Source: Polyangia bacterium
GTDB taxonomy: Bacteria > Myxococcota_A > Polyangia > JAAYKL01
Assembly: GCA_050287845.1 (NCBI GenBank)
Contig: JBNKCR010000009.1
Location: forward strand, 1-52,242
Reading direction: 5' to 3'
DNA length: 52,242 nucleotides
Every line of letters starts with the position of its first letter. Within the stretch, counting starts at the first letter, position 1. Positions 1 through 52,242 of the stretch are shown one piece after another. Position numbers and translations under genes: made by a program. The notes under the pieces were generated by a model. The model ran no database searches, was not told the DNA's origin, and was given only the letters and a program-made list of their open reading frames with translations.

Positions 1-183
1 ACGTTGGTTCCGCTGGAAATGACGAGTCAATTGGTTGAGCGTACGACACCCGCTTTGGCATATCGAATATCACTTGGAGACGCGCAATGTCCGGGGCGAC
101 AGTGGGAGGAGCAGTTGCACGCAAGTCATCGTCGACCACCGACACGAAGTATAGAGGCGCACGGACGGTCCTCGACTTCTTGA
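1..183 (+). pseudogene. Truncated transposase fragment (ISKra4/IS256-like), running in from the window edge
   Basis: Frame 1 reads TLVPLEMTSQLVERTTPALAYRISLGDAQCPGRQWEEQLHASHRRPPTRS then stops at 181-183. It resembles, from memory, the VPLE..LVE..TPALAY..HR.PP.RS segment of myxobacterial IS transposases, which normally continue much further. Confidence 0.4.
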
Positions 184-240
184 TTGTTTCTCATGAAATG
201 CTTTCGATTCTGGCATCAAGGGCGATGTTTTCGCTGAAAA

Positions 241-338
241 ATCAACGCCATCACCAGCCCCACCACTCTCCAAAATAACTCGAATGATGAATAACCTGAC
301 CACCGCAAACCACCGCAACACCTCCCCAGACAATTCCT
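241..338 (+). repeat. Degenerate ~100-bp direct repeat, copy 1 (copy 2 at ~9888-9988)
   Basis: Shared blocks aaataactcgaat, accaccgcaaacc, cacctc and gacaa occur in the same order at both sites. Confidence 0.7.
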
Positions 339-543
339 GTTCCCATCCCCAAAGCTCAGTCACCGGAAAATGATACGCCCGAACATATCCAATCACCACC
401 CTACCCCGCTATTGAACAGAATTAAGCGAGCTGGATTTTTTCAATCGGGGCGACGAGGATGACACAGCCGCCGCAGTCAACACCCAACGCCACTACAGCA
501 CACCAAAACACAATCCCAAACCCGCGAAGACCATCTCGCCACA

Positions 544-2655
544 TCAGTATCGCTCACAGCCGCAAACGCCTTTGTGATGTGAACAACAGCCTCGGCCTCC
601 TCCGCATGAACAACTTGGCGACAGAGTACCATCGCAACATCGTGCACGACCATCAGACCATGCTGCACGTTTCATCGCCGCCACGCGTTCTCTTTCTGCT
701 CGTTTCTCAGCTCTGATACGGCGTTTTTCCTCCAGTTCCTGCTGCTTCTTCTCTCGCGCTATGCGTTTCTCCTCAATACGTTTTTGCCTTGCTGCTTCTT
801 TCTCTTCGGCAATACGTATCTGCTCAAGCTTCTTCTCCGTCCTGGTCAGTTCATCATTCATTTCCTGCTCAGCAACAGCGAACTGTTCGTCGGATACACC
901 TGCCACCTTCATAAATTGATACAGATTTTTAGTTTCAAGAATCAGACTATGTCTCGCTTGAGGTGCCTTCTCCTGCAGGATGAGCTTCCAATTTACTTCC
1001 AGTTTTTCGTTGCCGAGCAACATCGAACGCTCCGTTAATCCGGTAAGAACATTCGGACTCGCACCGTTATTCTTTGCAGCAGAAAAAGTATCAGCCACAC
1101 AACTGTGATTCATTGAATTTACACACGCTTCGGCATCATGAATCTTTGATACGAGCACTCTCGTCTTCAACCCCCTGTTCTCCAGCATATAGGACGGTAA
1201 CGAAGAAATCATGGCGTTCGCATCGGCATGTTTATTCTGACTTTGCAGGGACAGCAGACGCTCTGTAGACAGTTCGACAACCTGTGCGACCGCCCTCTTT
1301 TTAAATTCTGCTATTTGATAATCGTGCTCGTCAAATAGTTTATATGCCTCTTCGAAGCCTGATGCCTCAAGCTGCCGATTTAACAAAATCTGCTCTTTCA
1401 TACGCGCAGCATCATCAGACTGAATGTTCAGGTCAATGAGTACCTGACTCATTTCAAGCGCACCTTCAAAATCACCCGCATCAAACGAAACTTTCGCGTC
1501 ATCAAGCGAAGGCGCCCCTGTATTTGCTGCGACAGCCATACCGGACACGCATAAGATACATACTGCGCTCATTGCTATGATGGGGCCTATACGTTGTCGC
1601 AACTTCCGATGCATCAAAAATATTGTCAGAGGAATGGAAACAATCGCCCAAATAAAGGACGTCCACATGATGCAACTGGAATTTACAAGACACTCAAAAT
1701 ACGGATGCTGAGACAAATAGCTAATTCGAACAAAAAAACCGACGATGAGGGGTATCAACGCAACCAACCCCAGTGCGCCCAAGCGTAATTTAAGGGGACT
1801 CGACGAGCTGGATGTTTCAAACACATTCTGCCGTGGACCAGCAATTTCTATCGACGAATCAGTACCCAATATTCCAAAGTAAACTGTTGAAATCTGCCTT
1901 TCAAACAATTCAACTTTTATGCTGTGCAGTCGCTCATTGCATGGAGAAATATCTGAGGACAAGGCGTTGTCCTTCAACCATTGTTGAAAATTTTCTGGAA
2001 GTGTATCCGGCCTGCTTGCAATATGCTCCTCAACGGGAGAATCGGACGCATAACGTGTATCGATTTTCGTCGAACCACTAACTGTCCAGGGAGTTTTTAA
2101 TGCATCCTCTCCAAGAGGAAGAATTTTCGACCGGATAAAGGGCGACTCCCTGATCTCCAGCCAACGGTCAACTTTTCCTTTTCCGGCGCATTGCTCACAT
2201 TTTACCGTACCAGTACGACATTGACATTTCTTTTCGCCTCGCCCTCGGCATGCCTGGCAATGAACAACTCTGTTTCCATTTTTGGACATTGCTGTTCCAG
2301 AACCATTACAAGATGGGCATCGGACGTAAGAAGTTCCATTACAGACAGTGCAGTCAAGCCGTTTCTCACCGTAACACTTTGGACACTCTACCAACTGCGA
2401 TGTGTGTTCTCTGAGAGAATCAGTATCAACATCCCAGGGGTCAATCTCGTTTTCAGCAATTGGAATGTCCGTTTTTCTGGATCTGCTGGAGGTGACAGAA
2501 AGAACGGCCTCTATCGCCCTTGCTTTTCCTGTCCAGGTTGCCCTGACTGCCTGTTGATCAGCGTTAGCAACTTCTCTCACGATATGTTTGGCTTCACCAG
2601 GAAACAGCAAATATTTCCGGGCCCATTTTGAAAAAATTTTCAAGGCATTTGTCAT
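544..2655 (-). CDS. Membrane protein with DnaJ-type CxxCxGxG zinc-finger repeats, ~3 TM helices, helical/coiled-coil region and Cys-rich C-terminus
   Basis: CPKCYGEK, CTVCNGTS, CPSCNGSG, CQACRGRG, CEQCAGKG; three hydrophobic segments; charged coiled coil; C-terminal CCDGTLSPSCSCGGGRGCCSHHKGVCGC. AGGAGG RBS before the ATG at 2655. Confidence 0.8.
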   Translation of the reverse strand: MTNALKIFSKWARKYLLFPGEAKHIVREVANADQQAVRATWTGKARAIEAVLSVTSSRSRKTDIPIAENEIDPWDVDTDSLREHTSQLVECPKCYGEKRLDCTVCNGTSYVRCPSCNGSGTAMSKNGNRVVHCQACRGRGEKKCQCRTGTVKCEQCAGKGKVDRWLEIRESPFIRSKILPLGEDALKTPWTVSGSTKIDTRYASDSPVEEHIASRPDTLPENFQQWLKDNALSSDISPCNERLHSIKVELFERQISTVYFGILGTDSSIEIAGPRQNVFETSSSSSPLKLRLGALGLVALIPLIVGFFVRISYLSQHPYFECLVNSSCIMWTSFIWAIVSIPLTIFLMHRKLRQRIGPIIAMSAVCILCVSGMAVAANTGAPSLDDAKVSFDAGDFEGALEMSQVLIDLNIQSDDAARMKEQILLNRQLEASGFEEAYKLFDEHDYQIAEFKKRAVAQVVELSTERLLSLQSQNKHADANAMISSLPSYMLENRGLKTRVLVSKIHDAEACVNSMNHSCVADTFSAAKNNGASPNVLTGLTERSMLLGNEKLEVNWKLILQEKAPQARHSLILETKNLYQFMKVAGVSDEQFAVAEQEMNDELTRTEKKLEQIRIAEEKEAARQKRIEEKRIAREKKQQELEEKRRIRAEKRAERERVAAMKRAAWSDGRARCCDGTLSPSCSCGGGRGCCSHHKGVCGCERY

Positions 2656-2858
2656 GGCTATCTCCTCCTGCAAAAAACAGTGAGCGCCAAACATAGTTTC
2701 AATTCAACTTGCGGCTTTTTTCCGCATAAACTCAAAACCACCTTCAAAGTTTTCATAATTTTACAGTCAAATTTCACTATGGACAACGAAGCAAACTGCT
2801 GATTTTAATTGATTGCTATTGATTACCGCTGAAAATATTCAGGATTTAGCCGCTGCCA

Positions 2859-2904
2859 CCCAATAAAATGACCCAATAAAATGACTCCCAGCTATTTTAT
2901 TGGG
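2859..2904. repeat. REP-like element (CCCAATAAAATGACTCCCAGC family)
   Basis: cccaataaaatgacccaataaaatgactcccagctattttattggg, containing the inverted pair CCCAATAAAAT/ATTTTATTGGG. The core recurs at 3007, 4410 and 7237. Confidence 0.75.
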
Positions 2905-3006
2905 ACGCTTTCTTTGCGTATACCTTCGCGAAACTTTTCTGCTCATCAGTGCAAGGCGGTGGTTTTCGATTTCGACCAACTTTGCGTTTCTTTCGCATCA
3001 ACAACA

Positions 3007-3040
3007 CCCCAATAAAACGACTCCCAGCCACTTTCGTGGG
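3007..3040. repeat. REP-like element copy
   Basis: ccccaataaaacgactcccagccactttcgtggg. Confidence 0.75.
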
Positions 3041-3123
3041 TATTACAGGCGAATACTGCGGAGTACTGATGGCTGTTCTGGCATCAGCACAAATGCCGAA
3101 AAAAATTGGAAGTCTGTGAAGAA

Positions 3124-4227
3124 TCACATTACCAGCGCGTAGGCCACCGACCGACCTGACTTTTTGGTTTGCCTGAGGATGCCTTTTTGCACCAGATCAG
3201 CCAGGTCGCGTTTCGCGGTTTCGCGACTCACTTTAGTCATGCCAACATACTTGCGGTTGTTCAGACCACCTTCAAACCCACCGATGCCAGCATCCAACAA
3301 CCGTGTGATAACTTTGCGCTGTCGGTCGTTGAGAACAACCTCTCTGATGTTGGACCAGAACTTATCGACGTTAAATGCTTTGTCCATTTGCGCAAGTGAC
3401 GCTTCAATTGCGTGTTGTAGCGCAGTAAGAAACCACAGTAGCCATGGTGTGATATTCAACGAGCCTTTCTGGGTTTGCTCCAAAACCTCGTAGTACCGAT
3501 CACGGTCATTGATGATTTGCACCGACATGCTGTACAAGCGGCGACCGGTACCTTCGTCTTTTGCAAGTACATAATCGGTGATGGCCCGCGCGATACGGCC
3601 GTTGCCGTCGTCGAACGGATGGATAGTGACGAAGTATAAATGGGCAATGGCTGCGCGGACGATGCCGTCCATTTCTGTAGGTGGCTGATTTATCCATTTC
3701 ACAAATGCACCAATCTCTTCTTGCACCTGGGCAGACGGTGGCGCTTCGAAATGTACCGTCTCGCGACCGGCCTTGCCGGATACCACTTGCATCGGATCAT
3801 CACCAATACGCCATTTACCAACGCGGATTTCAAACATACCTGAGTATCCCGTTGGGAATAGCGCAGCGTGCCAGACCTTCAACCGCTTTTGTGTCATAGA
3901 GGCCGCATGCTGCTCCGTGGCATCCATCAGCACTTCAACCAACCCGTCAGCGTTGCGGTCGATACCTGGCATGCCGGCGGTGGGCAACCCGAGGCGCCTG
4001 GCAACGGACGACCGCACCCGCGAAGGATCGAGCCGTTCGCCTTCAATAGCGGCGGTTGTAACGGCTTCATCGGTAACGACTGACACGTTGGCTTCGAGGC
4101 CCATGCTATCGGCGCGAGACAACAGTTCGCCCTGCAGCTTGCGCACTTTACCCAGGGGAACAAGCAGCTCGTCGGCGTTCCACTTGAATTGCGGCCACTT
4201 TGCTTTTTGCCAGATGTACTTCTCCAT
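3124..4227 (-). CDS. Fic family protein (DUF4172-like N-terminus, Fic domain, C-terminal HTH)
   Basis: Fic motif HPFDDGNGRIAR; N-terminal YIWQ..WP.F.W; C-terminal SRETAKRDLADLV HTH. Confidence 0.95.
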   Translation of the reverse strand: MEKYIWQKAKWPQFKWNADELLVPLGKVRKLQGELLSRADSMGLEANVSVVTDEAVTTAAIEGERLDPSRVRSSVARRLGLPTAGMPGIDRNADGLVEVLMDATEQHAASMTQKRLKVWHAALFPTGYSGMFEIRVGKWRIGDDPMQVVSGKAGRETVHFEAPPSAQVQEEIGAFVKWINQPPTEMDGIVRAAIAHLYFVTIHPFDDGNGRIARAITDYVLAKDEGTGRRLYSMSVQIINDRDRYYEVLEQTQKGSLNITPWLLWFLTALQHAIEASLAQMDKAFNVDKFWSNIREVVLNDRQRKVITRLLDAGIGGFEGGLNNRKYVGMTKVSRETAKRDLADLVQKGILRQTKKSGRSVAYALVM

Positions 4228-4250
4228 AATGAATTAACTATATGGTCGGT

Positions 4251-4311
4251 TGACCCAATTAGCAACCCAAATGGGTCATATTGTGACCCATTTAATCACC
4301 TAAATGGGTCA
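4251..4311. promoter_or_regulatory. Two tandem 28-bp palindromic operator-like sites upstream of the Fic gene
   Basis: TGACCCAATTA-N6-CAAATGGGTCA (4251-4278) and TGACCCATTTA-N6-TAAATGGGTCA (4284-4311, perfect 11-bp arms). Confidence 0.7.
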
Positions 4312-4371
4312 GGGCAAGGGAGGTAATGGTTGTGGTTTAAAAGGAGAGAGGCAATGGGGGGCAATGGGGGT

Positions 4372-4407
4372 CAGGCCGCGACAGTTGACAGTTCTCGGTT
4401 CTTTCGC
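4372..4407 (+). repeat. 36-bp exact direct repeat, copy 1 (REP-like; copy 2 at 9846-9881)
   Basis: caggccgcgacagttgacagttctcggttctttcgc is identical at both positions. Confidence 0.9.
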
Positions 4408-4409
4408 AA

Positions 4410-4457
4410 CCCCAATAAAATGACCCAATAAAATGACTCCCAGCCACTTTTGTGGGG
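4410..4457. repeat. REP-like element copy
   Basis: ccccaataaaatgacccaataaaatgactcccagccacttttgtgggg, abutting the truncated IS66 tnpB. Confidence 0.75.
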
Positions 4458-4531
4458 CCATCGATTCCCTGGCGAAAATCCGCGGGTTTCACCGCCACCA
4501 GTATTTGCATGTGCGGTGTAATATGTATCAT
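4457..4531 (-). pseudogene. tnpB: IS66 accessory protein TnpB, N-terminal 25-aa fragment
   Basis: MIHITPHMQILVAVKPADFRQGIDG matches the IS66 TnpB start (..P.DFR.GIDG); ATGA overlap with the upstream orf; similarity ends at the REP-like element. Confidence 0.8.
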
Positions 4532-4926
4532 TGACGCATGCCCAGAAATACTGCCGCAACCTCTGATGCCATTTGCAAGTCCACGTTTTCCACAGAAAAT
4601 CGACATCCGTCCGGTCTGATTATTTCCATTAGTGCCCCGGATACTGAGGCAGACCTCGCTGAAAATATCTCCACAAATTTCGGTGGCGATTGCCGCGCCA
4701 GGTGTTTTTCATTTTTCCAATCCACCAGCTTTTTCAATCTCGTATAACTGACCACCACATTTTTTGCTACAGGATGAACACCATACTCCAGGGCCAGCCG
4801 AACCGCCTCGGTCCACAGCTCATCCGGCATCCGACGATGCTTTTTCTGCGCTCGCCACGCCTGCACTTTTTCCCACAGAAACACCATCGCTGCAGGTACC
4901 ATCTTCTGAATCAATACCTCTGTCAT
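4528..4926 (-). mobile_element. tnpA: IS66 family remnant: TnpA/OrfA HTH protein; no tnpC transposase in the window
   Basis: WR..KK.RRMPDELW.EAV.LA..YGV..VA.....Y..LKK and C-terminal FVEI...MEIIRPDG pattern, coupled to a tnpB start. Confidence 0.75.
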
Positions 4927-5190
4927 AACCTTTCAAAGCTGGCCTGACTTTACACCAAAATTTTTTCTGGATTCATGCACGCTCACCGGAAGGACTCGGT
5001 TTACAGGGGAAATGAATCACTTTTCAGCGAGTTTACAGGGCAGTTTTGAGATGTGCTCTAATTCTTTCTGTCGAAACTGGAACTTACAAATATGGCCCGA
5101 GAGTCCGATGATTATTGATAGACACGATCAAAATGGTACGCTTATGCGATAACGCATGATGCGTGCATAATAGGGAAAGGATCGGACAAT

Positions 5191-7137
5191 ATGAAACCAG
5201 AGTGGATGCGACGGATTGGGGTTTTATGTTTTTTGGTATTGGCTTGTAATGAAAACAGTGGGGGGCGGGATTCGAATACTGATAGTAAATCAACTGCCGA
5301 TACAGACGCAGACACTGACACAGACACTGACACTGATACCGAAACCGACGCACCAGGTGAGAATGACACAGATTCATCGTCCAATGGGACTGACACAAAC
5401 AGCCCATCCATTGGATGGATCCAATACAACGGCCAGTATGTCGCAGTTACTGATGACGTTGAGAACTGTCTGGACAGAGACTATGACAACCATAAGTCGC
5501 TCTTCTGCGGTGGTGATGATCTGAATGACATGAACAGCTCGGTAAACCCGAGTGAACCTGAAATCTGCGGAGATGGCTTTGATAACAATCAAGATGGTTT
5601 GACGGATTATGCTGACACTGTAAACTGTCAGCACGCAACTGCACCAAAAATCTATCACGTGAATGGCGCAACCGGGGACCCTGTAAATGGCACAGGATCT
5701 GAAGCCTCTCCGTTTGCAACTATTGCCCAGGCCAATGCGGTAGTAGCAAGCGGCGATACTGTCCTACTGTATGAAGGAGATTATGGGGATGTTCAACTCG
5801 CCTTTACCAGCAATCCCTATGACACGGTCGATGCGCTGGAAAACCGTCCACCCCTGTATACAGACTGGGTAACTTACAAGGCGGCTCCCGGGGCGGAGCA
5901 CCTTGCGCGGTTGGGGAGACTGGAAATTGGTAATCGTATAACGCCGAGCGACTATAACGATAAATATTCAAAAGACTCTGAATATGCCATTAGTGGGCCG
6001 CTCAATCCAACCCTGCGCGATTTTCGAATTCGCATAGAAGGTTTGACCATTGAGGATGGGGTTTCCATCCAGCATGGTCGATTCATTCATCTTAAAAACA
6101 ATATCGTAAACAGAATCGGCCCCATTTCCAGCGCCACAGATTGCAATGTTTACTTTGACAATACCGGGATAGAAATCGGTGGTCGGTATATCATCATAGA
6201 AGACAATGAAGTGACACACACGGCCCACGGAATTCATGGTGGTGCCCATGACGTAATTATCCGAAACAATCGCATACACCATATCACCCATGATGGCATT
6301 GGCCTTATTCTTGGCAGGAATTACCTGATAGAAGGAAATCAAATCTACAACACAGATGATGGTTACGACGACAATGTGGGTACAACCTGCAATATCCACT
6401 CTGATGGATTCCAGCCGTACATCATCACCTACGAGGCTGGCGCCAATATGGGCTACGACATTCGAAACGTCAGTTTCAAAAGAAACCTTGTCTATCACAC
6501 TGAGTCGATGATCATCATGCTGCAGTCGAGTCCCTATGCGGATTACACCAACTGGATGAGCGAAATCAAACTACGTAACTTCCTGTTTGAGAACAACATC
6601 TTTGGGCCATCTGGTGGATTTATGTTGAATATCATTGCGGATGGTTTTGACGGATTCATTTTCCGCAATAACTCGCTTCTCAGGATTGAAGGAGACTCCT
6701 ATGTCAGTGATCTGGGCCGCACTTTGCTGAGTGATAGTTTCTCCGTCAGGCTTACCGGTCCAGCCTCAGTCAAGTCGGCGATCTATAACAACATCATTCC
6801 TGAATTCATCGGGCTAAGCGATACCCTGGACTTCGCTGGCTATAACTATTACGACACACCATTCCTCAACTGGTATGACGACCTTGCATGGTATCGCGAC
6901 TGGGTGGGAGATCTCTTCCGGGAGGGCACAGATGCACCATATGTTACAAGTGATTTTTCGGGAAATCTGATTGACTACTCTCCGCTCATCAACACGGGCA
7001 CACGAATCAATGAAAACGGCATACCTCTCGATCTGCCAATCACCGAGGATTTCTATGGCAACCCGCGGGACAACCGCCCTGACCGCGGAGCGGTCGAGGT
7101 AACAGGCCTGAATCCAGATCATCAGATTGTGCATTGA
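5191..7137 (+). CDS. Lipoprotein with Asp-Thr linker, MopE-like metal-binding repeat and right-handed parallel beta-helix (polysaccharide lyase-like fold)
   Basis: Lipobox LVLAC; DTDTDTD linker; EICGDGFDNNQDG; GTGSEASPFATIAQA..GDTVLL; repeated IxNNxIH..xGI strands; HSDGFQ; C-terminal DFYGNPR..PDRGAVE. Confidence 0.85.
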   Translation: MKPEWMRRIGVLCFLVLACNENSGGRDSNTDSKSTADTDADTDTDTDTDTETDAPGENDTDSSSNGTDTNSPSIGWIQYNGQYVAVTDDVENCLDRDYDNHKSLFCGGDDLNDMNSSVNPSEPEICGDGFDNNQDGLTDYADTVNCQHATAPKIYHVNGATGDPVNGTGSEASPFATIAQANAVVASGDTVLLYEGDYGDVQLAFTSNPYDTVDALENRPPLYTDWVTYKAAPGAEHLARLGRLEIGNRITPSDYNDKYSKDSEYAISGPLNPTLRDFRIRIEGLTIEDGVSIQHGRFIHLKNNIVNRIGPISSATDCNVYFDNTGIEIGGRYIIIEDNEVTHTAHGIHGGAHDVIIRNNRIHHITHDGIGLILGRNYLIEGNQIYNTDDGYDDNVGTTCNIHSDGFQPYIITYEAGANMGYDIRNVSFKRNLVYHTESMIIMLQSSPYADYTNWMSEIKLRNFLFENNIFGPSGGFMLNIIADGFDGFIFRNNSLLRIEGDSYVSDLGRTLLSDSFSVRLTGPASVKSAIYNNIIPEFIGLSDTLDFAGYNYYDTPFLNWYDDLAWYRDWVGDLFREGTDAPYVTSDFSGNLIDYSPLINTGTRINENGIPLDLPITEDFYGNPRDNRPDRGAVEVTGLNPDHQIVH

Positions 7138-7236
7138 TCGTCGATGTAATTCGAATAAGCAGCCCTGATAAGGGATAACACAAATTTGTTCAGCAATGCC
7201 CCATCTATTGGCGTTTCAGGGGAAGAGCGCTACTTG

Positions 7237-7285
7237 CCCCAATAAAATGACTCCCAGCCACTTTCGTGGGCCACTTTCGTGGGGG
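7237..7285. repeat. REP-like element copy between convergent genes
   Basis: ccccaataaaatgactcccagccactttcgtgggccactttcgtggggg. Confidence 0.75.
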
Positions 7286-7292
7286 CACTACG

Positions 7293-8390
7293 CTATTTTG
7301 CCTGTGCGGCTTCTTCGTCAGTGTTCACTTCCGCCGTATCCGGCGCTTCGACTTCGGCAGTCTCTGTGTAAGCAGACTTCGGAGCGGCCGCAACGGGATG
7401 CTTTCTGCTGAGGAAAAAAGTCCCTCTGGCGAGAGGTACGTTTCTGGTTTCCAGACTGTTCACCCGCTCTGTAACGATGTATTGCACAAATATTCTGGTC
7501 CAGTCGGCATCCCATGTGTTCATATCGTCGTCTCTTTTTTGCAGCACTTCATCCAGTGGCTTCAGCGGCAACTGCATGGCGTACTCATTGGTGCTGCCAT
7601 CGTTGTTCACCGGAAACTCCCGATATTCCACACTGGTGCCGTCGAACTGAAATAATACCCGAATGTGATCCGGGCCGGAACGCTGATAAGTGTCTGGATT
7701 TACGTTGGTTACGCAGCCAACCGCTATTGATTCACTCATATCGCCGTATACCCATTGCAGATTGTCAAAATTCACATCGTCAGCGGATACCGGTGTGGCG
7801 CCAAACCAGCACTCACCCTTACCTGCCGTACTCACCGCATCTCGAACAGAACCCTGCCCAAACTCCTGAACCTCTTTGGCCTTGAAATTTTTCCATTTGT
7901 CTGTGGCAGCAGTAAATAACACATGCGGATCTTTCATGCGCGCAGTCATATATGACTTGCCGAGTACCGAGAAAACCGCAAGGGTCGAAGCTACCACGTC
8001 ATCCATTTTGTCCAGGGTGCTCAGCAGATTCTGCTCACGGGCCAGCGCGATTTCTTTTGCCAGCGTCTTAAAATCGCCACAGTATTCAGTGTAGGATTTC
8101 TTTTTCGCTTCGCACCTGACCAGTCCACGAGTCACTTCGTCGATCGCCTGCCACCACGCCAGACTCGCCGTTCTCAGCTCTTTTTCGGTGGTCGGAATGC
8201 CTGCTGCTTTTGCCTGTTCAAAACCTTCCTTTGCGCGGTTCAGCGTCTTTTCCCCTTCCGGTGTCTGCTTTTCAATGCCAAACAGTTTCATCGTGAAGGC
8301 GCATCCTGTCGTCAATGCCAGTGCCGTCAGCAAAGTAACAATCGCAATCGCCCGTTGAGCCGTTTTTCTGTAGTTCACCTGTGTTTGCAT
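7293..8390 (-). CDS. Hypothetical lipoprotein
   Basis: Long ORF; GGAG before ATG at 8390; signal peptide ending LTTGC; no family recognised. Confidence 0.7.
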   Translation of the reverse strand: MQTQVNYRKTAQRAIAIVTLLTALALTTGCAFTMKLFGIEKQTPEGEKTLNRAKEGFEQAKAAGIPTTEKELRTASLAWWQAIDEVTRGLVRCEAKKKSYTEYCGDFKTLAKEIALAREQNLLSTLDKMDDVVASTLAVFSVLGKSYMTARMKDPHVLFTAATDKWKNFKAKEVQEFGQGSVRDAVSTAGKGECWFGATPVSADDVNFDNLQWVYGDMSESIAVGCVTNVNPDTYQRSGPDHIRVLFQFDGTSVEYREFPVNNDGSTNEYAMQLPLKPLDEVLQKRDDDMNTWDADWTRIFVQYIVTERVNSLETRNVPLARGTFFLSRKHPVAAAPKSAYTETAEVEAPDTAEVNTDEEAAQAK

Positions 8391-8845
8391 CTTTTTCTCC
8401 ATGTGGTTGTTCAAACAGCGGACCATTTCATCATTGTGAAAAGGCACTCTCAATCAGTCGGCGCAAACAGCAAAGTCCCTGCCTCGCCGTGTACCCATTA
8501 CGCCGCGGCGAAAGGCATATCCAACATGAACCCAATGAGACAATACCGACAAATCAGTATTTTTGAGGTTTCACTGTAAAAAAGTCACCGCAGCGGAAAT
8601 GACAGCGCGGCGTTGGCCAAATCCAAAATGGGAATCCATGGATAATACACCCTCATAAAATCGGACTTGTTTTATTTATCCGTTTTAATCCCGAATAAAA
8701 CAGCGGAAATTTTCGATATTTTTATATTTATCACGCATTTAATGACTTCGTCGTCGCAAAAATTGAATTATAAGAGCGATACGAAAACGCGGTGCAATGG
8801 CACAGCAATCAGATACCCGCTTATGCAATAACAACCGGATACCCA

Positions 8846-9598
8846 ATGACCACCAGAACAGAAAAAGCGCAAAAGCTCAAACAGTACCTCGATTCTTTCG
8901 CTACCGGAAAACCCAACAGCTCAGGTATCAGTCTCGAAGAAGCCATTGAATACCTGTTTTTATCGCCCAGTCCCGGACTGGGGCTAAATCAGTTCGCCTA
9001 CACATTCAATATGGTCGAACAGACCGTCGAATGGGTTCGAGGCGTTAAAACCGTGCTCGGCTATGATGAAGAAACATTTGACTTCCAGGTGTTCCATCAG
9101 GCGGTTCACCCGGATGATCTGGAAAAAATGATGCGCGCCACCCTCGAAGCAGCAGAGCACGTCATCCAAAAAAAAGAGACGCATCCTTTGGCCGCGCAAC
9201 TGACTATCTCATACCGAATTCAAAAAGCCAATGGCGAGTACATTCACATTCAGGACGCCACATCATGTCTGTCAGTGGACAGCAACGGTATGCCACTCAA
9301 GGGCGTTTGCGTTTGTACCAACATTTCGCCGGTGCCGTTTACGGATGTGACAGCCCACCTCTCCTGCCCCTGCAGCAGCTTCACCACTTTTCAATGTTTG
9401 GAGGAATCAAAATCCGACTTCAGATTCACAAAACGCGAACTCGAAATCATGAAGTACATCGGCGAAGGCAAAAGCAGCGAAGAAATCGGCAAGAAGCTGT
9501 TTATTTCGAAATACACTGTCGACAAACACCGCAGCAACATTCTTAAAAAAGCCGGAGTCAAAAGAACTCAGGAACTCATCCAGTTTTTTATTCATTGA
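8846..9598 (+). CDS. PAS-domain LuxR-family transcriptional regulator
   Basis: PAS_3-type VHPDD and YRIQKANGEY; LuxR HTH FTKRELEIMKYIGEGKSSEEIGKKLFISKYTVDKHRSNILKK. Confidence 0.9.
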   Translation: MTTRTEKAQKLKQYLDSFATGKPNSSGISLEEAIEYLFLSPSPGLGLNQFAYTFNMVEQTVEWVRGVKTVLGYDEETFDFQVFHQAVHPDDLEKMMRATLEAAEHVIQKKETHPLAAQLTISYRIQKANGEYIHIQDATSCLSVDSNGMPLKGVCVCTNISPVPFTDVTAHLSCPCSSFTTFQCLEESKSDFRFTKRELEIMKYIGEGKSSEEIGKKLFISKYTVDKHRSNILKKAGVKRTQELIQFFIH

Positions 9599-9612
9599 AA
9601 TTCAGGAGAAAT

Positions 9613-9759
9613 TCAGGGTACACACAGCAGGAATTCGAACTCACTTTCCACGTTACCATCCGCATTGACAACAAACAGCCGATATTTGCCACTCTGCCCA
9701 GGCACTGCGTTCGACGTGGCATCACCATCCGCGTGGGTTATACCGCGTCCTTCTGCAAA
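9613..9759 (-). pseudogene. Orphan C-terminal fragment of a secreted protein gene
   Basis: Reads FAEGRGITHADGDATSNAVPGQSGKYRLFVVNADGNVESEFEFLLCVP* with no start. It resembles, from memory, C-termini of secreted beta-helix/carbohydrate-active proteins. The 5' side ends at a repeat-rich stretch (9760-9881). Confidence 0.4.
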
Positions 9760-9845
9760 ACGGGTACTTCCCCAGCTCTCCGCTCAGCTCTCCGCTCTCT
9801 CCCCTTTTCGAACGGTTTGAAATCAAGAGGACAAGGGGGTCGCAC

Positions 9846-9881
9846 CAGGCCGCGACAGTTGACAGTTCTCGGTTCTTTCGC
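9846..9881 (+). repeat. 36-bp exact direct repeat, copy 2
   Basis: Identical to 4372-4407. Confidence 0.9.
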
Positions 9882-9887
9882 TGTATG

Positions 9888-9988
9888 ACTAACGCTACCA
9901 CCACTCCCACCTCTCCCCCCAAATAACTCGAATTATAAATCCTCCCCACCACCGCAAACCGCTGCATCACCTCGCCCTGACAACTGAC
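9888..9988 (+). repeat. Degenerate ~100-bp direct repeat, copy 2
   Basis: Colinear similarity to 241-338. Confidence 0.7.
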
Positions 9989-10319
9989 CAATCACAAATA
10001 AATCGTGTGGTGTTTTATTGGGTCCATGTCATCTGACGCCAGATTTTTTTCCCGTTTATCTTTTTTTTTAACCACCCAAAAAATAATACCAGTTCCACTC
10101 TTATTAAAATTTAAAAAAAACGAATTTTAAATTTTTGTCAGTGCAGATTTGGATTTAGTCGTTTTATTTTGAATATATCAGCATACCGCGTTTTGTTACA
10201 GGCGGGCTGTATTGCGGCTAAGTACTTGTTTTTATATAGCTTACTTGGATGCAGATAGTACCTGTAAATTGAGTTTTCCAAAGAGGAAACCATCAGCTGC
10301 CTTCTAGGGAGGAAACAAA

Positions 10320-11675
10320 ATGATTTTATGGACACGGTTAATTTGCCTGGGATTGTTGCTTATAGTGACATCCTGTGGCGGGACTGACGACGCCAACGGC
10401 TCCACGGATTCGGATGCGGATACGGACAGTGATTCTGATTCCGATACCGATTCCGATTCGGACAGCGATTCTGATTCCGATACCGACTCGGACACTGATT
10501 CAGATACGGATTCTGATACAGATTCCGATACAGATTCCGATACCGATTCTGATACGGATACCGACACCGACACGGACACCGATTCAGATACGGATGATGG
10601 CACCTGTGCATATGATTGCCTGCCTCATTGCGTTTCATGGGGGGGGACCCAGATGGAAGGTACCTGCGAAGACAACTTGCGCTGCTGCCAGGGTGCGACC
10701 ATCCCGGATACCGCTTCGGACACGGACACCGACACAGACACGGATACGGACACCGACACCGACACCGATACGGACACCGATACGGACACCGATACGGATA
10801 CCGATACAGATACCGATACGGATACCGATGGGGATCCGGATGGCATGTCCGCCGGCTGCGGCACGACGCCAGGCATTTCCAGCGATCAATACAACAACGG
10901 CCAACCGATCTCGATCTCGGCCGGGGGTAAGCAGCGTCGCTACATCCTCAGCGTCCCGCAGAATTACGACAATACTAAACCGTACAGGCTGATCATTTCA
11001 TATCACCAGCTCGACGGAAACGACGTACAGAACTACAACTGGCAGTATTACGGGCTGCTCCCGTTGGCTGGCGATACCACTATCTTTGTGGCGCCCAATG
11101 GTCAGAAGAACGGCTCACCCTGCTCCGCCATGAGCGACGGCGATGGTGGCTGCGGCTGGCCGAACTCGGGCGACTCGGACATGGCGCTCGCCGACGCGGT
11201 CGTCGCCGAGATGAAGGAGAACTTCTGCATTGACACCAACCGGATTTTCGCTACGGGTTGGAGCTTCGGCGGCTCCATGTCTTACCAGACGGCTTGTGCA
11301 AGGCCACTGGGCGAGGACAACGGGTACATTCGGGGCGTCGCCGTTTACTCCGGCTCATCGTTCATCTCGCAGGGGCCCTGCCCTCCCAAGAAGCAAGTCG
11401 CCTACTACGATTCACACGGAACGAACGACGGTGTCCTTCAGTATTCGGGAGGCGTGTCGATGACTCAGGAATTCGCGACGATCAATGGCTGCAGCTGGTC
11501 GACACCCACCCAGGCGACTGGCGGTCACGTTTGCACCGACATCAGCGGGTGCGACGAAGGGTATCCGGTAAGATTCTGTTCGTTCGTTGGGGGGCACACG
11601 CCGTTCCCGGACAGCGGTCAAGCCCAGGGCAGCTGGGGACCGGAAGAAGCCTGGAAGTTTCTCAGCCAGTTCTGA
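10320..11675 (+). CDS. Lipoprotein with two Asp-Thr/Ser repeat linkers and C-terminal alpha/beta-hydrolase (CE1 feruloyl esterase/PHB depolymerase-like)
   Basis: GGAGG RBS; lipobox VTSC; SAGCG; R.YIL.VP.NYD..KPY.LI; IFVAPNG; nucleophile GWSFGG; HGTND; GGH; WKFLSQF. Confidence 0.88.
   Translation: MILWTRLICLGLLLIVTSCGGTDDANGSTDSDADTDSDSDSDTDSDSDSDSDSDTDSDTDSDTDSDTDSDTDSDTDSDTDTDTDTDTDSDTDDGTCAYDCLPHCVSWGGTQMEGTCEDNLRCCQGATIPDTASDTDTDTDTDTDTDTDTDTDTDTDTDTDTDTDTDTDTDGDPDGMSAGCGTTPGISSDQYNNGQPISISAGGKQRRYILSVPQNYDNTKPYRLIISYHQLDGNDVQNYNWQYYGLLPLAGDTTIFVAPNGQKNGSPCSAMSDGDGGCGWPNSGDSDMALADAVVAEMKENFCIDTNRIFATGWSFGGSMSYQTACARPLGEDNGYIRGVAVYSGSSFISQGPCPPKKQVAYYDSHGTNDGVLQYSGGVSMTQEFATINGCSWSTPTQATGGHVCTDISGCDEGYPVRFCSFVGGHTPFPDSGQAQGSWGPEEAWKFLSQF
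10403..10830 (+). repeat. Hexanucleotide coding microsatellites encoding (DT/DS)n, two tracts (~10403-10598 and ~10716-10829)
   Basis: gatacc/gacacg/gattcc repeats inside the CDS. Confidence 0.95.
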
Positions 11676-12041
11676 CCCCACCCCCGGCAATTGAGGTCTA
11701 ATTTTTTAAGGCCATAAAGATTTCAATCATAATGTTCCTGTCCCTGCCAGCAGCTTTTCTTGTATTTGCCACCCCCATTCGCCTGCCGGGGTAGTTTTTC
11801 ACAAGGTTGAGAGCGAAATGTCATAAAGTCGCCATATTTTTGTGCGCAATTGTCGGCGCGATGTCTGGCAGAAAAAATATGGGGACGTTCCGTGCGCCGG
11901 GATGAGACCGGTAACAATCAAAATCGATTTGTCCAAAGCCAATCTATCGCCGACGTCGACATGAACCTCCCCTTGCCACCAACCATCGTGGTAATTCCCG
12001 GCATACAGTTACAGTTACGTTCGTCGTCTTCCGGGAAAAAC

Positions 12042-12689
12042 TCAATTCTCACAGTCGAGACAGGTAAATTCCACCACGCCGCTGTACACACCGAAGCGGT
12101 CGGCGGTGTGAATTTCGAGATCGATTAAAAAACCGGTTTGCCGCATATTCTGCGTGCAACAGCCACTGCAATCATCATCGCTGCACATATCGTACACCAC
12201 GGCATCAATCTCCTGCCCCCCGGGCCCCCGCAACCGCAGCGTTTTCCCGTTATACTCCCCAAAAACGTCAGAGTGCACCGATGCGATATTGTTGGCCGCC
12301 ACCCATTCGGGGCTCATCTGATCCGGGAGCCCGGCAAACCATCCCGCCCATTCACAGCCATTGAACTCAATACATTCCTCGCTGCCTTCTTCCGGATAAG
12401 ATTCATACCATGTCAGATTGGCTTCTCGCCATTCCAGGTCATCGGTGTCCGCTGTGTCTCCCTCGCTGTCATCCTCATTCCCCAAGTCGTCATCCCCATT
12501 CCCCAAGTCGTCATCCCCGGAATCGTGATTCGTATCATCGCCGCCGGTATCGTCATCACCGGAACTATCATCCCCGGAATCGTCATTACTGTCATCGCCA
12601 CTTTCCTTTTCGATTCCAAACTCGCCTGACGATTCCGAGGCACAGGCCGCTGCGAAAGCGATGACCAGCCAGATTACAAAGTATTTCAT
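12042..12689 (-). CDS. Lipoprotein with acidic linker and Cys-rich RlpA/expansin-like (DPBB) C-terminal domain
   Basis: Lipobox AAAC; GDDD repeats; GKTLRL...IDAVVYDMC..DCSGCC...FLIDLE fits the DPBB pattern (V.D.C...C...lDL). Confidence 0.7.
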   Translation of the reverse strand: MKYFVIWLVIAFAAACASESSGEFGIEKESGDDSNDDSGDDSSGDDDTGGDDTNHDSGDDDLGNGDDDLGNEDDSEGDTADTDDLEWREANLTWYESYPEEGSEECIEFNGCEWAGWFAGLPDQMSPEWVAANNIASVHSDVFGEYNGKTLRLRGPGGQEIDAVVYDMCSDDDCSGCCTQNMRQTGFLIDLEIHTADRFGVYSGVVEFTCLDCEN

Positions 12690-12815
12690 ATAATTGCCCT
12701 TTCATGAATTCGCCCCCAATCTGCTCAACCTGTATTGTATTGGATATTTCACACCGTGTCCTTGCACAATGCGGCTGAACCGATTGTATATTTCACTCAA
12801 ATTCAATAAGCTGAA

Positions 12816-13709
12816 ATGAGCATGCTGACGCGCACACCCATATTGCTGGAGCCAACCGGAGAAACCTCCCCGTATGTTTTTGGATTTTCCGAGCATCGGA
12901 ATCCAGGGGACGCAGTCTTTGACATCCATTACGAGCTGGAGGTGGGAGTGGTGATGCAGGGCGTCATGCATCGTTTCTGGGAAAACACGCAGCGTACCCT
13001 GTCAGCGGGGGATATCTGGATGACCAACGTGTGGGAGCCGCATGGGTTCCGGCTTGCCGAAGTGCCCTGTAAAGTGGCTGTCTTTTTATTGCGACCGGAA
13101 CTGCTGGCAGCACTTCATCTGGGTGTCGGCCCTGAAACGAATTGGTTTCATCTTTTCTCCCTGCCCCCTCAGGCACGTCCCACCACATCGGCACCGTATC
13201 AGCGCATTCTCCGGCAACAGCTTGAATTCATGACCCTGAATGAACGGGGCGATTCCACCAACCCTGAAGACCATGCAACCCTCTCGTATCTGGTGCTGCT
13301 TCAGTTGCTGCAGCATTTGAGAAACAACGTCAAAGGGAGTATCCCTTTCGAAACCGGAACCATACACACCATTTCGCCCGCACTGCAGCTGGTTTTTAAA
13401 GGCCATCACATTGTAACGGAACTGCAAGCTGCCCGGGCATGTCGTATGTCGCCCAGCACCTTCCGACGCAAATTCAAACAGACAATGGGCGTCACCTTTG
13501 CACGCTTCGCCCTGCACCACCGGCTCAAATCTGCTGCGCTGGCATTGCAGGGTCCCCTTTCCATTGACGAAGTGGCGCGAGAATTCGGCTTCTTCGACAC
13601 CAGCCACTTCTATCGCGTATTTAAAAAAGTATTCAAAAAAACCCCGGTCGCCTACCGCACCCATCTCGCCAACCTTGCTGCGGCTGAAAAGGTGGCAATG
13701 GGAAACTGA
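12816..13709 (+). CDS. AraC family transcriptional regulator (cupin + HTH)
   Basis: Cupin H.ELEV...WEPHG; HTH MSPSTFRRKFK and SIDEVAREFGFFDTSHFYRVFKK..TP..YR. Confidence 0.92.
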   Translation: MSMLTRTPILLEPTGETSPYVFGFSEHRNPGDAVFDIHYELEVGVVMQGVMHRFWENTQRTLSAGDIWMTNVWEPHGFRLAEVPCKVAVFLLRPELLAALHLGVGPETNWFHLFSLPPQARPTTSAPYQRILRQQLEFMTLNERGDSTNPEDHATLSYLVLLQLLQHLRNNVKGSIPFETGTIHTISPALQLVFKGHHIVTELQAARACRMSPSTFRRKFKQTMGVTFARFALHHRLKSAALALQGPLSIDEVAREFGFFDTSHFYRVFKKVFKKTPVAYRTHLANLAAAEKVAMGN

Positions 13710-13936
13710 GATATTCCCTGAATCAGGCAATAACACACTGCGCTGTTGCCCCTGACAAGGGGAAAAACACTGGTTGGTCCCAGCTTCCAACGCGCTCAAA
13801 AAACGCCGCATCCGATTTTCTTTTTGACTGCTTCTTTTTGGAGCCGCGCGGATGTTTCCTGAATCTGAGCAGGTTTACGTTTCTGGCGATGGGGACCAGA
13901 GTATTAGGCTTTGTCTCAAACGTTCTTTGGGTATAA

Positions 13937-14022
13937 GCCGCCCCGAAGGGGCCCAGGCATAACAGCCCCGGGCAGCGCCCGGGGTCTGGCGTTCGGTTTA
14001 TGTTTTTAGCCCTGAAAGGGCG
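13937..14022. repeat. REP/REPIN-like palindromic cluster next to a Y1 transposase tail
   Basis: gccccgaaggggc ... ccccgggcagcgcccgggg ... gccctgaaagggc: three short palindromes, an arrangement typical beside REP-associated tyrosine transposases. Confidence 0.75.
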
Positions 14023-14160
14023 TTCCATATCGGTTCATCCCGGAGGTATTTTTCATCATAAGCCACGCCATATTTTTCCAAAAGAACGAGAAGCTCTTCT
14101 TTGAAACTGTTTAACCTGTGGTGTTCCTCCTGGTTATCGACATAACGAAGCAATGCAGAC
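13998..14160 (-). pseudogene. IS200/IS605-type (RAYT-like) Y1 transposase, C-terminal fragment
   Basis: SALLRYVDNQEEHHRLNSFKEELLVLLEKYGVAYDEKYL matches the YI.NQEEHH...F.EE...L......YDE.YL C-terminus; no start codon or HuH part upstream in frame. Confidence 0.8.
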
Positions 14161-14280
14161 GCGCTTCGATTCCTCAGGTCATTACGGTGATTGGACTGCG
14201 TTTAACAAAATTTTCAAATATTGGATTTAAACAGTTTAAGCGAACCGGGTACCATTGGGGAGTGCTTTGCGCGGGATGAA

Positions 14281-14775
14281 CTATTTTAGACGATACCAGT
14301 ATTGGGTCCGGCCAAGGAGTGAGACGCCAATGTACCCGCGAACCTTCAATTTTTTACCTCCGTTTTCGAGTCGAAGAACAAGTTTGTATGTTTTTCCCGA
14401 TACCGGGTCCAGAATAGTTCCCCCTCGCCATTCATCATCATCTTTTTTCATGTTATTGATTATCATCAGTCCTATAATCGGTTTGTTTTTGTACTTTCCC
14501 GGGCAATCTTCACACACGGGATTTTCTTCTTCTTCGCCAAAGAGTTTCGTAATCTTTCCGTAAAGTTTACCTTTGTGTTCCCAGATTTTTACGTGTGAAC
14601 GAGTTTTTCCGCTATTATCATCCACCGTTTTCCACAAACCAACCGGTGTCGCTTCTATCGCCGATACCGGTTCTATGGCGACGCTGTGACCGGAAACAAT
14701 CAGGAAAGTAAATGCAATAGCAATAGCAATAGCAATTCGATTCCCAATCAGTTTTTTTTTCAAAAAATACATCAT
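14281..14775 (-). CDS. DUF2147 family secreted protein
   Basis: PVGLWKTVDD..GK..S.VKI; GKITKL; C..CPG..KNKPIIGL; GGTILDP.SGKTY; LKVRGYIG..LLGRTQ.W.R. Confidence 0.92.
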   Translation of the reverse strand: MMYFLKKKLIGNRIAIAIAIAFTFLIVSGHSVAIEPVSAIEATPVGLWKTVDDNSGKTRSHVKIWEHKGKLYGKITKLFGEEEENPVCEDCPGKYKNKPIIGLMIINNMKKDDDEWRGGTILDPVSGKTYKLVLRLENGGKKLKVRGYIGVSLLGRTQYWYRLK

Positions 14776-15026
14776 GACACCTTTCTGCTGTACGCACATT
14801 CAGCACCTTATTTTCTTTTGTTTCAAACGAAAACGTTTAGACAAAGGTTATTTTTTTCTAATAGTACAGATATGCATACTTTTGCAATATGATGTTGAAA
14901 CACTGTGTACATTCCCGAACGTCTAAAATAGTCAGGATAAAAGCTCAAAAGCAATATCTGTTTTAGTTTCAATATATCAGCATCGTAAAAAATCTAACAG
15001 TGATATGGCATGACCAACCTGTAGGG

Positions 15027-15080
15027 ATGACTTATGAAAAGTCATAAGACTATGAACAAAGATCATAAAGCTATGAACAA
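15027..15080. promoter_or_regulatory. Array of TCATAA/TTATGA half-sites (putative TF-binding array)
   Basis: CTTATGA-aaag-TCATAAG palindrome, then tcataagactatgaacaa and tcataaagctatgaacaa at 21-bp period. Confidence 0.4.
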
Positions 15081-15274
15081 TGTTGTTTCCCGATTATTTA
15101 TTTGACAGCACAGGCGCCAGGCCTGTAAAAAAGTTCCATGAAATAATTTTGTTCGATTGTGTTGCACTGTCATTGCATGAGCCACAAGTTCGTGTTGAAA
15201 AGATCTTTTACGTGTTGTTGCTGAAATTTCTAATTCAACATGATGGGCGTTCAGGTTATTTGAAGTGTTTTCAT

Positions 15275-15490
15275 TTCAGAACCCCCAATGCTCTGCACGG
15301 TACAACCGTGAAAGGGAGGTAATGAGCTCTCGTAGAAGTTGGTCGCAGAGCAGAGTGCATGCTTTCGCATACGTTCTATGTGACCACTTTGGGACCAAAT
15401 CAAATCTGAGTTGACCTTCCCTGCGCTCGCTTTCCAGCCGTTTCCCCGTGGCTGCTGCGTTTCGGGCGCCACCAACTCCAACTATGGTAC
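15275..15490 (-). ncRNA. Candidate structured RNA / orphan IS110-like non-coding end
   Basis: Minus-strand hairpins CAGCC..GGCTG, GUAUGC-GAAA-GCAUGC (G-U pair only on this strand), ACGGU-UGU-ACCGU within a UGCUCUGC/GCAGAGCA stem; ends in GGGGG then ATG of a 7-codon ORF. Confidence 0.45.
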
Positions 15491-15589
15491 GGTCTTAATA
15501 AAGGAAAAATCAACAGTTTGTGACAACAGGCAAAGAGACTTCCACAGGAAATTTTTGACGACCGAAAATTGGGATGGAAAGGATTGATC

Positions 15590-16462
15590 ATGCTGAATCA
15601 TTTTAAGCTCGCGATAAAAGCAACGAGACTGACATTGTCAGGGGAACGATCAAATATAGAACTTGACTACGACAATGCATCAGGCACTTACGACAGCTAC
15701 TATTCAAGAAACCTCGCAGAATGCGCACAAACGCTGATGGAACGAATAACGGTTCAGCCGAATGTCCGTGTATTGGATCTGGCATGCGGAACGGGATATT
15801 TTTCCCATAAATTGGCATCCGCTCTTGGAAACGATGGCCATCTGGATGCATTGGATATCTCAGAAAAAATGCTTGAGGTGAACAGTGCAGGAGCAAGAGA
15901 ACGCGGCGTCCATGATAAAATCACATATATAAAAAATGATGCGTTGGGTTTTTTAAGGGAGTGTGAGGCGAACCAATATGACATGATTCTATGTGGATGG
16001 GGTATCTGCTATATGGATCACCGTCGTTTTTTTGACGCGTGCCATCGTATCTTGAAAAGAGGAGGTACCATTGGCATTATAGAAAACACAGCACAATCAT
16101 TATATGAAATATCCGCCATTTTCGAACGGGTCATAACGAAAAATCCGGACTTTCTTGCAAAATTGATCAAATTGTCACTTCCTAAAGATGATGTTTATTT
16201 AAAGAAAGTTATGGTTAAAAGTGGTTTCCACATCTCCGAACACTGGACGGGGCAAAAGATACTGGGGATTCATACTGCTCAGGAAATATTGGACTATATG
16301 ATATTTTCGGGTGCATCTGCGGGGTATCTTGACTGCATCGATCCAACCGTAATGGATAAGTTCAAAAACTTCTTTTTAACAGAAGTTGAGTCTGAACTGA
16401 AAGCAGGAAACGAGAGGGAATTGCTGATACACCGATATTGTGGTGCAATTGGCCAAAAATAA
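15590..16462 (+). CDS. Class I SAM-dependent methyltransferase (UbiE-like)
   Basis: YDNASGTYD; VLDLACGTG; LDISEKML; ILKRGGTI; AAGGA before ATG 15590. Confidence 0.92.
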   Translation: MLNHFKLAIKATRLTLSGERSNIELDYDNASGTYDSYYSRNLAECAQTLMERITVQPNVRVLDLACGTGYFSHKLASALGNDGHLDALDISEKMLEVNSAGARERGVHDKITYIKNDALGFLRECEANQYDMILCGWGICYMDHRRFFDACHRILKRGGTIGIIENTAQSLYEISAIFERVITKNPDFLAKLIKLSLPKDDVYLKKVMVKSGFHISEHWTGQKILGIHTAQEILDYMIFSGASAGYLDCIDPTVMDKFKNFFLTEVESELKAGNERELLIHRYCGAIGQK

Positions 16463-16482
16463 TAATCCGGATAGATTGAAAA

Positions 16483-16797
16483 ATGAGCTGGTTGTTTTTA
16501 AGTATCGCTATTGTTTTTGAAGTTACAGGAACGTCTCTTTTAAAACATTCCGAAGGAATGTCAAAATTGTTACCGACTGTACTGTCTCTTGGCAGTTATG
16601 GAGTCAGTCTGTTCATGTTGTCGTATGCTATCAAACAAATTAGCGTGAGCACCGCATACGCAATCTGGTCTGCTGTCGGTCTTTTTATGATAGCACTGAT
16701 AGATTATGGTCTATTTCACTCGCCAATGCCCACTCCAAAGATTATTTGTCTAGTCATTCTCGCCATGAGTGTTGCAGGGCTGTATTACTATGAGTGA
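16483..16797 (+). CDS. SMR family small multidrug efflux transporter
   Basis: WLFLSIAIVFEV.GT..LK.SEG; S.AYAIWSAVG; four TM helices; 104 aa. Confidence 0.93.
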   Translation: MSWLFLSIAIVFEVTGTSLLKHSEGMSKLLPTVLSLGSYGVSLFMLSYAIKQISVSTAYAIWSAVGLFMIALIDYGLFHSPMPTPKIICLVILAMSVAGLYYYE

Positions 16798-17980
16798 TAA
16801 TAAAGAACGAGAATATCTCTTTTATGTCACCGGCTTGCGAGGCATTGCAGCATTGTTTGTTGCATTGAGCCATGTATGGTATCAGGTGTGGCCAGCTGTG
16901 CCGCCTCCCTATGGATACGGAAAAGCACCGGACGGTTTGATGGGCGAACTAACGGAATTTCTCTATTTTGGACATTTTGGTGTCGTTGTATTCATTGTCG
17001 TGTCCGGCTTTTGTTTGATGCTTCCCATAAAAAAAGCAAAATGTCAGCTAACAGGTGGTGTTCTGTATTTTTATAGAAGGCGTGCAATACGAATATTGCC
17101 ACCCTATTACGTCGCTATCATCCTGTGTCTGTTTTTGATTTTCCTGGGTCTTGGCAGCAAGGATGGGTCACAATGGGACATCTCAATTCCAGTAAGTGGA
17201 TTGTCAGTTTTTTCTCATTTTTTTCTATTAAATGATTTCGTAGAATCGACAACTATAAATTATGTATTTTGGTCCATTGCTGTTGAATGTCAACTCTACC
17301 TCATATTGCCGCTGATAGTGATGGCGTGGAAAAAACTCGGCGGTAATGTAACTGCCGCGCTGTGGGGCACGTTAGTCTACGGAACAATTGTATCGCTCGA
17401 AATGGTGGGTGTTTCCGACGTGCCGCCACAATTTGTTGGCCTGGCTTTTCATTTCGTAGCTGGTGTGTATGCCGCGCACCTCATCACCGACCCCGATTTT
17501 TCTTCCAAACTTCCGCGGCGACGAAAATTGCTTTTTTTATTGGCAGGAATGTTCTTTATTACACTCATTGTGGGATGCGCTTTGTTGGGACACGAAAAAG
17601 CGGAGGAGAATTTTGCGATTTTTGATTTGCTGTGCGCTCTTGGAACTGTATCAGTCATGGTTGCGCTCTATGACGCACCTCGCACAAATAGACTATTGCG
17701 TTTTTTTGAAAGTCGCCGTCTCGTGAATCTAGGTGATATGTCGTACAGTTTATACCTTATTCATGCACCAATTATCGCGATTCTGGACAAATATATTGTT
17801 CGAGTTACCACGGACAGTGACAATTTCAGATTTTTGGTTCTTTTAGTAATTTCACCACCGTTTTTTTTGGTACTTTCCAAAATATTTTATCTGCTTTTTG
17901 AGAAACCTTTTGTGGGAAAAGGCAGCATAAAGGACATCTTTTATCCTCAAAGCAACAATCGGCTGTCAAGCACGAATTAG
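16790..17980 (+). CDS. Acyltransferase-3 (OafA/YrhL-like) membrane acyltransferase
   Basis: GLRGIAAL.V...H; GVVVFIVVSGF; FY.RRAIRILPPYY; WSIAVE.QLYL; LGDMSYSLYLIH; FEKP. Start overlaps the SMR stop. Confidence 0.93.
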   Translation: MSDNKEREYLFYVTGLRGIAALFVALSHVWYQVWPAVPPPYGYGKAPDGLMGELTEFLYFGHFGVVVFIVVSGFCLMLPIKKAKCQLTGGVLYFYRRRAIRILPPYYVAIILCLFLIFLGLGSKDGSQWDISIPVSGLSVFSHFFLLNDFVESTTINYVFWSIAVECQLYLILPLIVMAWKKLGGNVTAALWGTLVYGTIVSLEMVGVSDVPPQFVGLAFHFVAGVYAAHLITDPDFSSKLPRRRKLLFLLAGMFFITLIVGCALLGHEKAEENFAIFDLLCALGTVSVMVALYDAPRTNRLLRFFESRRLVNLGDMSYSLYLIHAPIIAILDKYIVRVTTDSDNFRFLVLLVISPPFFLVLSKIFYLLFEKPFVGKGSIKDIFYPQSNNRLSSTN

Positions 17981-18004
17981 AATTAGTCAGAAAGGTTAAA
18001 AACG

Positions 18005-18400
18005 ATGAAACAAATTTTACCACTCGCCCTCTCTTTTGCTGCAGTTGATACTGGATTTATAATTTATTGGATTGTAGTGGCGTTAAATGTTGTACCGGAA
18101 GAGTATTTGTTTCAGGATTACTCGAATCCGATTATGATCGCGTGGAACTGGTCTTTTTTTCCTCTTGATATTTTTATATCAATTACAGGTTATACTGCTC
18201 TGTATCTATATAAAATTGGACATGCCAGATGGAGATATTTAGCCATCATTTCGTTGACGTTGATGTTTTGTTCCGGACTACAGGCCATTGCGTTCTGGGC
18301 GTTAAGCTGCTTTTTCGACGTCAGTTGGTGGTCCATGAATCTTGCGCTGATGATAATACCTCTTTTTTTTGTATTTAAAGGTTTGGAAAAAAGAGCGTAG
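18005..18400 (+). CDS. YvaD-like (DUF5360) membrane protein
   Basis: D.GFIIYW; LF.DY.NP...AWNWSFFPLD..IS.TG; CSGLQAIAFW. Confidence 0.85.
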   Translation: MKQILPLALSFAAVDTGFIIYWIVVALNVVPEEYLFQDYSNPIMIAWNWSFFPLDIFISITGYTALYLYKIGHARWRYLAIISLTLMFCSGLQAIAFWALSCFFDVSWWSMNLALMIIPLFFVFKGLEKRA

Positions 18401-19087
18401 TTTTTCATTACGTGTCACTCCGCATGTAGGAAATCCCATTAATCACAATTTGATCTTACTGGCAATTCCCATCGAAATCGGTCATTTGAAACCTACTTAC
18501 AGTTTCAAATAACCTCACAGCAAATTTCTATGATCATTTGCAAAGTGAATTGCTAATTCCCGTAATATTTGCATCTGTTTGTTTTCTTCTTCTGAATAAA
18601 ATGCGGTCAGCAACAGGGCCACATAATTTTCGCACGGAAATGGCCTGTAAAAATTCACAATTTTCCGAAAGACAACAATTTTTCTATTTGCTTTTCATAA
18701 TACTATGGAGACGGAACTGATTATTAAGGATTTGCCAGATTTTATGCGGATAATCGGGGATTTCTTATAGTTTTTAATGCAAATTTTTTTTAATAATGTT
18801 AAACGAAACTTACACGAAATGATGGATGTAACTGAAAGTGTGCACATTGAATTGTAAACGATGAGCGAAATGCTTCGCCATCTTTCAATCGATACAAACG
18901 CTTTTGGAAGGAGTCGAAATGAATCTTACACAATAGAAATATATGTGAGGTCAGTCTATTTATATGTGCAAAACTTAATTTTTGTCGAATAGCATCTGCT
19001 CCTCGTACTGTATTAAAAAATAGTTTTCTTTAATATTCATCGAGCGATCGGGAATGGTTTTCTACAACCTACGTTATAGGAGAAAAT

Positions 19088-22000
19088 TTGAGCATGGATT
19101 ACAATACTTTTTTTGACGTTCTGGAAACAAGGAAGAAAAATGATCCCAACGACATGTCTTATATTTTTCTTCAGGACGGAGAAACGGAACGTGAACTTTT
19201 AACATATGACGAGCTTTGGAATAAAGTCACTGCGGTTGGGGGGTATCTTCAGTTGTTCTGTCAGCCAGGAGAACGTGCGGTTTTACTATATCCATCCGGC
19301 ATTGATTTCATTGTTGCATTTCTCGGATGCATGGTGGCGGGTGTGATCGCCGTACCTGCATTTCCACCGCCTAAGAATCAGAAAATATCCCGACTGCATT
19401 CTATTTTAGAGGACTCCAGTCCATCTGTCATATTGACGCTAAGCTCACTGCATTCGCGTATATCAGATATGTTTGTAAATTCGGACAAGGATATTCGCTG
19501 CATCGCGTCCGATACCATTGACGACGCACACGGGGCTGACTGGAGAAGACCCAATATTGGCCCGGATACATTGGCGTTTCTCCAATACACATCTGGTTCC
19601 ACCGGCACGCCAAAGGGCGTAATGGTAAGTCATCGGAATATTCTTCACAACGAAGCGGCAATCTGCAGAGCATTTAAAAATTCCAAAGAAAGTGTTGGTG
19701 TTGGATGGTTACCTCTGTATCACGATATGGGATTGATAGGACATGTTCTGCAACCGTTGTATACCGGTTTCCCTTCGGTTATCATGTCTCCTGTTTCCTT
19801 TTTACAAAAGCCCGTGCGCTGGTTGCAAGCTATGTCGAAATATCGCGCAACCGCAAGCGGCGGACCCAATTTCGCATTTAATGTTTGTACTCAAAAAGTG
19901 ACAGAGGAGGACAAGACGTCTCTAAATCTTGAAAGTTGGGTTGTTGCTTTCAATGGCGCCGAAATGATTCGGAAGGAAACAATGGAAAAGTTTTCCAGAC
20001 ATTTCGAATCATGCGGGTTCAAGAGACAGTCTTTTTATCCGTGTTATGGCATGGCGGAAACCACACTTTTCACAACGGGTACATTTATTGAAAACTCTGC
20101 GCTACCGTCATTGTCGGTAAAACGATGTCAATTGCAACAGGACACCATTGTGCAGACGACGACAAACGACGAAGAGTCTCAGTGTGTCGTCAGTTGTGGT
20201 GCGTCATTCGAAGATACAGACGTGCGAATTGTACATCCCGTCACTTTTCAGGACTGTGCCGACGACAGGGTCGGTGAAATTTGGATTTCAGGCCCAAGTG
20301 TTGCCCAGGGATACTGGAATCGCGAGACAGAAACGAAAAAGGTCTTTCGCGCAAAAATGGCTGATAACGTTGACATTCCTTATCTGCGTACAGGCGATTT
20401 GGGTTTTCGTCACAACAATGAACTGTTTGTCACCGGACGATGTAAGGAGCTGATTATTATTCGAGGCCGAAATTATTATCCGCATGATATTGAAGATACA
20501 GTTGAGAAGTGCCATCCCGCGCTGCGACCGAATTGCTGCGCGGCGTGTTCCATTGAGATAGCGGGCAAGGAAAAGCTGCTCATTGTGCAGGAGGTTCAAA
20601 GAACATATATACGGAAACTCAAACCTGAAAAGGTTATTGGTGCTATTCGAAACGCTATTGTGAGTGAGCACGGTATAATGGATATCCATGCAGTTGTGCT
20701 GATAAAAACCGGGAGTATACCTAAAACGTCAAGTGGAAAAATTCAGCGATGGTTGTGCCACGATCAATTCGTTGGTGGAAAATTAAAAGTGCTTGGCACT
20801 GATCAGGCTTCGAACAGGGATACGCATGTGACATCCGGACCCAGACATCTTGGGATTTCAACTGACTCGGAAGCGTCCATGGCTTTAATTTCAAAAATGA
20901 ACCAGTTGATAAAGGACGGCAGTTATACCCAGGGAAATAATTTAAATATCACAGCTCTTGAGTGTCAGGAATGGTTGAAAAGAGAATTGGCAAGCCAGCT
21001 GTCAATAAGTGCTGAATTAATAGATCTGGATAAACGATTCGACAACTATGGTGTAGATTCCATTGTAGCCATCGGTATCGCCGGTAGTGCACAAAAGGCG
21101 TTCGATGTGGAGCTTTCCCTGGAATTGCTCGCAAGGTATCCGACTGTCAGGCTGTTGTCCGAGTACATTTCCAATGAATGTAAAAGAAGTTTTATGCCAG
21201 AAGATAATCACACATGGAATACACAAAACGAATTTGTGAAGCAGGAAATTTCGGAACATTTTTATCGAATAGATATGTGGCCCGAGGTAAAGGAATTGAA
21301 TGAACGAATAAACGAATTTGATCAACACTGGAATCCGTTTTTCAAGACTCATGAGGGAATTGCTTCCGCGACTACGCGAATTGAAAACAACACACTCATT
21401 AATTTTTCGTCGTACAATTACCTTGGTATGTCCGGCGACAAGTTTGTATCTGACGCTGCGATAAAAGCAATTGAACAATATGGTACATCGGTGTCCGCCA
21501 GCAGGGTCGTTTCCGGTGAAAAGCAGCTGCATCGTGAACTTGAAAATGAAATAGCCCAATTTATTGGTACTGAAGATTCGATGACTTACGTTGGAGGGCA
21601 CGCCACGAATGTGAGTACAATCGGTCATCTTTTTGGAAAGAAGGATCTCATTCTACACGATATTCTCAGCCATAACAGTATAGTGGAGGGGTGTAGACTT
21701 TCAGGTGCGACAATTCGTCCGTTTCCTCATAACGACTGGCAGGCACTGGACAATTTGTTGATTGAAAACAGACGGAATTATCAAAAAGTGTTAATAGCCC
21801 TTGAGGGGGTTTACAGTGCCGACGGGGATATTGCGCCGCTTCCGGATTTTGTAGAAATAAAAAAAAGACACAACGCATTGATGATGGTCGACGAAGCGCA
21901 TTCAATTGGCACCATTGGTACCCATGGCCGTGGTATCGGCGAGCACTTCAATATAGATCCGGAAGATGTCGACATATGGATGGGGACGTTAAGTAAGTCC

Positions 22001-22480
22001 TTTGCGAGTTGCGGTGGATATGTCGCCGGCTCTCACGCATTGATTGAATACTTAAAATACAGCAGTCCTGGTTTTGTTTTCAGTGTTGGGATGCCACCTT
22101 CCTGTGCGGCCGCGGCATTGGCGGCCATTCAGGTGTTGCGAAAAGAACCGGAAAGGGTGGACGTATTGAAAAAACGGTCCAGCCTGTTTCTAAAATTGTC
22201 GCGACAGCATCGCCTGGATACGGGACTCAGTGAGGGATCGCCAATCATTCCCGTGATTATTGGCAACTCGGCCCACACGGTGGCGGTTTCCAGGGCGCTT
22301 TATACAAACGGAATCAGTGTATCTCCTATGATTTATCCTTCAGTGCCTGAGAATGCCGCGCGCTTGCGGTTTTTTTTAAACTGCAATCATTCAGAAGAGC
22401 AAATCCGCCGAACTGTAGAATTGACCGCCAGTGAAGTACTGGCAACTGAAGCGGATCAGCGTGAAAGAAATTGTGGGTGA
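19088..22480 (+). CDS. Tridomain fatty acyl-AMP ligase - acyl carrier protein - PLP alpha-oxoamine synthase (SPT/BioF-like)
   Basis: FAAL: FLQYTSGSTGTPKGV, WLPLYHDMGLIG, CYGMAETTL, YLRTGDLG, GRNYYPHDIE, IPKTSSGKIQR. ACP: YGVDSI. AOS: NFSSYNYLG, SHNS, EGVYSADGD, VDEAHS, GTLSKS. AGGAG RBS before TTG. Confidence 0.95.
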   Translation: MSMDYNTFFDVLETRKKNDPNDMSYIFLQDGETERELLTYDELWNKVTAVGGYLQLFCQPGERAVLLYPSGIDFIVAFLGCMVAGVIAVPAFPPPKNQKISRLHSILEDSSPSVILTLSSLHSRISDMFVNSDKDIRCIASDTIDDAHGADWRRPNIGPDTLAFLQYTSGSTGTPKGVMVSHRNILHNEAAICRAFKNSKESVGVGWLPLYHDMGLIGHVLQPLYTGFPSVIMSPVSFLQKPVRWLQAMSKYRATASGGPNFAFNVCTQKVTEEDKTSLNLESWVVAFNGAEMIRKETMEKFSRHFESCGFKRQSFYPCYGMAETTLFTTGTFIENSALPSLSVKRCQLQQDTIVQTTTNDEESQCVVSCGASFEDTDVRIVHPVTFQDCADDRVGEIWISGPSVAQGYWNRETETKKVFRAKMADNVDIPYLRTGDLGFRHNNELFVTGRCKELIIIRGRNYYPHDIEDTVEKCHPALRPNCCAACSIEIAGKEKLLIVQEVQRTYIRKLKPEKVIGAIRNAIVSEHGIMDIHAVVLIKTGSIPKTSSGKIQRWLCHDQFVGGKLKVLGTDQASNRDTHVTSGPRHLGISTDSEASMALISKMNQLIKDGSYTQGNNLNITALECQEWLKRELASQLSISAELIDLDKRFDNYGVDSIVAIGIAGSAQKAFDVELSLELLARYPTVRLLSEYISNECKRSFMPEDNHTWNTQNEFVKQEISEHFYRIDMWPEVKELNERINEFDQHWNPFFKTHEGIASATTRIENNTLINFSSYNYLGMSGDKFVSDAAIKAIEQYGTSVSASRVVSGEKQLHRELENEIAQFIGTEDSMTYVGGHATNVSTIGHLFGKKDLILHDILSHNSIVEGCRLSGATIRPFPHNDWQALDNLLIENRRNYQKVLIALEGVYSADGDIAPLPDFVEIKKRHNALMMVDEAHSIGTIGTHGRGIGEHFNIDPEDVDIWMGTLSKSFASCGGYVAGSHALIEYLKYSSPGFVFSVGMPPSCAAAALAAIQVLRKEPERVDVLKKRSSLFLKLSRQHRLDTGLSEGSPIIPVIIGNSAHTVAVSRALYTNGISVSPMIYPSVPENAARLRFFLNCNHSEEQIRRTVELTASEVLATEADQRERNCG

Positions 22481-22728
22481 TTTCGTATAAAAGGGAACGT
22501 ACGGGACGTTGTTAATTTAGTTAATTTATTAACAGTTTTTTAAATCAAATACCTTCACCCCTCCATGGGGTTCCATTTTAGAAACAGATCTGCTCCGTAG
22601 GCGGAACTGCGGCTGCCTCAGGGGCTTGGTCGCTATTGCCTAAAACAGCGTTGAGCCCCCATTGCACGCCCACCTCGTCGCCAGGATCAAAGTGCTCTCC
22701 GGATAAATGCTATTTTCCTGGGCATGAA

Positions 22729-22803
22729 CGTAAACGTGGGCGAAAAATCAGCAATTATGCTGAATGGAAGGTAGAAGCGACAGGGCTTTTAAAATACCTG
22801 ATT
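22729..22803 (+). promoter_or_regulatory. 75-bp duplicated upstream element, copy 1, with TCAGCA-N4-TGCTGA palindrome
   Basis: 63/75 identical, ungapped, to 26944-27018 by manual alignment. Confidence 0.75.
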
Positions 22804-22974
22804 GGAATGCCTGATTGGTCAACATGGCAGGACAGTTACGATTCCATCAAAGTTATTTATATTGCTTGCCCAGTTTTATCATCTGTGAAAACACGGGCGC
22901 ACAGTGTACCCGTTTGTAACGAGGACCCCACTTGCTTCACCAATAAAAGATTTTTAAAAAAGAGAGGTTTTCCT

Positions 22975-25900
22975 GTGATCAGAATTAATTTATTTCGACA
23001 AAAGGTTCACGACTCAACGCGAATTCGACGGCCCGTCATGTTGCTTTGCCTGACGGCACTCTGGATATTTGCCATTCCTGGCGGTCCGCAATCCGGTCGT
23101 GCATCGGACGCTCCACCGGACGCGCTGTCTGTGAATGGAATCGGCACTGCGGTTGATCTTGATGTTGCGCCTCGCTTTGGATGGCATGTGAACACCACCT
23201 GGCAGACCGCTTATGAAATCCGGGTGGCGTCCACCAGAGACGCGGCACAACAGGCCATTGGAGATGTATGGTCTTCGGGAAAGGTATCATCGTCTGCGCA
23301 AAACGACGTTCTTTATACCGGCGACGCGCTTGCGCCAGCGACGCGGTATTTCTGGACAGTCAGAACGTGGGATGCCAGGGGACGGGAATCGAACTGGTCG
23401 AAGGTGGCGTCGTTTGGCACAGGCCCAGGCGAAACATGGACTCATTCCACGCCAATCTGGGCCGCCCCCGTCAATCAGGAGCCGGGTGATTACATCCTGA
23501 CGGCGCAAATGACAATCAATGAAACCGCCCTGGGCATTCGATTCCGCTCTCCAGACACTCGAAACGGCTACATGTGGCAGTTTCGCGGCAGTGACAATCG
23601 GCTGGTCCCCCACATTCAGGTCAATGGGGGCTTCACTGCTCTTGCGGGAATAGACCTTCCGGCTGGCACACTGACGATTGGCGACGAAGTGGAAATCAGC
23701 ATCGAGGCCAGAGGGGCCATGATTGAGACACGCATCGATGGGGTGCTGGTCCATTCCATGATGGACACAACATTTCACACCGGCGGTGTGGGCGTTCGAA
23801 CAGGCAATTATGAATCGGGCGCACTCTCGTCTGTGTCACTGGTGGACACTCGTGGCGAGACCCTCTTTTACACGGATTTCAGCGACGGCGACAGTCCCAT
23901 TCCCTGCGGTACCGTGGTGGACGGTGCGCTGCAGATTCCCAGGGCCAGCAATTGCGCGTATCAGCGCTTCGGCGATTATGCGCTCACGGTCGACCTCACC
24001 ATCGACGAAGTGGCCCTCGGACTCCGGTTTCGCTCTCCCGATACGTCCAACGGCTACATGTGGCAATTCCGTGGTGCGGACAACCGTCTGGTTCCCCATC
24101 TGCAGGTCAACGGGGGATTCTCCACTTTTGCCGCTGTGGACCTGCCGGACGGGACATTGGCCATTGGTAAAAAAGTGCAGGTGCGCATCGAAGCGAAGGG
24201 GGCGTTGATTCAGACGTTTATAGACGGCGTCCCGGTTCACTCGCTGCAGGACACCACCTTTTCCGGAGGCGGCATCGGTGTTCGCACGGGAAACTATGAG
24301 TCAGGCGCCATCGACTCTCTCTATCTTGTCGATACCAGCGGCACGACGCTGCTTTCAACAGATTTCCAAAGTGGAGATCGCACCATTGCCTGCGGCATTG
24401 CAACTGATGGTGCGCTTCGTGTCCCCCGTGCCAGCAATTGCCTCAATTCGGGTCTCAATGTGGACTGGGCTTTTGTTCGCAAGGAGTTTCACCTTGGCAG
24501 CGCTCCCATCGCTGCTGCCACCGTGTACGCCACCTCGACCAACCCGCTGGCATCCAGACAATACGTGTACAAACTCTTTTTAAACGGTCAGTTCGTTGGT
24601 CTGGGTCCCACCCGTCCCATTGGCGACGAAAACCGGTTTGACGGATTCGATGTTACCCACCTGCTGCAGGGCGAAAGTGCCAATGCGCTGGCGGCAATCG
24701 CATACACCCGGGATGGCCAGACCTTCCAGGCGGAACTGGTGGTGACCCACACCGACGGAACAGAGGAAGTGATTGGCACCGACAACACCTGGACGGCAAT
24801 ACCCGGGGATACGGTTTTCCCCGCCGCTGGAAGTATAGGAACAAACTACTATGCTGCACCCAGAGAAAACTTCAGCGCGCTTTACTACCCCTATGGATTC
24901 GATACGCCCGGGTTTGACGACTCCACCTGGAAAAACGCGGTGGAGAAGGGCGCCATTGGGAATCTCAAAGCCGCGCCCATGGCCAAAGTGCAACAGCAGC
25001 TACACCCGCCGGTAGCGATTGTCGATAAAGGGGCGGGCAACTACTTTGTTGATTTTGGGCGCACCTGGGTGGGCGGTATTCGCTACGACATTGCCGCCGG
25101 CGCAGCGGGGCAAACCATTGATGTGCGCTTTGGCGAAGTGCCATCCGCAAAAAATACGGTTCGGTATCAATTGAACACGGGCAACACGTACCAGGATATT
25201 TACACCATGCGCGACGGTGCGCAGACGTTCCAGACATGGGGGATGCGCGTATTCCGATACGTTGAAATCATTGGCGCCCCCGAGCCGGTCACTGCACAGA
25301 ATCTTCAGGCGCTGGCGCTGGTTTACCCGTTCGACAATGCCGAAGCCACGTTTACCGCATCGGATAAAAACCTGGAGGCGGTGTGGCAATTGTCCAAAAA
25401 CACCATCGAGGCGGTCAATGTGAACTTTTACACGGATTCCTGGACACGGGAACGGGAGAATTACGAAGCAGACGCCTATTTGCAACTGCTTTCAACGCTG
25501 TACCTTTCAAGCGACCTTTCTCTGGGCCGCTACAGCATTGACTATTTCCAGAACCACCGCACCTGGCCCACGGAATGGCCTCTTTACGTGATTCTGGCGG
25601 TGCACGATGCCTGGCGTCAAACAGGGGAAAAGGGACAGCTGCAAACGGTGTACGAGAATCTGAAAGCCAAACTCCCCGACAGCTGGTACGATACCGATAT
25701 TCAGCTGATTGGCAAAGCCGGCGGTTCAAATGGCTGCAACAGCGCCACCGACTGCGACATCGTGGACTGGCCGGCGTCGCAGCGGGATGGGTATGTGTTT
25801 GCCCATTACAATACGGTTCTGAACGCCCTGAGCTATCGCGCATACAGAGACATGGCGGACATCGCTGCGGCCATCGGTGAAGACGGTGACGCCGTGGCAT

Positions 25901-26760
25901 TTGCCAGCCGGGCCGATGCACTGCGCGAAGGGTTAAACAGTCACCTCTATGTGGCGGACACCGGAAGGTACGACGACGGAATGGATGCCAATGGCAATCT
26001 GACCGGGCACTCGTCTTTGCACGCCAACGCGTTTCCATTGGCATTTGAGGTTCCCAGTGACGCGATAACTCCCGCTGTTGCTGACTATGTGGCATCCAGG
26101 GGAATGGCGTGCAGCGTTTACGGCGCCGCATTCCTGTTGGATGGATTGTATAACGCCGGCGAAGACACTGCCGCATTGGACCTGCTCACCTCCACGGAAA
26201 CCGCCAGCTGGATGAACATGATATCGCTGGGCGCAGGCGCTGTGGCCGAAGCCTGGGATCCTTCCATGAAAAATAATCTTACATACTCCCATCCCTGGGC
26301 AGCATCCCCTGCTTTTGTGGTGCCTTCCGGACTCTTTGGCATTGAACCCCTCGAGACCGGGTACGCCAGCTTCCGCATCAAGCCGCAACCGGCGATTCTC
26401 GAATATGCCGCCATAAAGGTGCCCACCGTTCGAGGCACCATTGGCGCATCTTTCAACCGAAGCGAGGCCGGACATTTCCAACTGGCTGTACAAATCCCTG
26501 GCAACACAGCCGCCGAAATATCCATTCCGGTGCCTGAGGGAACCACCACCTTATATGTGGATCTCAAACCGCAAACGGTCACCACTCAAAACGGCTACGC
26601 TGAGGTGACCAATGTCACCGCCGGCTGCCACGTGATCAGTGCCGAAGCCAACTGGGATGCCTTTGAAGACGCCCCCCTGCTTCAGGTGTGCACCGATTCA
26701 CCCGCCGTCGGATATCCCGATGTCTTCAGCTGCAACGGCCGAATCAATTATGGTTGGTAA
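22975..26760 (+). CDS. Secreted alpha-L-rhamnosidase, GH78, with a tandem-duplicated inserted beta-domain
   Basis: PRFGW..QTAYEI.V...VW.SGKV; YFWTVRTWD; YFVDFG; FRYVEI; TDSWTRER; IVDWP; AEAWD; SHPWAASP; IKPQP. GAGAGG before GTG 22975, followed by a signal-like segment. Confidence 0.9.
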   Translation: MIRINLFRQKVHDSTRIRRPVMLLCLTALWIFAIPGGPQSGRASDAPPDALSVNGIGTAVDLDVAPRFGWHVNTTWQTAYEIRVASTRDAAQQAIGDVWSSGKVSSSAQNDVLYTGDALAPATRYFWTVRTWDARGRESNWSKVASFGTGPGETWTHSTPIWAAPVNQEPGDYILTAQMTINETALGIRFRSPDTRNGYMWQFRGSDNRLVPHIQVNGGFTALAGIDLPAGTLTIGDEVEISIEARGAMIETRIDGVLVHSMMDTTFHTGGVGVRTGNYESGALSSVSLVDTRGETLFYTDFSDGDSPIPCGTVVDGALQIPRASNCAYQRFGDYALTVDLTIDEVALGLRFRSPDTSNGYMWQFRGADNRLVPHLQVNGGFSTFAAVDLPDGTLAIGKKVQVRIEAKGALIQTFIDGVPVHSLQDTTFSGGGIGVRTGNYESGAIDSLYLVDTSGTTLLSTDFQSGDRTIACGIATDGALRVPRASNCLNSGLNVDWAFVRKEFHLGSAPIAAATVYATSTNPLASRQYVYKLFLNGQFVGLGPTRPIGDENRFDGFDVTHLLQGESANALAAIAYTRDGQTFQAELVVTHTDGTEEVIGTDNTWTAIPGDTVFPAAGSIGTNYYAAPRENFSALYYPYGFDTPGFDDSTWKNAVEKGAIGNLKAAPMAKVQQQLHPPVAIVDKGAGNYFVDFGRTWVGGIRYDIAAGAAGQTIDVRFGEVPSAKNTVRYQLNTGNTYQDIYTMRDGAQTFQTWGMRVFRYVEIIGAPEPVTAQNLQALALVYPFDNAEATFTASDKNLEAVWQLSKNTIEAVNVNFYTDSWTRERENYEADAYLQLLSTLYLSSDLSLGRYSIDYFQNHRTWPTEWPLYVILAVHDAWRQTGEKGQLQTVYENLKAKLPDSWYDTDIQLIGKAGGSNGCNSATDCDIVDWPASQRDGYVFAHYNTVLNALSYRAYRDMADIAAAIGEDGDAVAFASRADALREGLNSHLYVADTGRYDDGMDANGNLTGHSSLHANAFPLAFEVPSDAITPAVADYVASRGMACSVYGAAFLLDGLYNAGEDTAALDLLTSTETASWMNMISLGAGAVAEAWDPSMKNNLTYSHPWAASPAFVVPSGLFGIEPLETGYASFRIKPQPAILEYAAIKVPTVRGTIGASFNRSEAGHFQLAVQIPGNTAAEISIPVPEGTTTLYVDLKPQTVTTQNGYAEVTNVTAGCHVISAEANWDAFEDAPLLQVCTDSPAVGYPDVFSCNGRINYGW
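23485..24440 (+). repeat. Intragenic tandem duplication of a ~162-aa domain (486-nt period)
   Basis: GDY.LT..TI.E.ALG.RFRSPDT.NGYMWQFRG.DNRLVPH.QVNGGF ... PRASNC occurs at 23485 and at 23971. Confidence 0.95.
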
Positions 26761-26943
26761 GCACCACCGGCGGATTGCAACCACGCCTGACCCTCCATGC
26801 AATTTACTCTAATCCGACGCGATGGACACCACCTGAAAAGTTGTTTGTGACAAGAATCGACGACAGGTCGCCGATTCGTCTGCAGCATCCACACTGCCTG
26901 GCATCGCAATTTCAGTAACGGCCAGAAATTTGCCCTCGATCAC

Positions 26944-27018
26944 CGTAAATGTGGGTAAAAAATTAGCAATTATGCTGAATGGATGGTAGAAGCGGCATCA
27001 CTTTCAAAATGTCTGATT
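26944..27018 (+). promoter_or_regulatory. 75-bp duplicated upstream element, copy 2
   Basis: cgtaaatgtgggtaaaaaattagcaattatgctgaatggatggtagaagcg...; 84% identical to 22729-22803. Confidence 0.75.
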
Positions 27019-27078
27019 TTACTGTCGTTTATTTGTCGACACAATAAATGCAGGGGTGACCTTGCAGAAAGGGAATAG

Positions 27079-27126
27079 ACTTTATTATGAACTTTATTAT
27101 GAACCTTATTATGAACTTTATTATGA
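27079..27126 (+). repeat. 4 x 12-bp tandem repeat ACTTTATTATGA spanning the start codon
   Basis: actttattatga actttattatga accttattatga actttattatga; each unit has an in-frame ATG. Confidence 0.95.
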
Positions 27127-28142
27127 ACAGCCAAAATATCAGCTGCCGTGCGGTGAGAAGCGCGGTAGTTCTGGCGGTGGTATCCGCAGTGTCAGGCACT
27201 GCTTTCGCGCAGACCAGGTCAATGCATGATCTTGGTACGTTGGGGGGAGCGTCGAGTTTCGCAACCGCTATCAATGAAAACAACATCGTGGTGGGGCGCT
27301 CCGATGCAGCCAACGGCGACACGCACGCGTTTGTCTACAGGTCCTGGACGGGGATGGAAGATCTCGGGACTTTAGGCGGGAATTACAGCGATGCCGCCGC
27401 CATCAGCAACAGCGGAATTGCTGTCGGCACTGCCGAGGCAAGCGCAGGCGACTACTGCGGCAAGCCGGTTACCTGGGACACCAACAATGGTAACACCATC
27501 TCTACTCTTCCGGAATTGCCGCCCAATCCGTTCCTTCCGTGCAGCCACCCCATGGCTATCAACGATAGTGGAGTGATTGCCGGGAACAGCGCCGGAAAGG
27601 CCGTGCGGTGGATCGGCGGTCAAATTGAAACGCTGTATTCGATAGAGAGAACAAATTGCTGGGGCGCAGACATCAACTCTGCGGGAGAAGTTCTCATCCA
27701 GTGTGTTGGTTGGACTCCGCGAGGCTTTGTCTGGCACAACGGCCAGGTTACCGAAATCGAAAACTGGGGTACGAACACCTTTTCGGTGAACGCCATCAAC
27801 GACCAGGGTGTGGTGGTCGGCTATGGTCAACGCCCGGACGGGAGCTTTGCCGCCTTTTCGTGGGACAATGGCGTGCTGAGCGATTTGGCAACGTTTGGCG
27901 GGTACGCCAACGCCAGCGACATCAGCGAAAGTGGGGTGATTGCTGGTGAAGCAACCATTGACGGCGCTATGCATGCGGTGTGGTGGAATTGGAACGGCCA
28001 AATTGAGGATCTGGGAACTCTGTCGGACAGTAACTTCAGCGCGGCTTTTGGCACTACCAGCGGCGGCATAGTAACAGGCGTCAGTTACGTGGATACCGGC
28101 AATAGCCAGACCAACGGCTTCCACGCCGTCGTCTGGCAGTAA
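27087..28142 (+). CDS. Secreted HAF-repeat (probable extracellular repeat) protein
   Basis: Signal peptide ending AFA; repeats DLGTLGG.SS.A.AIN..VVG.S....HAF. Confidence 0.9.
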   Translation: MNFIMNLIMNFIMNSQNISCRAVRSAVVLAVVSAVSGTAFAQTRSMHDLGTLGGASSFATAINENNIVVGRSDAANGDTHAFVYRSWTGMEDLGTLGGNYSDAAAISNSGIAVGTAEASAGDYCGKPVTWDTNNGNTISTLPELPPNPFLPCSHPMAINDSGVIAGNSAGKAVRWIGGQIETLYSIERTNCWGADINSAGEVLIQCVGWTPRGFVWHNGQVTEIENWGTNTFSVNAINDQGVVVGYGQRPDGSFAAFSWDNGVLSDLATFGGYANASDISESGVIAGEATIDGAMHAVWWNWNGQIEDLGTLSDSNFSAAFGTTSGGIVTGVSYVDTGNSQTNGFHAVVWQ

Positions 28143-28147
28143 GTCAA

Positions 28148-28168
28148 CTCCACCTGGAGGGGGTGGAG
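28148..28168. terminator. Hairpin between convergent genes, possible terminator
   Basis: CTCCACC-N7-GGTGGAG directly after the HAF gene stop; no clear U-tract. Confidence 0.3.
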
Positions 28169-28327
28169 CCGAACATCTGAATTCTGCTATTGCATGCCAA
28201 TCAAGTGAATCGTCCGACTTTTTTCAATGCGTCCTTCTTGGCCTGGTATTGACCTGATGGTCAGCATGAAATAATCACTCTCAGCGAAATGTAGGGGAAA
28301 TGGTGGTCTGCCACCTGCAGGAACTGT

Positions 28328-29224
28328 TCATACTCCGGCAATACGCTGAAAGTGCAGGGTCAGGGTGGCGAGGGCGACGGGGGTGATTTGCGTTGGGTGC
28401 GATTTGACAAACTGTTCCACCGATGGGGCGTTGTCGTCAATCGCACAAAAGCGGTCGTGCTCATTGTCGATGTCGGTAGACTCACGCGATGGCGATGTCG
28501 CACGGGAGACAATATCCGCGGATGACATTGCCACATGGGCTTCGAAGATCATTTCCGGCTGTAAAATGGCTCGGTCCCGTACCAGGCCTATGCTGTGCAA
28601 CCGGGTCACATCGGATTTCGCAATGCCCAATTCTTCGTTCAGCTCCCGCTGGATAACGTCGAACAGAAACACGTTTTCATTGGAATCCACATCCCGCAAA
28701 TCCGCCATGCCCCCCAGGGTGTGCCAGTACCCGGAGTACTGGAAGGTGCCCTTTCCCCGCTGACCCAGCAGTATTTTTTGGTCTTTGCACACGACGAGCG
28801 CAGACAACCCGAGAGGATTGGACCACTGGGTGCTGTCATCCAGAAACGAATGCCGCTCAATGTTCAGATTGGTCCCCACAAACTGGCTGTATTTCGTTTT
28901 GCTCATCTGCAGTTCGAGGCAATCGCGTCCGTTCAGTTCGTTGCAGCGATACGCATCCAGCCGCAGCATCTCCCCGTCAAAGAGCGTCCGCCCGTCTTTT
29001 CGGGTTAACGCCAGCTGTTGTTGCCATTGCGCATCAATGAGAGGCTGCAACCGGGGAGCCATCGCCAGCATCCGGTTCCGGAACTGAACACTTACCGCTG
29101 AAGAATCGAAGTGCCCCTTCAACAGCAACTGATATGCGTCCGTCTTCCAACGGAGTGCGCCGTCCGGGCGACAGTCAGAATCGCTCCCGCTGCCCGCTGA
29201 ATAATTTGAGAAGTCACTGTTCAT
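28328..29224 (-). CDS. NUDIX hydrolase (NUDT22-like)
   Basis: LFDGEMLRL; T.Y..FVGTN; NPLGLSA; G.WH..GG; RELNEELGI Nudix box; QPE; EH. Confidence 0.8.
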   Translation of the reverse strand: MNSDFSNYSAGSGSDSDCRPDGALRWKTDAYQLLLKGHFDSSAVSVQFRNRMLAMAPRLQPLIDAQWQQQLALTRKDGRTLFDGEMLRLDAYRCNELNGRDCLELQMSKTKYSQFVGTNLNIERHSFLDDSTQWSNPLGLSALVVCKDQKILLGQRGKGTFQYSGYWHTLGGMADLRDVDSNENVFLFDVIQRELNEELGIAKSDVTRLHSIGLVRDRAILQPEMIFEAHVAMSSADIVSRATSPSRESTDIDNEHDRFCAIDDNAPSVEQFVKSHPTQITPVALATLTLHFQRIAGV

Positions 29225-29283
29225 TTGATTTATTCCAAAGCACCCAGGCGTTCACTCTGAATACCTTCTCCGTGAACGCAGAA

Positions 29284-30843
29284 TCAGGTGATGAAGAGTT
29301 TTAATGTTCTGGCGGCATCCCGGGTGTCAAAGGGTTCGTCGATCAACTCTTTGCGCAGGCTGATTGAATCGAACATTTTTTCCAGAAACACGTAGAATGC
29401 AGCGCACTCTTCCACGACTGTCCCCAGACGCTGAACTTCCAGGACGTCGCCATCCCGCAAGCGGTCCACCTGGGCCATGAATTTGTCAAACCGCTCGTAA
29501 TCGCTGTAGCGCAACAACTGATATCCCATGGAACGGAAGTATTCCACGAAAGTTTTCACAAAGCGGAAGGTGTCGAGCCCCGCCCATTTGTCTCGCACGG
29601 TTTCAGTACCCCGGGTTTTGGCCACAAATGCCTTGAGAATCTGTCTGAACATCCAGATGTCCCGCTGCAGCCGTCTGGAACGGGTGACATCTGATGTGAA
29701 GTCTTCGAACAGATCATCCCCCTGAATACCCACATTGAATTCTCTGACCAGCAACACTGTGGCGTTCTGCAGAAAGCCCTGAAGAGAATTGCACGCCGTG
29801 CGCACGTTTTCCAGAATGGCTTCGTCATTTTCGAAGGTTTCAAACGACGGGAGCTGCTGGGTAAAGGTTTTACGAAGTTCCAAATCGAGCTGGTTCCCCG
29901 TGGATTCCAATAGTTCGCGAAGGGATTTCAATTCCTGAAACTGAAGGCTCAAGTCGTCGTATCGATCCGTCAGTTCCGCAGACCCCAGCGACTCGTACTC
30001 TGCGCCAAAATCCGCGGATAACCAATGGGCGGTGTCGTTGGCCAGAAAGAGCGCAAACTGACTGCCATCCGAATGAATGAGGCACAGCATCGCAAACAGC
30101 GCTCCGAGAGATTCATGGTCCCCCCAGCGCCCGGCAACATCGAGATAATTCAACAGACGGAACATCGCCAGCAGGGAGATGGCGGTAATGCGATGGGCCG
30201 CCAGATGGTCTATGCTCTTCAGGGTGACCAGCACCTGATGACGTAAAATGGCGTCATACTGAGACCGGAATTCAAACAGCGTCAGCGTGTTGAAATACCT
30301 TGAGCGCATCACTTCCTTGTACAGCACGGTATGAATGGCCACAAACTCCCGGTGGGTAATGGATTCACCCAACAGCGACCGCTCCAGAAGCTCCCGGACA
30401 ATATGCAGGGTGCCCACAACCAGAAAGAGCCCCTGTTCCGGTGTTTCCTGTAACAGGGTATGTTCAAGGTGCTCCGTGCGCAATCCGTCGTCCGCAGCGG
30501 ATCCGGAGAACACGTCGAGGGTGTAGCCCATGGGGGTCGCGTGATGATTCAGCGCCTCGCCCACGTCAACTAAATCGATGACCACCTGCAACAGCATTTT
30601 TGCTTCAAAGGTATGATCTCTTTCAAAGGCGATGCGACTTTCGGTGCTGCCCGGATAATTGCGGGCGTTTCCCAGGGCGACGGCACTTTTGAGCAGCATT
30701 TCAAATCGAAACAGCAGCGCGCTTTTATCTTCAACTTCCAGCCTTTCAAACCATTCTTCCCGGCTACGGGCGGCATTCTCGCTCATCCACCTGGAATGAT
30801 GCAGATACTCTTCGTAAAAATTTCTGTTGGCCATTGTGTTCAA
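29284..30843 (-). CDS. Hypothetical helical protein translationally coupled to ruvB
   Basis: 519-aa ORF; TTG start overlaps the ruvB stop (alternative ATG at 30834); no family recognised. Confidence 0.8.
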
Positions 30844-31874
30844 AACAGTCCCCGCTGTTCTCCCTGCCGGGGACGCACTCCCAGATGTTCATATGCCAGA
30901 CGCGTGGCGATGCGTCCCCTGGGCGTTCGCTGCAGAAATCCATTCTGCATGAGAAACGGTTCATACACATCTTCAATCGTGTCTCGCGGCTCAGAGACAG
31001 CTGCGGCGATGGTTTCAATGCCCACCGGTCCACCGTCGAATTTTTCAATGATGGTAAGCAGAATTTGCCTGTCCATCTGATCAAATCCCGCATTGTCCAC
31101 TTCGAGTCGCTCCAGGGCAAAACAGGCGATGTCCCGATTGATGACGCCGTCGCCTTCGACTTCCGCAAAATCGCGCACCCGACGAAGCAGCCGGTTGGCA
31201 ATACGGGGAGTGCCTCTGGAGCGGCGGGCGATTTCCAATGCCCCTTCCTCGTCCACCGGAATATTCATCAGGCCGGCGGAACGGGTAACAATCCGCTCTA
31301 AATCCGATGCCGGATAATATTCCAATCGCATATTGACGCCGAATCTGGAAAGCAGCGGCGAGGTGAGTAATCCGGTGCGGGTGGTGGCGCCCACCAGGGT
31401 GAACGGACTGAGGGGCAATTTATACGACGACGCATGTGGCCCTTCACCCGCGATGATATCAATTTCGAAATCTTCGATGGCAGGATACAGATTTTCTTCG
31501 ACAATGGGATTGAGGCGATGAATTTCATCGATGAACAGCACATCCCTGGGTTCCAGTCTCGAAAGCAGCGCCGCCAGCGCACCTTTGTGTTCGATGGCGG
31601 GACCGGAGGTGGCGTGAATGGTCACATTCATTTCTTCGGCGATAATATTGGCCAGCGTGGTTTTGCCAAGGCCCGGCGGCCCGCAGAACAGCACGTGATC
31701 CAACGGTTCCCCCCGTCGACGGGCGGCCTCAATGAAGACTCGCAGATTGTCGACGTGTTTTTGCTGACCCACATATTCCTGAAGGGATGATGGCCGGAGG
31801 GCAACATCGAAACCTTTTTCATCCGAAGAGGCACCCGCATCCACCAGTCTGCTATTTTCCACAAATTCGTTCAT
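30840..31874 (-). CDS. ruvB: Holliday junction branch migration helicase RuvB
   Basis: [69 protein letters not shown]. Confidence 0.99.
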
Positions 31875-31886
31875 CCGGATTCCTGT

Positions 31887-32480
31887 TTATTTTCCGCGCA
31901 ACAGCGCCAGCGACTTTCGAAGCAGCTGTTCAAAAGTGGCATCGTCGGGGCTTTCGTCCTTGACTTCGTTCAATACTTTCTGAACCGCCGGCGCTTTGAA
32001 TCCCAGGTTTTTAAGTGCGGAATCCAGTTCCAAAAATACCCCGGACAATCCGCTCTGGGCCCCGTCAGCATCTTTGCCGAAATCGAGTTTTCCCCCCAGC
32101 TCCAGAATCATCCGCTCCGCGGTTTTCTTTCCGATGCCGGGGATGGCACTGAGCCGTTTGCTGTCCGCCGTCTGCACTGCGGTGATGAGCTCCGGTCCGT
32201 TCAGCGCCCCGATGACCGCCAGCGCCACTTTGGGACCCACCCCGCTGATCTTCAGCAATGTGCGAAACGCCGTCCGATCCTGTTTGGTTTCAAATCCGAA
32301 CAGACGCAACTCCTCTTCGCGGACATGGGTGTATATCCACAATGAAATGGTTTCGTTCAATGGAGGAAGGGTGGCCAATGTGCTCAAAGGCAATGAAACA
32401 GCGTATCCAACGCCGTTCACATCAATAACCGCACCATCCGATTCCTTATCTGCAATTTTACCTGTCAATCGACCGATCAT
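31887..32480 (-). CDS. ruvA: Holliday junction DNA-binding protein RuvA
   Basis: MIGRLTG; DVNGVGY; THVREE..LFGF; SGVGPK.AL; IPGIGKKTAER; AL..LGF. Confidence 0.98.
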   Translation of the reverse strand: MIGRLTGKIADKESDGAVIDVNGVGYAVSLPLSTLATLPPLNETISLWIYTHVREEELRLFGFETKQDRTAFRTLLKISGVGPKVALAVIGALNGPELITAVQTADSKRLSAIPGIGKKTAERMILELGGKLDFGKDADGAQSGLSGVFLELDSALKNLGFKAPAVQKVLNEVKDESPDDATFEQLLRKSLALLRGK

Positions 32481-32598
32481 GGGGCGAAATCATACCGGTT
32501 GTCCGATGACAGCACAAGGTATCTGTTCAGAAACCGCACGGCACAGGCGCGCCGGCAGATCCGAGCGTCTGGAATTCAGCGCATCTGAACAGATGGAT

Positions 32599-33120
32599 TC
32601 AGTCTTCCGGCGACTTCTCCTGCTCCGCGCAATTGTTATCTCCGGTGGTTCCCCGCCACGAACGATAGCGACTGTGCACCCCGCGGGTCAATGTGGCGCT
32701 GTATGTTTCGAGCAATTCGATGCCATGCAGGATGACAATCACCAGTACCGACAGTTTTATGGCCGTAAATGGGGTGGCAATGGCAATGACCACGCCAATG
32801 GCCGCGAGCATCCAGATGGTCGCAGCCGAGGTGACCCCGATGACCACACCGTCCCTGGAGAGCATCACTCCCGCGCCGAGGAAGCCTACGCCGGTCACCA
32901 CCTGACCGATAATGCGGGAAGGGTCGGACTCGTCAGACATCACCGCCATGGCCGCCGCGGTGAATACATATGTGCCCAGGGTAATCAGGGAGGAGGTGCG
33001 GATGCCCACCGGTTTACCGCGCAGTTGACGCTCCACTCCGATAATGATGCCGCAGAGCAATGCGACCCCGACCGCCTCCCACTTGAATGGTTCAATACTC
33101 AACAGTTCCGAAATATTCAT
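32599..33120 (-). CDS. MgtC/SapB family membrane protein
   Basis: GIIIGVERQ..GKPVGIRT; DPSRIIGQVVTGVGFLGAG; GVTSAATIW..AAIG. Confidence 0.95.
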   Translation of the reverse strand: MNISELLSIEPFKWEAVGVALLCGIIIGVERQLRGKPVGIRTSSLITLGTYVFTAAAMAVMSDESDPSRIIGQVVTGVGFLGAGVMLSRDGVVIGVTSAATIWMLAAIGVVIAIATPFTAIKLSVLVIVILHGIELLETYSATLTRGVHSRYRSWRGTTGDNNCAEQEKSPED

Positions 33121-33142
33121 TTCACCTTCTCCTTCACATGCC

Positions 33143-33943
33143 TCAGCCCCGTCGTCGGATGGTTTTCAGACTGGCCGTCACTCCCGGTATGGTGGACAGG
33201 TAAGCCTGTCGGTACGCGCTCAACCGGTTCGGATACAGAACGCCACTCCATTCATTCATGTAGGTTTTTTTCAGCTCCACAGAGAGCACGCAGACACTGG
33301 TTGGAAAATGATTGTGAATCCACTGGCTCATCCATCCCGCACCGAACTTCACATTTTCCCGAACGTCGAGTTTTCGCCCCTGTGCGTCGTATCGCCTTAA
33401 ATCCGCGATGAACCGGTTCACCAGCTCCGACCAGTACCGACGATTCATGGTGTCTGTACCCACTTCAATTTCCGGATTCTTTTTCGGGTCATCGAACGGG
33501 CAGTCCGGTCCCCGTCGCTGATGGTTGTAGCTGTGAAAATCGAGCACCGCGACTTTGCCGTGTCGGCGCACCATATCTTCCAGCACCTCCTTGAGCATCT
33601 GATAGAACGAATCGTACTGGGAGAGGGAACGGCGAAAAATAGTCTCGTCCACCGATGGTGCCCAGACGCGAATGCCCCATGCATCTTCCGGCGCATGATA
33701 GATGGCATTCTGGCGTTCGCGATTCATGTCCATCTCAAACCGGGAACGATGTACCACCAGCCGATTGTCCGCCACCCGGGTCAGTTCACCGGTGTACGGA
33801 TCTTCCTCCCGCAGTCTGGTCTGGCTGTCCACCACCATGTTCCCGGCAACCTCGGGCCGAACGTGGTGCCCGTGATGAATGGCGGTAGCCAGAATGGGAC
33901 TGTGTCCCCGGGTAAGAGACCAGACGGTTTTCGATTCGTTCAT
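33143..33943 (-). CDS. N-formylglutamate amidohydrolase family protein
   Basis: ATAIH.GH; RLREEDPYT; SRFEMD.NR; DFHSYN; ENVKF..G; VELKK.YMNEW.G. Confidence 0.9.
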   Translation of the reverse strand: MNESKTVWSLTRGHSPILATAIHHGHHVRPEVAGNMVVDSQTRLREEDPYTGELTRVADNRLVVHRSRFEMDMNRERQNAIYHAPEDAWGIRVWAPSVDETIFRRSLSQYDSFYQMLKEVLEDMVRRHGKVAVLDFHSYNHQRRGPDCPFDDPKKNPEIEVGTDTMNRRYWSELVNRFIADLRRYDAQGRKLDVRENVKFGAGWMSQWIHNHFPTSVCVLSVELKKTYMNEWSGVLYPNRLSAYRQAYLSTIPGVTASLKTIRRRG

Positions 33944-35185
33944 TTATGTGCGCATGCCCGTCAATGCCTCCCCTGCTGCGAGGGAATGACAGAGTTGCTG
34001 TGCCAGTGCTTTCAGCGATGCAGCCGTCACCTCCCCGGTGACCCGGCGCATCCGGGTGGCGAGAGTGCCATTGTCAATAATCCATTCGGCGGCCTGTCGT
34101 TCCGCACCATAGAAATCATCGCACCGCGCCAGAATCTCCCGCCAGAGCCGCAGTCCGGAGAAGGGTTCCCGTTTTCCCGCCAGCAGATGCAGATACTCGC
34201 TGTCCCGGATGAAAAAATGCTCTCCGTGCGTCATCGCCCGATTCAGAATCCGGCGAAGGTTCTGGGTGGAAACGGCATTCATGGCCGCCAAATCGTCTTC
34301 CGCCTGCTCTACCAGCAACCGCACCGCCGCCGCCACAGCACCCATCACGCCGGCATCCATTCCCGGATGCTCCTGCACATCTATGAGTCGAATCTCAATG
34401 GCATCCCGGTCAAACCGCGCAATGGCACCTCGGGCATTGCTCCATTCATATTGCAGAACGCCTTCGGGTTCCCGCTGCTTCAACGCCCTGTACAGCGGTG
34501 CGAGGATAACATCGTGGTATTGTTCCCGACTTTCCACCGGTTCGGGGATGATGTCCCCAATGGCTTCCGGCAACCGGTTGCAATGCTGGCTGTACACCTG
34601 AAGTCTCGCATCACTGAATCCACTCTCTTTTCCGTCGAGAAATGGGGAGGCTGCCGCCAGCGCGGGAATAATGGGCAGTACCAGGCGAATGGCGGCATGG
34701 AGCCTCGCAAATTCCGCATCGTTGGCAAACGGCAGGTTCAGGTGGGCCGACTGAAGATTGAACCACCCGTGCCCCTGGCAACCGAATGTTCTGTCCAGTG
34801 CCTCATAAATGGGCGCATCCTCCAGCGCCCACAACGCCGTGTCCCGATCCGGATTCATCCAGGGATGCACGGCGCTGCCCATCAGACATCCATTCTTTAC
34901 CGACAGCAGGTCGTTGATCTGCCGGACATTCTCCACAAACGGATATCGCAGCGACGCCATATCCGCCACCGGCCCGGCCCCTTTGAGTTCAATGACATGC
35001 ATGGCCAGTTCATTGGACCACCACAGTGCACCCCGATCCACTTCCCGCGCCCCCATCGGCCCCACCTGGGAAAGCAGCCAGTCCGCAATGGGCATCACAT
35101 CAAATGTTTCCCGGTTCACAATCATGTATTCCAGTTCCATGCCGTAGGCGTCAAAAAGATGCAGTTTTCCGTTTTCAAGGTTCAT
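33944..35185 (-). CDS. Glutamate-cysteine ligase family 2 (GCS2) carboxylate-amine ligase
   Basis: GMELEYMIV; SNEL..HVIELK; HPWMNP; HGW.NLQS.HLNLPF; ASPF.DG; N.RGAIARFDR.AIEIRLID.QE. Confidence 0.92.
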   Translation of the reverse strand: MNLENGKLHLFDAYGMELEYMIVNRETFDVMPIADWLLSQVGPMGAREVDRGALWWSNELAMHVIELKGAGPVADMASLRYPFVENVRQINDLLSVKNGCLMGSAVHPWMNPDRDTALWALEDAPIYEALDRTFGCQGHGWFNLQSAHLNLPFANDAEFARLHAAIRLVLPIIPALAAASPFLDGKESGFSDARLQVYSQHCNRLPEAIGDIIPEPVESREQYHDVILAPLYRALKQREPEGVLQYEWSNARGAIARFDRDAIEIRLIDVQEHPGMDAGVMGAVAAAVRLLVEQAEDDLAAMNAVSTQNLRRILNRAMTHGEHFFIRDSEYLHLLAGKREPFSGLRLWREILARCDDFYGAERQAAEWIIDNGTLATRMRRVTGEVTAASLKALAQQLCHSLAAGEALTGMRT

Positions 35186-36657
35186 TTCGGCTCCCTCGTG
35201 ACCATCTTCTTCTGTTCAATCCGTTGCAGAAAGACGGTCATGATATGCTGATAGAGATTGTCCTGAAGCAATGCATCTTCAAGTCCCGCATCGATATTCG
35301 GATTATCATTCACTTCAATCACATAAAATCGATTCTCCACCTGTTTGATGTCCACCCCATACAGACCGCGACCAATGGGCGCTGCGGCGCGCAGGGCAAT
35401 CCGCAACACTTCATCCGGCGCCTCCTGGGGATGCAGGGTATCGGCGTCACCTTCCTGCTTACCCCCTTTATGGTCCCGCTTGACTATCTGCCAATGATCT
35501 TTGGCCATGTAATAGCGGCACACAAAGATGACCTTCCCGTCCAGAATGCCCACCCGCCAGTCGAAATCCGTGGGCAGATATTCCTGGGCAATGATCAGCT
35601 CTGACTTTTCGAGCATTTCGGTGGCTACGGTCACCAGGTCTGAAGCGGTTTCAATTTTTTTAACCCCCATTGAAAAGGCGCTGTCCGGCTGTTTGAGCAC
35701 GCAGGGCAACCCCAGCGAGTGATGAATCAAATCCACATTGTCCCTGTGCACAATCATGGTTCTGGGAGTGGCGATTCGCTGATGGTCGAGCAGCTCCGCC
35801 AGAAACACCTTGTTGGCGCACCGGATGATGGACTGGGGATCGTCGATGACCACCAGCCCGTCCGCTTCGGCATAGCGGGCAAACCGGAAGGTATGGTTGT
35901 TCACGTTGGTGGTTTCCCGGATAAACAGCGCATCAAACTCCGAAAGCCGACCAAAGTCCTCCCGGGTAATCAGCTGCACATCCAAATCCAGCTTCTGGCC
36001 TGCGCGAATGAACTTCCTCAGCGCGGCGGGATTGGATGGGGAGTCCCTGGCGTCGGGATTGTGCAGAATGGCAATGGAATATCGAAAACTCTGCAGCTTT
36101 TTCTGCCGATATCCGGCTCTGGCAAAATAGTTGCTGGCCGCCTCTTCCACAAAGTCGTGATGACTTTGGGGGATTTCGTTGATGCTGATGGGGCTGATGT
36201 TCTGCAGCGTCCATTCCTCTCTGTTCCGAACGAATACCGCCCGCAGAAAATGGGCGTGAAACCGGGTGAAGAGTTCGCGGCACAGGCGTTCGTAGCGTTT
36301 CGCCAGATTGCGACCAAAATAGATACTCAGTTCAAACCGATCTGATTTGATACCCGCCAGTGACTTCTGGACCACCTCGTGGATGGCGGCATCCGTCATT
36401 TTCACCATGGCCGGCGTATGCAGGTCCCGCAATGTGGTGATGTTGGGCACCGGTCGATGCCCCCGTGCCTCGGCCAGCAACGAAACATAATATCCCTGGC
36501 TCTGATACCGGCAGGGATACATCAGATTGAACACCCGTACGCCGGACAGTCTGGAAAAAACCGGCTCGGTGAGGTACTTCCTGGCAGAGACCACTTCGCA
36601 ATCCGGGATTTGCAGCGGCCACTTCTTCGCATTGGCGACAACCAGAAGGATTTTCAT
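35182..36657 (-). CDS. RimK-like ATP-grasp ligase with N-terminal RLAN domain
   Basis: RLAN: VFNL...RYQSQGYYVSLLAEARGH.P.P. ATP-grasp: LFIRETT, VIDDP.SIIRC.NK, VLKQPD.AFS.GV.K, QEYLPTDFDWRVG, YGVDIK, IEVNDNPNID. Confidence 0.95.
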   Translation of the reverse strand: MKILLVVANAKKWPLQIPDCEVVSARKYLTEPVFSRLSGVRVFNLMYPCRYQSQGYYVSLLAEARGHRPVPNITTLRDLHTPAMVKMTDAAIHEVVQKSLAGIKSDRFELSIYFGRNLAKRYERLCRELFTRFHAHFLRAVFVRNREEWTLQNISPISINEIPQSHHDFVEEAASNYFARAGYRQKKLQSFRYSIAILHNPDARDSPSNPAALRKFIRAGQKLDLDVQLITREDFGRLSEFDALFIRETTNVNNHTFRFARYAEADGLVVIDDPQSIIRCANKVFLAELLDHQRIATPRTMIVHRDNVDLIHHSLGLPCVLKQPDSAFSMGVKKIETASDLVTVATEMLEKSELIIAQEYLPTDFDWRVGILDGKVIFVCRYYMAKDHWQIVKRDHKGGKQEGDADTLHPQEAPDEVLRIALRAAAPIGRGLYGVDIKQVENRFYVIEVNDNPNIDAGLEDALLQDNLYQHIMTVFLQRIEQKKMVTREPK

Positions 36658-37373
36658 GTGAGAGAAACCTTTCGTTTTGCGCGCGGCTCAATAATCACAA
36701 AATTGGCATCGTACGTCATGACGCCCAGCAACATGGCGCCCAGAACCCGATCGATTGGCGCATCGTAAGCGCGCTCGGCGTAGGGGTTTTCATCGTAGGG
36801 GTCCAGAATATGAATGGTTTTTTTTTCCTGATCATATCCGGAAAGCACCACAAAATGGCCATCCACCTCTCCGTGAATGTCATCATCCTGCTGGGTCACC
36901 TGATGGGACCGTTTGGCGCGGTACAGAAACGTGGAATTCAGACCGGTCAGAATCGGGCGCTCTGATTTTAAAAATCGTCGCAGCAACTTCCGGCCCGGAT
37001 CTTCAAATTCAATGACGCCGCCGGCCCCAAGAAATTTGAGATAGGCGTCAATGGCATTTTTCTGCCTGGATGTACCGGTGGCTCTGCGCCGCAAACTCAG
37101 CTTCTCCGGAATATCCACCCCGGGAAGAAACCAGGTGGGATCGAACACCATGAGGTTGTAGGTGAAAATGGTGGCGCGGTATCCCCGCTGGAGCGCATGA
37201 TTGGCGAGCATCACTCCGAGGGTACCGCCCCCTTCCAGGGAAGGCACTTCGGCAATGACCTGCGAAAGCGAAATGGGGTCGCCGAAATACCGGTACACCG
37301 CATGCAGACAGGTGGGCCCGCAGGTGGTGCTGTCGGGTTGCGGCAGCATTTCGAGTCTCAGTTGTTTTTTCAT
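36654..37373 (-). CDS. Papain-like cysteine peptidase (C39-like), standalone
   Basis: QPD.TTCGPTCL (catalytic Cys), GHFVVLSGYD (His), ILDP (Asp); ATGA overlap with the RLAN gene. Confidence 0.88.
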   Translation of the reverse strand: MKKQLRLEMLPQPDSTTCGPTCLHAVYRYFGDPISLSQVIAEVPSLEGGGTLGVMLANHALQRGYRATIFTYNLMVFDPTWFLPGVDIPEKLSLRRRATGTSRQKNAIDAYLKFLGAGGVIEFEDPGRKLLRRFLKSERPILTGLNSTFLYRAKRSHQVTQQDDDIHGEVDGHFVVLSGYDQEKKTIHILDPYDENPYAERAYDAPIDRVLGAMLLGVMTYDANFVIIEPRAKRKVSLT

Positions 37374-37385
37374 CTTTTTCCCCTG

Positions 37386-38345
37386 TTACCGTCCGATTAT
37401 CAATGCCATATATATGCCAAAAAGCGTCAGCAGGAGAAGCGATTCCCGTCGACTCACAACCATGCCAGTTCGGATGATGGGCAGCAGCAACAGCGAGAAC
37501 GCCACCATCCACAAATTGTCCCTCGAAATGATTTCATCCGGAACAGGAACCGGGGTCACCGCGGCGGTTACACCACCGATGGCCAGCACGTTGAAAATAT
37601 TGGAGCCGATAATATTCCCCACCGCAATATCATCCCGTTTGCGCCATGACGCTACCACGCTGGTGATTAACTCGGGCATCGAAGTGCCCGCGGCCACGAT
37701 GGTCAGGCCAATAACAGTCTCGGATACTCCGAAATTCCGGGCAACGGCTGTGGCACCAAGGACCAGAATATGGGCCCCGAGAGCCAGAAGTCCAATACCG
37801 AGGAACACTGCGACAATGTGAATCACCATTCTTGTCCCGGGTGTTTTTCCAAAGGGAATCGTCGTTAAATCCCCTGTGCCATGCAGTGCCTCCGGGGTCG
37901 CATTCACTCTGGAAACCCAGATGCTGTACGACACGAACGCCACCATTCCGAAGATAAAAAAACCGCCCTCCACCCGGTCGAGAAGCCCATCCCGGGTCAG
38001 CAGGAAAAAGAGTGCTGCTGACAGCATCATTGCCGGCCACTGCAACCGCACCGCGTCCCCTTCCACCCGCAGGGGGGAAATCAGCGCGGCAATGCCCACA
38101 ATCGCAGCAATATTGAAAATGTTGGAGCCCACAATATTGCCCACCGCCAACCCGGACTGTCCCTGAACAGCGGATTGAATGGACACCACCATCTCCGGCA
38201 TGGACGTGCCCGCAGCCACAACGGTCAACCCCACCACAGCAGGAGAAATGCTGAGTTGCAGCGCAATGCCGCAGGCGCCACGAACCAGGACGTCACCCCC
38301 AAGAAGAAGCAGCGCGAGACCACCGACAATCATTATCCAATCCAT
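37386..38345 (-). CDS. Calcium/sodium antiporter, CaCA family (YrbG-like)
   Basis: Two alpha-repeats GLTVVAAGTSMPE...GNIVGSNIFN and GLTIVAAGTSMPE...GNIIGSNIFN. Confidence 0.96.
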   Translation of the reverse strand: MDWIMIVGGLALLLLGGDVLVRGACGIALQLSISPAVVGLTVVAAGTSMPEMVVSIQSAVQGQSGLAVGNIVGSNIFNIAAIVGIAALISPLRVEGDAVRLQWPAMMLSAALFFLLTRDGLLDRVEGGFFIFGMVAFVSYSIWVSRVNATPEALHGTGDLTTIPFGKTPGTRMVIHIVAVFLGIGLLALGAHILVLGATAVARNFGVSETVIGLTIVAAGTSMPELITSVVASWRKRDDIAVGNIIGSNIFNVLAIGGVTAAVTPVPVPDEIISRDNLWMVAFSLLLLPIIRTGMVVSRRESLLLLTLFGIYMALIIGR

Positions 38346-38380
38346 CAGAAACAGACGTCCTTTCCGTCCTTGACGCCGAC

Positions 38381-38396
38381 TGCCATATTCATGCCA
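38381..38396 (-). promoter_or_regulatory. Putative sigma-54 -24/-12 promoter for the antiporter-peptidase-ligase operon
   Basis: TGGCATGAATATGGCA (GG-N10-GC), 36 nt upstream of the start codon. Confidence 0.6.
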
Positions 38397-38492
38397 CCAT
38401 CGCCCTGCGGCAAGCAGGGCATGAGAACGGGGATTCTGTCAAAAGGTGTAGCATGTTGACCCACCGTGGCATAATGACACAGAAATTTCGAC

Positions 38493-39293
38493 TCAGGAGG
38501 CCATCTCCGGCAACAGGTTTTCTTTGCGGAACGCGTCCAGCACCCGATCGGTCACATCTGATTCAAACGCTTTTTCCTTACGGGCATCGTACACATACGC
38601 CTTTGCCACAATCTCCACCAGCACATGCCCCTGCCCGGTGATTCTGCTTTTCACCAGTGTGGTCATCGGTTTGCCCAGGTACAGGTACTTGGATGCCAGC
38701 ACCGCATCATCCACAATATCCCGGGCGCGCCTGTGGTCTGCCTTCGGCGACAGATAAAACGACATCACCACCATACAGTCCAGGGCGCCCGCATTGGCGC
38801 TGGCCACCGGTTCGGTCAGAAATTTGTTGGTGGGAATCGACACCAGATTATCATCCAGGGTCACCAGCCGCACCGTGCGCAGTCCGATTTCGCGAACCTC
38901 CCCATAATAGCCGCCAAACGAAATCCGATCCCCCACCTGAAACGGTCGGGTAAACAGAATGGCCAGCCCGGCCATGAACGACGCCGCCACATCTTTCAAC
39001 GCAAACCCGGTGGTGACCGCAATGGTGCCGGAAAGAGCCAGCAACGCCTCGGACGACAGGGTGAACAGGCTGGTGAGGGCCATGATGAACGCCGCCAGAT
39101 ACACCAGAAATGAAAGCAGGGTATCCAGCTGTTTGATGGTCAACCGATGGGAGGCCATCCGTTCACTCAGGGTGCGCATTCCCCGGCGGGTGATTCGCAT
39201 GGCAACGAATGCCCCCAGTATCCACGCCAGCGCCCAGGGGATGGCGCCCGGATTGAACGATTGCATGATATTTCCAGTTCCCGCATCCGGCAT
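38493..39293 (-). CDS. Small-conductance mechanosensitive channel (MscS family)
   Basis: GFALKD...S..AG..IL..RPFQVGDRI..GG.YGEV.EIGLRTVRL.T.DD..V.IPTN. Confidence 0.95.
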   Translation of the reverse strand: MPDAGTGNIMQSFNPGAIPWALAWILGAFVAMRITRRGMRTLSERMASHRLTIKQLDTLLSFLVYLAAFIMALTSLFTLSSEALLALSGTIAVTTGFALKDVAASFMAGLAILFTRPFQVGDRISFGGYYGEVREIGLRTVRLVTLDDNLVSIPTNKFLTEPVASANAGALDCMVVMSFYLSPKADHRRARDIVDDAVLASKYLYLGKPMTTLVKSRITGQGHVLVEIVAKAYVYDARKEKAFESDVTDRVLDAFRKENLLPEMAS

Positions 39294-39296
39294 GGG

Positions 39297-42200
39297 TTAC
39301 TCCTTTTCATAGAGCAGGTGATGACCGCGCAACAGCTTCAGCACCTGGGGATAAAATCTCGGCGCCAGCGTGTGTCGCCGGGCATCGGTATGTTTGGGTT
39401 CCACCAGTCCGTACTCCGTTAAAAAGCGGATGGCAAAGTTGGCGAAGTCCACCGATACATTCAACGCGTCGCGCAGTTCCGCCACCGAAAGATTCTCGTG
39501 CTGACAGATGGCGGCCAGGGCGTACAGCAGTTCGGTGTCCATTTTAGACAAATCGGTGGCCAGGGTTTCGGAGAATATCCCCACCCGAATCCGATTTTCC
39601 CCCATGGCGGTCAGCGCATCGAGCCAGAGGCACGTGGCGACCCGGGGATTACCGCCACTGTTTTCCCAGAGCAGGCGAAAGAACCCTTCCGCCCCTTCAA
39701 TGACCTCGAAATCACCGGTGGAACTGCGATTGGCATCGAGCAATACTTCGTCGAATTCCACCTCGAAGCCGGTCTGCCGGTTTCGCCTGGAAATCAGCTC
39801 CAGCAGTTCATCCCGGGTCCAGGTGGGCAGGGAATGCAGTTTTCTGAAATAATGCAGCCGGTTTCGACTGGCATTCAGAAAGGCAAACGAAAACGTGTTG
39901 AACACCAGCACCCAGAAAACATTCTGACTGGTCACATTCACCAGCCGAATGAGCGATTCATACGCATCGTATCCATCAATGGTTCTCAAAAACACATTGT
40001 GTCCCTCGTCAATGAGAATCACCCGTTCCTCCCCCTGATTCAGCTGGGAAGCGATGCTGCCCACCACCGGCGGACATTCCCCGAGTTCGAGCATGGTGGC
40101 AAATTCAGTCACCAGCGATTTTTCAGTGCGAAGCTTCTGACTGATGCTGTAGCGCAGCACCTTGCCGTTCAACTGATGTTCCAGCAACGTGAGAAGCGTG
40201 GTTTTGCCAACCCCCTTTTCACCCAGCAGCACCAGGGAGCTGTCCTGCTTTGTGCGCTTCCAGCGTTCAATCTGCTGCACAATGTTTTCAACGCTTTTCC
40301 GGCGAGGCAGAATCACCGCGTTTTCTTCGTCGTAAATGGGATACAGGGGAAACGCACGGGTGTACTGTTCGGGAAGCGTGCGTGGCAATGGCATACTTGA
40401 ATTCCGCGTCCGGGTATTGACCAGTCTGCGAATGAGCCTGGCGCGAAAGAAGGTGACAATCCCCCCTTCGTACAGCAGAAACCGCACCAGACGATAAAAC
40501 CAGTCCATGAACAGCAAAACCACTGCCGGTGCGGTAAAAATGGCGCCGGCGCGATGGGCATTCATCCAGACGGCCAATCGACAGATGACGGATTTCAATC
40601 CCACGGTCGGTCGGTCGTCGCTGGTTGCATACCGTCCGGCCAGCGACGTTGCCACCACGGGGCGCCAGACAAACAGTACCCAAATTCCCCAGAAACACAG
40701 CCATCCCCGGAGGGTGTACACAATCAGGGTGTGCAGAATGCCACTGCCAAACCAGTCCGCCGTCCACTCCAGCACCACCGCGGCAAGGGCCACCACCAGC
40801 CCCAGTTTCCGGTAGGTGCCGGACAGCATGTCCGCAACGGTGACACTGACCGGAATGAATGCCGGTCGTCCCCGGGACACCCGCCGGGTGAGCCCCTCCA
40901 GCAGCCGTCCACCAAATCGATAAATGATCAGCCAGCGGAGAATCACCTCGGTGAATTTGATTTCCGGTACCGAAAACCCGACGATGGCCAACGCGGCATA
41001 CAGCGCGGCGCCCACCACCAGCGTGGGCAGGATGGCCTCGGCCACCCCGGCCCATTTCACCAGTTGCCCCAGGCGATACCGGAAAAGTCGCGACGTACTG
41101 AACCGCCGGATACCCAGGGAAATCGGCCGACTCAGCCGCCTGCCCAGAAATCCGATGAGAATGAGCAAGGTCATCGCCGAAAGAATGCGAACGAGAAACA
41201 CGATTCCCTGTTTCTCCCGCACCATCTCTGGAATTCGGGTGACCGCGGCCTTCCTCTCGTTCATCCAGCGAATCAGCGCGTCGGCCAGGGTGTGGGCGTC
41301 TGAGCTGATGTCGGAGAGAATTTCCTGCGAAACCGAATAGGCCGTTCTCCGCGTCTGGTCCGTGGCCAGGCTGGAAAGCACGGACACCGCTTCGCGCCGG
41401 AACACCTGTTTCTGATGTTCCTTGAACAGATTCAGTTCATCTGTCTGCACATCCAGTTTTTCGAGGATGGGCTTTATCCGGGCAAGCAGCGCGGCGCCTT
41501 CGGACCACCTGGTCACATCCTCCGGATTCCGGGCGGTTTGCAGAATCTCGCGACGGAGATATTCGCTGCGATTCAAATCAATGTCTCTGAGAAACCAGGA
41601 CTTGGCCGCCTTTCGCATGTCACTCAGATGTTCGAGGAACGCGGCGTCAATCAATCGGTCCCGTTCCGGATGAAACACGTTGGCCAGAATGAGCCGCCGG
41701 ACATCGACGCTCTGCCGGCGAAGATCAATTCTCAGTTGCTGCAGTTGCTTTCCCTCGCCCTCAATTTTCCGTTCCCGCTGCTGCACCGAATCCACCATCT
41801 GATGAAGATCGGCTGCCAGCTGAGAAATTTTTATCTGAAGTCCCACCATGGAACCGGCCTCTGCCCGGTTGGCTGTTTCTTTGAGCCGTCTGGCCAGGGC
41901 GGCGAGAGATCTCTGGAGCTGTTCTGTCTGGGCCATGGTTTCCAGCAGCGCTTTTCGGGGCATCTTCAATCCGCGAAATGCCGTGCGGGCCGGGGCGGTC
42001 AACGGCTTAAGCCAGTTGTGGAGTGCATCGAGATACTTCAGTCTCAACCCGAGAATCCGACTCCGGAGTTCCAGGGTTTCCAAATCCAGTTGCAACTCCG
42101 TAAAAGTTTGCGACCGTTTTTTTCGAGTCGCGCTCACATCGGCTTCATACGCGGTGTTCTGGGCATTCCAGGCATCCAGCGCCACCGTGTACCTTGCCTG

Positions 42201-42893
42201 CGCGGCATCGTATTCGGTCAATTGCCGCTGATACGCCTCCAAGTCCTGCTGATGTCTGGCCAACGCGTCATCGTAGGTCTGCCATGCATTCCAGGCATCC
42301 TGCCATTCCTGCGATCGTTTTGGTGTCAGCTTCCCCTTCGGTCGTTTTACTGCCGGGGATTCCGGTTCTCCGGGCGCCTCCGGGGGAACCGGCGCCTCCG
42401 GAGGGGTATTGAAAGAGTCCGGTTTTTCCGGTTCGGGAAACTCACCGGTCAGATTTTTCAGCCGCTTTTCCCTGTCTTCCCGGCTGGACCGGAGCGTCCC
42501 GCGTTCCAGCTTCAACTGCAAAATCCGCTGTTCCACTTTATCAATGTCATCCAGGGGTACATCAAACAGCATCTGCACATCCGCATCCGCAAAAAACCGG
42601 GCCGATACCAGAGACTTCAGCTGCCGCTCAATATCCAGCAGCACCGGGTCAAGCGCCTTCTTTTCGGGAATCGGCGGTTCCGTCGGCGCCACATCCGGCA
42701 CTTCGGGTAATGGGGACAAGTCTGAATCCGTCGCCGCCGCATCGGCCGATTCCGTATCTGCCGAGTCCGCCACAATCGCATCCGAAACCGTTTGCACATC
42801 ATCCGGCGCTTCCGTGTCCTGCGCATCAACACCCCCGGCGACAATCAGACTGAGAAGCAGAATCCCCATGGGGAGAACTTTCATTTTTCTCAT
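39297..42893 (-). CDS. Large exported/membrane protein: signal peptide, acidic-Pro linker, coiled coil, multi-TM block, P-loop ATPase, winged-helix-like tail
   Basis: Signal ending VDA; heptad-rich region; about 6-7 hydrophobic helices; Walker A GEKGVGKT; Walker B VILIDE; SGGNPR; ends 3 nt before mscS. Confidence 0.85.
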   Translation of the reverse strand: MRKMKVLPMGILLLSLIVAGGVDAQDTEAPDDVQTVSDAIVADSADTESADAAATDSDLSPLPEVPDVAPTEPPIPEKKALDPVLLDIERQLKSLVSARFFADADVQMLFDVPLDDIDKVEQRILQLKLERGTLRSSREDREKRLKNLTGEFPEPEKPDSFNTPPEAPVPPEAPGEPESPAVKRPKGKLTPKRSQEWQDAWNAWQTYDDALARHQQDLEAYQRQLTEYDAAQARYTVALDAWNAQNTAYEADVSATRKKRSQTFTELQLDLETLELRSRILGLRLKYLDALHNWLKPLTAPARTAFRGLKMPRKALLETMAQTEQLQRSLAALARRLKETANRAEAGSMVGLQIKISQLAADLHQMVDSVQQRERKIEGEGKQLQQLRIDLRRQSVDVRRLILANVFHPERDRLIDAAFLEHLSDMRKAAKSWFLRDIDLNRSEYLRREILQTARNPEDVTRWSEGAALLARIKPILEKLDVQTDELNLFKEHQKQVFRREAVSVLSSLATDQTRRTAYSVSQEILSDISSDAHTLADALIRWMNERKAAVTRIPEMVREKQGIVFLVRILSAMTLLILIGFLGRRLSRPISLGIRRFSTSRLFRYRLGQLVKWAGVAEAILPTLVVGAALYAALAIVGFSVPEIKFTEVILRWLIIYRFGGRLLEGLTRRVSRGRPAFIPVSVTVADMLSGTYRKLGLVVALAAVVLEWTADWFGSGILHTLIVYTLRGWLCFWGIWVLFVWRPVVATSLAGRYATSDDRPTVGLKSVICRLAVWMNAHRAGAIFTAPAVVLLFMDWFYRLVRFLLYEGGIVTFFRARLIRRLVNTRTRNSSMPLPRTLPEQYTRAFPLYPIYDEENAVILPRRKSVENIVQQIERWKRTKQDSSLVLLGEKGVGKTTLLTLLEHQLNGKVLRYSISQKLRTEKSLVTEFATMLELGECPPVVGSIASQLNQGEERVILIDEGHNVFLRTIDGYDAYESLIRLVNVTSQNVFWVLVFNTFSFAFLNASRNRLHYFRKLHSLPTWTRDELLELISRRNRQTGFEVEFDEVLLDANRSSTGDFEVIEGAEGFFRLLWENSGGNPRVATCLWLDALTAMGENRIRVGIFSETLATDLSKMDTELLYALAAICQHENLSVAELRDALNVSVDFANFAIRFLTEYGLVEPKHTDARRHTLAPRFYPQVLKLLRGHHLLYEKE

Positions 42894-43013
42894 TTCAGTA
42901 CCCTGAAACCATTTCGTTTTTTCTGAACACCATCCGCATCCTCCCGCTGCAACGGCCAGCATGACACCCCCAATGACAAAGCAACTGTATTTAAAATGCC
43001 GTTCTGGCACGTA

Positions 43014-43029
43014 ATCAAATTCAATGCCA
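43014..43029 (-). promoter_or_regulatory. Imperfect sigma-54-like promoter upstream of ATPase-mscS
   Basis: TGGCATTGAATTTGAT (GG-N10-GA instead of GC). Confidence 0.3.
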
Positions 43030-43163
43030 CAATTTCCCGCGATAACAGGGCATCATTTATTGGGTCATTCTGACACATCCGGCATCCGGATTCCCGACGC
43101 TCTCCCGTATCCGTTATCATCCAATTTCCACGGTCCGTTTCGACGTTTCTGCGGGACCCGTAC

Positions 43164-43179
43164 TGGCATGATTCTGGCT
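43164..43179 (+). promoter_or_regulatory. Putative sigma-54 promoter for the small ORF and rimK
   Basis: TGGCATGATTCTGGCT (GG-N10-GC), ~40 nt before ATG 43219. Confidence 0.6.
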
Positions 43180-43218
43180 ATTGCGGAAATGGATGTCCTT
43201 TAAAAAGGAGCGGTTCAC

Positions 43219-43461
43219 ATGAACAACGGAAAAAAAGTAAAGACCTTCGGAATCGTACGGGAAGCCCTCTGGAAACTCATCAGAAAAATTCGCCGCTTAT
43301 TTTCAGACAAACCGGATGCCCCTGCGCCTGCCAGACAGAAAACCGCCAATACGCTCCCCATCAACCCGGGAAGAGGCAACATCCGGTGGAAGGACTACCA
43401 TCCCGAATCACCACCGCCTTCAACACCCAATCGCTCACGTGACATGAATTCTCATCGATGA
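43219..43461 (+). CDS. Small basic hypothetical protein (80 aa)
   Basis: Good AAGGAG RBS; downstream of a sigma-54 motif; amphipathic N-terminus then Pro-rich tail. Confidence 0.5.
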   Translation: MNNGKKVKTFGIVREALWKLIRKIRRLFSDKPDAPAPARQKTANTLPINPGRGNIRWKDYHPESPPPSTPNRSRDMNSHR

Positions 43462-43523
43462 CGCATCAAACATCGTCGATAGATGGATTCATCCGGTGAA
43501 CGGACAGGAAGAGAAAGAACAAT

Positions 43524-44432
43524 ATGATTTTGCATATGCTTGTATTTACAAAACTGGACGCATTGTCCGCCACCACCCTCAAAGCCCACGAATTGATGCT
43601 GGACGCCGCGGAACGTCATGGGCACGAACTGCGCATATTCAGTGACTGCGATTGCCAGATGATATTTGGCAGTAAGCCCCGGATTGTCATCCGGGACATG
43701 CAGGTGGAAGACATTCGCGTTCTGTTTGTTCGAGCCAACCTGAGCGGCGCCAAACTGCAGTTTCGAAGAACCATCATCAAGCAATTCGAGCTCATGGGAA
43801 TTCATGTCATCAATCGGGAAGAGGCCATCATGAACGCCAAGAACAAATTGCGCAATCTGCAGGTGCTCACCGAACACAATATCCCCATTCCCAAAACCTG
43901 CGTAGTCAGCCATTCGGGCAATCTCGACAATACGCTGCGCGACTTCGGACGTTTTCCCATCATTCTGAAAACGCCATCGGGTTCTCAGGGAAAAGGCGTC
44001 GCCATCATCGAAAGCAAACGGGGACTCAAATCGGTGATAGAGATGTTCGACAACGGCGAACCCATCGTACTGCAACAGTATGTCAAGGAGTCGAGCGGCA
44101 AGGATATTCGGGTATTCGTTGTTGGAAATCAGGTGGTGGGCGCCATGAAAAGAGAGACCACCCAGCGGGGCGAGTTCCGATCCAACTTTCACCTCGGCGG
44201 AAAAGTGTCAATGACCGAGTTGAGCGATCATGAAAAAACCCTGGCCATGGCGGCAACCAAAGCCTGTGGTCTCGACGTGGCCGGCGTGGATATTCTGCGC
44301 ACCAACGATGGTCCCAAAGTCATTGAGGTGAATGCCAATCCGGGCCTGGAGGGGATTACCCAGGCTACCGGAATCGACATTGCCGGCGCCCTGATTCGGT
44401 TCATGGCCGGCAATGCCTGGACCGCGTCATAA
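43524..44432 (+). CDS. rimK: RimK family alpha-L-glutamate ligase (ATP-grasp)
   Basis: A.NKLR.LQ.L....IP.PKT; P.ILK...GSQGKGV; QQYVKES.GKDIRVFVVG; GEFRSNFHLGG; GLDVAGVDILR...GP.VIEVN.NPGLEGI. Confidence 0.93.
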   Translation: MILHMLVFTKLDALSATTLKAHELMLDAAERHGHELRIFSDCDCQMIFGSKPRIVIRDMQVEDIRVLFVRANLSGAKLQFRRTIIKQFELMGIHVINREEAIMNAKNKLRNLQVLTEHNIPIPKTCVVSHSGNLDNTLRDFGRFPIILKTPSGSQGKGVAIIESKRGLKSVIEMFDNGEPIVLQQYVKESSGKDIRVFVVGNQVVGAMKRETTQRGEFRSNFHLGGKVSMTELSDHEKTLAMAATKACGLDVAGVDILRTNDGPKVIEVNANPGLEGITQATGIDIAGALIRFMAGNAWTAS

Positions 44433-44456
44433 CGCCGATTCACGACGCAGCCATGC

Positions 44457-45314
44457 TTACTTCAGAAAATAGAGCAGGATTTCAACGGCGATGAGCACAA
44501 TGATAATCCACTCCAGGAAAGCGGAGTGTTTGTGATATTGCTCAGAGGCCAGCATACTCAGCAGCCCCTGAATGGTGGCCAGCTTCCTGTTCAGAATCTC
44601 GACTCTCGGCGTAAGGTCCAGATATTTGGCCAGTTTCTGATACAGCGGTTCCAGTTCGGGATAGTTCCAGAAAAACTCCGGCGTATCGAGCAGATTGTAG
44701 TGCAGGGTGATGTCGCTGCCCGTATCGAACAGGATGCCTCTGAGCTTGGCCAGGTTGCGTCTGCTGAGCGGAACTTTTCCCGTGCGGGCCAACTGTCGCG
44801 AAATATGGGCGTTCTGCTGAATCACCTGCCACGCTTTGTCTTCAAAAAACTCCAGTTTGGCCGCCTGGGCAAACGCATGGCTCAAAGCGAGGCTGCTCAA
44901 CGTATCCTGTTGTGGTATAACCAGCAGGTCATCATGAATACCAAAGTCGCTGGTTGAATCCACATGGTAGGCATACTGCTCAATGGGGGGTCGTCTGAAG
45001 TAATCCTGAATCAGTCCTTTTAATCTGAACACCAGTTGCTGCCGATCATTCTCGGACTGATTCCAACTGACCAGCACCCCATATTCAAAGAGCCATACGT
45101 CAGCGCCATTGAATCGGATATACCAGGCGTCCCGGTAGCGAATCGCTCCCAGTCCGGTGATCAGAATCGACTCTTTCTCTTCTTCCACCAACTGTGTGCC
45201 CAGCAGCGAAATGGTAATCCGCTTGCTGTCAGCCGTCTCTCCGTTTCCCATTTTTTCAGTGTCCAAACTGCTTTCTTCCTCTCCGTTCCCAAAAAAATCG
45301 ATTACCTGTTCCAT
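44457..45314 (-). CDS. RMD1 family protein (DUF155/YagE-like)
   Basis: F.YGVLV.W; ALSHAFAQ.AKL.FFE; LLDTPEFFW; YLDL..RVEILN.KL; LEWIIIVLI.VEI. Confidence 0.92.
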   Translation of the reverse strand: MEQVIDFFGNGEEESSLDTEKMGNGETADSKRITISLLGTQLVEEEKESILITGLGAIRYRDAWYIRFNGADVWLFEYGVLVSWNQSENDRQQLVFRLKGLIQDYFRRPPIEQYAYHVDSTSDFGIHDDLLVIPQQDTLSSLALSHAFAQAAKLEFFEDKAWQVIQQNAHISRQLARTGKVPLSRRNLAKLRGILFDTGSDITLHYNLLDTPEFFWNYPELEPLYQKLAKYLDLTPRVEILNRKLATIQGLLSMLASEQYHKHSAFLEWIIIVLIAVEILLYFLK

Positions 45315-45361
45315 TGGGGAAATAGCGGAATTTCACACAGGTATCGACGGGCCATGCCGGG

Positions 45362-45377
45362 AGCGATTTCCATGCCA
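45362..45377 (-). promoter_or_regulatory. Putative sigma-54 promoter for the RMD1 gene
   Basis: TGGCATGGAAATCGCT (GG-N10-GC), 48 nt upstream of the start. Confidence 0.6.
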
Positions 45378-45601
45378 TATTTCATCCGGAGCGGCTTTGC
45401 ACCCTGCACATGATACAATATTCATTGTGACCGATGATCTGATACGGTACCACTCCATCCGCCGTGTCCATTTGTCCCGCTGTGTAAAAATGACACCGTA
45501 TTTCGCAGCCGGATTCAAAATACTCATCCCAGAAGTATATCCGGATATTGACATCTTGAGATTTCTTATCGCACCGTGCTAAAAGCCCGTACAGGTGAAG
45601 T

Positions 45602-46765
45602 ATGTACAACAAAAAAAAGACGCAGGTGGCCGGAAGCCGAAAAAAAGCGTTGCGCCGTCAGTTCGATGCGCTCCTTGAACAGGTGCAGACCACCCGTGTT
45701 CACTTCAGAAATGTGGTTGAAAAAAATATTGATGGCATCGTTCTGTTGGGAGATGACAACCACATTCTGTACCTGAATCCCGCTGCCGAGAACCTGTTTG
45801 ATGAGGCACGCAAGGATCTGATTGGACAGGTCTGGCCGTATGGGGTTCCCCTCGAAGATCCGTTCGAAACCGTGCTGCGCCACCATGCCCCGGAGCGCTC
45901 CGTGGAGATGCGCGGCGTGAAAACCGAGTGGGAGGGCGCACCGGCAGTGCTCATTTCCATTCGGGACATCACCGAACGGATGGAATCCGAAAAGGCAATT
46001 CGCCAGCTCAACCAGGAACTTGAAAACAAAGTGGCCCGGCGAACCGAGCAGCTCGAAGCCCTCAACCGCGAACTCGAAGCATTCAATTACGCGGTCTCTC
46101 ACGACCTTCGTACACCGCTGGCGCGAATCGATGGCTATGCATCGCTGCTGATTTCCGAAATGGCGGGCAAACTCGATGCGGACAACGCACACTTTCTGCA
46201 GCGAATCCGCGCATCCGTCACCCAGATGGTGGAACTGACAGACGGGTTGCTGCAACTGTCCAGACTGACTCAACGCCCCCTGGAGCCCACCCCATTCTGT
46301 TTAAGCACCCTGGCCGAAAATATCCTTGAGACCATGCGCCAGGATGAACCCCAACGCCGGGCGGAATTCACCGTTCAACCCCGCATGAACGTCTGCGCCG
46401 ATTATGTGCTCATCCGCGCCACCATGGAAAATCTGCTATCCAACGCATGGAAGTTCACCCGGAATACCGACATCACCCGAATCACCGTGCAGAGCCTCGA
46501 AGGAACAGATGAAACAGTCTACTCCGTTACAGATAACGGGGTTGGATTCGATATGAACGAATCATCCAGACTGTTTCAGGCGTTCCAGCGGCTGCACAGC
46601 GACGCCAGGTTTCCCGGAACCGGCATCGGGCTGACCACCGTGCGTCGCATCATTCACCGGCATCAGGGGCGGGTCTGGGCGAAATCGGAGCCAATGGAGG
46701 AAACCACGTTTTTCTTCACGTTGCCGGCCAGCACCCCGGGGCCGACTGCCCCGAATACCCATTGA
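45602..46765 (+). CDS. PAS sensor histidine kinase
   Basis: PAS ..RDITER; H-box FNYAVSHDLRTPL; NLLSNAWKF; DNGVGF; FQRLH; GTGIGL. Confidence 0.95.
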   Translation: MYNKKKTQVAGSRKKALRRQFDALLEQVQTTRVHFRNVVEKNIDGIVLLGDDNHILYLNPAAENLFDEARKDLIGQVWPYGVPLEDPFETVLRHHAPERSVEMRGVKTEWEGAPAVLISIRDITERMESEKAIRQLNQELENKVARRTEQLEALNRELEAFNYAVSHDLRTPLARIDGYASLLISEMAGKLDADNAHFLQRIRASVTQMVELTDGLLQLSRLTQRPLEPTPFCLSTLAENILETMRQDEPQRRAEFTVQPRMNVCADYVLIRATMENLLSNAWKFTRNTDITRITVQSLEGTDETVYSVTDNGVGFDMNESSRLFQAFQRLHSDARFPGTGIGLTTVRRIIHRHQGRVWAKSEPMEETTFFFTLPASTPGPTAPNTH

Positions 46766-46785
46766 TCCCCGGGCTTGAGACGCGT

Positions 46786-47211
46786 TCAGTTTTTCTGCAT
46801 CATCACGGCACGCTGGACCGTTGTCAGAAGAAGCAGCAAATCGAACGGCTTTCCAAGAACATTGACTATCCCCAGTTGCCGGGCCTGGGTCAACACATCC
46901 GGACTTTTATCCGAGGTAATCAGAACGGTTGGAAACCTCGCAATGAATTGATGATACCTGAAAAGCACTGGCATCACCGACCCATCGGCCAGTTGAATGT
47001 CGGAAACAATCACATCGAACGACCGTTTGCGGGGCAGGGTTTTTTCCAGGGCGGCAAGATTCTCCTGCATCTCCACCGCACACGTGATTTCATGCACCGC
47101 ATGCCCTTCCCGCACCAGCGAATGATTGAGTATGAAACGCAGTTCCGCATCATCTTCCGCCAGCAGAATGGAGTAAGGACGCCCCGGTGACATCGTGTGT
47201 GAAACGCTCAT
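46786..47211 (-). CDS. Single-domain response regulator
   Basis: ILLAEDD; DVIVSD; LITS; KPF. Start 47211 or 47193, given the promoter at 47224. Confidence 0.88.
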   Translation of the reverse strand: MSVSHTMSPGRPYSILLAEDDAELRFILNHSLVREGHAVHEITCAVEMQENLAALEKTLPRKRSFDVIVSDIQLADGSVMPVLFRYHQFIARFPTVLITSDKSPDVLTQARQLGIVNVLGKPFDLLLLLTTVQRAVMMQKN

Positions 47212-47223
47212 GGCCAGGAACAA

Positions 47224-47239
47224 AGCAACTGCCGTGCCA
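47224..47239 (-). promoter_or_regulatory. Consensus sigma-54 promoter
   Basis: TGGCACGGCAGTTGCT, an exact TGGCAC-N5-TTGC match, immediately upstream of the response regulator. Confidence 0.8.
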
Positions 47240-47281
47240 CCGGCAAAATGTTCCTATCGCGCAGCAAGCCGGTGGAATGCC

Positions 47282-48640
47282 CTACTGTGCCATGCGCTCC
47301 AGTTTGCGGTACAGGCTTTTGCGTTCGATGCCGAGTACCCTGGCGGCCTGGGCCTTGTTCCCCCCCAGGATGGTCAGCACCTTCCGGATGTACCTTTTTT
47401 CCAGCTCATCCAGGGTGACCAGCTCCACCGTATCATCATCGCGAACAATCCGTTGAAGACTGTGCGCATCCGCAATCCGCTCCGGCAGGTCAGCGGATGT
47501 GATTTCGCCGGCATCGCAGAGGGCCAGGGCCCGCTCAATGCAGTTTTTCAGTTCACGCACGTTCCCGGGCCAGGGATACGTCAATAACTTTCTGGCGGCA
47601 TCATGGCTGATACCGGTCACTGCGCTGCCCATCCGCTCTGCCATCTGTTCCACAAAATACTGGGCCAGCAGCAACACATCCCGCCCCCGTTCCCGCAGGG
47701 GCGGCAACTCCATGTGCAGCACATTCAATCGATAATACAGGTCTTCGCGAAACCGCTTTTCGGCCACCGCCAGGGCGATATCCCGATTGGTGGCGCTGAT
47801 AATCCGGGCATCAAACGTCATCTCCCGGGTGGCGCCCACCGGCCGGAATGTTTTCTGCTCCAGCACCCGAAGCAGCTTGCTCTGCAGCCCCACCGGCATG
47901 TCTCCGATTTCGTCGAGAAAAAGTGTCCCCCCATGGGCACGCTGCAACAGTCCGGAATGGTCGGCCCGGGCATCGGTGAACGCCCCCCTTACGTGTCCGA
48001 ACAATTCGCTTTCCAGCAGATGTTCCGGCAATGCGGTGCAATTGATGGCAACAAAAGGTCCATCCTTCCGGTTGCTTTGCCGGTGAATGGCCTGGGCCAC
48101 CACTTCTTTTCCGGTACCGCTCTCTCCGGTGATCAACGCGGTCACATCCGTTGCCGCAGTTCTGGAAATCAGGGCAAAAATTTTCTTTATCTTCTCACTG
48201 TCCCCGACAAATCCGGGCATCGCAGTCTGTTTGTCACTGAGCAGCAATTTCAACGAATTCAATTCGTGTTTGAGCCTGCGGGTTTCCACCGCCCGGTTGA
48301 GGGCAATGACCAGAATCTCCAATTCAATGGGTTTGGTGATAAAATCCGCCGCACCGGCGCGCAGGGCGGCAATGGCCGTTTCCATGTTTCCATAGGATGT
48401 AATGACCACCACCGGAAGATCCGGCCACTGGGCGCGGACATGGGACGCCAGCTCAATCCCGTTGCCATCGGGCATGTTGACATCGGTCACCACCGCATCG
48501 AACGACTGCCGGCGCAATGCATCCACCGCCGTCTTCATGCTGAATGCCGACGCCACATCGAACCCCCGGGTTCGCAGCTGTCTGGCCGCAATCGTGCACA
48601 ACTCCTCATCATCATCTATCAGAAGAATTCGCGTGTTCAT
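47282..48640 (-). CDS. Sigma-54-dependent response regulator (NtrC family: REC-AAA-Fis HTH)
   Basis: REC ILLIDDD..D.NMP..KP; GESGTGKE; ESELFGH.RGAFTDA; GGTLFLDEIG; FREDLYYRLNV; WPGNVREL; GNK..AARVLGI.R.SLYRKL. Confidence 0.98.
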   Translation of the reverse strand: MNTRILLIDDDEELCTIAARQLRTRGFDVASAFSMKTAVDALRRQSFDAVVTDVNMPDGNGIELASHVRAQWPDLPVVVITSYGNMETAIAALRAGAADFITKPIELEILVIALNRAVETRRLKHELNSLKLLLSDKQTAMPGFVGDSEKIKKIFALISRTAATDVTALITGESGTGKEVVAQAIHRQSNRKDGPFVAINCTALPEHLLESELFGHVRGAFTDARADHSGLLQRAHGGTLFLDEIGDMPVGLQSKLLRVLEQKTFRPVGATREMTFDARIISATNRDIALAVAEKRFREDLYYRLNVLHMELPPLRERGRDVLLLAQYFVEQMAERMGSAVTGISHDAARKLLTYPWPGNVRELKNCIERALALCDAGEITSADLPERIADAHSLQRIVRDDDTVELVTLDELEKRYIRKVLTILGGNKAQAARVLGIERKSLYRKLERMAQ

Positions 48641-48719
48641 GAGAGAGGCATTACCAGATTATGCTTTACCAAAACAGTGAAATATGCGGCGCCCAAAGGA
48701 ATGCTCCCGCCGCCAAAGG

Positions 48720-49280
48720 CTATTTGGCCTTGCGCCCCATCGTCCGCCATCCGGTGCGCGGCGCTGCCATCGGCCGCAGGGTGTATCCCGCATCAGCGCT
48801 CTCCACCACCACAAAACAGTTTTCATCCATCGCCCGTGCTTTCGACACCAGCTGCCTCACCTGTTTTCGGGGCACTTTGGCATACAGCAGCGAAATGGGA
48901 CCATCCTGTCCCTCTCCTTTCAATTCGGTCAGCGCAAACCCATCCGCACGCAGCGCCGTGGCTACCTGCACACCAGTGCGGGTAAACAGCATCACCGATT
49001 TGTCCCCCACGGCCAGCCACTTTTCAATGGTCAGCCCCACAGCGCTGCCGGTTGCAAATCCAAGGGCGTAAAATATCGACAGCAGCGGCTGCTCCCGTAC
49101 CCCCCCAATCACCTCTGAAACCACCCATATCCAGATAAGGACCTCAACGAATCCCAGACACCACGAAATGAATCGGCTTCCCCGCACAATGAACAGGGTC
49201 CGGAGGGTGCCCAGCCCCACATCCACAATTCGCGCAAAAAAAATGATGGTCCCGCTGATAAGTAAAGAATGTGTCAACAT
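48720..49280 (-). CDS. UPF0316 (DUF5698/DUF2179) membrane protein
   Basis: IFFARIVDVGLGTLR; LGFVEVLIW; YALGFATG..VG..IE; G..TE..GEG..G; D...FVVV. Confidence 0.9.
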   Translation of the reverse strand: MLTHSLLISGTIIFFARIVDVGLGTLRTLFIVRGSRFISWCLGFVEVLIWIWVVSEVIGGVREQPLLSIFYALGFATGSAVGLTIEKWLAVGDKSVMLFTRTGVQVATALRADGFALTELKGEGQDGPISLLYAKVPRKQVRQLVSKARAMDENCFVVVESADAGYTLRPMAAPRTGWRTMGRKAK

Positions 49281-49296
49281 AACACTCGCATATGAA

Positions 49297-49312
49297 AGCA
49301 TAATCAATGCCA
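49297..49312 (-). promoter_or_regulatory. Putative sigma-54 promoter for the UPF0316 gene and possibly the NtrC-type activator gene
   Basis: TGGCATTGATTATGCT (GG-N10-GC), 17 nt upstream of ATG 49280. Confidence 0.6.
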
Positions 49313-49561
49313 GTCCCGACTGTCCGGACACCGCAACTCCCCTGCGGACATCACTGCCTTCCTCCGGAGTTCTACTTGCGTTTTTTGATTCAATGTCTTT
49401 TTTTTTTTCATGTTTAATGGTACGATTAAATCGTTGATACACACTGATATATTCGCAACCCAATTAGCTCCCGGGAGCACCCGGAGAAAGCAGAAAAGGG
49501 CGCCAGCCCTGCTTCTGTTTTCTCCGTGGTTCTGGCACTTACGATGGAAGGAATTGCTATC

Positions 49562-50356
49562 ATGACCGATGAGACCAGACATCCGAATTTCAAAGATATT
49601 CCCAATGCTGCGCGCGTATATGATTACGTACTGGGCGGGAGTTGCAACTACGATGCCGACCGTCAGGCCGCGGAGTTCATGCTCAGCCTGGTACCATCCA
49701 CCCGCAAATGGGTGCGGTATTTGCGAAATTACCTGCACGCCACAGTCAAACAGCTCGCGGCAGAAGGATTTGACAGGTTCCTGGACCTTGCTTCGGGATT
49801 ACCCACCGAAGAGCACATTCACACCACCGCCCCCCGGGCGAAAGTGGTTTACGTGGATATTGACCCGTTGGTGGTCCAGACCGGTACCGAAATCATCGGA
49901 AACCATCCCAACGCGCGCTACATCGAAGCGGATGTTCGAAACATCGAAGAAATCCTGGCGTCCCCCATTGTCCGGGAGATGGTTGGAGATGGCAGCAAGG
50001 TGGCGGTGGGGTTGAACGCAGTTACCTGTTTTCTGACAGAAGCCGAAACTCAGAACATCATGCATTCGCTGTATCAGTGGGCGCCGAAAGGAAGCAAACT
50101 GTACGCCACATTTGAAACCAAAATCCCGGATTTGATGTCTCCGGGGCTACAGCAACTCATTGATACCTTCGCGCAGATGGGCAGTCCCTACCATTTTCTG
50201 ACCCTCGAAAAGTCCAGAGAATTGGTTCATCCATGGATGACGGATGCAAAAGGATTTCAGCCTCTGGCCAGGGTACTGGGCGTTGAAAGCGAAATCACCG
50301 ACGCAGACAGAGAAGGTGTGGGGTTGGAGTTTTACGGCGCTGTCCTGCAAAAATAG
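49562..50356 (+). CDS. SAM-dependent methyltransferase, Methyltransf_19 (DUF574) type
   Basis: PNAARVYDY.LGG..NY.ADR; G...FLDLASGLPT; A.VVYVD.DP.V; ADVR; ends YGAV..K. Confidence 0.9.
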   Translation: MTDETRHPNFKDIPNAARVYDYVLGGSCNYDADRQAAEFMLSLVPSTRKWVRYLRNYLHATVKQLAAEGFDRFLDLASGLPTEEHIHTTAPRAKVVYVDIDPLVVQTGTEIIGNHPNARYIEADVRNIEEILASPIVREMVGDGSKVAVGLNAVTCFLTEAETQNIMHSLYQWAPKGSKLYATFETKIPDLMSPGLQQLIDTFAQMGSPYHFLTLEKSRELVHPWMTDAKGFQPLARVLGVESEITDADREGVGLEFYGAVLQK

Positions 50357-50469
50357 TTGACTGACTGTAGAATTCGCATAAGGGAAATGACTTACACCGT
50401 TTATTTACAACATTTGGCCGGTAGAAACTTAAGCAGATTTTGCCGTGCAGCAGGTTGAGGAGGTTCCCG

Positions 50470-51717
50470 TTGAAGCGAAGATTCCCCAGACAACAAACTG
50501 GTCCCGCTCGAAGTCGATTGCGCCATCCCCGAACCCCATCCTGTCTGTATGCTGCTCGTCTCAGAAAATATCGGCGATCCCTTGACGATGCCAATGGACG
50601 ACTCCGGCTGCTGTCGGCGCATACGCGAGGCATTATTTTCGAGCTGGATTCCGATGTTCGATTTGTGCGCATCTGGGCCAGTGATCCCCAGTTGCTCGCT
50701 GTCCCGGAATCAGAAAGCTTGGGACGAACCATCCTGGATGTGCTGGGTCCCGAGGTGGGTCGGATTCATCACGATGCAGCAAAGGCCACAGTGGAAACCG
50801 GGAATTCCGTCAGTTACGAATACGAACTCGATGTTCCCAGCGGTCATCGTCATTTTGCCTGCCAGAGTGTTGCCGTCCCCGCAGATTCCGGAAGTGAAAA
50901 CCACGCGGTATTCTGGATTCGAGACATCACAGATCAGGTACAGCTTCAACAGAAGCTCATCCGCACTGAGCGATTGGCCATGGTCGGCGCGCTGGCGGCG
51001 GGGGTTGCCCACGAAATCAACAATCCGCTCGCGTACATGATGCTGAATGCCGAACAGTTGGGAAGAATTTTCGATCACTTTGAAAAGGGTCAACCCCTCA
51101 ATGACCGTCTGGACGGCGTGCGAAATTGCATCCGCATGATTTACGATGGCGCCGGTCACGTACGGAACATTGTGAACGAACTGCTCCAGCTGGCCAAACC
51201 GGACGATCCGACGGAACCGGTGAGCATCAGTCATGCCGTCAATCTGTCTCTCGACATGACCCGTTCATTCCTGGATAGTCGGGTGCGCATCCGTACCGAT
51301 TGCGATGATGTCTCTCCGGTAATGGCCAACCGCGGACGGCTGGTGCAGGTATTCACCAATCTGCTCACCAATGCGGCCGAAGCGATGTCCGAAAGCGACG
51401 ATGGGAAACCCAACGAAATCATCATCTCTGCGCAGCATATGGCCCCCGACGCGGTTCTGGTGACATTCAGTGATACAGGCGTCGGGATTTCAAAAGAAAC
51501 CCAGAACCGAATCTTCGATCCGTTCTTTACGACCAAATCCAACGGTACGGGGCTGGGACTGACTATCTGTCAGCGCATCATCAATGGTCTAAACGGCGAA
51601 ATCCGATGCGAGCCGCTACACCCCAGAGGCACTGTTTTTAAAATCCTGCTGGAAGCGGCCATTCCCAAATCCCGCCCGATGCATATGAACACGACCTACG
51701 ACGAACACCCCGTCTGA
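50470..51717 (+). CDS. PAS sensor histidine kinase (NtrB-like)
   Basis: GAGGAGG RBS before TTG 50470; PAS ..RDIT; ERLAMVGALAAGVAHEINNPL; QVFTNLL.NA; DTGVGI; FDPFFTTK..GTGLGL. Confidence 0.92.
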   Translation: MKRRFPRQQTGPARSRLRHPRTPSCLYAARLRKYRRSLDDANGRLRLLSAHTRGIIFELDSDVRFVRIWASDPQLLAVPESESLGRTILDVLGPEVGRIHHDAAKATVETGNSVSYEYELDVPSGHRHFACQSVAVPADSGSENHAVFWIRDITDQVQLQQKLIRTERLAMVGALAAGVAHEINNPLAYMMLNAEQLGRIFDHFEKGQPLNDRLDGVRNCIRMIYDGAGHVRNIVNELLQLAKPDDPTEPVSISHAVNLSLDMTRSFLDSRVRIRTDCDDVSPVMANRGRLVQVFTNLLTNAAEAMSESDDGKPNEIIISAQHMAPDAVLVTFSDTGVGISKETQNRIFDPFFTTKSNGTGLGLTICQRIINGLNGEIRCEPLHPRGTVFKILLEAAIPKSRPMHMNTTYDEHPV

Positions 51718-52019
51718 ACCGTCTGTCTCCGTCCGTGCGTTGCGTGCTCTTTTCATAGGGGAGTTCCGAAGACGTCAATCCATTTTTTTGTCGATAATAA
51801 CGCGATTCAACCGGGCACTGGCATCCATGTAATCCGCATCGGGGTAACGCCGTCCCCTGCAACCCCCACCAGCAGTGGCTGAGCGCTCGCGAATCGCCTT
51901 TACTCTCACAGGGAAGAGTGATAGCCAACCCATATAGCCCAAAACCAGGTCAGTCTGAAAAACGTGGATACGACACCGCCCATGGGGGTGAAAACCCCGT
52001 ATCCCAAGGAGGAGGATTC

Positions 52020-52242
52020 ATGAATTTGCCTCAGATTTCCCGAGTCATACTGTTTCTTTCAACTGGCGTGTTCGCCCACAGCGCACTGGGTCATGCAGCG
52101 TATCCGGTTGAATGGTCGCCCCCCCTGGAAGCAGCGACGCTTCAGGACATTCCCTTTTTCGAAGATGCCATTCTATCCAGCTGGTCCGGCGGTGACGTGT
52201 ATGCTCCGGATTCCGTCATCCCCGTGGATTACGAAGAAACCT
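52020..52242 (+). CDS. 5' part of a secreted protein gene, running off the window
   Basis: AGGAGGAGG RBS; ATG 52020; signal-like MNLPQISRVILFLSTGVFAHSALG; open to the end. Confidence 0.7.
   Translation, partial: MNLPQISRVILFLSTGVFAHSALGHAAYPVEWSPPLEAATLQDIPFFEDAILSSWSGGDVYAPDSVIPVDYEET

Follow-up and report, generated by a model that had tools for sequence, protein, structure and literature searches.

A putative sigma-54 regulon with a shared upstream palindrome, linking an amidoligase cassette to cation transport genes in a Polyangia bacterium

Do the amidoligase, hydrolase, ion transport, and regulatory genes that lie side by side on one Polyangia contig belong to a single system? The window (the whole 52,242-nucleotide stretch of contig JBNKCR010000009.1 that was analyzed) contains ~17 kb, positions 32599 to 49312, for which a sequence-only reading had proposed one sigma-54 regulon that makes and recycles a glutamate-rich peptide or protein tag and links it to ion homeostasis. 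All 14 genes named in that proposal were confirmed, with the Pfam families that it gave; the 80-aa gene at 43219–43461 (orf80) is additional to its list.

Genes of the island

The ~17 kb contains seven transcription units with the following genes:

32599..33120, minus strand: MgtC/SapB-family membrane protein, membrane domain only (PF02308, E 4e-29); last gene of the operon
33143..33943, minus strand: N-formylglutamate-amidohydrolase-family hydrolase (FGase; PF05013, E 1.5e-21)
33944..35185, minus strand: GCS2-family carboxylate-amine ligase (PF04107, E 5e-27)
35182..36657, minus strand: RLAN plus ATP-grasp ligase, RimK/LysX fold with a divergent substrate loop (PF14401, E 1e-43)
36654..37373, minus strand: papain-fold C39-like cysteine hydrolase (PF13529)
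37386..38345, minus strand: YrbG-type CaCA cation exchanger that heads the operon (TIGR00367, 240 bits, above the cut-off of 180)
38493..39293, minus strand: small MscS channel (PF00924), neighbor of the regulon
39297..42884, minus strand: ORC/Cdc6-like AAA+ ATPase with winged helix (PF13401); frame open to 43010
43219..43461, plus strand: orf80, unannotated basic proline-rich small protein of 80 aa with a conserved motif, RGx(I/V)RWKDYHP
43524..44432, plus strand: RimK-family alpha-L-glutamate ligase (TIGR00768, 239 bits, above the cut-off of 143)
44457..45314, minus strand: RMD1/DUF155 protein with one C-terminal membrane helix by hydropathy (PF02582, E 6e-44)
45602..46765, plus strand: soluble PAS histidine kinase; no sigma-54 site faces the gene
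46786..47211, minus strand: stand-alone receiver protein (PF00072)
47282..48640, minus strand: candidate activator of the NtrC type, with receiver, AAA+, and HTH domains; the genome encodes 38 such enhancer-binding proteins
48720..49280, minus strand: UPF0316/DUF5698 membrane protein, likely start 49280

The genes for the C39-like, RLAN, GCS2, and FGase proteins are co-oriented and overlap or abut, that is, they form an RLAN amidoligase cassette; CaCA and MgtC flank the cassette, at gaps of 12 and 22 nt, in an apparent single operon. Iyer, Abhiman, Burroughs and Aravind reportedly predicted RLAN-RimK/COOH-NH2 (GCS2) ligase/peptidase neighborhoods in 2009; the core and its order (C39-like, RLAN-ATP-grasp, GCS2, FGase) are the same here, and this locus differs by CaCA at the head, MgtC at the end, and a defined sigma-54 promoter with a shared enhancer (described below). 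The cassette is found in many phyla and is complete in 53 of 108 loci; no experimental product or trigger was found for it in the literature searched.

Catalytic residues are intact in the cassette enzymes for which alignments were made. In the RLAN ligase, K283, K322, D436, E448, and N450 are invariant (58 rows), as is the HWQ motif; its predicted model (pLDDT 87.6) matches LysX/ArgX/RimK over residues 193–482 (Z 25–26.5; for LysX 3vpd, Z 26.5 and rmsd 2.2 over 265 aligned residues), that is, it has the ATP-grasp amidoligase fold. The C39-like protein has an invariant Cys-His-Asp triad and oxyanion Gln (Q12, C18, H173, and D191; 44 rows), with the Cys and His within its alignment to solved C39 domains. 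Eukaryotic GUCD1 is among the feature neighbors of this protein. The GCS2 protein is recognized by Pfam GCS2 only and falls below all YbdK/GshA cut-offs (best, 54 vs 176 bits), and the profile score of the FGase protein is under the HutG equivalog cut-off. The earlier assignment of MgtC holds for the membrane domain of the 173-aa protein and not for a full-length MgtC with its C-terminal domain (81 vs 214 and 76 vs 255 bits, both under the NCBIfam MgtC cut-offs).

Two RimK ligases had been proposed, and one of them stands. The plain RimK (43524–44432) scores above the RimK family cut-off and keeps EFRSN, which is invariant in 8 rows, with a score under the S6-ligase equivalog cut-off (207 vs 331). 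The RLAN gene was rejected as a RimK alpha-L-glutamate ligase (TIGR00768, 70 vs 143 bits; HWQI replaces FRSN); judged by this score and loop, it lacks the RimK glutamate motif and is not a RimK orthologue. RimK requires the EE end of ribosomal protein S6, and the S6 of this genome ends in EE; from its sequence, the plain RimK resembles a standard S6 or poly-Glu ligase. These two assignments do not support the idea of one glutamate-rich product made by both ligases. In the accessible text on RimK/RimB of Pseudomonas and E. coli (PMC11957051, PMC11957791), the enzymes are like the plain RimK in family score, EFRSN, and the EE end of S6; the unit here differs in that no rimB/rimA adjoins it, the 80-aa gene precedes it, and a sigma-54 site leads it.

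The ATPase encoded next to MscS has a signal peptide, a long helical arm, membrane helices, and the AAA+ and winged-helix domains; the best Foldseek matches of its model (pLDDT 84) are ORC/Cdc6 (E 7.5e-7). In the large MscS channels MscK and MscM, too, the MscS core directly follows a long extracellular arm of helices and additional membrane helices; however, the pair here is two unfused genes, the first of which bears the ORC/Cdc6-like ATPase and winged helix, and no MscK chain is among the Foldseek matches listed for the ATPase, which are P-loop ATPases. MscS was found in 30 of 32 ATPase loci; the pair appears to be a separate, widespread two-gene module that shares the island and is only a neighbor of the regulon.

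Sigma-54 sites and a shared palindrome

The genome encodes one RpoN and 38 enhancer-binding activators. The GG-N10-GC motif, as the sequence-only reading wrote it, is at background (2557 upstream matches vs 2320–2529 at six wrong spacings); the strict motif TGGCAY-N7-GCW is enriched ~5-fold genome-wide, and at the correct spacing only (69 vs 9–19). Between 37419 and 49312 there are six strict sites, whereas no other 12-kb stretch of the genome has more than 5. The predicted sites and palindromes are:

37404..37419, minus strand: sigma-54-like site within the 3' end of CaCA and 46 nt upstream of the C39 start
38381..38396, minus strand: sigma-54 site TGGCATGAATATGGCA, predicted promoter of CaCA-C39-RLAN-GCS2-FGase-MgtC, 51 nt upstream of the first gene
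38447..38481: tandem palindrome before CaCA, a pair of 17-mers (3 and 2 mismatches) with an 18-nt spacing; best tandem of the genome
43061..43077: palindrome TGGGTCATTCTGACACA before orf80-RimK, 1 mismatch; the only intergenic site of the genome with at most one
43164..43179, plus strand: sigma-54 site TGGCATGATTCTGGCT, predicted promoter of orf80-RimK, 55 nt before orf80
45362..45377, minus strand: sigma-54 site TGGCATGGAAATCGCT, predicted promoter of RMD1, strict motif
45463..45497: tandem palindrome between RMD1 and the PAS kinase (5 and 2 mismatches); second-best 18-nt tandem of the genome
47224..47239, minus strand: near-consensus sigma-54 site of the receiver gene; best upstream palindrome match has 6 mismatches
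49297..49312, minus strand: sigma-54-like site upstream of UPF0316, the weakest one listed, with no upstream enhancer match

As judged by their sequences, the sigma-54 sites are credible. A strict site heads the CaCA operon, orf80-RimK, RMD1, the receiver gene, and UPF0316, 28–63 nt before the start; the claim that most units begin with a sigma-54 motif is thus borne out for five of seven, with ATPase-MscS having only a variant with GA at −12 in place of a canonical promoter and the PAS kinase having none. In same-genus genomes (G001, G002, and G003), the orf80 site is conserved 54 nt upstream of the homologue in G001, and the receiver-gene site is kept in G002, likewise without an enhancer match. 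The CaCA-internal site has no enhancer nearby and may simply result from the FGIYxA codons; CaCA of G002 has it at its end too, and a different gene follows there. The activator gene (47282–48640) has no strict site of its own and lies behind UPF0316 on the same strand. Of 28 same-phylum RLAN loci, only 2 show a sigma-54 site no more than 300 nt from C39 or RLAN.

Three of the promoters (CaCA operon, orf80-RimK, and RMD1) have a palindrome in common, TGTGTCA-N3-TGACACA, located 68–103 nt upstream. Intergenic sites with at most two mismatches number nine in 1.04 Mb; three are in the window, each near a strict sigma-54 site, and the other six have no strict site within ~250 nt. At the genome's 66 other strict promoters, the palindrome is absent from the region 30–250 nt upstream (best, 3 mismatches). 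The genome's only two 18-nt tandems with at most 7 mismatches are both in the window, a count to be read beside the wrong tandem spacings, which also give 0–1 matches at this threshold. Several of the palindrome counts are partly circular because the consensus was first read by eye from the window and relative sites, and the relatives are not independent samples. In an unbiased test of all 7-mer palindromes with spacers of 0–7, the three regions share one palindrome with a summed 5 mismatches, a result that none of 1500 control triples, taken from 40 of the 66 other promoters, equals.

Because each has a sigma-54 site and the same palindrome upstream, the three promoters likely belong to one regulon under one activator. 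In the accessible text of the Desulfovibrio regulome (PMC4641369), the −24/−12 consensus is tGGcacg..tTGCt, inverted-repeat enhancers are mostly within 100 nt of the promoter, and targets lie near the activator gene; the locus here is alike in all three respects, and by this analogy the geometry of the palindrome fits published enhancer–promoter distances. The palindrome, its 18-nt tandem, and its targets were not found in that text, and the enhancer-bearing promoters here are mostly relaxed at −12 (TGGC, TCGC), unlike the Desulfovibrio consensus.

The palindrome recurs in relatives. G002 has a matching tandem before CaCA and another at the corresponding place before the kinase, and the signature (promoter plus upstream enhancer) occurs at 6 of 10 promoters tabulated in the three same-genus genomes. 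Five of the eight genome-wide sites with at most one mismatch in G001–G003 are at island promoters (the reversed-pattern control gave 3); with two mismatches, the 99 sites in four genomes (vs 63 in the control) are mostly noise. One of the five sites came to light through the motif search alone: it lies 72 nt from the sigma-54 site ahead of a KamA-Ddl-Ddl-HDAC-GNAT operon, which is absent from the window's genome and whose G002 orthologue bears this signature too and continues into C39. As a prospective test, the G001 KamA operon failed, with neither sigma-54 site nor palindrome. G001 orf80-RimK and G003 orf80 have the sigma-54 site with an upstream palindrome of at least 5 mismatches, the strong palindrome site of G003 is 476 nt from the C39 promoter, and searches of two other Myxococcota-level loci and two Planctomycetota loci gave no palindrome. 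In the window, the full signature is missing at ATPase-MscS, the PAS kinase, the receiver, and UPF0316. The single regulon of the sequence-only reading shrinks to the three units (the ligase operon, with CaCA and MgtC, among them), whose enhancer-like element is kept in relatives.

We propose, with a probability of roughly 0.6, that the three promoters define one small regulon in which an NtrC-type activator would turn on the ligase cassette with CaCA and MgtC, orf80-RimK, and RMD1, and which would respond to salt or ion stress. The genes, sites, spacing, and recurrence in three same-genus genomes are seen directly.

The adjacent activator (47282–48640) belongs to an eight-member clade (SH-aLRT 90, quick tree) with one close paralogue on contig C126; two members adjoin RLAN cassettes in other families, and three paralogues adjoin FGase-GshB plus MATCAP. 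Orthologues occur in G001 and G002; G003 (95% complete) has palindrome sites and no orthologue, its best match (56%) being the paralogue. With 38 activators in the genome, one of them a close paralogue, the adjacent gene is a candidate regulator and not a certain one.

Alternative explanations

One explanation, unlikely in our view, accepts the regulon as real and changes its substrates: RimK and the RLAN ligase would add residues to proteins (S6, orf80, or acidic-tailed proteins) and C39 and FGase would remove them, in a starvation or stationary-phase programme. S6 has the EE end where, in the accessible text of PMC11957051, RimK adds glutamates; the RLAN fold is closest to LysX/ArgX, which are carrier-protein enzymes (Z 26, tied with RimK); orf80 adjoins an ATP-grasp gene in 3 of 3 genomes; and a paralogous activator adjoins a MATCAP-family carboxypeptidase. 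However, a survey of 108 loci, which covered ORFs of at least 90 aa and which a short peptide gene would therefore escape, showed no conserved carrier or target gene in the cassette. Also, orf80, which has no Pfam family match, is confined to the genus (homologues in 2 of 40 relatives, before RimK in G001 and divergent from the C39 operon in G003, both preceded by a sigma-54 site). The usual substrates of GCS2 and KamA-type enzymes are small molecules, which also speaks against protein tagging.

The island could also be a loose collection of independent modules, with real sigma-54 sites under different activators and a palindrome that is coincidental or serves as a generic site for Fis-type or nucleoid proteins; we consider this improbable. 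The 38 activators, the palindromes missed at G001 KamA, G001 orf80, and both receiver genes, and a gene order that is shuffled in every relative are as this explanation would have it; in addition, two similar sites 20 nt apart precede the sigma-54 site at a chemoreceptor gene in G001, so the palindrome may not be exclusive to the regulon. However, absence from 66 of 66 other strict promoters is unexpected of a generic site, the palindrome stays with its gene set where the order is rearranged, it predicted an additional member, and none of the 1500 control triples matches as well.

The original proposal was that the whole 17 kb, including MscS, the ATPase, and UPF0316, is one dedicated system that makes and recycles a glutamate-rich peptide and uses the encoded channels to release or balance it. 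CaCA and MgtC do flank the cassette (MgtC also in G001 and G003), ATPase-MscS adjoins island-type genes in G001 (MgtE, nitrilase) and G046 (CorA, FGase-GshB, MATCAP), and the palindrome at 43061 lies 31 nt from the −12-variant site facing the ATPase. However, the transport genes do not co-occur with the ligases across genomes: in 105 RLAN loci outside the genus, ATPase, CaCA, and UPF0316 were found in 0, MgtC in 1, and MscS in 2 (7 of 108 under looser clustering), RLAN was found in 0 of 29 ATPase loci, and RLAN and ATPase are both present in 16 of 300 genomes vs 15 expected, which is chance level, with no common contig in the 15 co-occurring genomes with listed places. Sigma-54 sites are missing from the examined stretches upstream of the ATPase in 4 relatives and upstream of UPF0316 in 3 of 3, UPF0316 stands apart from the other island genes in relatives, and the island pieces of G003 are on long, separate contigs; no evidence was found for membership of MscS in the regulon, from which the pair is best left out. 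The 17 kb is not a conserved system, and its arrangement is specific to this genome; the one-system proposal is thus very doubtful.

Predicted pathway and significance

On sequence evidence, a genus-level regulon that we judge to be real overlies a mosaic island; we infer its product and signal as follows. A kinase would phosphorylate the activator, which is most likely the adjacent 47282–48640 protein, with the C126 paralogue a less likely candidate. The activator would bind TGTGTCA-N3-TGACACA, often in two copies 18 nt apart, and open a sigma-54 promoter 50–100 nt away; co-regulation of the three units is very probable. The GCS2 ligase would form a gamma-glutamyl amide or cap, the RLAN ATP-grasp ligase would add a residue, and the papain-like and FGase-like hydrolases would trim or recycle a small N-capped peptide, not a long Glu polymer, a scheme to which we give even odds. 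By analogy with known RimKs, the plain RimK probably glutamylates ribosomal protein S6 or makes poly-alpha-Glu. The trigger may be salt or cation imbalance, a tentative choice that falls a little short of even odds; the salt reading is guilt by association. In the accessible text on the AblA/AblB pathway to N-epsilon-acetyl-beta-lysine, an osmolyte (PMC3543383), a lysine aminomutase likewise accompanies an acetyltransferase; in G002 and G003 a lysine aminomutase and a GNAT are under the same enhancer, and their operon differs from AblA/AblB by two extra Ddl-like ligases and a deacetylase.

The reach of these predictions is limited because the regulon is seen in one uncultured genus only. The mechanosensitive channel and its ATPase form their own module and are to be treated separately from the ligases. 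The shared enhancer ties the RLAN cassette to a cation exchanger, to RimK, and, in relatives, to a lysine-aminomutase ligase operon, and is a first regulatory clue to this cassette; it points to salt, Ca, and Mg conditions and provides an exact DNA site and two candidate activators. A broader and speculative possibility, unlikely at present, is an undescribed "amidoligase stress programme" under a single clade of sigma-54 activators. By way of one palindrome, these would turn on several unrelated orphan ligase cassettes as interchangeable outputs (RLAN-GCS2, KamA-Ddl-Ddl, RimK, and, via the paralogue, GshB-MATCAP-FGase) together with Ca/Mg/Na transport genes; the cassettes would then make new peptide compatible solutes or cation buffers. 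If so, the enhancer would be the first physiological handle on three long-predicted pathways without a known product.

Composition of the stretch and its conserved cassette

Contig C9, which is the entire window, belongs to a genome of 7.17 Mb that is 96% complete. The host is probably myxococcotal, since homologues of the ATPase carry the label Myxococcota and the nearest relatives of the genome are labelled Deltaproteobacteria. All 14 of the genes that the sequence-only reading had named in the 17-kb stretch were confirmed. The stretch lies upstream of ruvA, a placement that is particular to this genome because different genes precede ruvA in the three same-genus relatives (G001, G002 and G003); its GC content is 0.555 (genome, 0.520), and no tRNA genes were found in the window in a check for mobility. 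On the minus strand the genes run CaCA, C39-like, RLAN-ATP-grasp, GCS2, FGase and MgtC; because they share a strand and adjacent genes overlap or are separated by gaps of 12 and 22 nt, they read as one operon. In one sediment RNA run, assembled contigs from a relative (~90–98% alike) touch 30 of 30 bins, as contigs without strand, starts or levels.

Two other parts of the window deserve mention. Positions 15569–22480 form a low-GC block (0.40–0.44) encoding a methyltransferase, an acyltransferase, a DUF5360 protein and a fusion of AMP-binding, carrier and aminotransferase domains; it looks like an acquired cluster for an aminolipid or small metabolite. A 516-aa protein (29284–30834) directly follows ruvB in 3/3 same-genus genomes (67–72% identical) and had no match in Pfam or NCBIfam.

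The sequence-only reading treated the 17 kb as a single system; this proved wrong, as no conserved linkage of the transport genes to RLAN was found and the pieces are shuffled within the genus, lying on separate long contigs in G003. The neighborhood analysis that it had proposed, covering 1.86 Mb from 105 loci with RLAN in other genera (taxonomically uneven; tblastn, E 1e-8), located the ATPase, CaCA and UPF0316 in none, MgtC in 1, MscS in 2, RimK in 3 and RMD1 in 4, with no conserved linkage of ATPase-MscS, CaCA and UPF0316 to RLAN. The predicted ATPase combines an ORC/Cdc6-like module with membrane helices and a helical arm; MscS accompanies it in 30/32 loci, and RLAN is present in 0/29 ATPase loci outside the genus. 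Counts made by eye in 300 genomes of the phylum gave 39 with RLAN, 115 with the ATPase domain and 16 with the two together (15 would be expected); the two share a contig in 0 of the 15 genomes with listed places, many of these assemblies being fragmented. The literature searched for MscS with a STAND or Cdc6-type ATPase yielded no paper. In another family, CorA is on one side of an ATPase-MscS pair and a MATCAP / FGase-GshB / USP block on the other (L167:5634–17046), and G001 has a second, broken ATPase-MscS fragment (L136:10187–10853).

The RLAN cassette itself, reportedly predicted in 2009, is widespread, with Roseivirga and Adhaeribacter among its cultured carriers. RLAN is flanked by all three of C39, GCS2 and FGase in 53/108 loci and by none of them in 41/108. 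Thirteen of the latter were inspected; six have an N-terminal extension and three a small neighbor gene, and Pfam confirmed GNAT in one such extension and one such neighbor. The occurrence of confirmed GNATs in loci that lack flanking cassette genes suggests that an acetyl cap could replace the GCS2 step. A planctomycetotal locus (L035) joins the cassette, MgtC, the KamA module (see below) and MATCAP-GshB with an RLAN gene 78% identical to that in the window, from which we infer that such islands can move between phyla; no enhancer was seen there. The RLAN genes of two Sedimentisphaerales (L034 and L035) are 70–78% identical to that in the window (other phylum members stand at ~50%); this likewise suggests transfer between phyla. 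RLAN and C39 are each interrupted by a frameshift in L035.

A palindrome shared by three predicted sigma-54 promoters

The motif GG-N10-GC, to which the sequence-only reading had assigned most unit starts, is not enriched in that loose form: it occurs ~3 times per kb, with 2557 upstream matches as compared with 2320–2529 at six wrong spacings, and was rejected as promoter evidence because its frequency is that of the background. The strict form, TGGCAY-N7-GCW, is enriched (69 in 3807 upstream segments, which rest on gene calls from a crude in-house model, vs 9–19 at six wrong spacings). Positions 37419–49312 hold six strict sites, the top count per 12 kb genome-wide (five other places reach 4–5). 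Five of the six head transcription units, 28–63 nt before the start; the site at 37419, inside CaCA, may be a product of the CaCA codons. The ATPase gene has just a variant site (GA at −12), and no sigma-54 site was seen upstream of this gene in four relatives. Because the genome encodes rpoN and 38 sigma-54 activators, such sites alone are insufficient to define one regulon. Sigma-54 control was also rejected as a general rule for the RLAN cassette, since a strict-type site lies within 300 nt in only 2/28 same-phylum loci; among 42 C39 loci, only two, both from the window's own genus, score ≥23 for a sigma-54-type site.

Comparison of upstream regions by eye identified a palindrome, TGTGTCA-N3-TGACACA, often in two copies 18 nt apart. 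The genome contains nine intergenic sites with ≤2 mismatches, three of them in this stretch, at 68 nt (CaCA operon), 86 nt (orf80-RimK) and 103 nt (RMD1) from the promoter; for the remaining six, no strict promoter lies within ~250 nt. Contig C9 apart, the genome has 66 strict promoters, and such a palindrome accompanies none of them. The total at spacer 3 is not above those at other spacers, so the signal is the location of the palindromes and not their number. Tandems at 18 nt with ≤7 mismatches occur only twice in the genome, both in this stretch (other spacings give 0–1). When all 7-mer palindromes with spacers 0–7 were compared without choosing a motif, the three promoter regions share one that corresponds to the inner register of this motif and has a summed mismatch count of 5; 0/1500 control triples, which overlap and were drawn from 40 of the 66 other strict promoters, reach 5 (best 6, three times). 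We put the probability that the CaCA operon, orf80-RimK and RMD1 would be co-regulated at about 0.8, and no higher because the consensus derives from the same genomes and the kin are not independent. A further two-mismatch palindrome (49270–49286) covers the likely start codon of UPF0316, downstream of its sigma-54-like site, and may have arisen by chance or serve as a downstream site.

In G001–G003, a genome-wide search (≤1 mismatch) returned 8 sites vs 3 for a reversed-pattern control: four at island promoters already seen, two coding, one intergenic without a promoter and one new. The new site, in G003, is 72 nt from the sigma-54 site that heads a KamA-Ddl-Ddl-HDAC-GNAT operon; its G002 orthologue shares this promoter and palindrome signature and runs on into C39. 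This operon, under the enhancer signature in both genomes, is absent from the genome of the window. In the G001 operon, checked prospectively, neither element was found, and at the genome level the KamA-Ddl module was not persuasively associated with RLAN (5/23 vs ~3 expected, counted by eye).

KamA-Ddl-Ddl-HDAC-GNAT operons
L141:3353–8999
L231:5439–11112
L243
L035:3305–8962

The palindrome (≤2 mismatches, within 30–220 nt) is present at 6/10 tabulated promoters of the relatives.

Promoters of relatives with and without the palindrome
G001, with: C39; lipoprotein-like gene behind the activator
G002, with: KamA..C39; CaCA-APC permease; unit that runs to RMD1, a gene of the nitrilase family and MgtE
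G003, with: KamA
Without: G001 orf80-RimK; G002 receiver gene; G003 orf80; G003 C39 (strong tandem 476 nt away)

Fifteen regions picked from 99 two-mismatch sites were 12 coding, 2 intergenic without a promoter and 1 pair at a chemoreceptor gene. This pair, in G001 (L244:4951–5137), consists of similar palindromes spaced by 20 nt and is followed by a sigma-54 site ahead of the gene; it is possibly the site of a different activator. An exact-match search of 21 family genomes, aimed at the enhancer outside the genus, matched only G003 and missed G000 (the window's genome), G001 and G002 too, the pattern being too strict to tell. The enhancer-bearing promoters mostly have a relaxed −12 element (TGGC, TCGC, GTGC); the receiver-gene promoters without an enhancer have the canonical TTGC.

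Candidate activators

The adjacent activator, encoded at 47282–48640 on the minus strand, belongs to an eight-member clade (SH-aLRT 90; quick tree, 38 rows) with its orthologues in G001 and G002, a paralogue in G000, G001 and G003, and two activators that neighbor RLAN cassettes in other families; this well-supported clade does not include five further activators encoded close to RLAN loci. The paralogue (in G000, C126:50100–51536) is accompanied by a receiver gene and lies beside FGase-GshB and a MATCAP-family peptidase.

Paralogous island (G000:C126:45472–52882; L213; L214)
Kinase and activator; sigma-54-led receiver gene; divergent FGase-GshB fusion; MATCAP-family peptidase; weaker palindromes between

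The weaker related palindromes beside the paralogue have 3–5 mismatches. G003 has palindrome sites, and an orthologue of the adjacent activator was not found there. The paralogue comes with a membrane kinase of its own; near the adjacent activator there is nothing beyond a receiver and a soluble PAS kinase. The adjacent activator, the paralogue or both may bind the predicted palindrome.

Ligases, small proteins and a possible pathway

Of the two RimK ligases in the sequence-only reading, the plain RimK stands (above the family cut-off, EFRSN retained); the RLAN protein keeps a RimK-type fold and intact catalytic residues but falls below the cut-off and has HWQI at the position of EFRSN, so its substrate may be other than glutamate. 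In model comparison, its residues 193–482 share the fold of LysX, ArgX and RimK (Z 25–26.5). The ribosomal protein S6 of the genome (G000:C133; L259:1228–1848) has an acidic tail ~60 residues long, which ends in EE. In the C39-like protein, Gln, Cys, His and Asp are invariant; an assignment as phytochelatin synthase was set aside, since none of the 18 PDB chains matched by sequence is of that enzyme, and by sequence features GUCD1 proteins are the eukaryotic look-alikes nearest to the family (score 0.95). The predicted mgtC gene is present, but the link to low magnesium is weak because this MgtC is a short form with the membrane domain only. The 80-aa orf80 is located between RimK and a sigma-54 promoter site. 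Homologues, which carry the motif RGx(I/V)RWKDYHP, occur in 2/40 relatives: in G001 the gene precedes RimK, and in G003 it is divergent from the C39 operon. Pfam and Atlas searches gave nothing usable.

orf80-type genes, each preceded by a sigma-54 site and neighboring an ATP-grasp gene; seen so far in this genus only
Window 43219–43461, plus strand
L134:1140–1370
L031:8705–8926

Regulation by sigma-54 with an enhancer is already known. In the literature searched we found neither this enhancer nor this regulon membership (the supplementary regulon tables of PMC4641369 could contain a similar motif), no paper by title or abstract on the RLAN cassette or the palindrome, and none on rimK, rpoN and the cassette in combination.

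In the pathway we propose, a kinase would activate the enhancer-binding protein, which would then open the three sigma-54 promoters. A small capped peptide would result from the activities of GCS2 and the RLAN ligase, and the two hydrolases would trim or recycle it; RimK would tag S6 or make poly-Glu, activities described in PMC11957051 and PMC11957791. CaCA and the MgtC-type protein would adjust cations. The main rival explanation is that the output is protein tagging in a starvation program. Transporters and an aminomutase-GNAT pair lie under or beside the same signature (compare PMC3543383); by this association, salt or ion stress would be the likeliest trigger.
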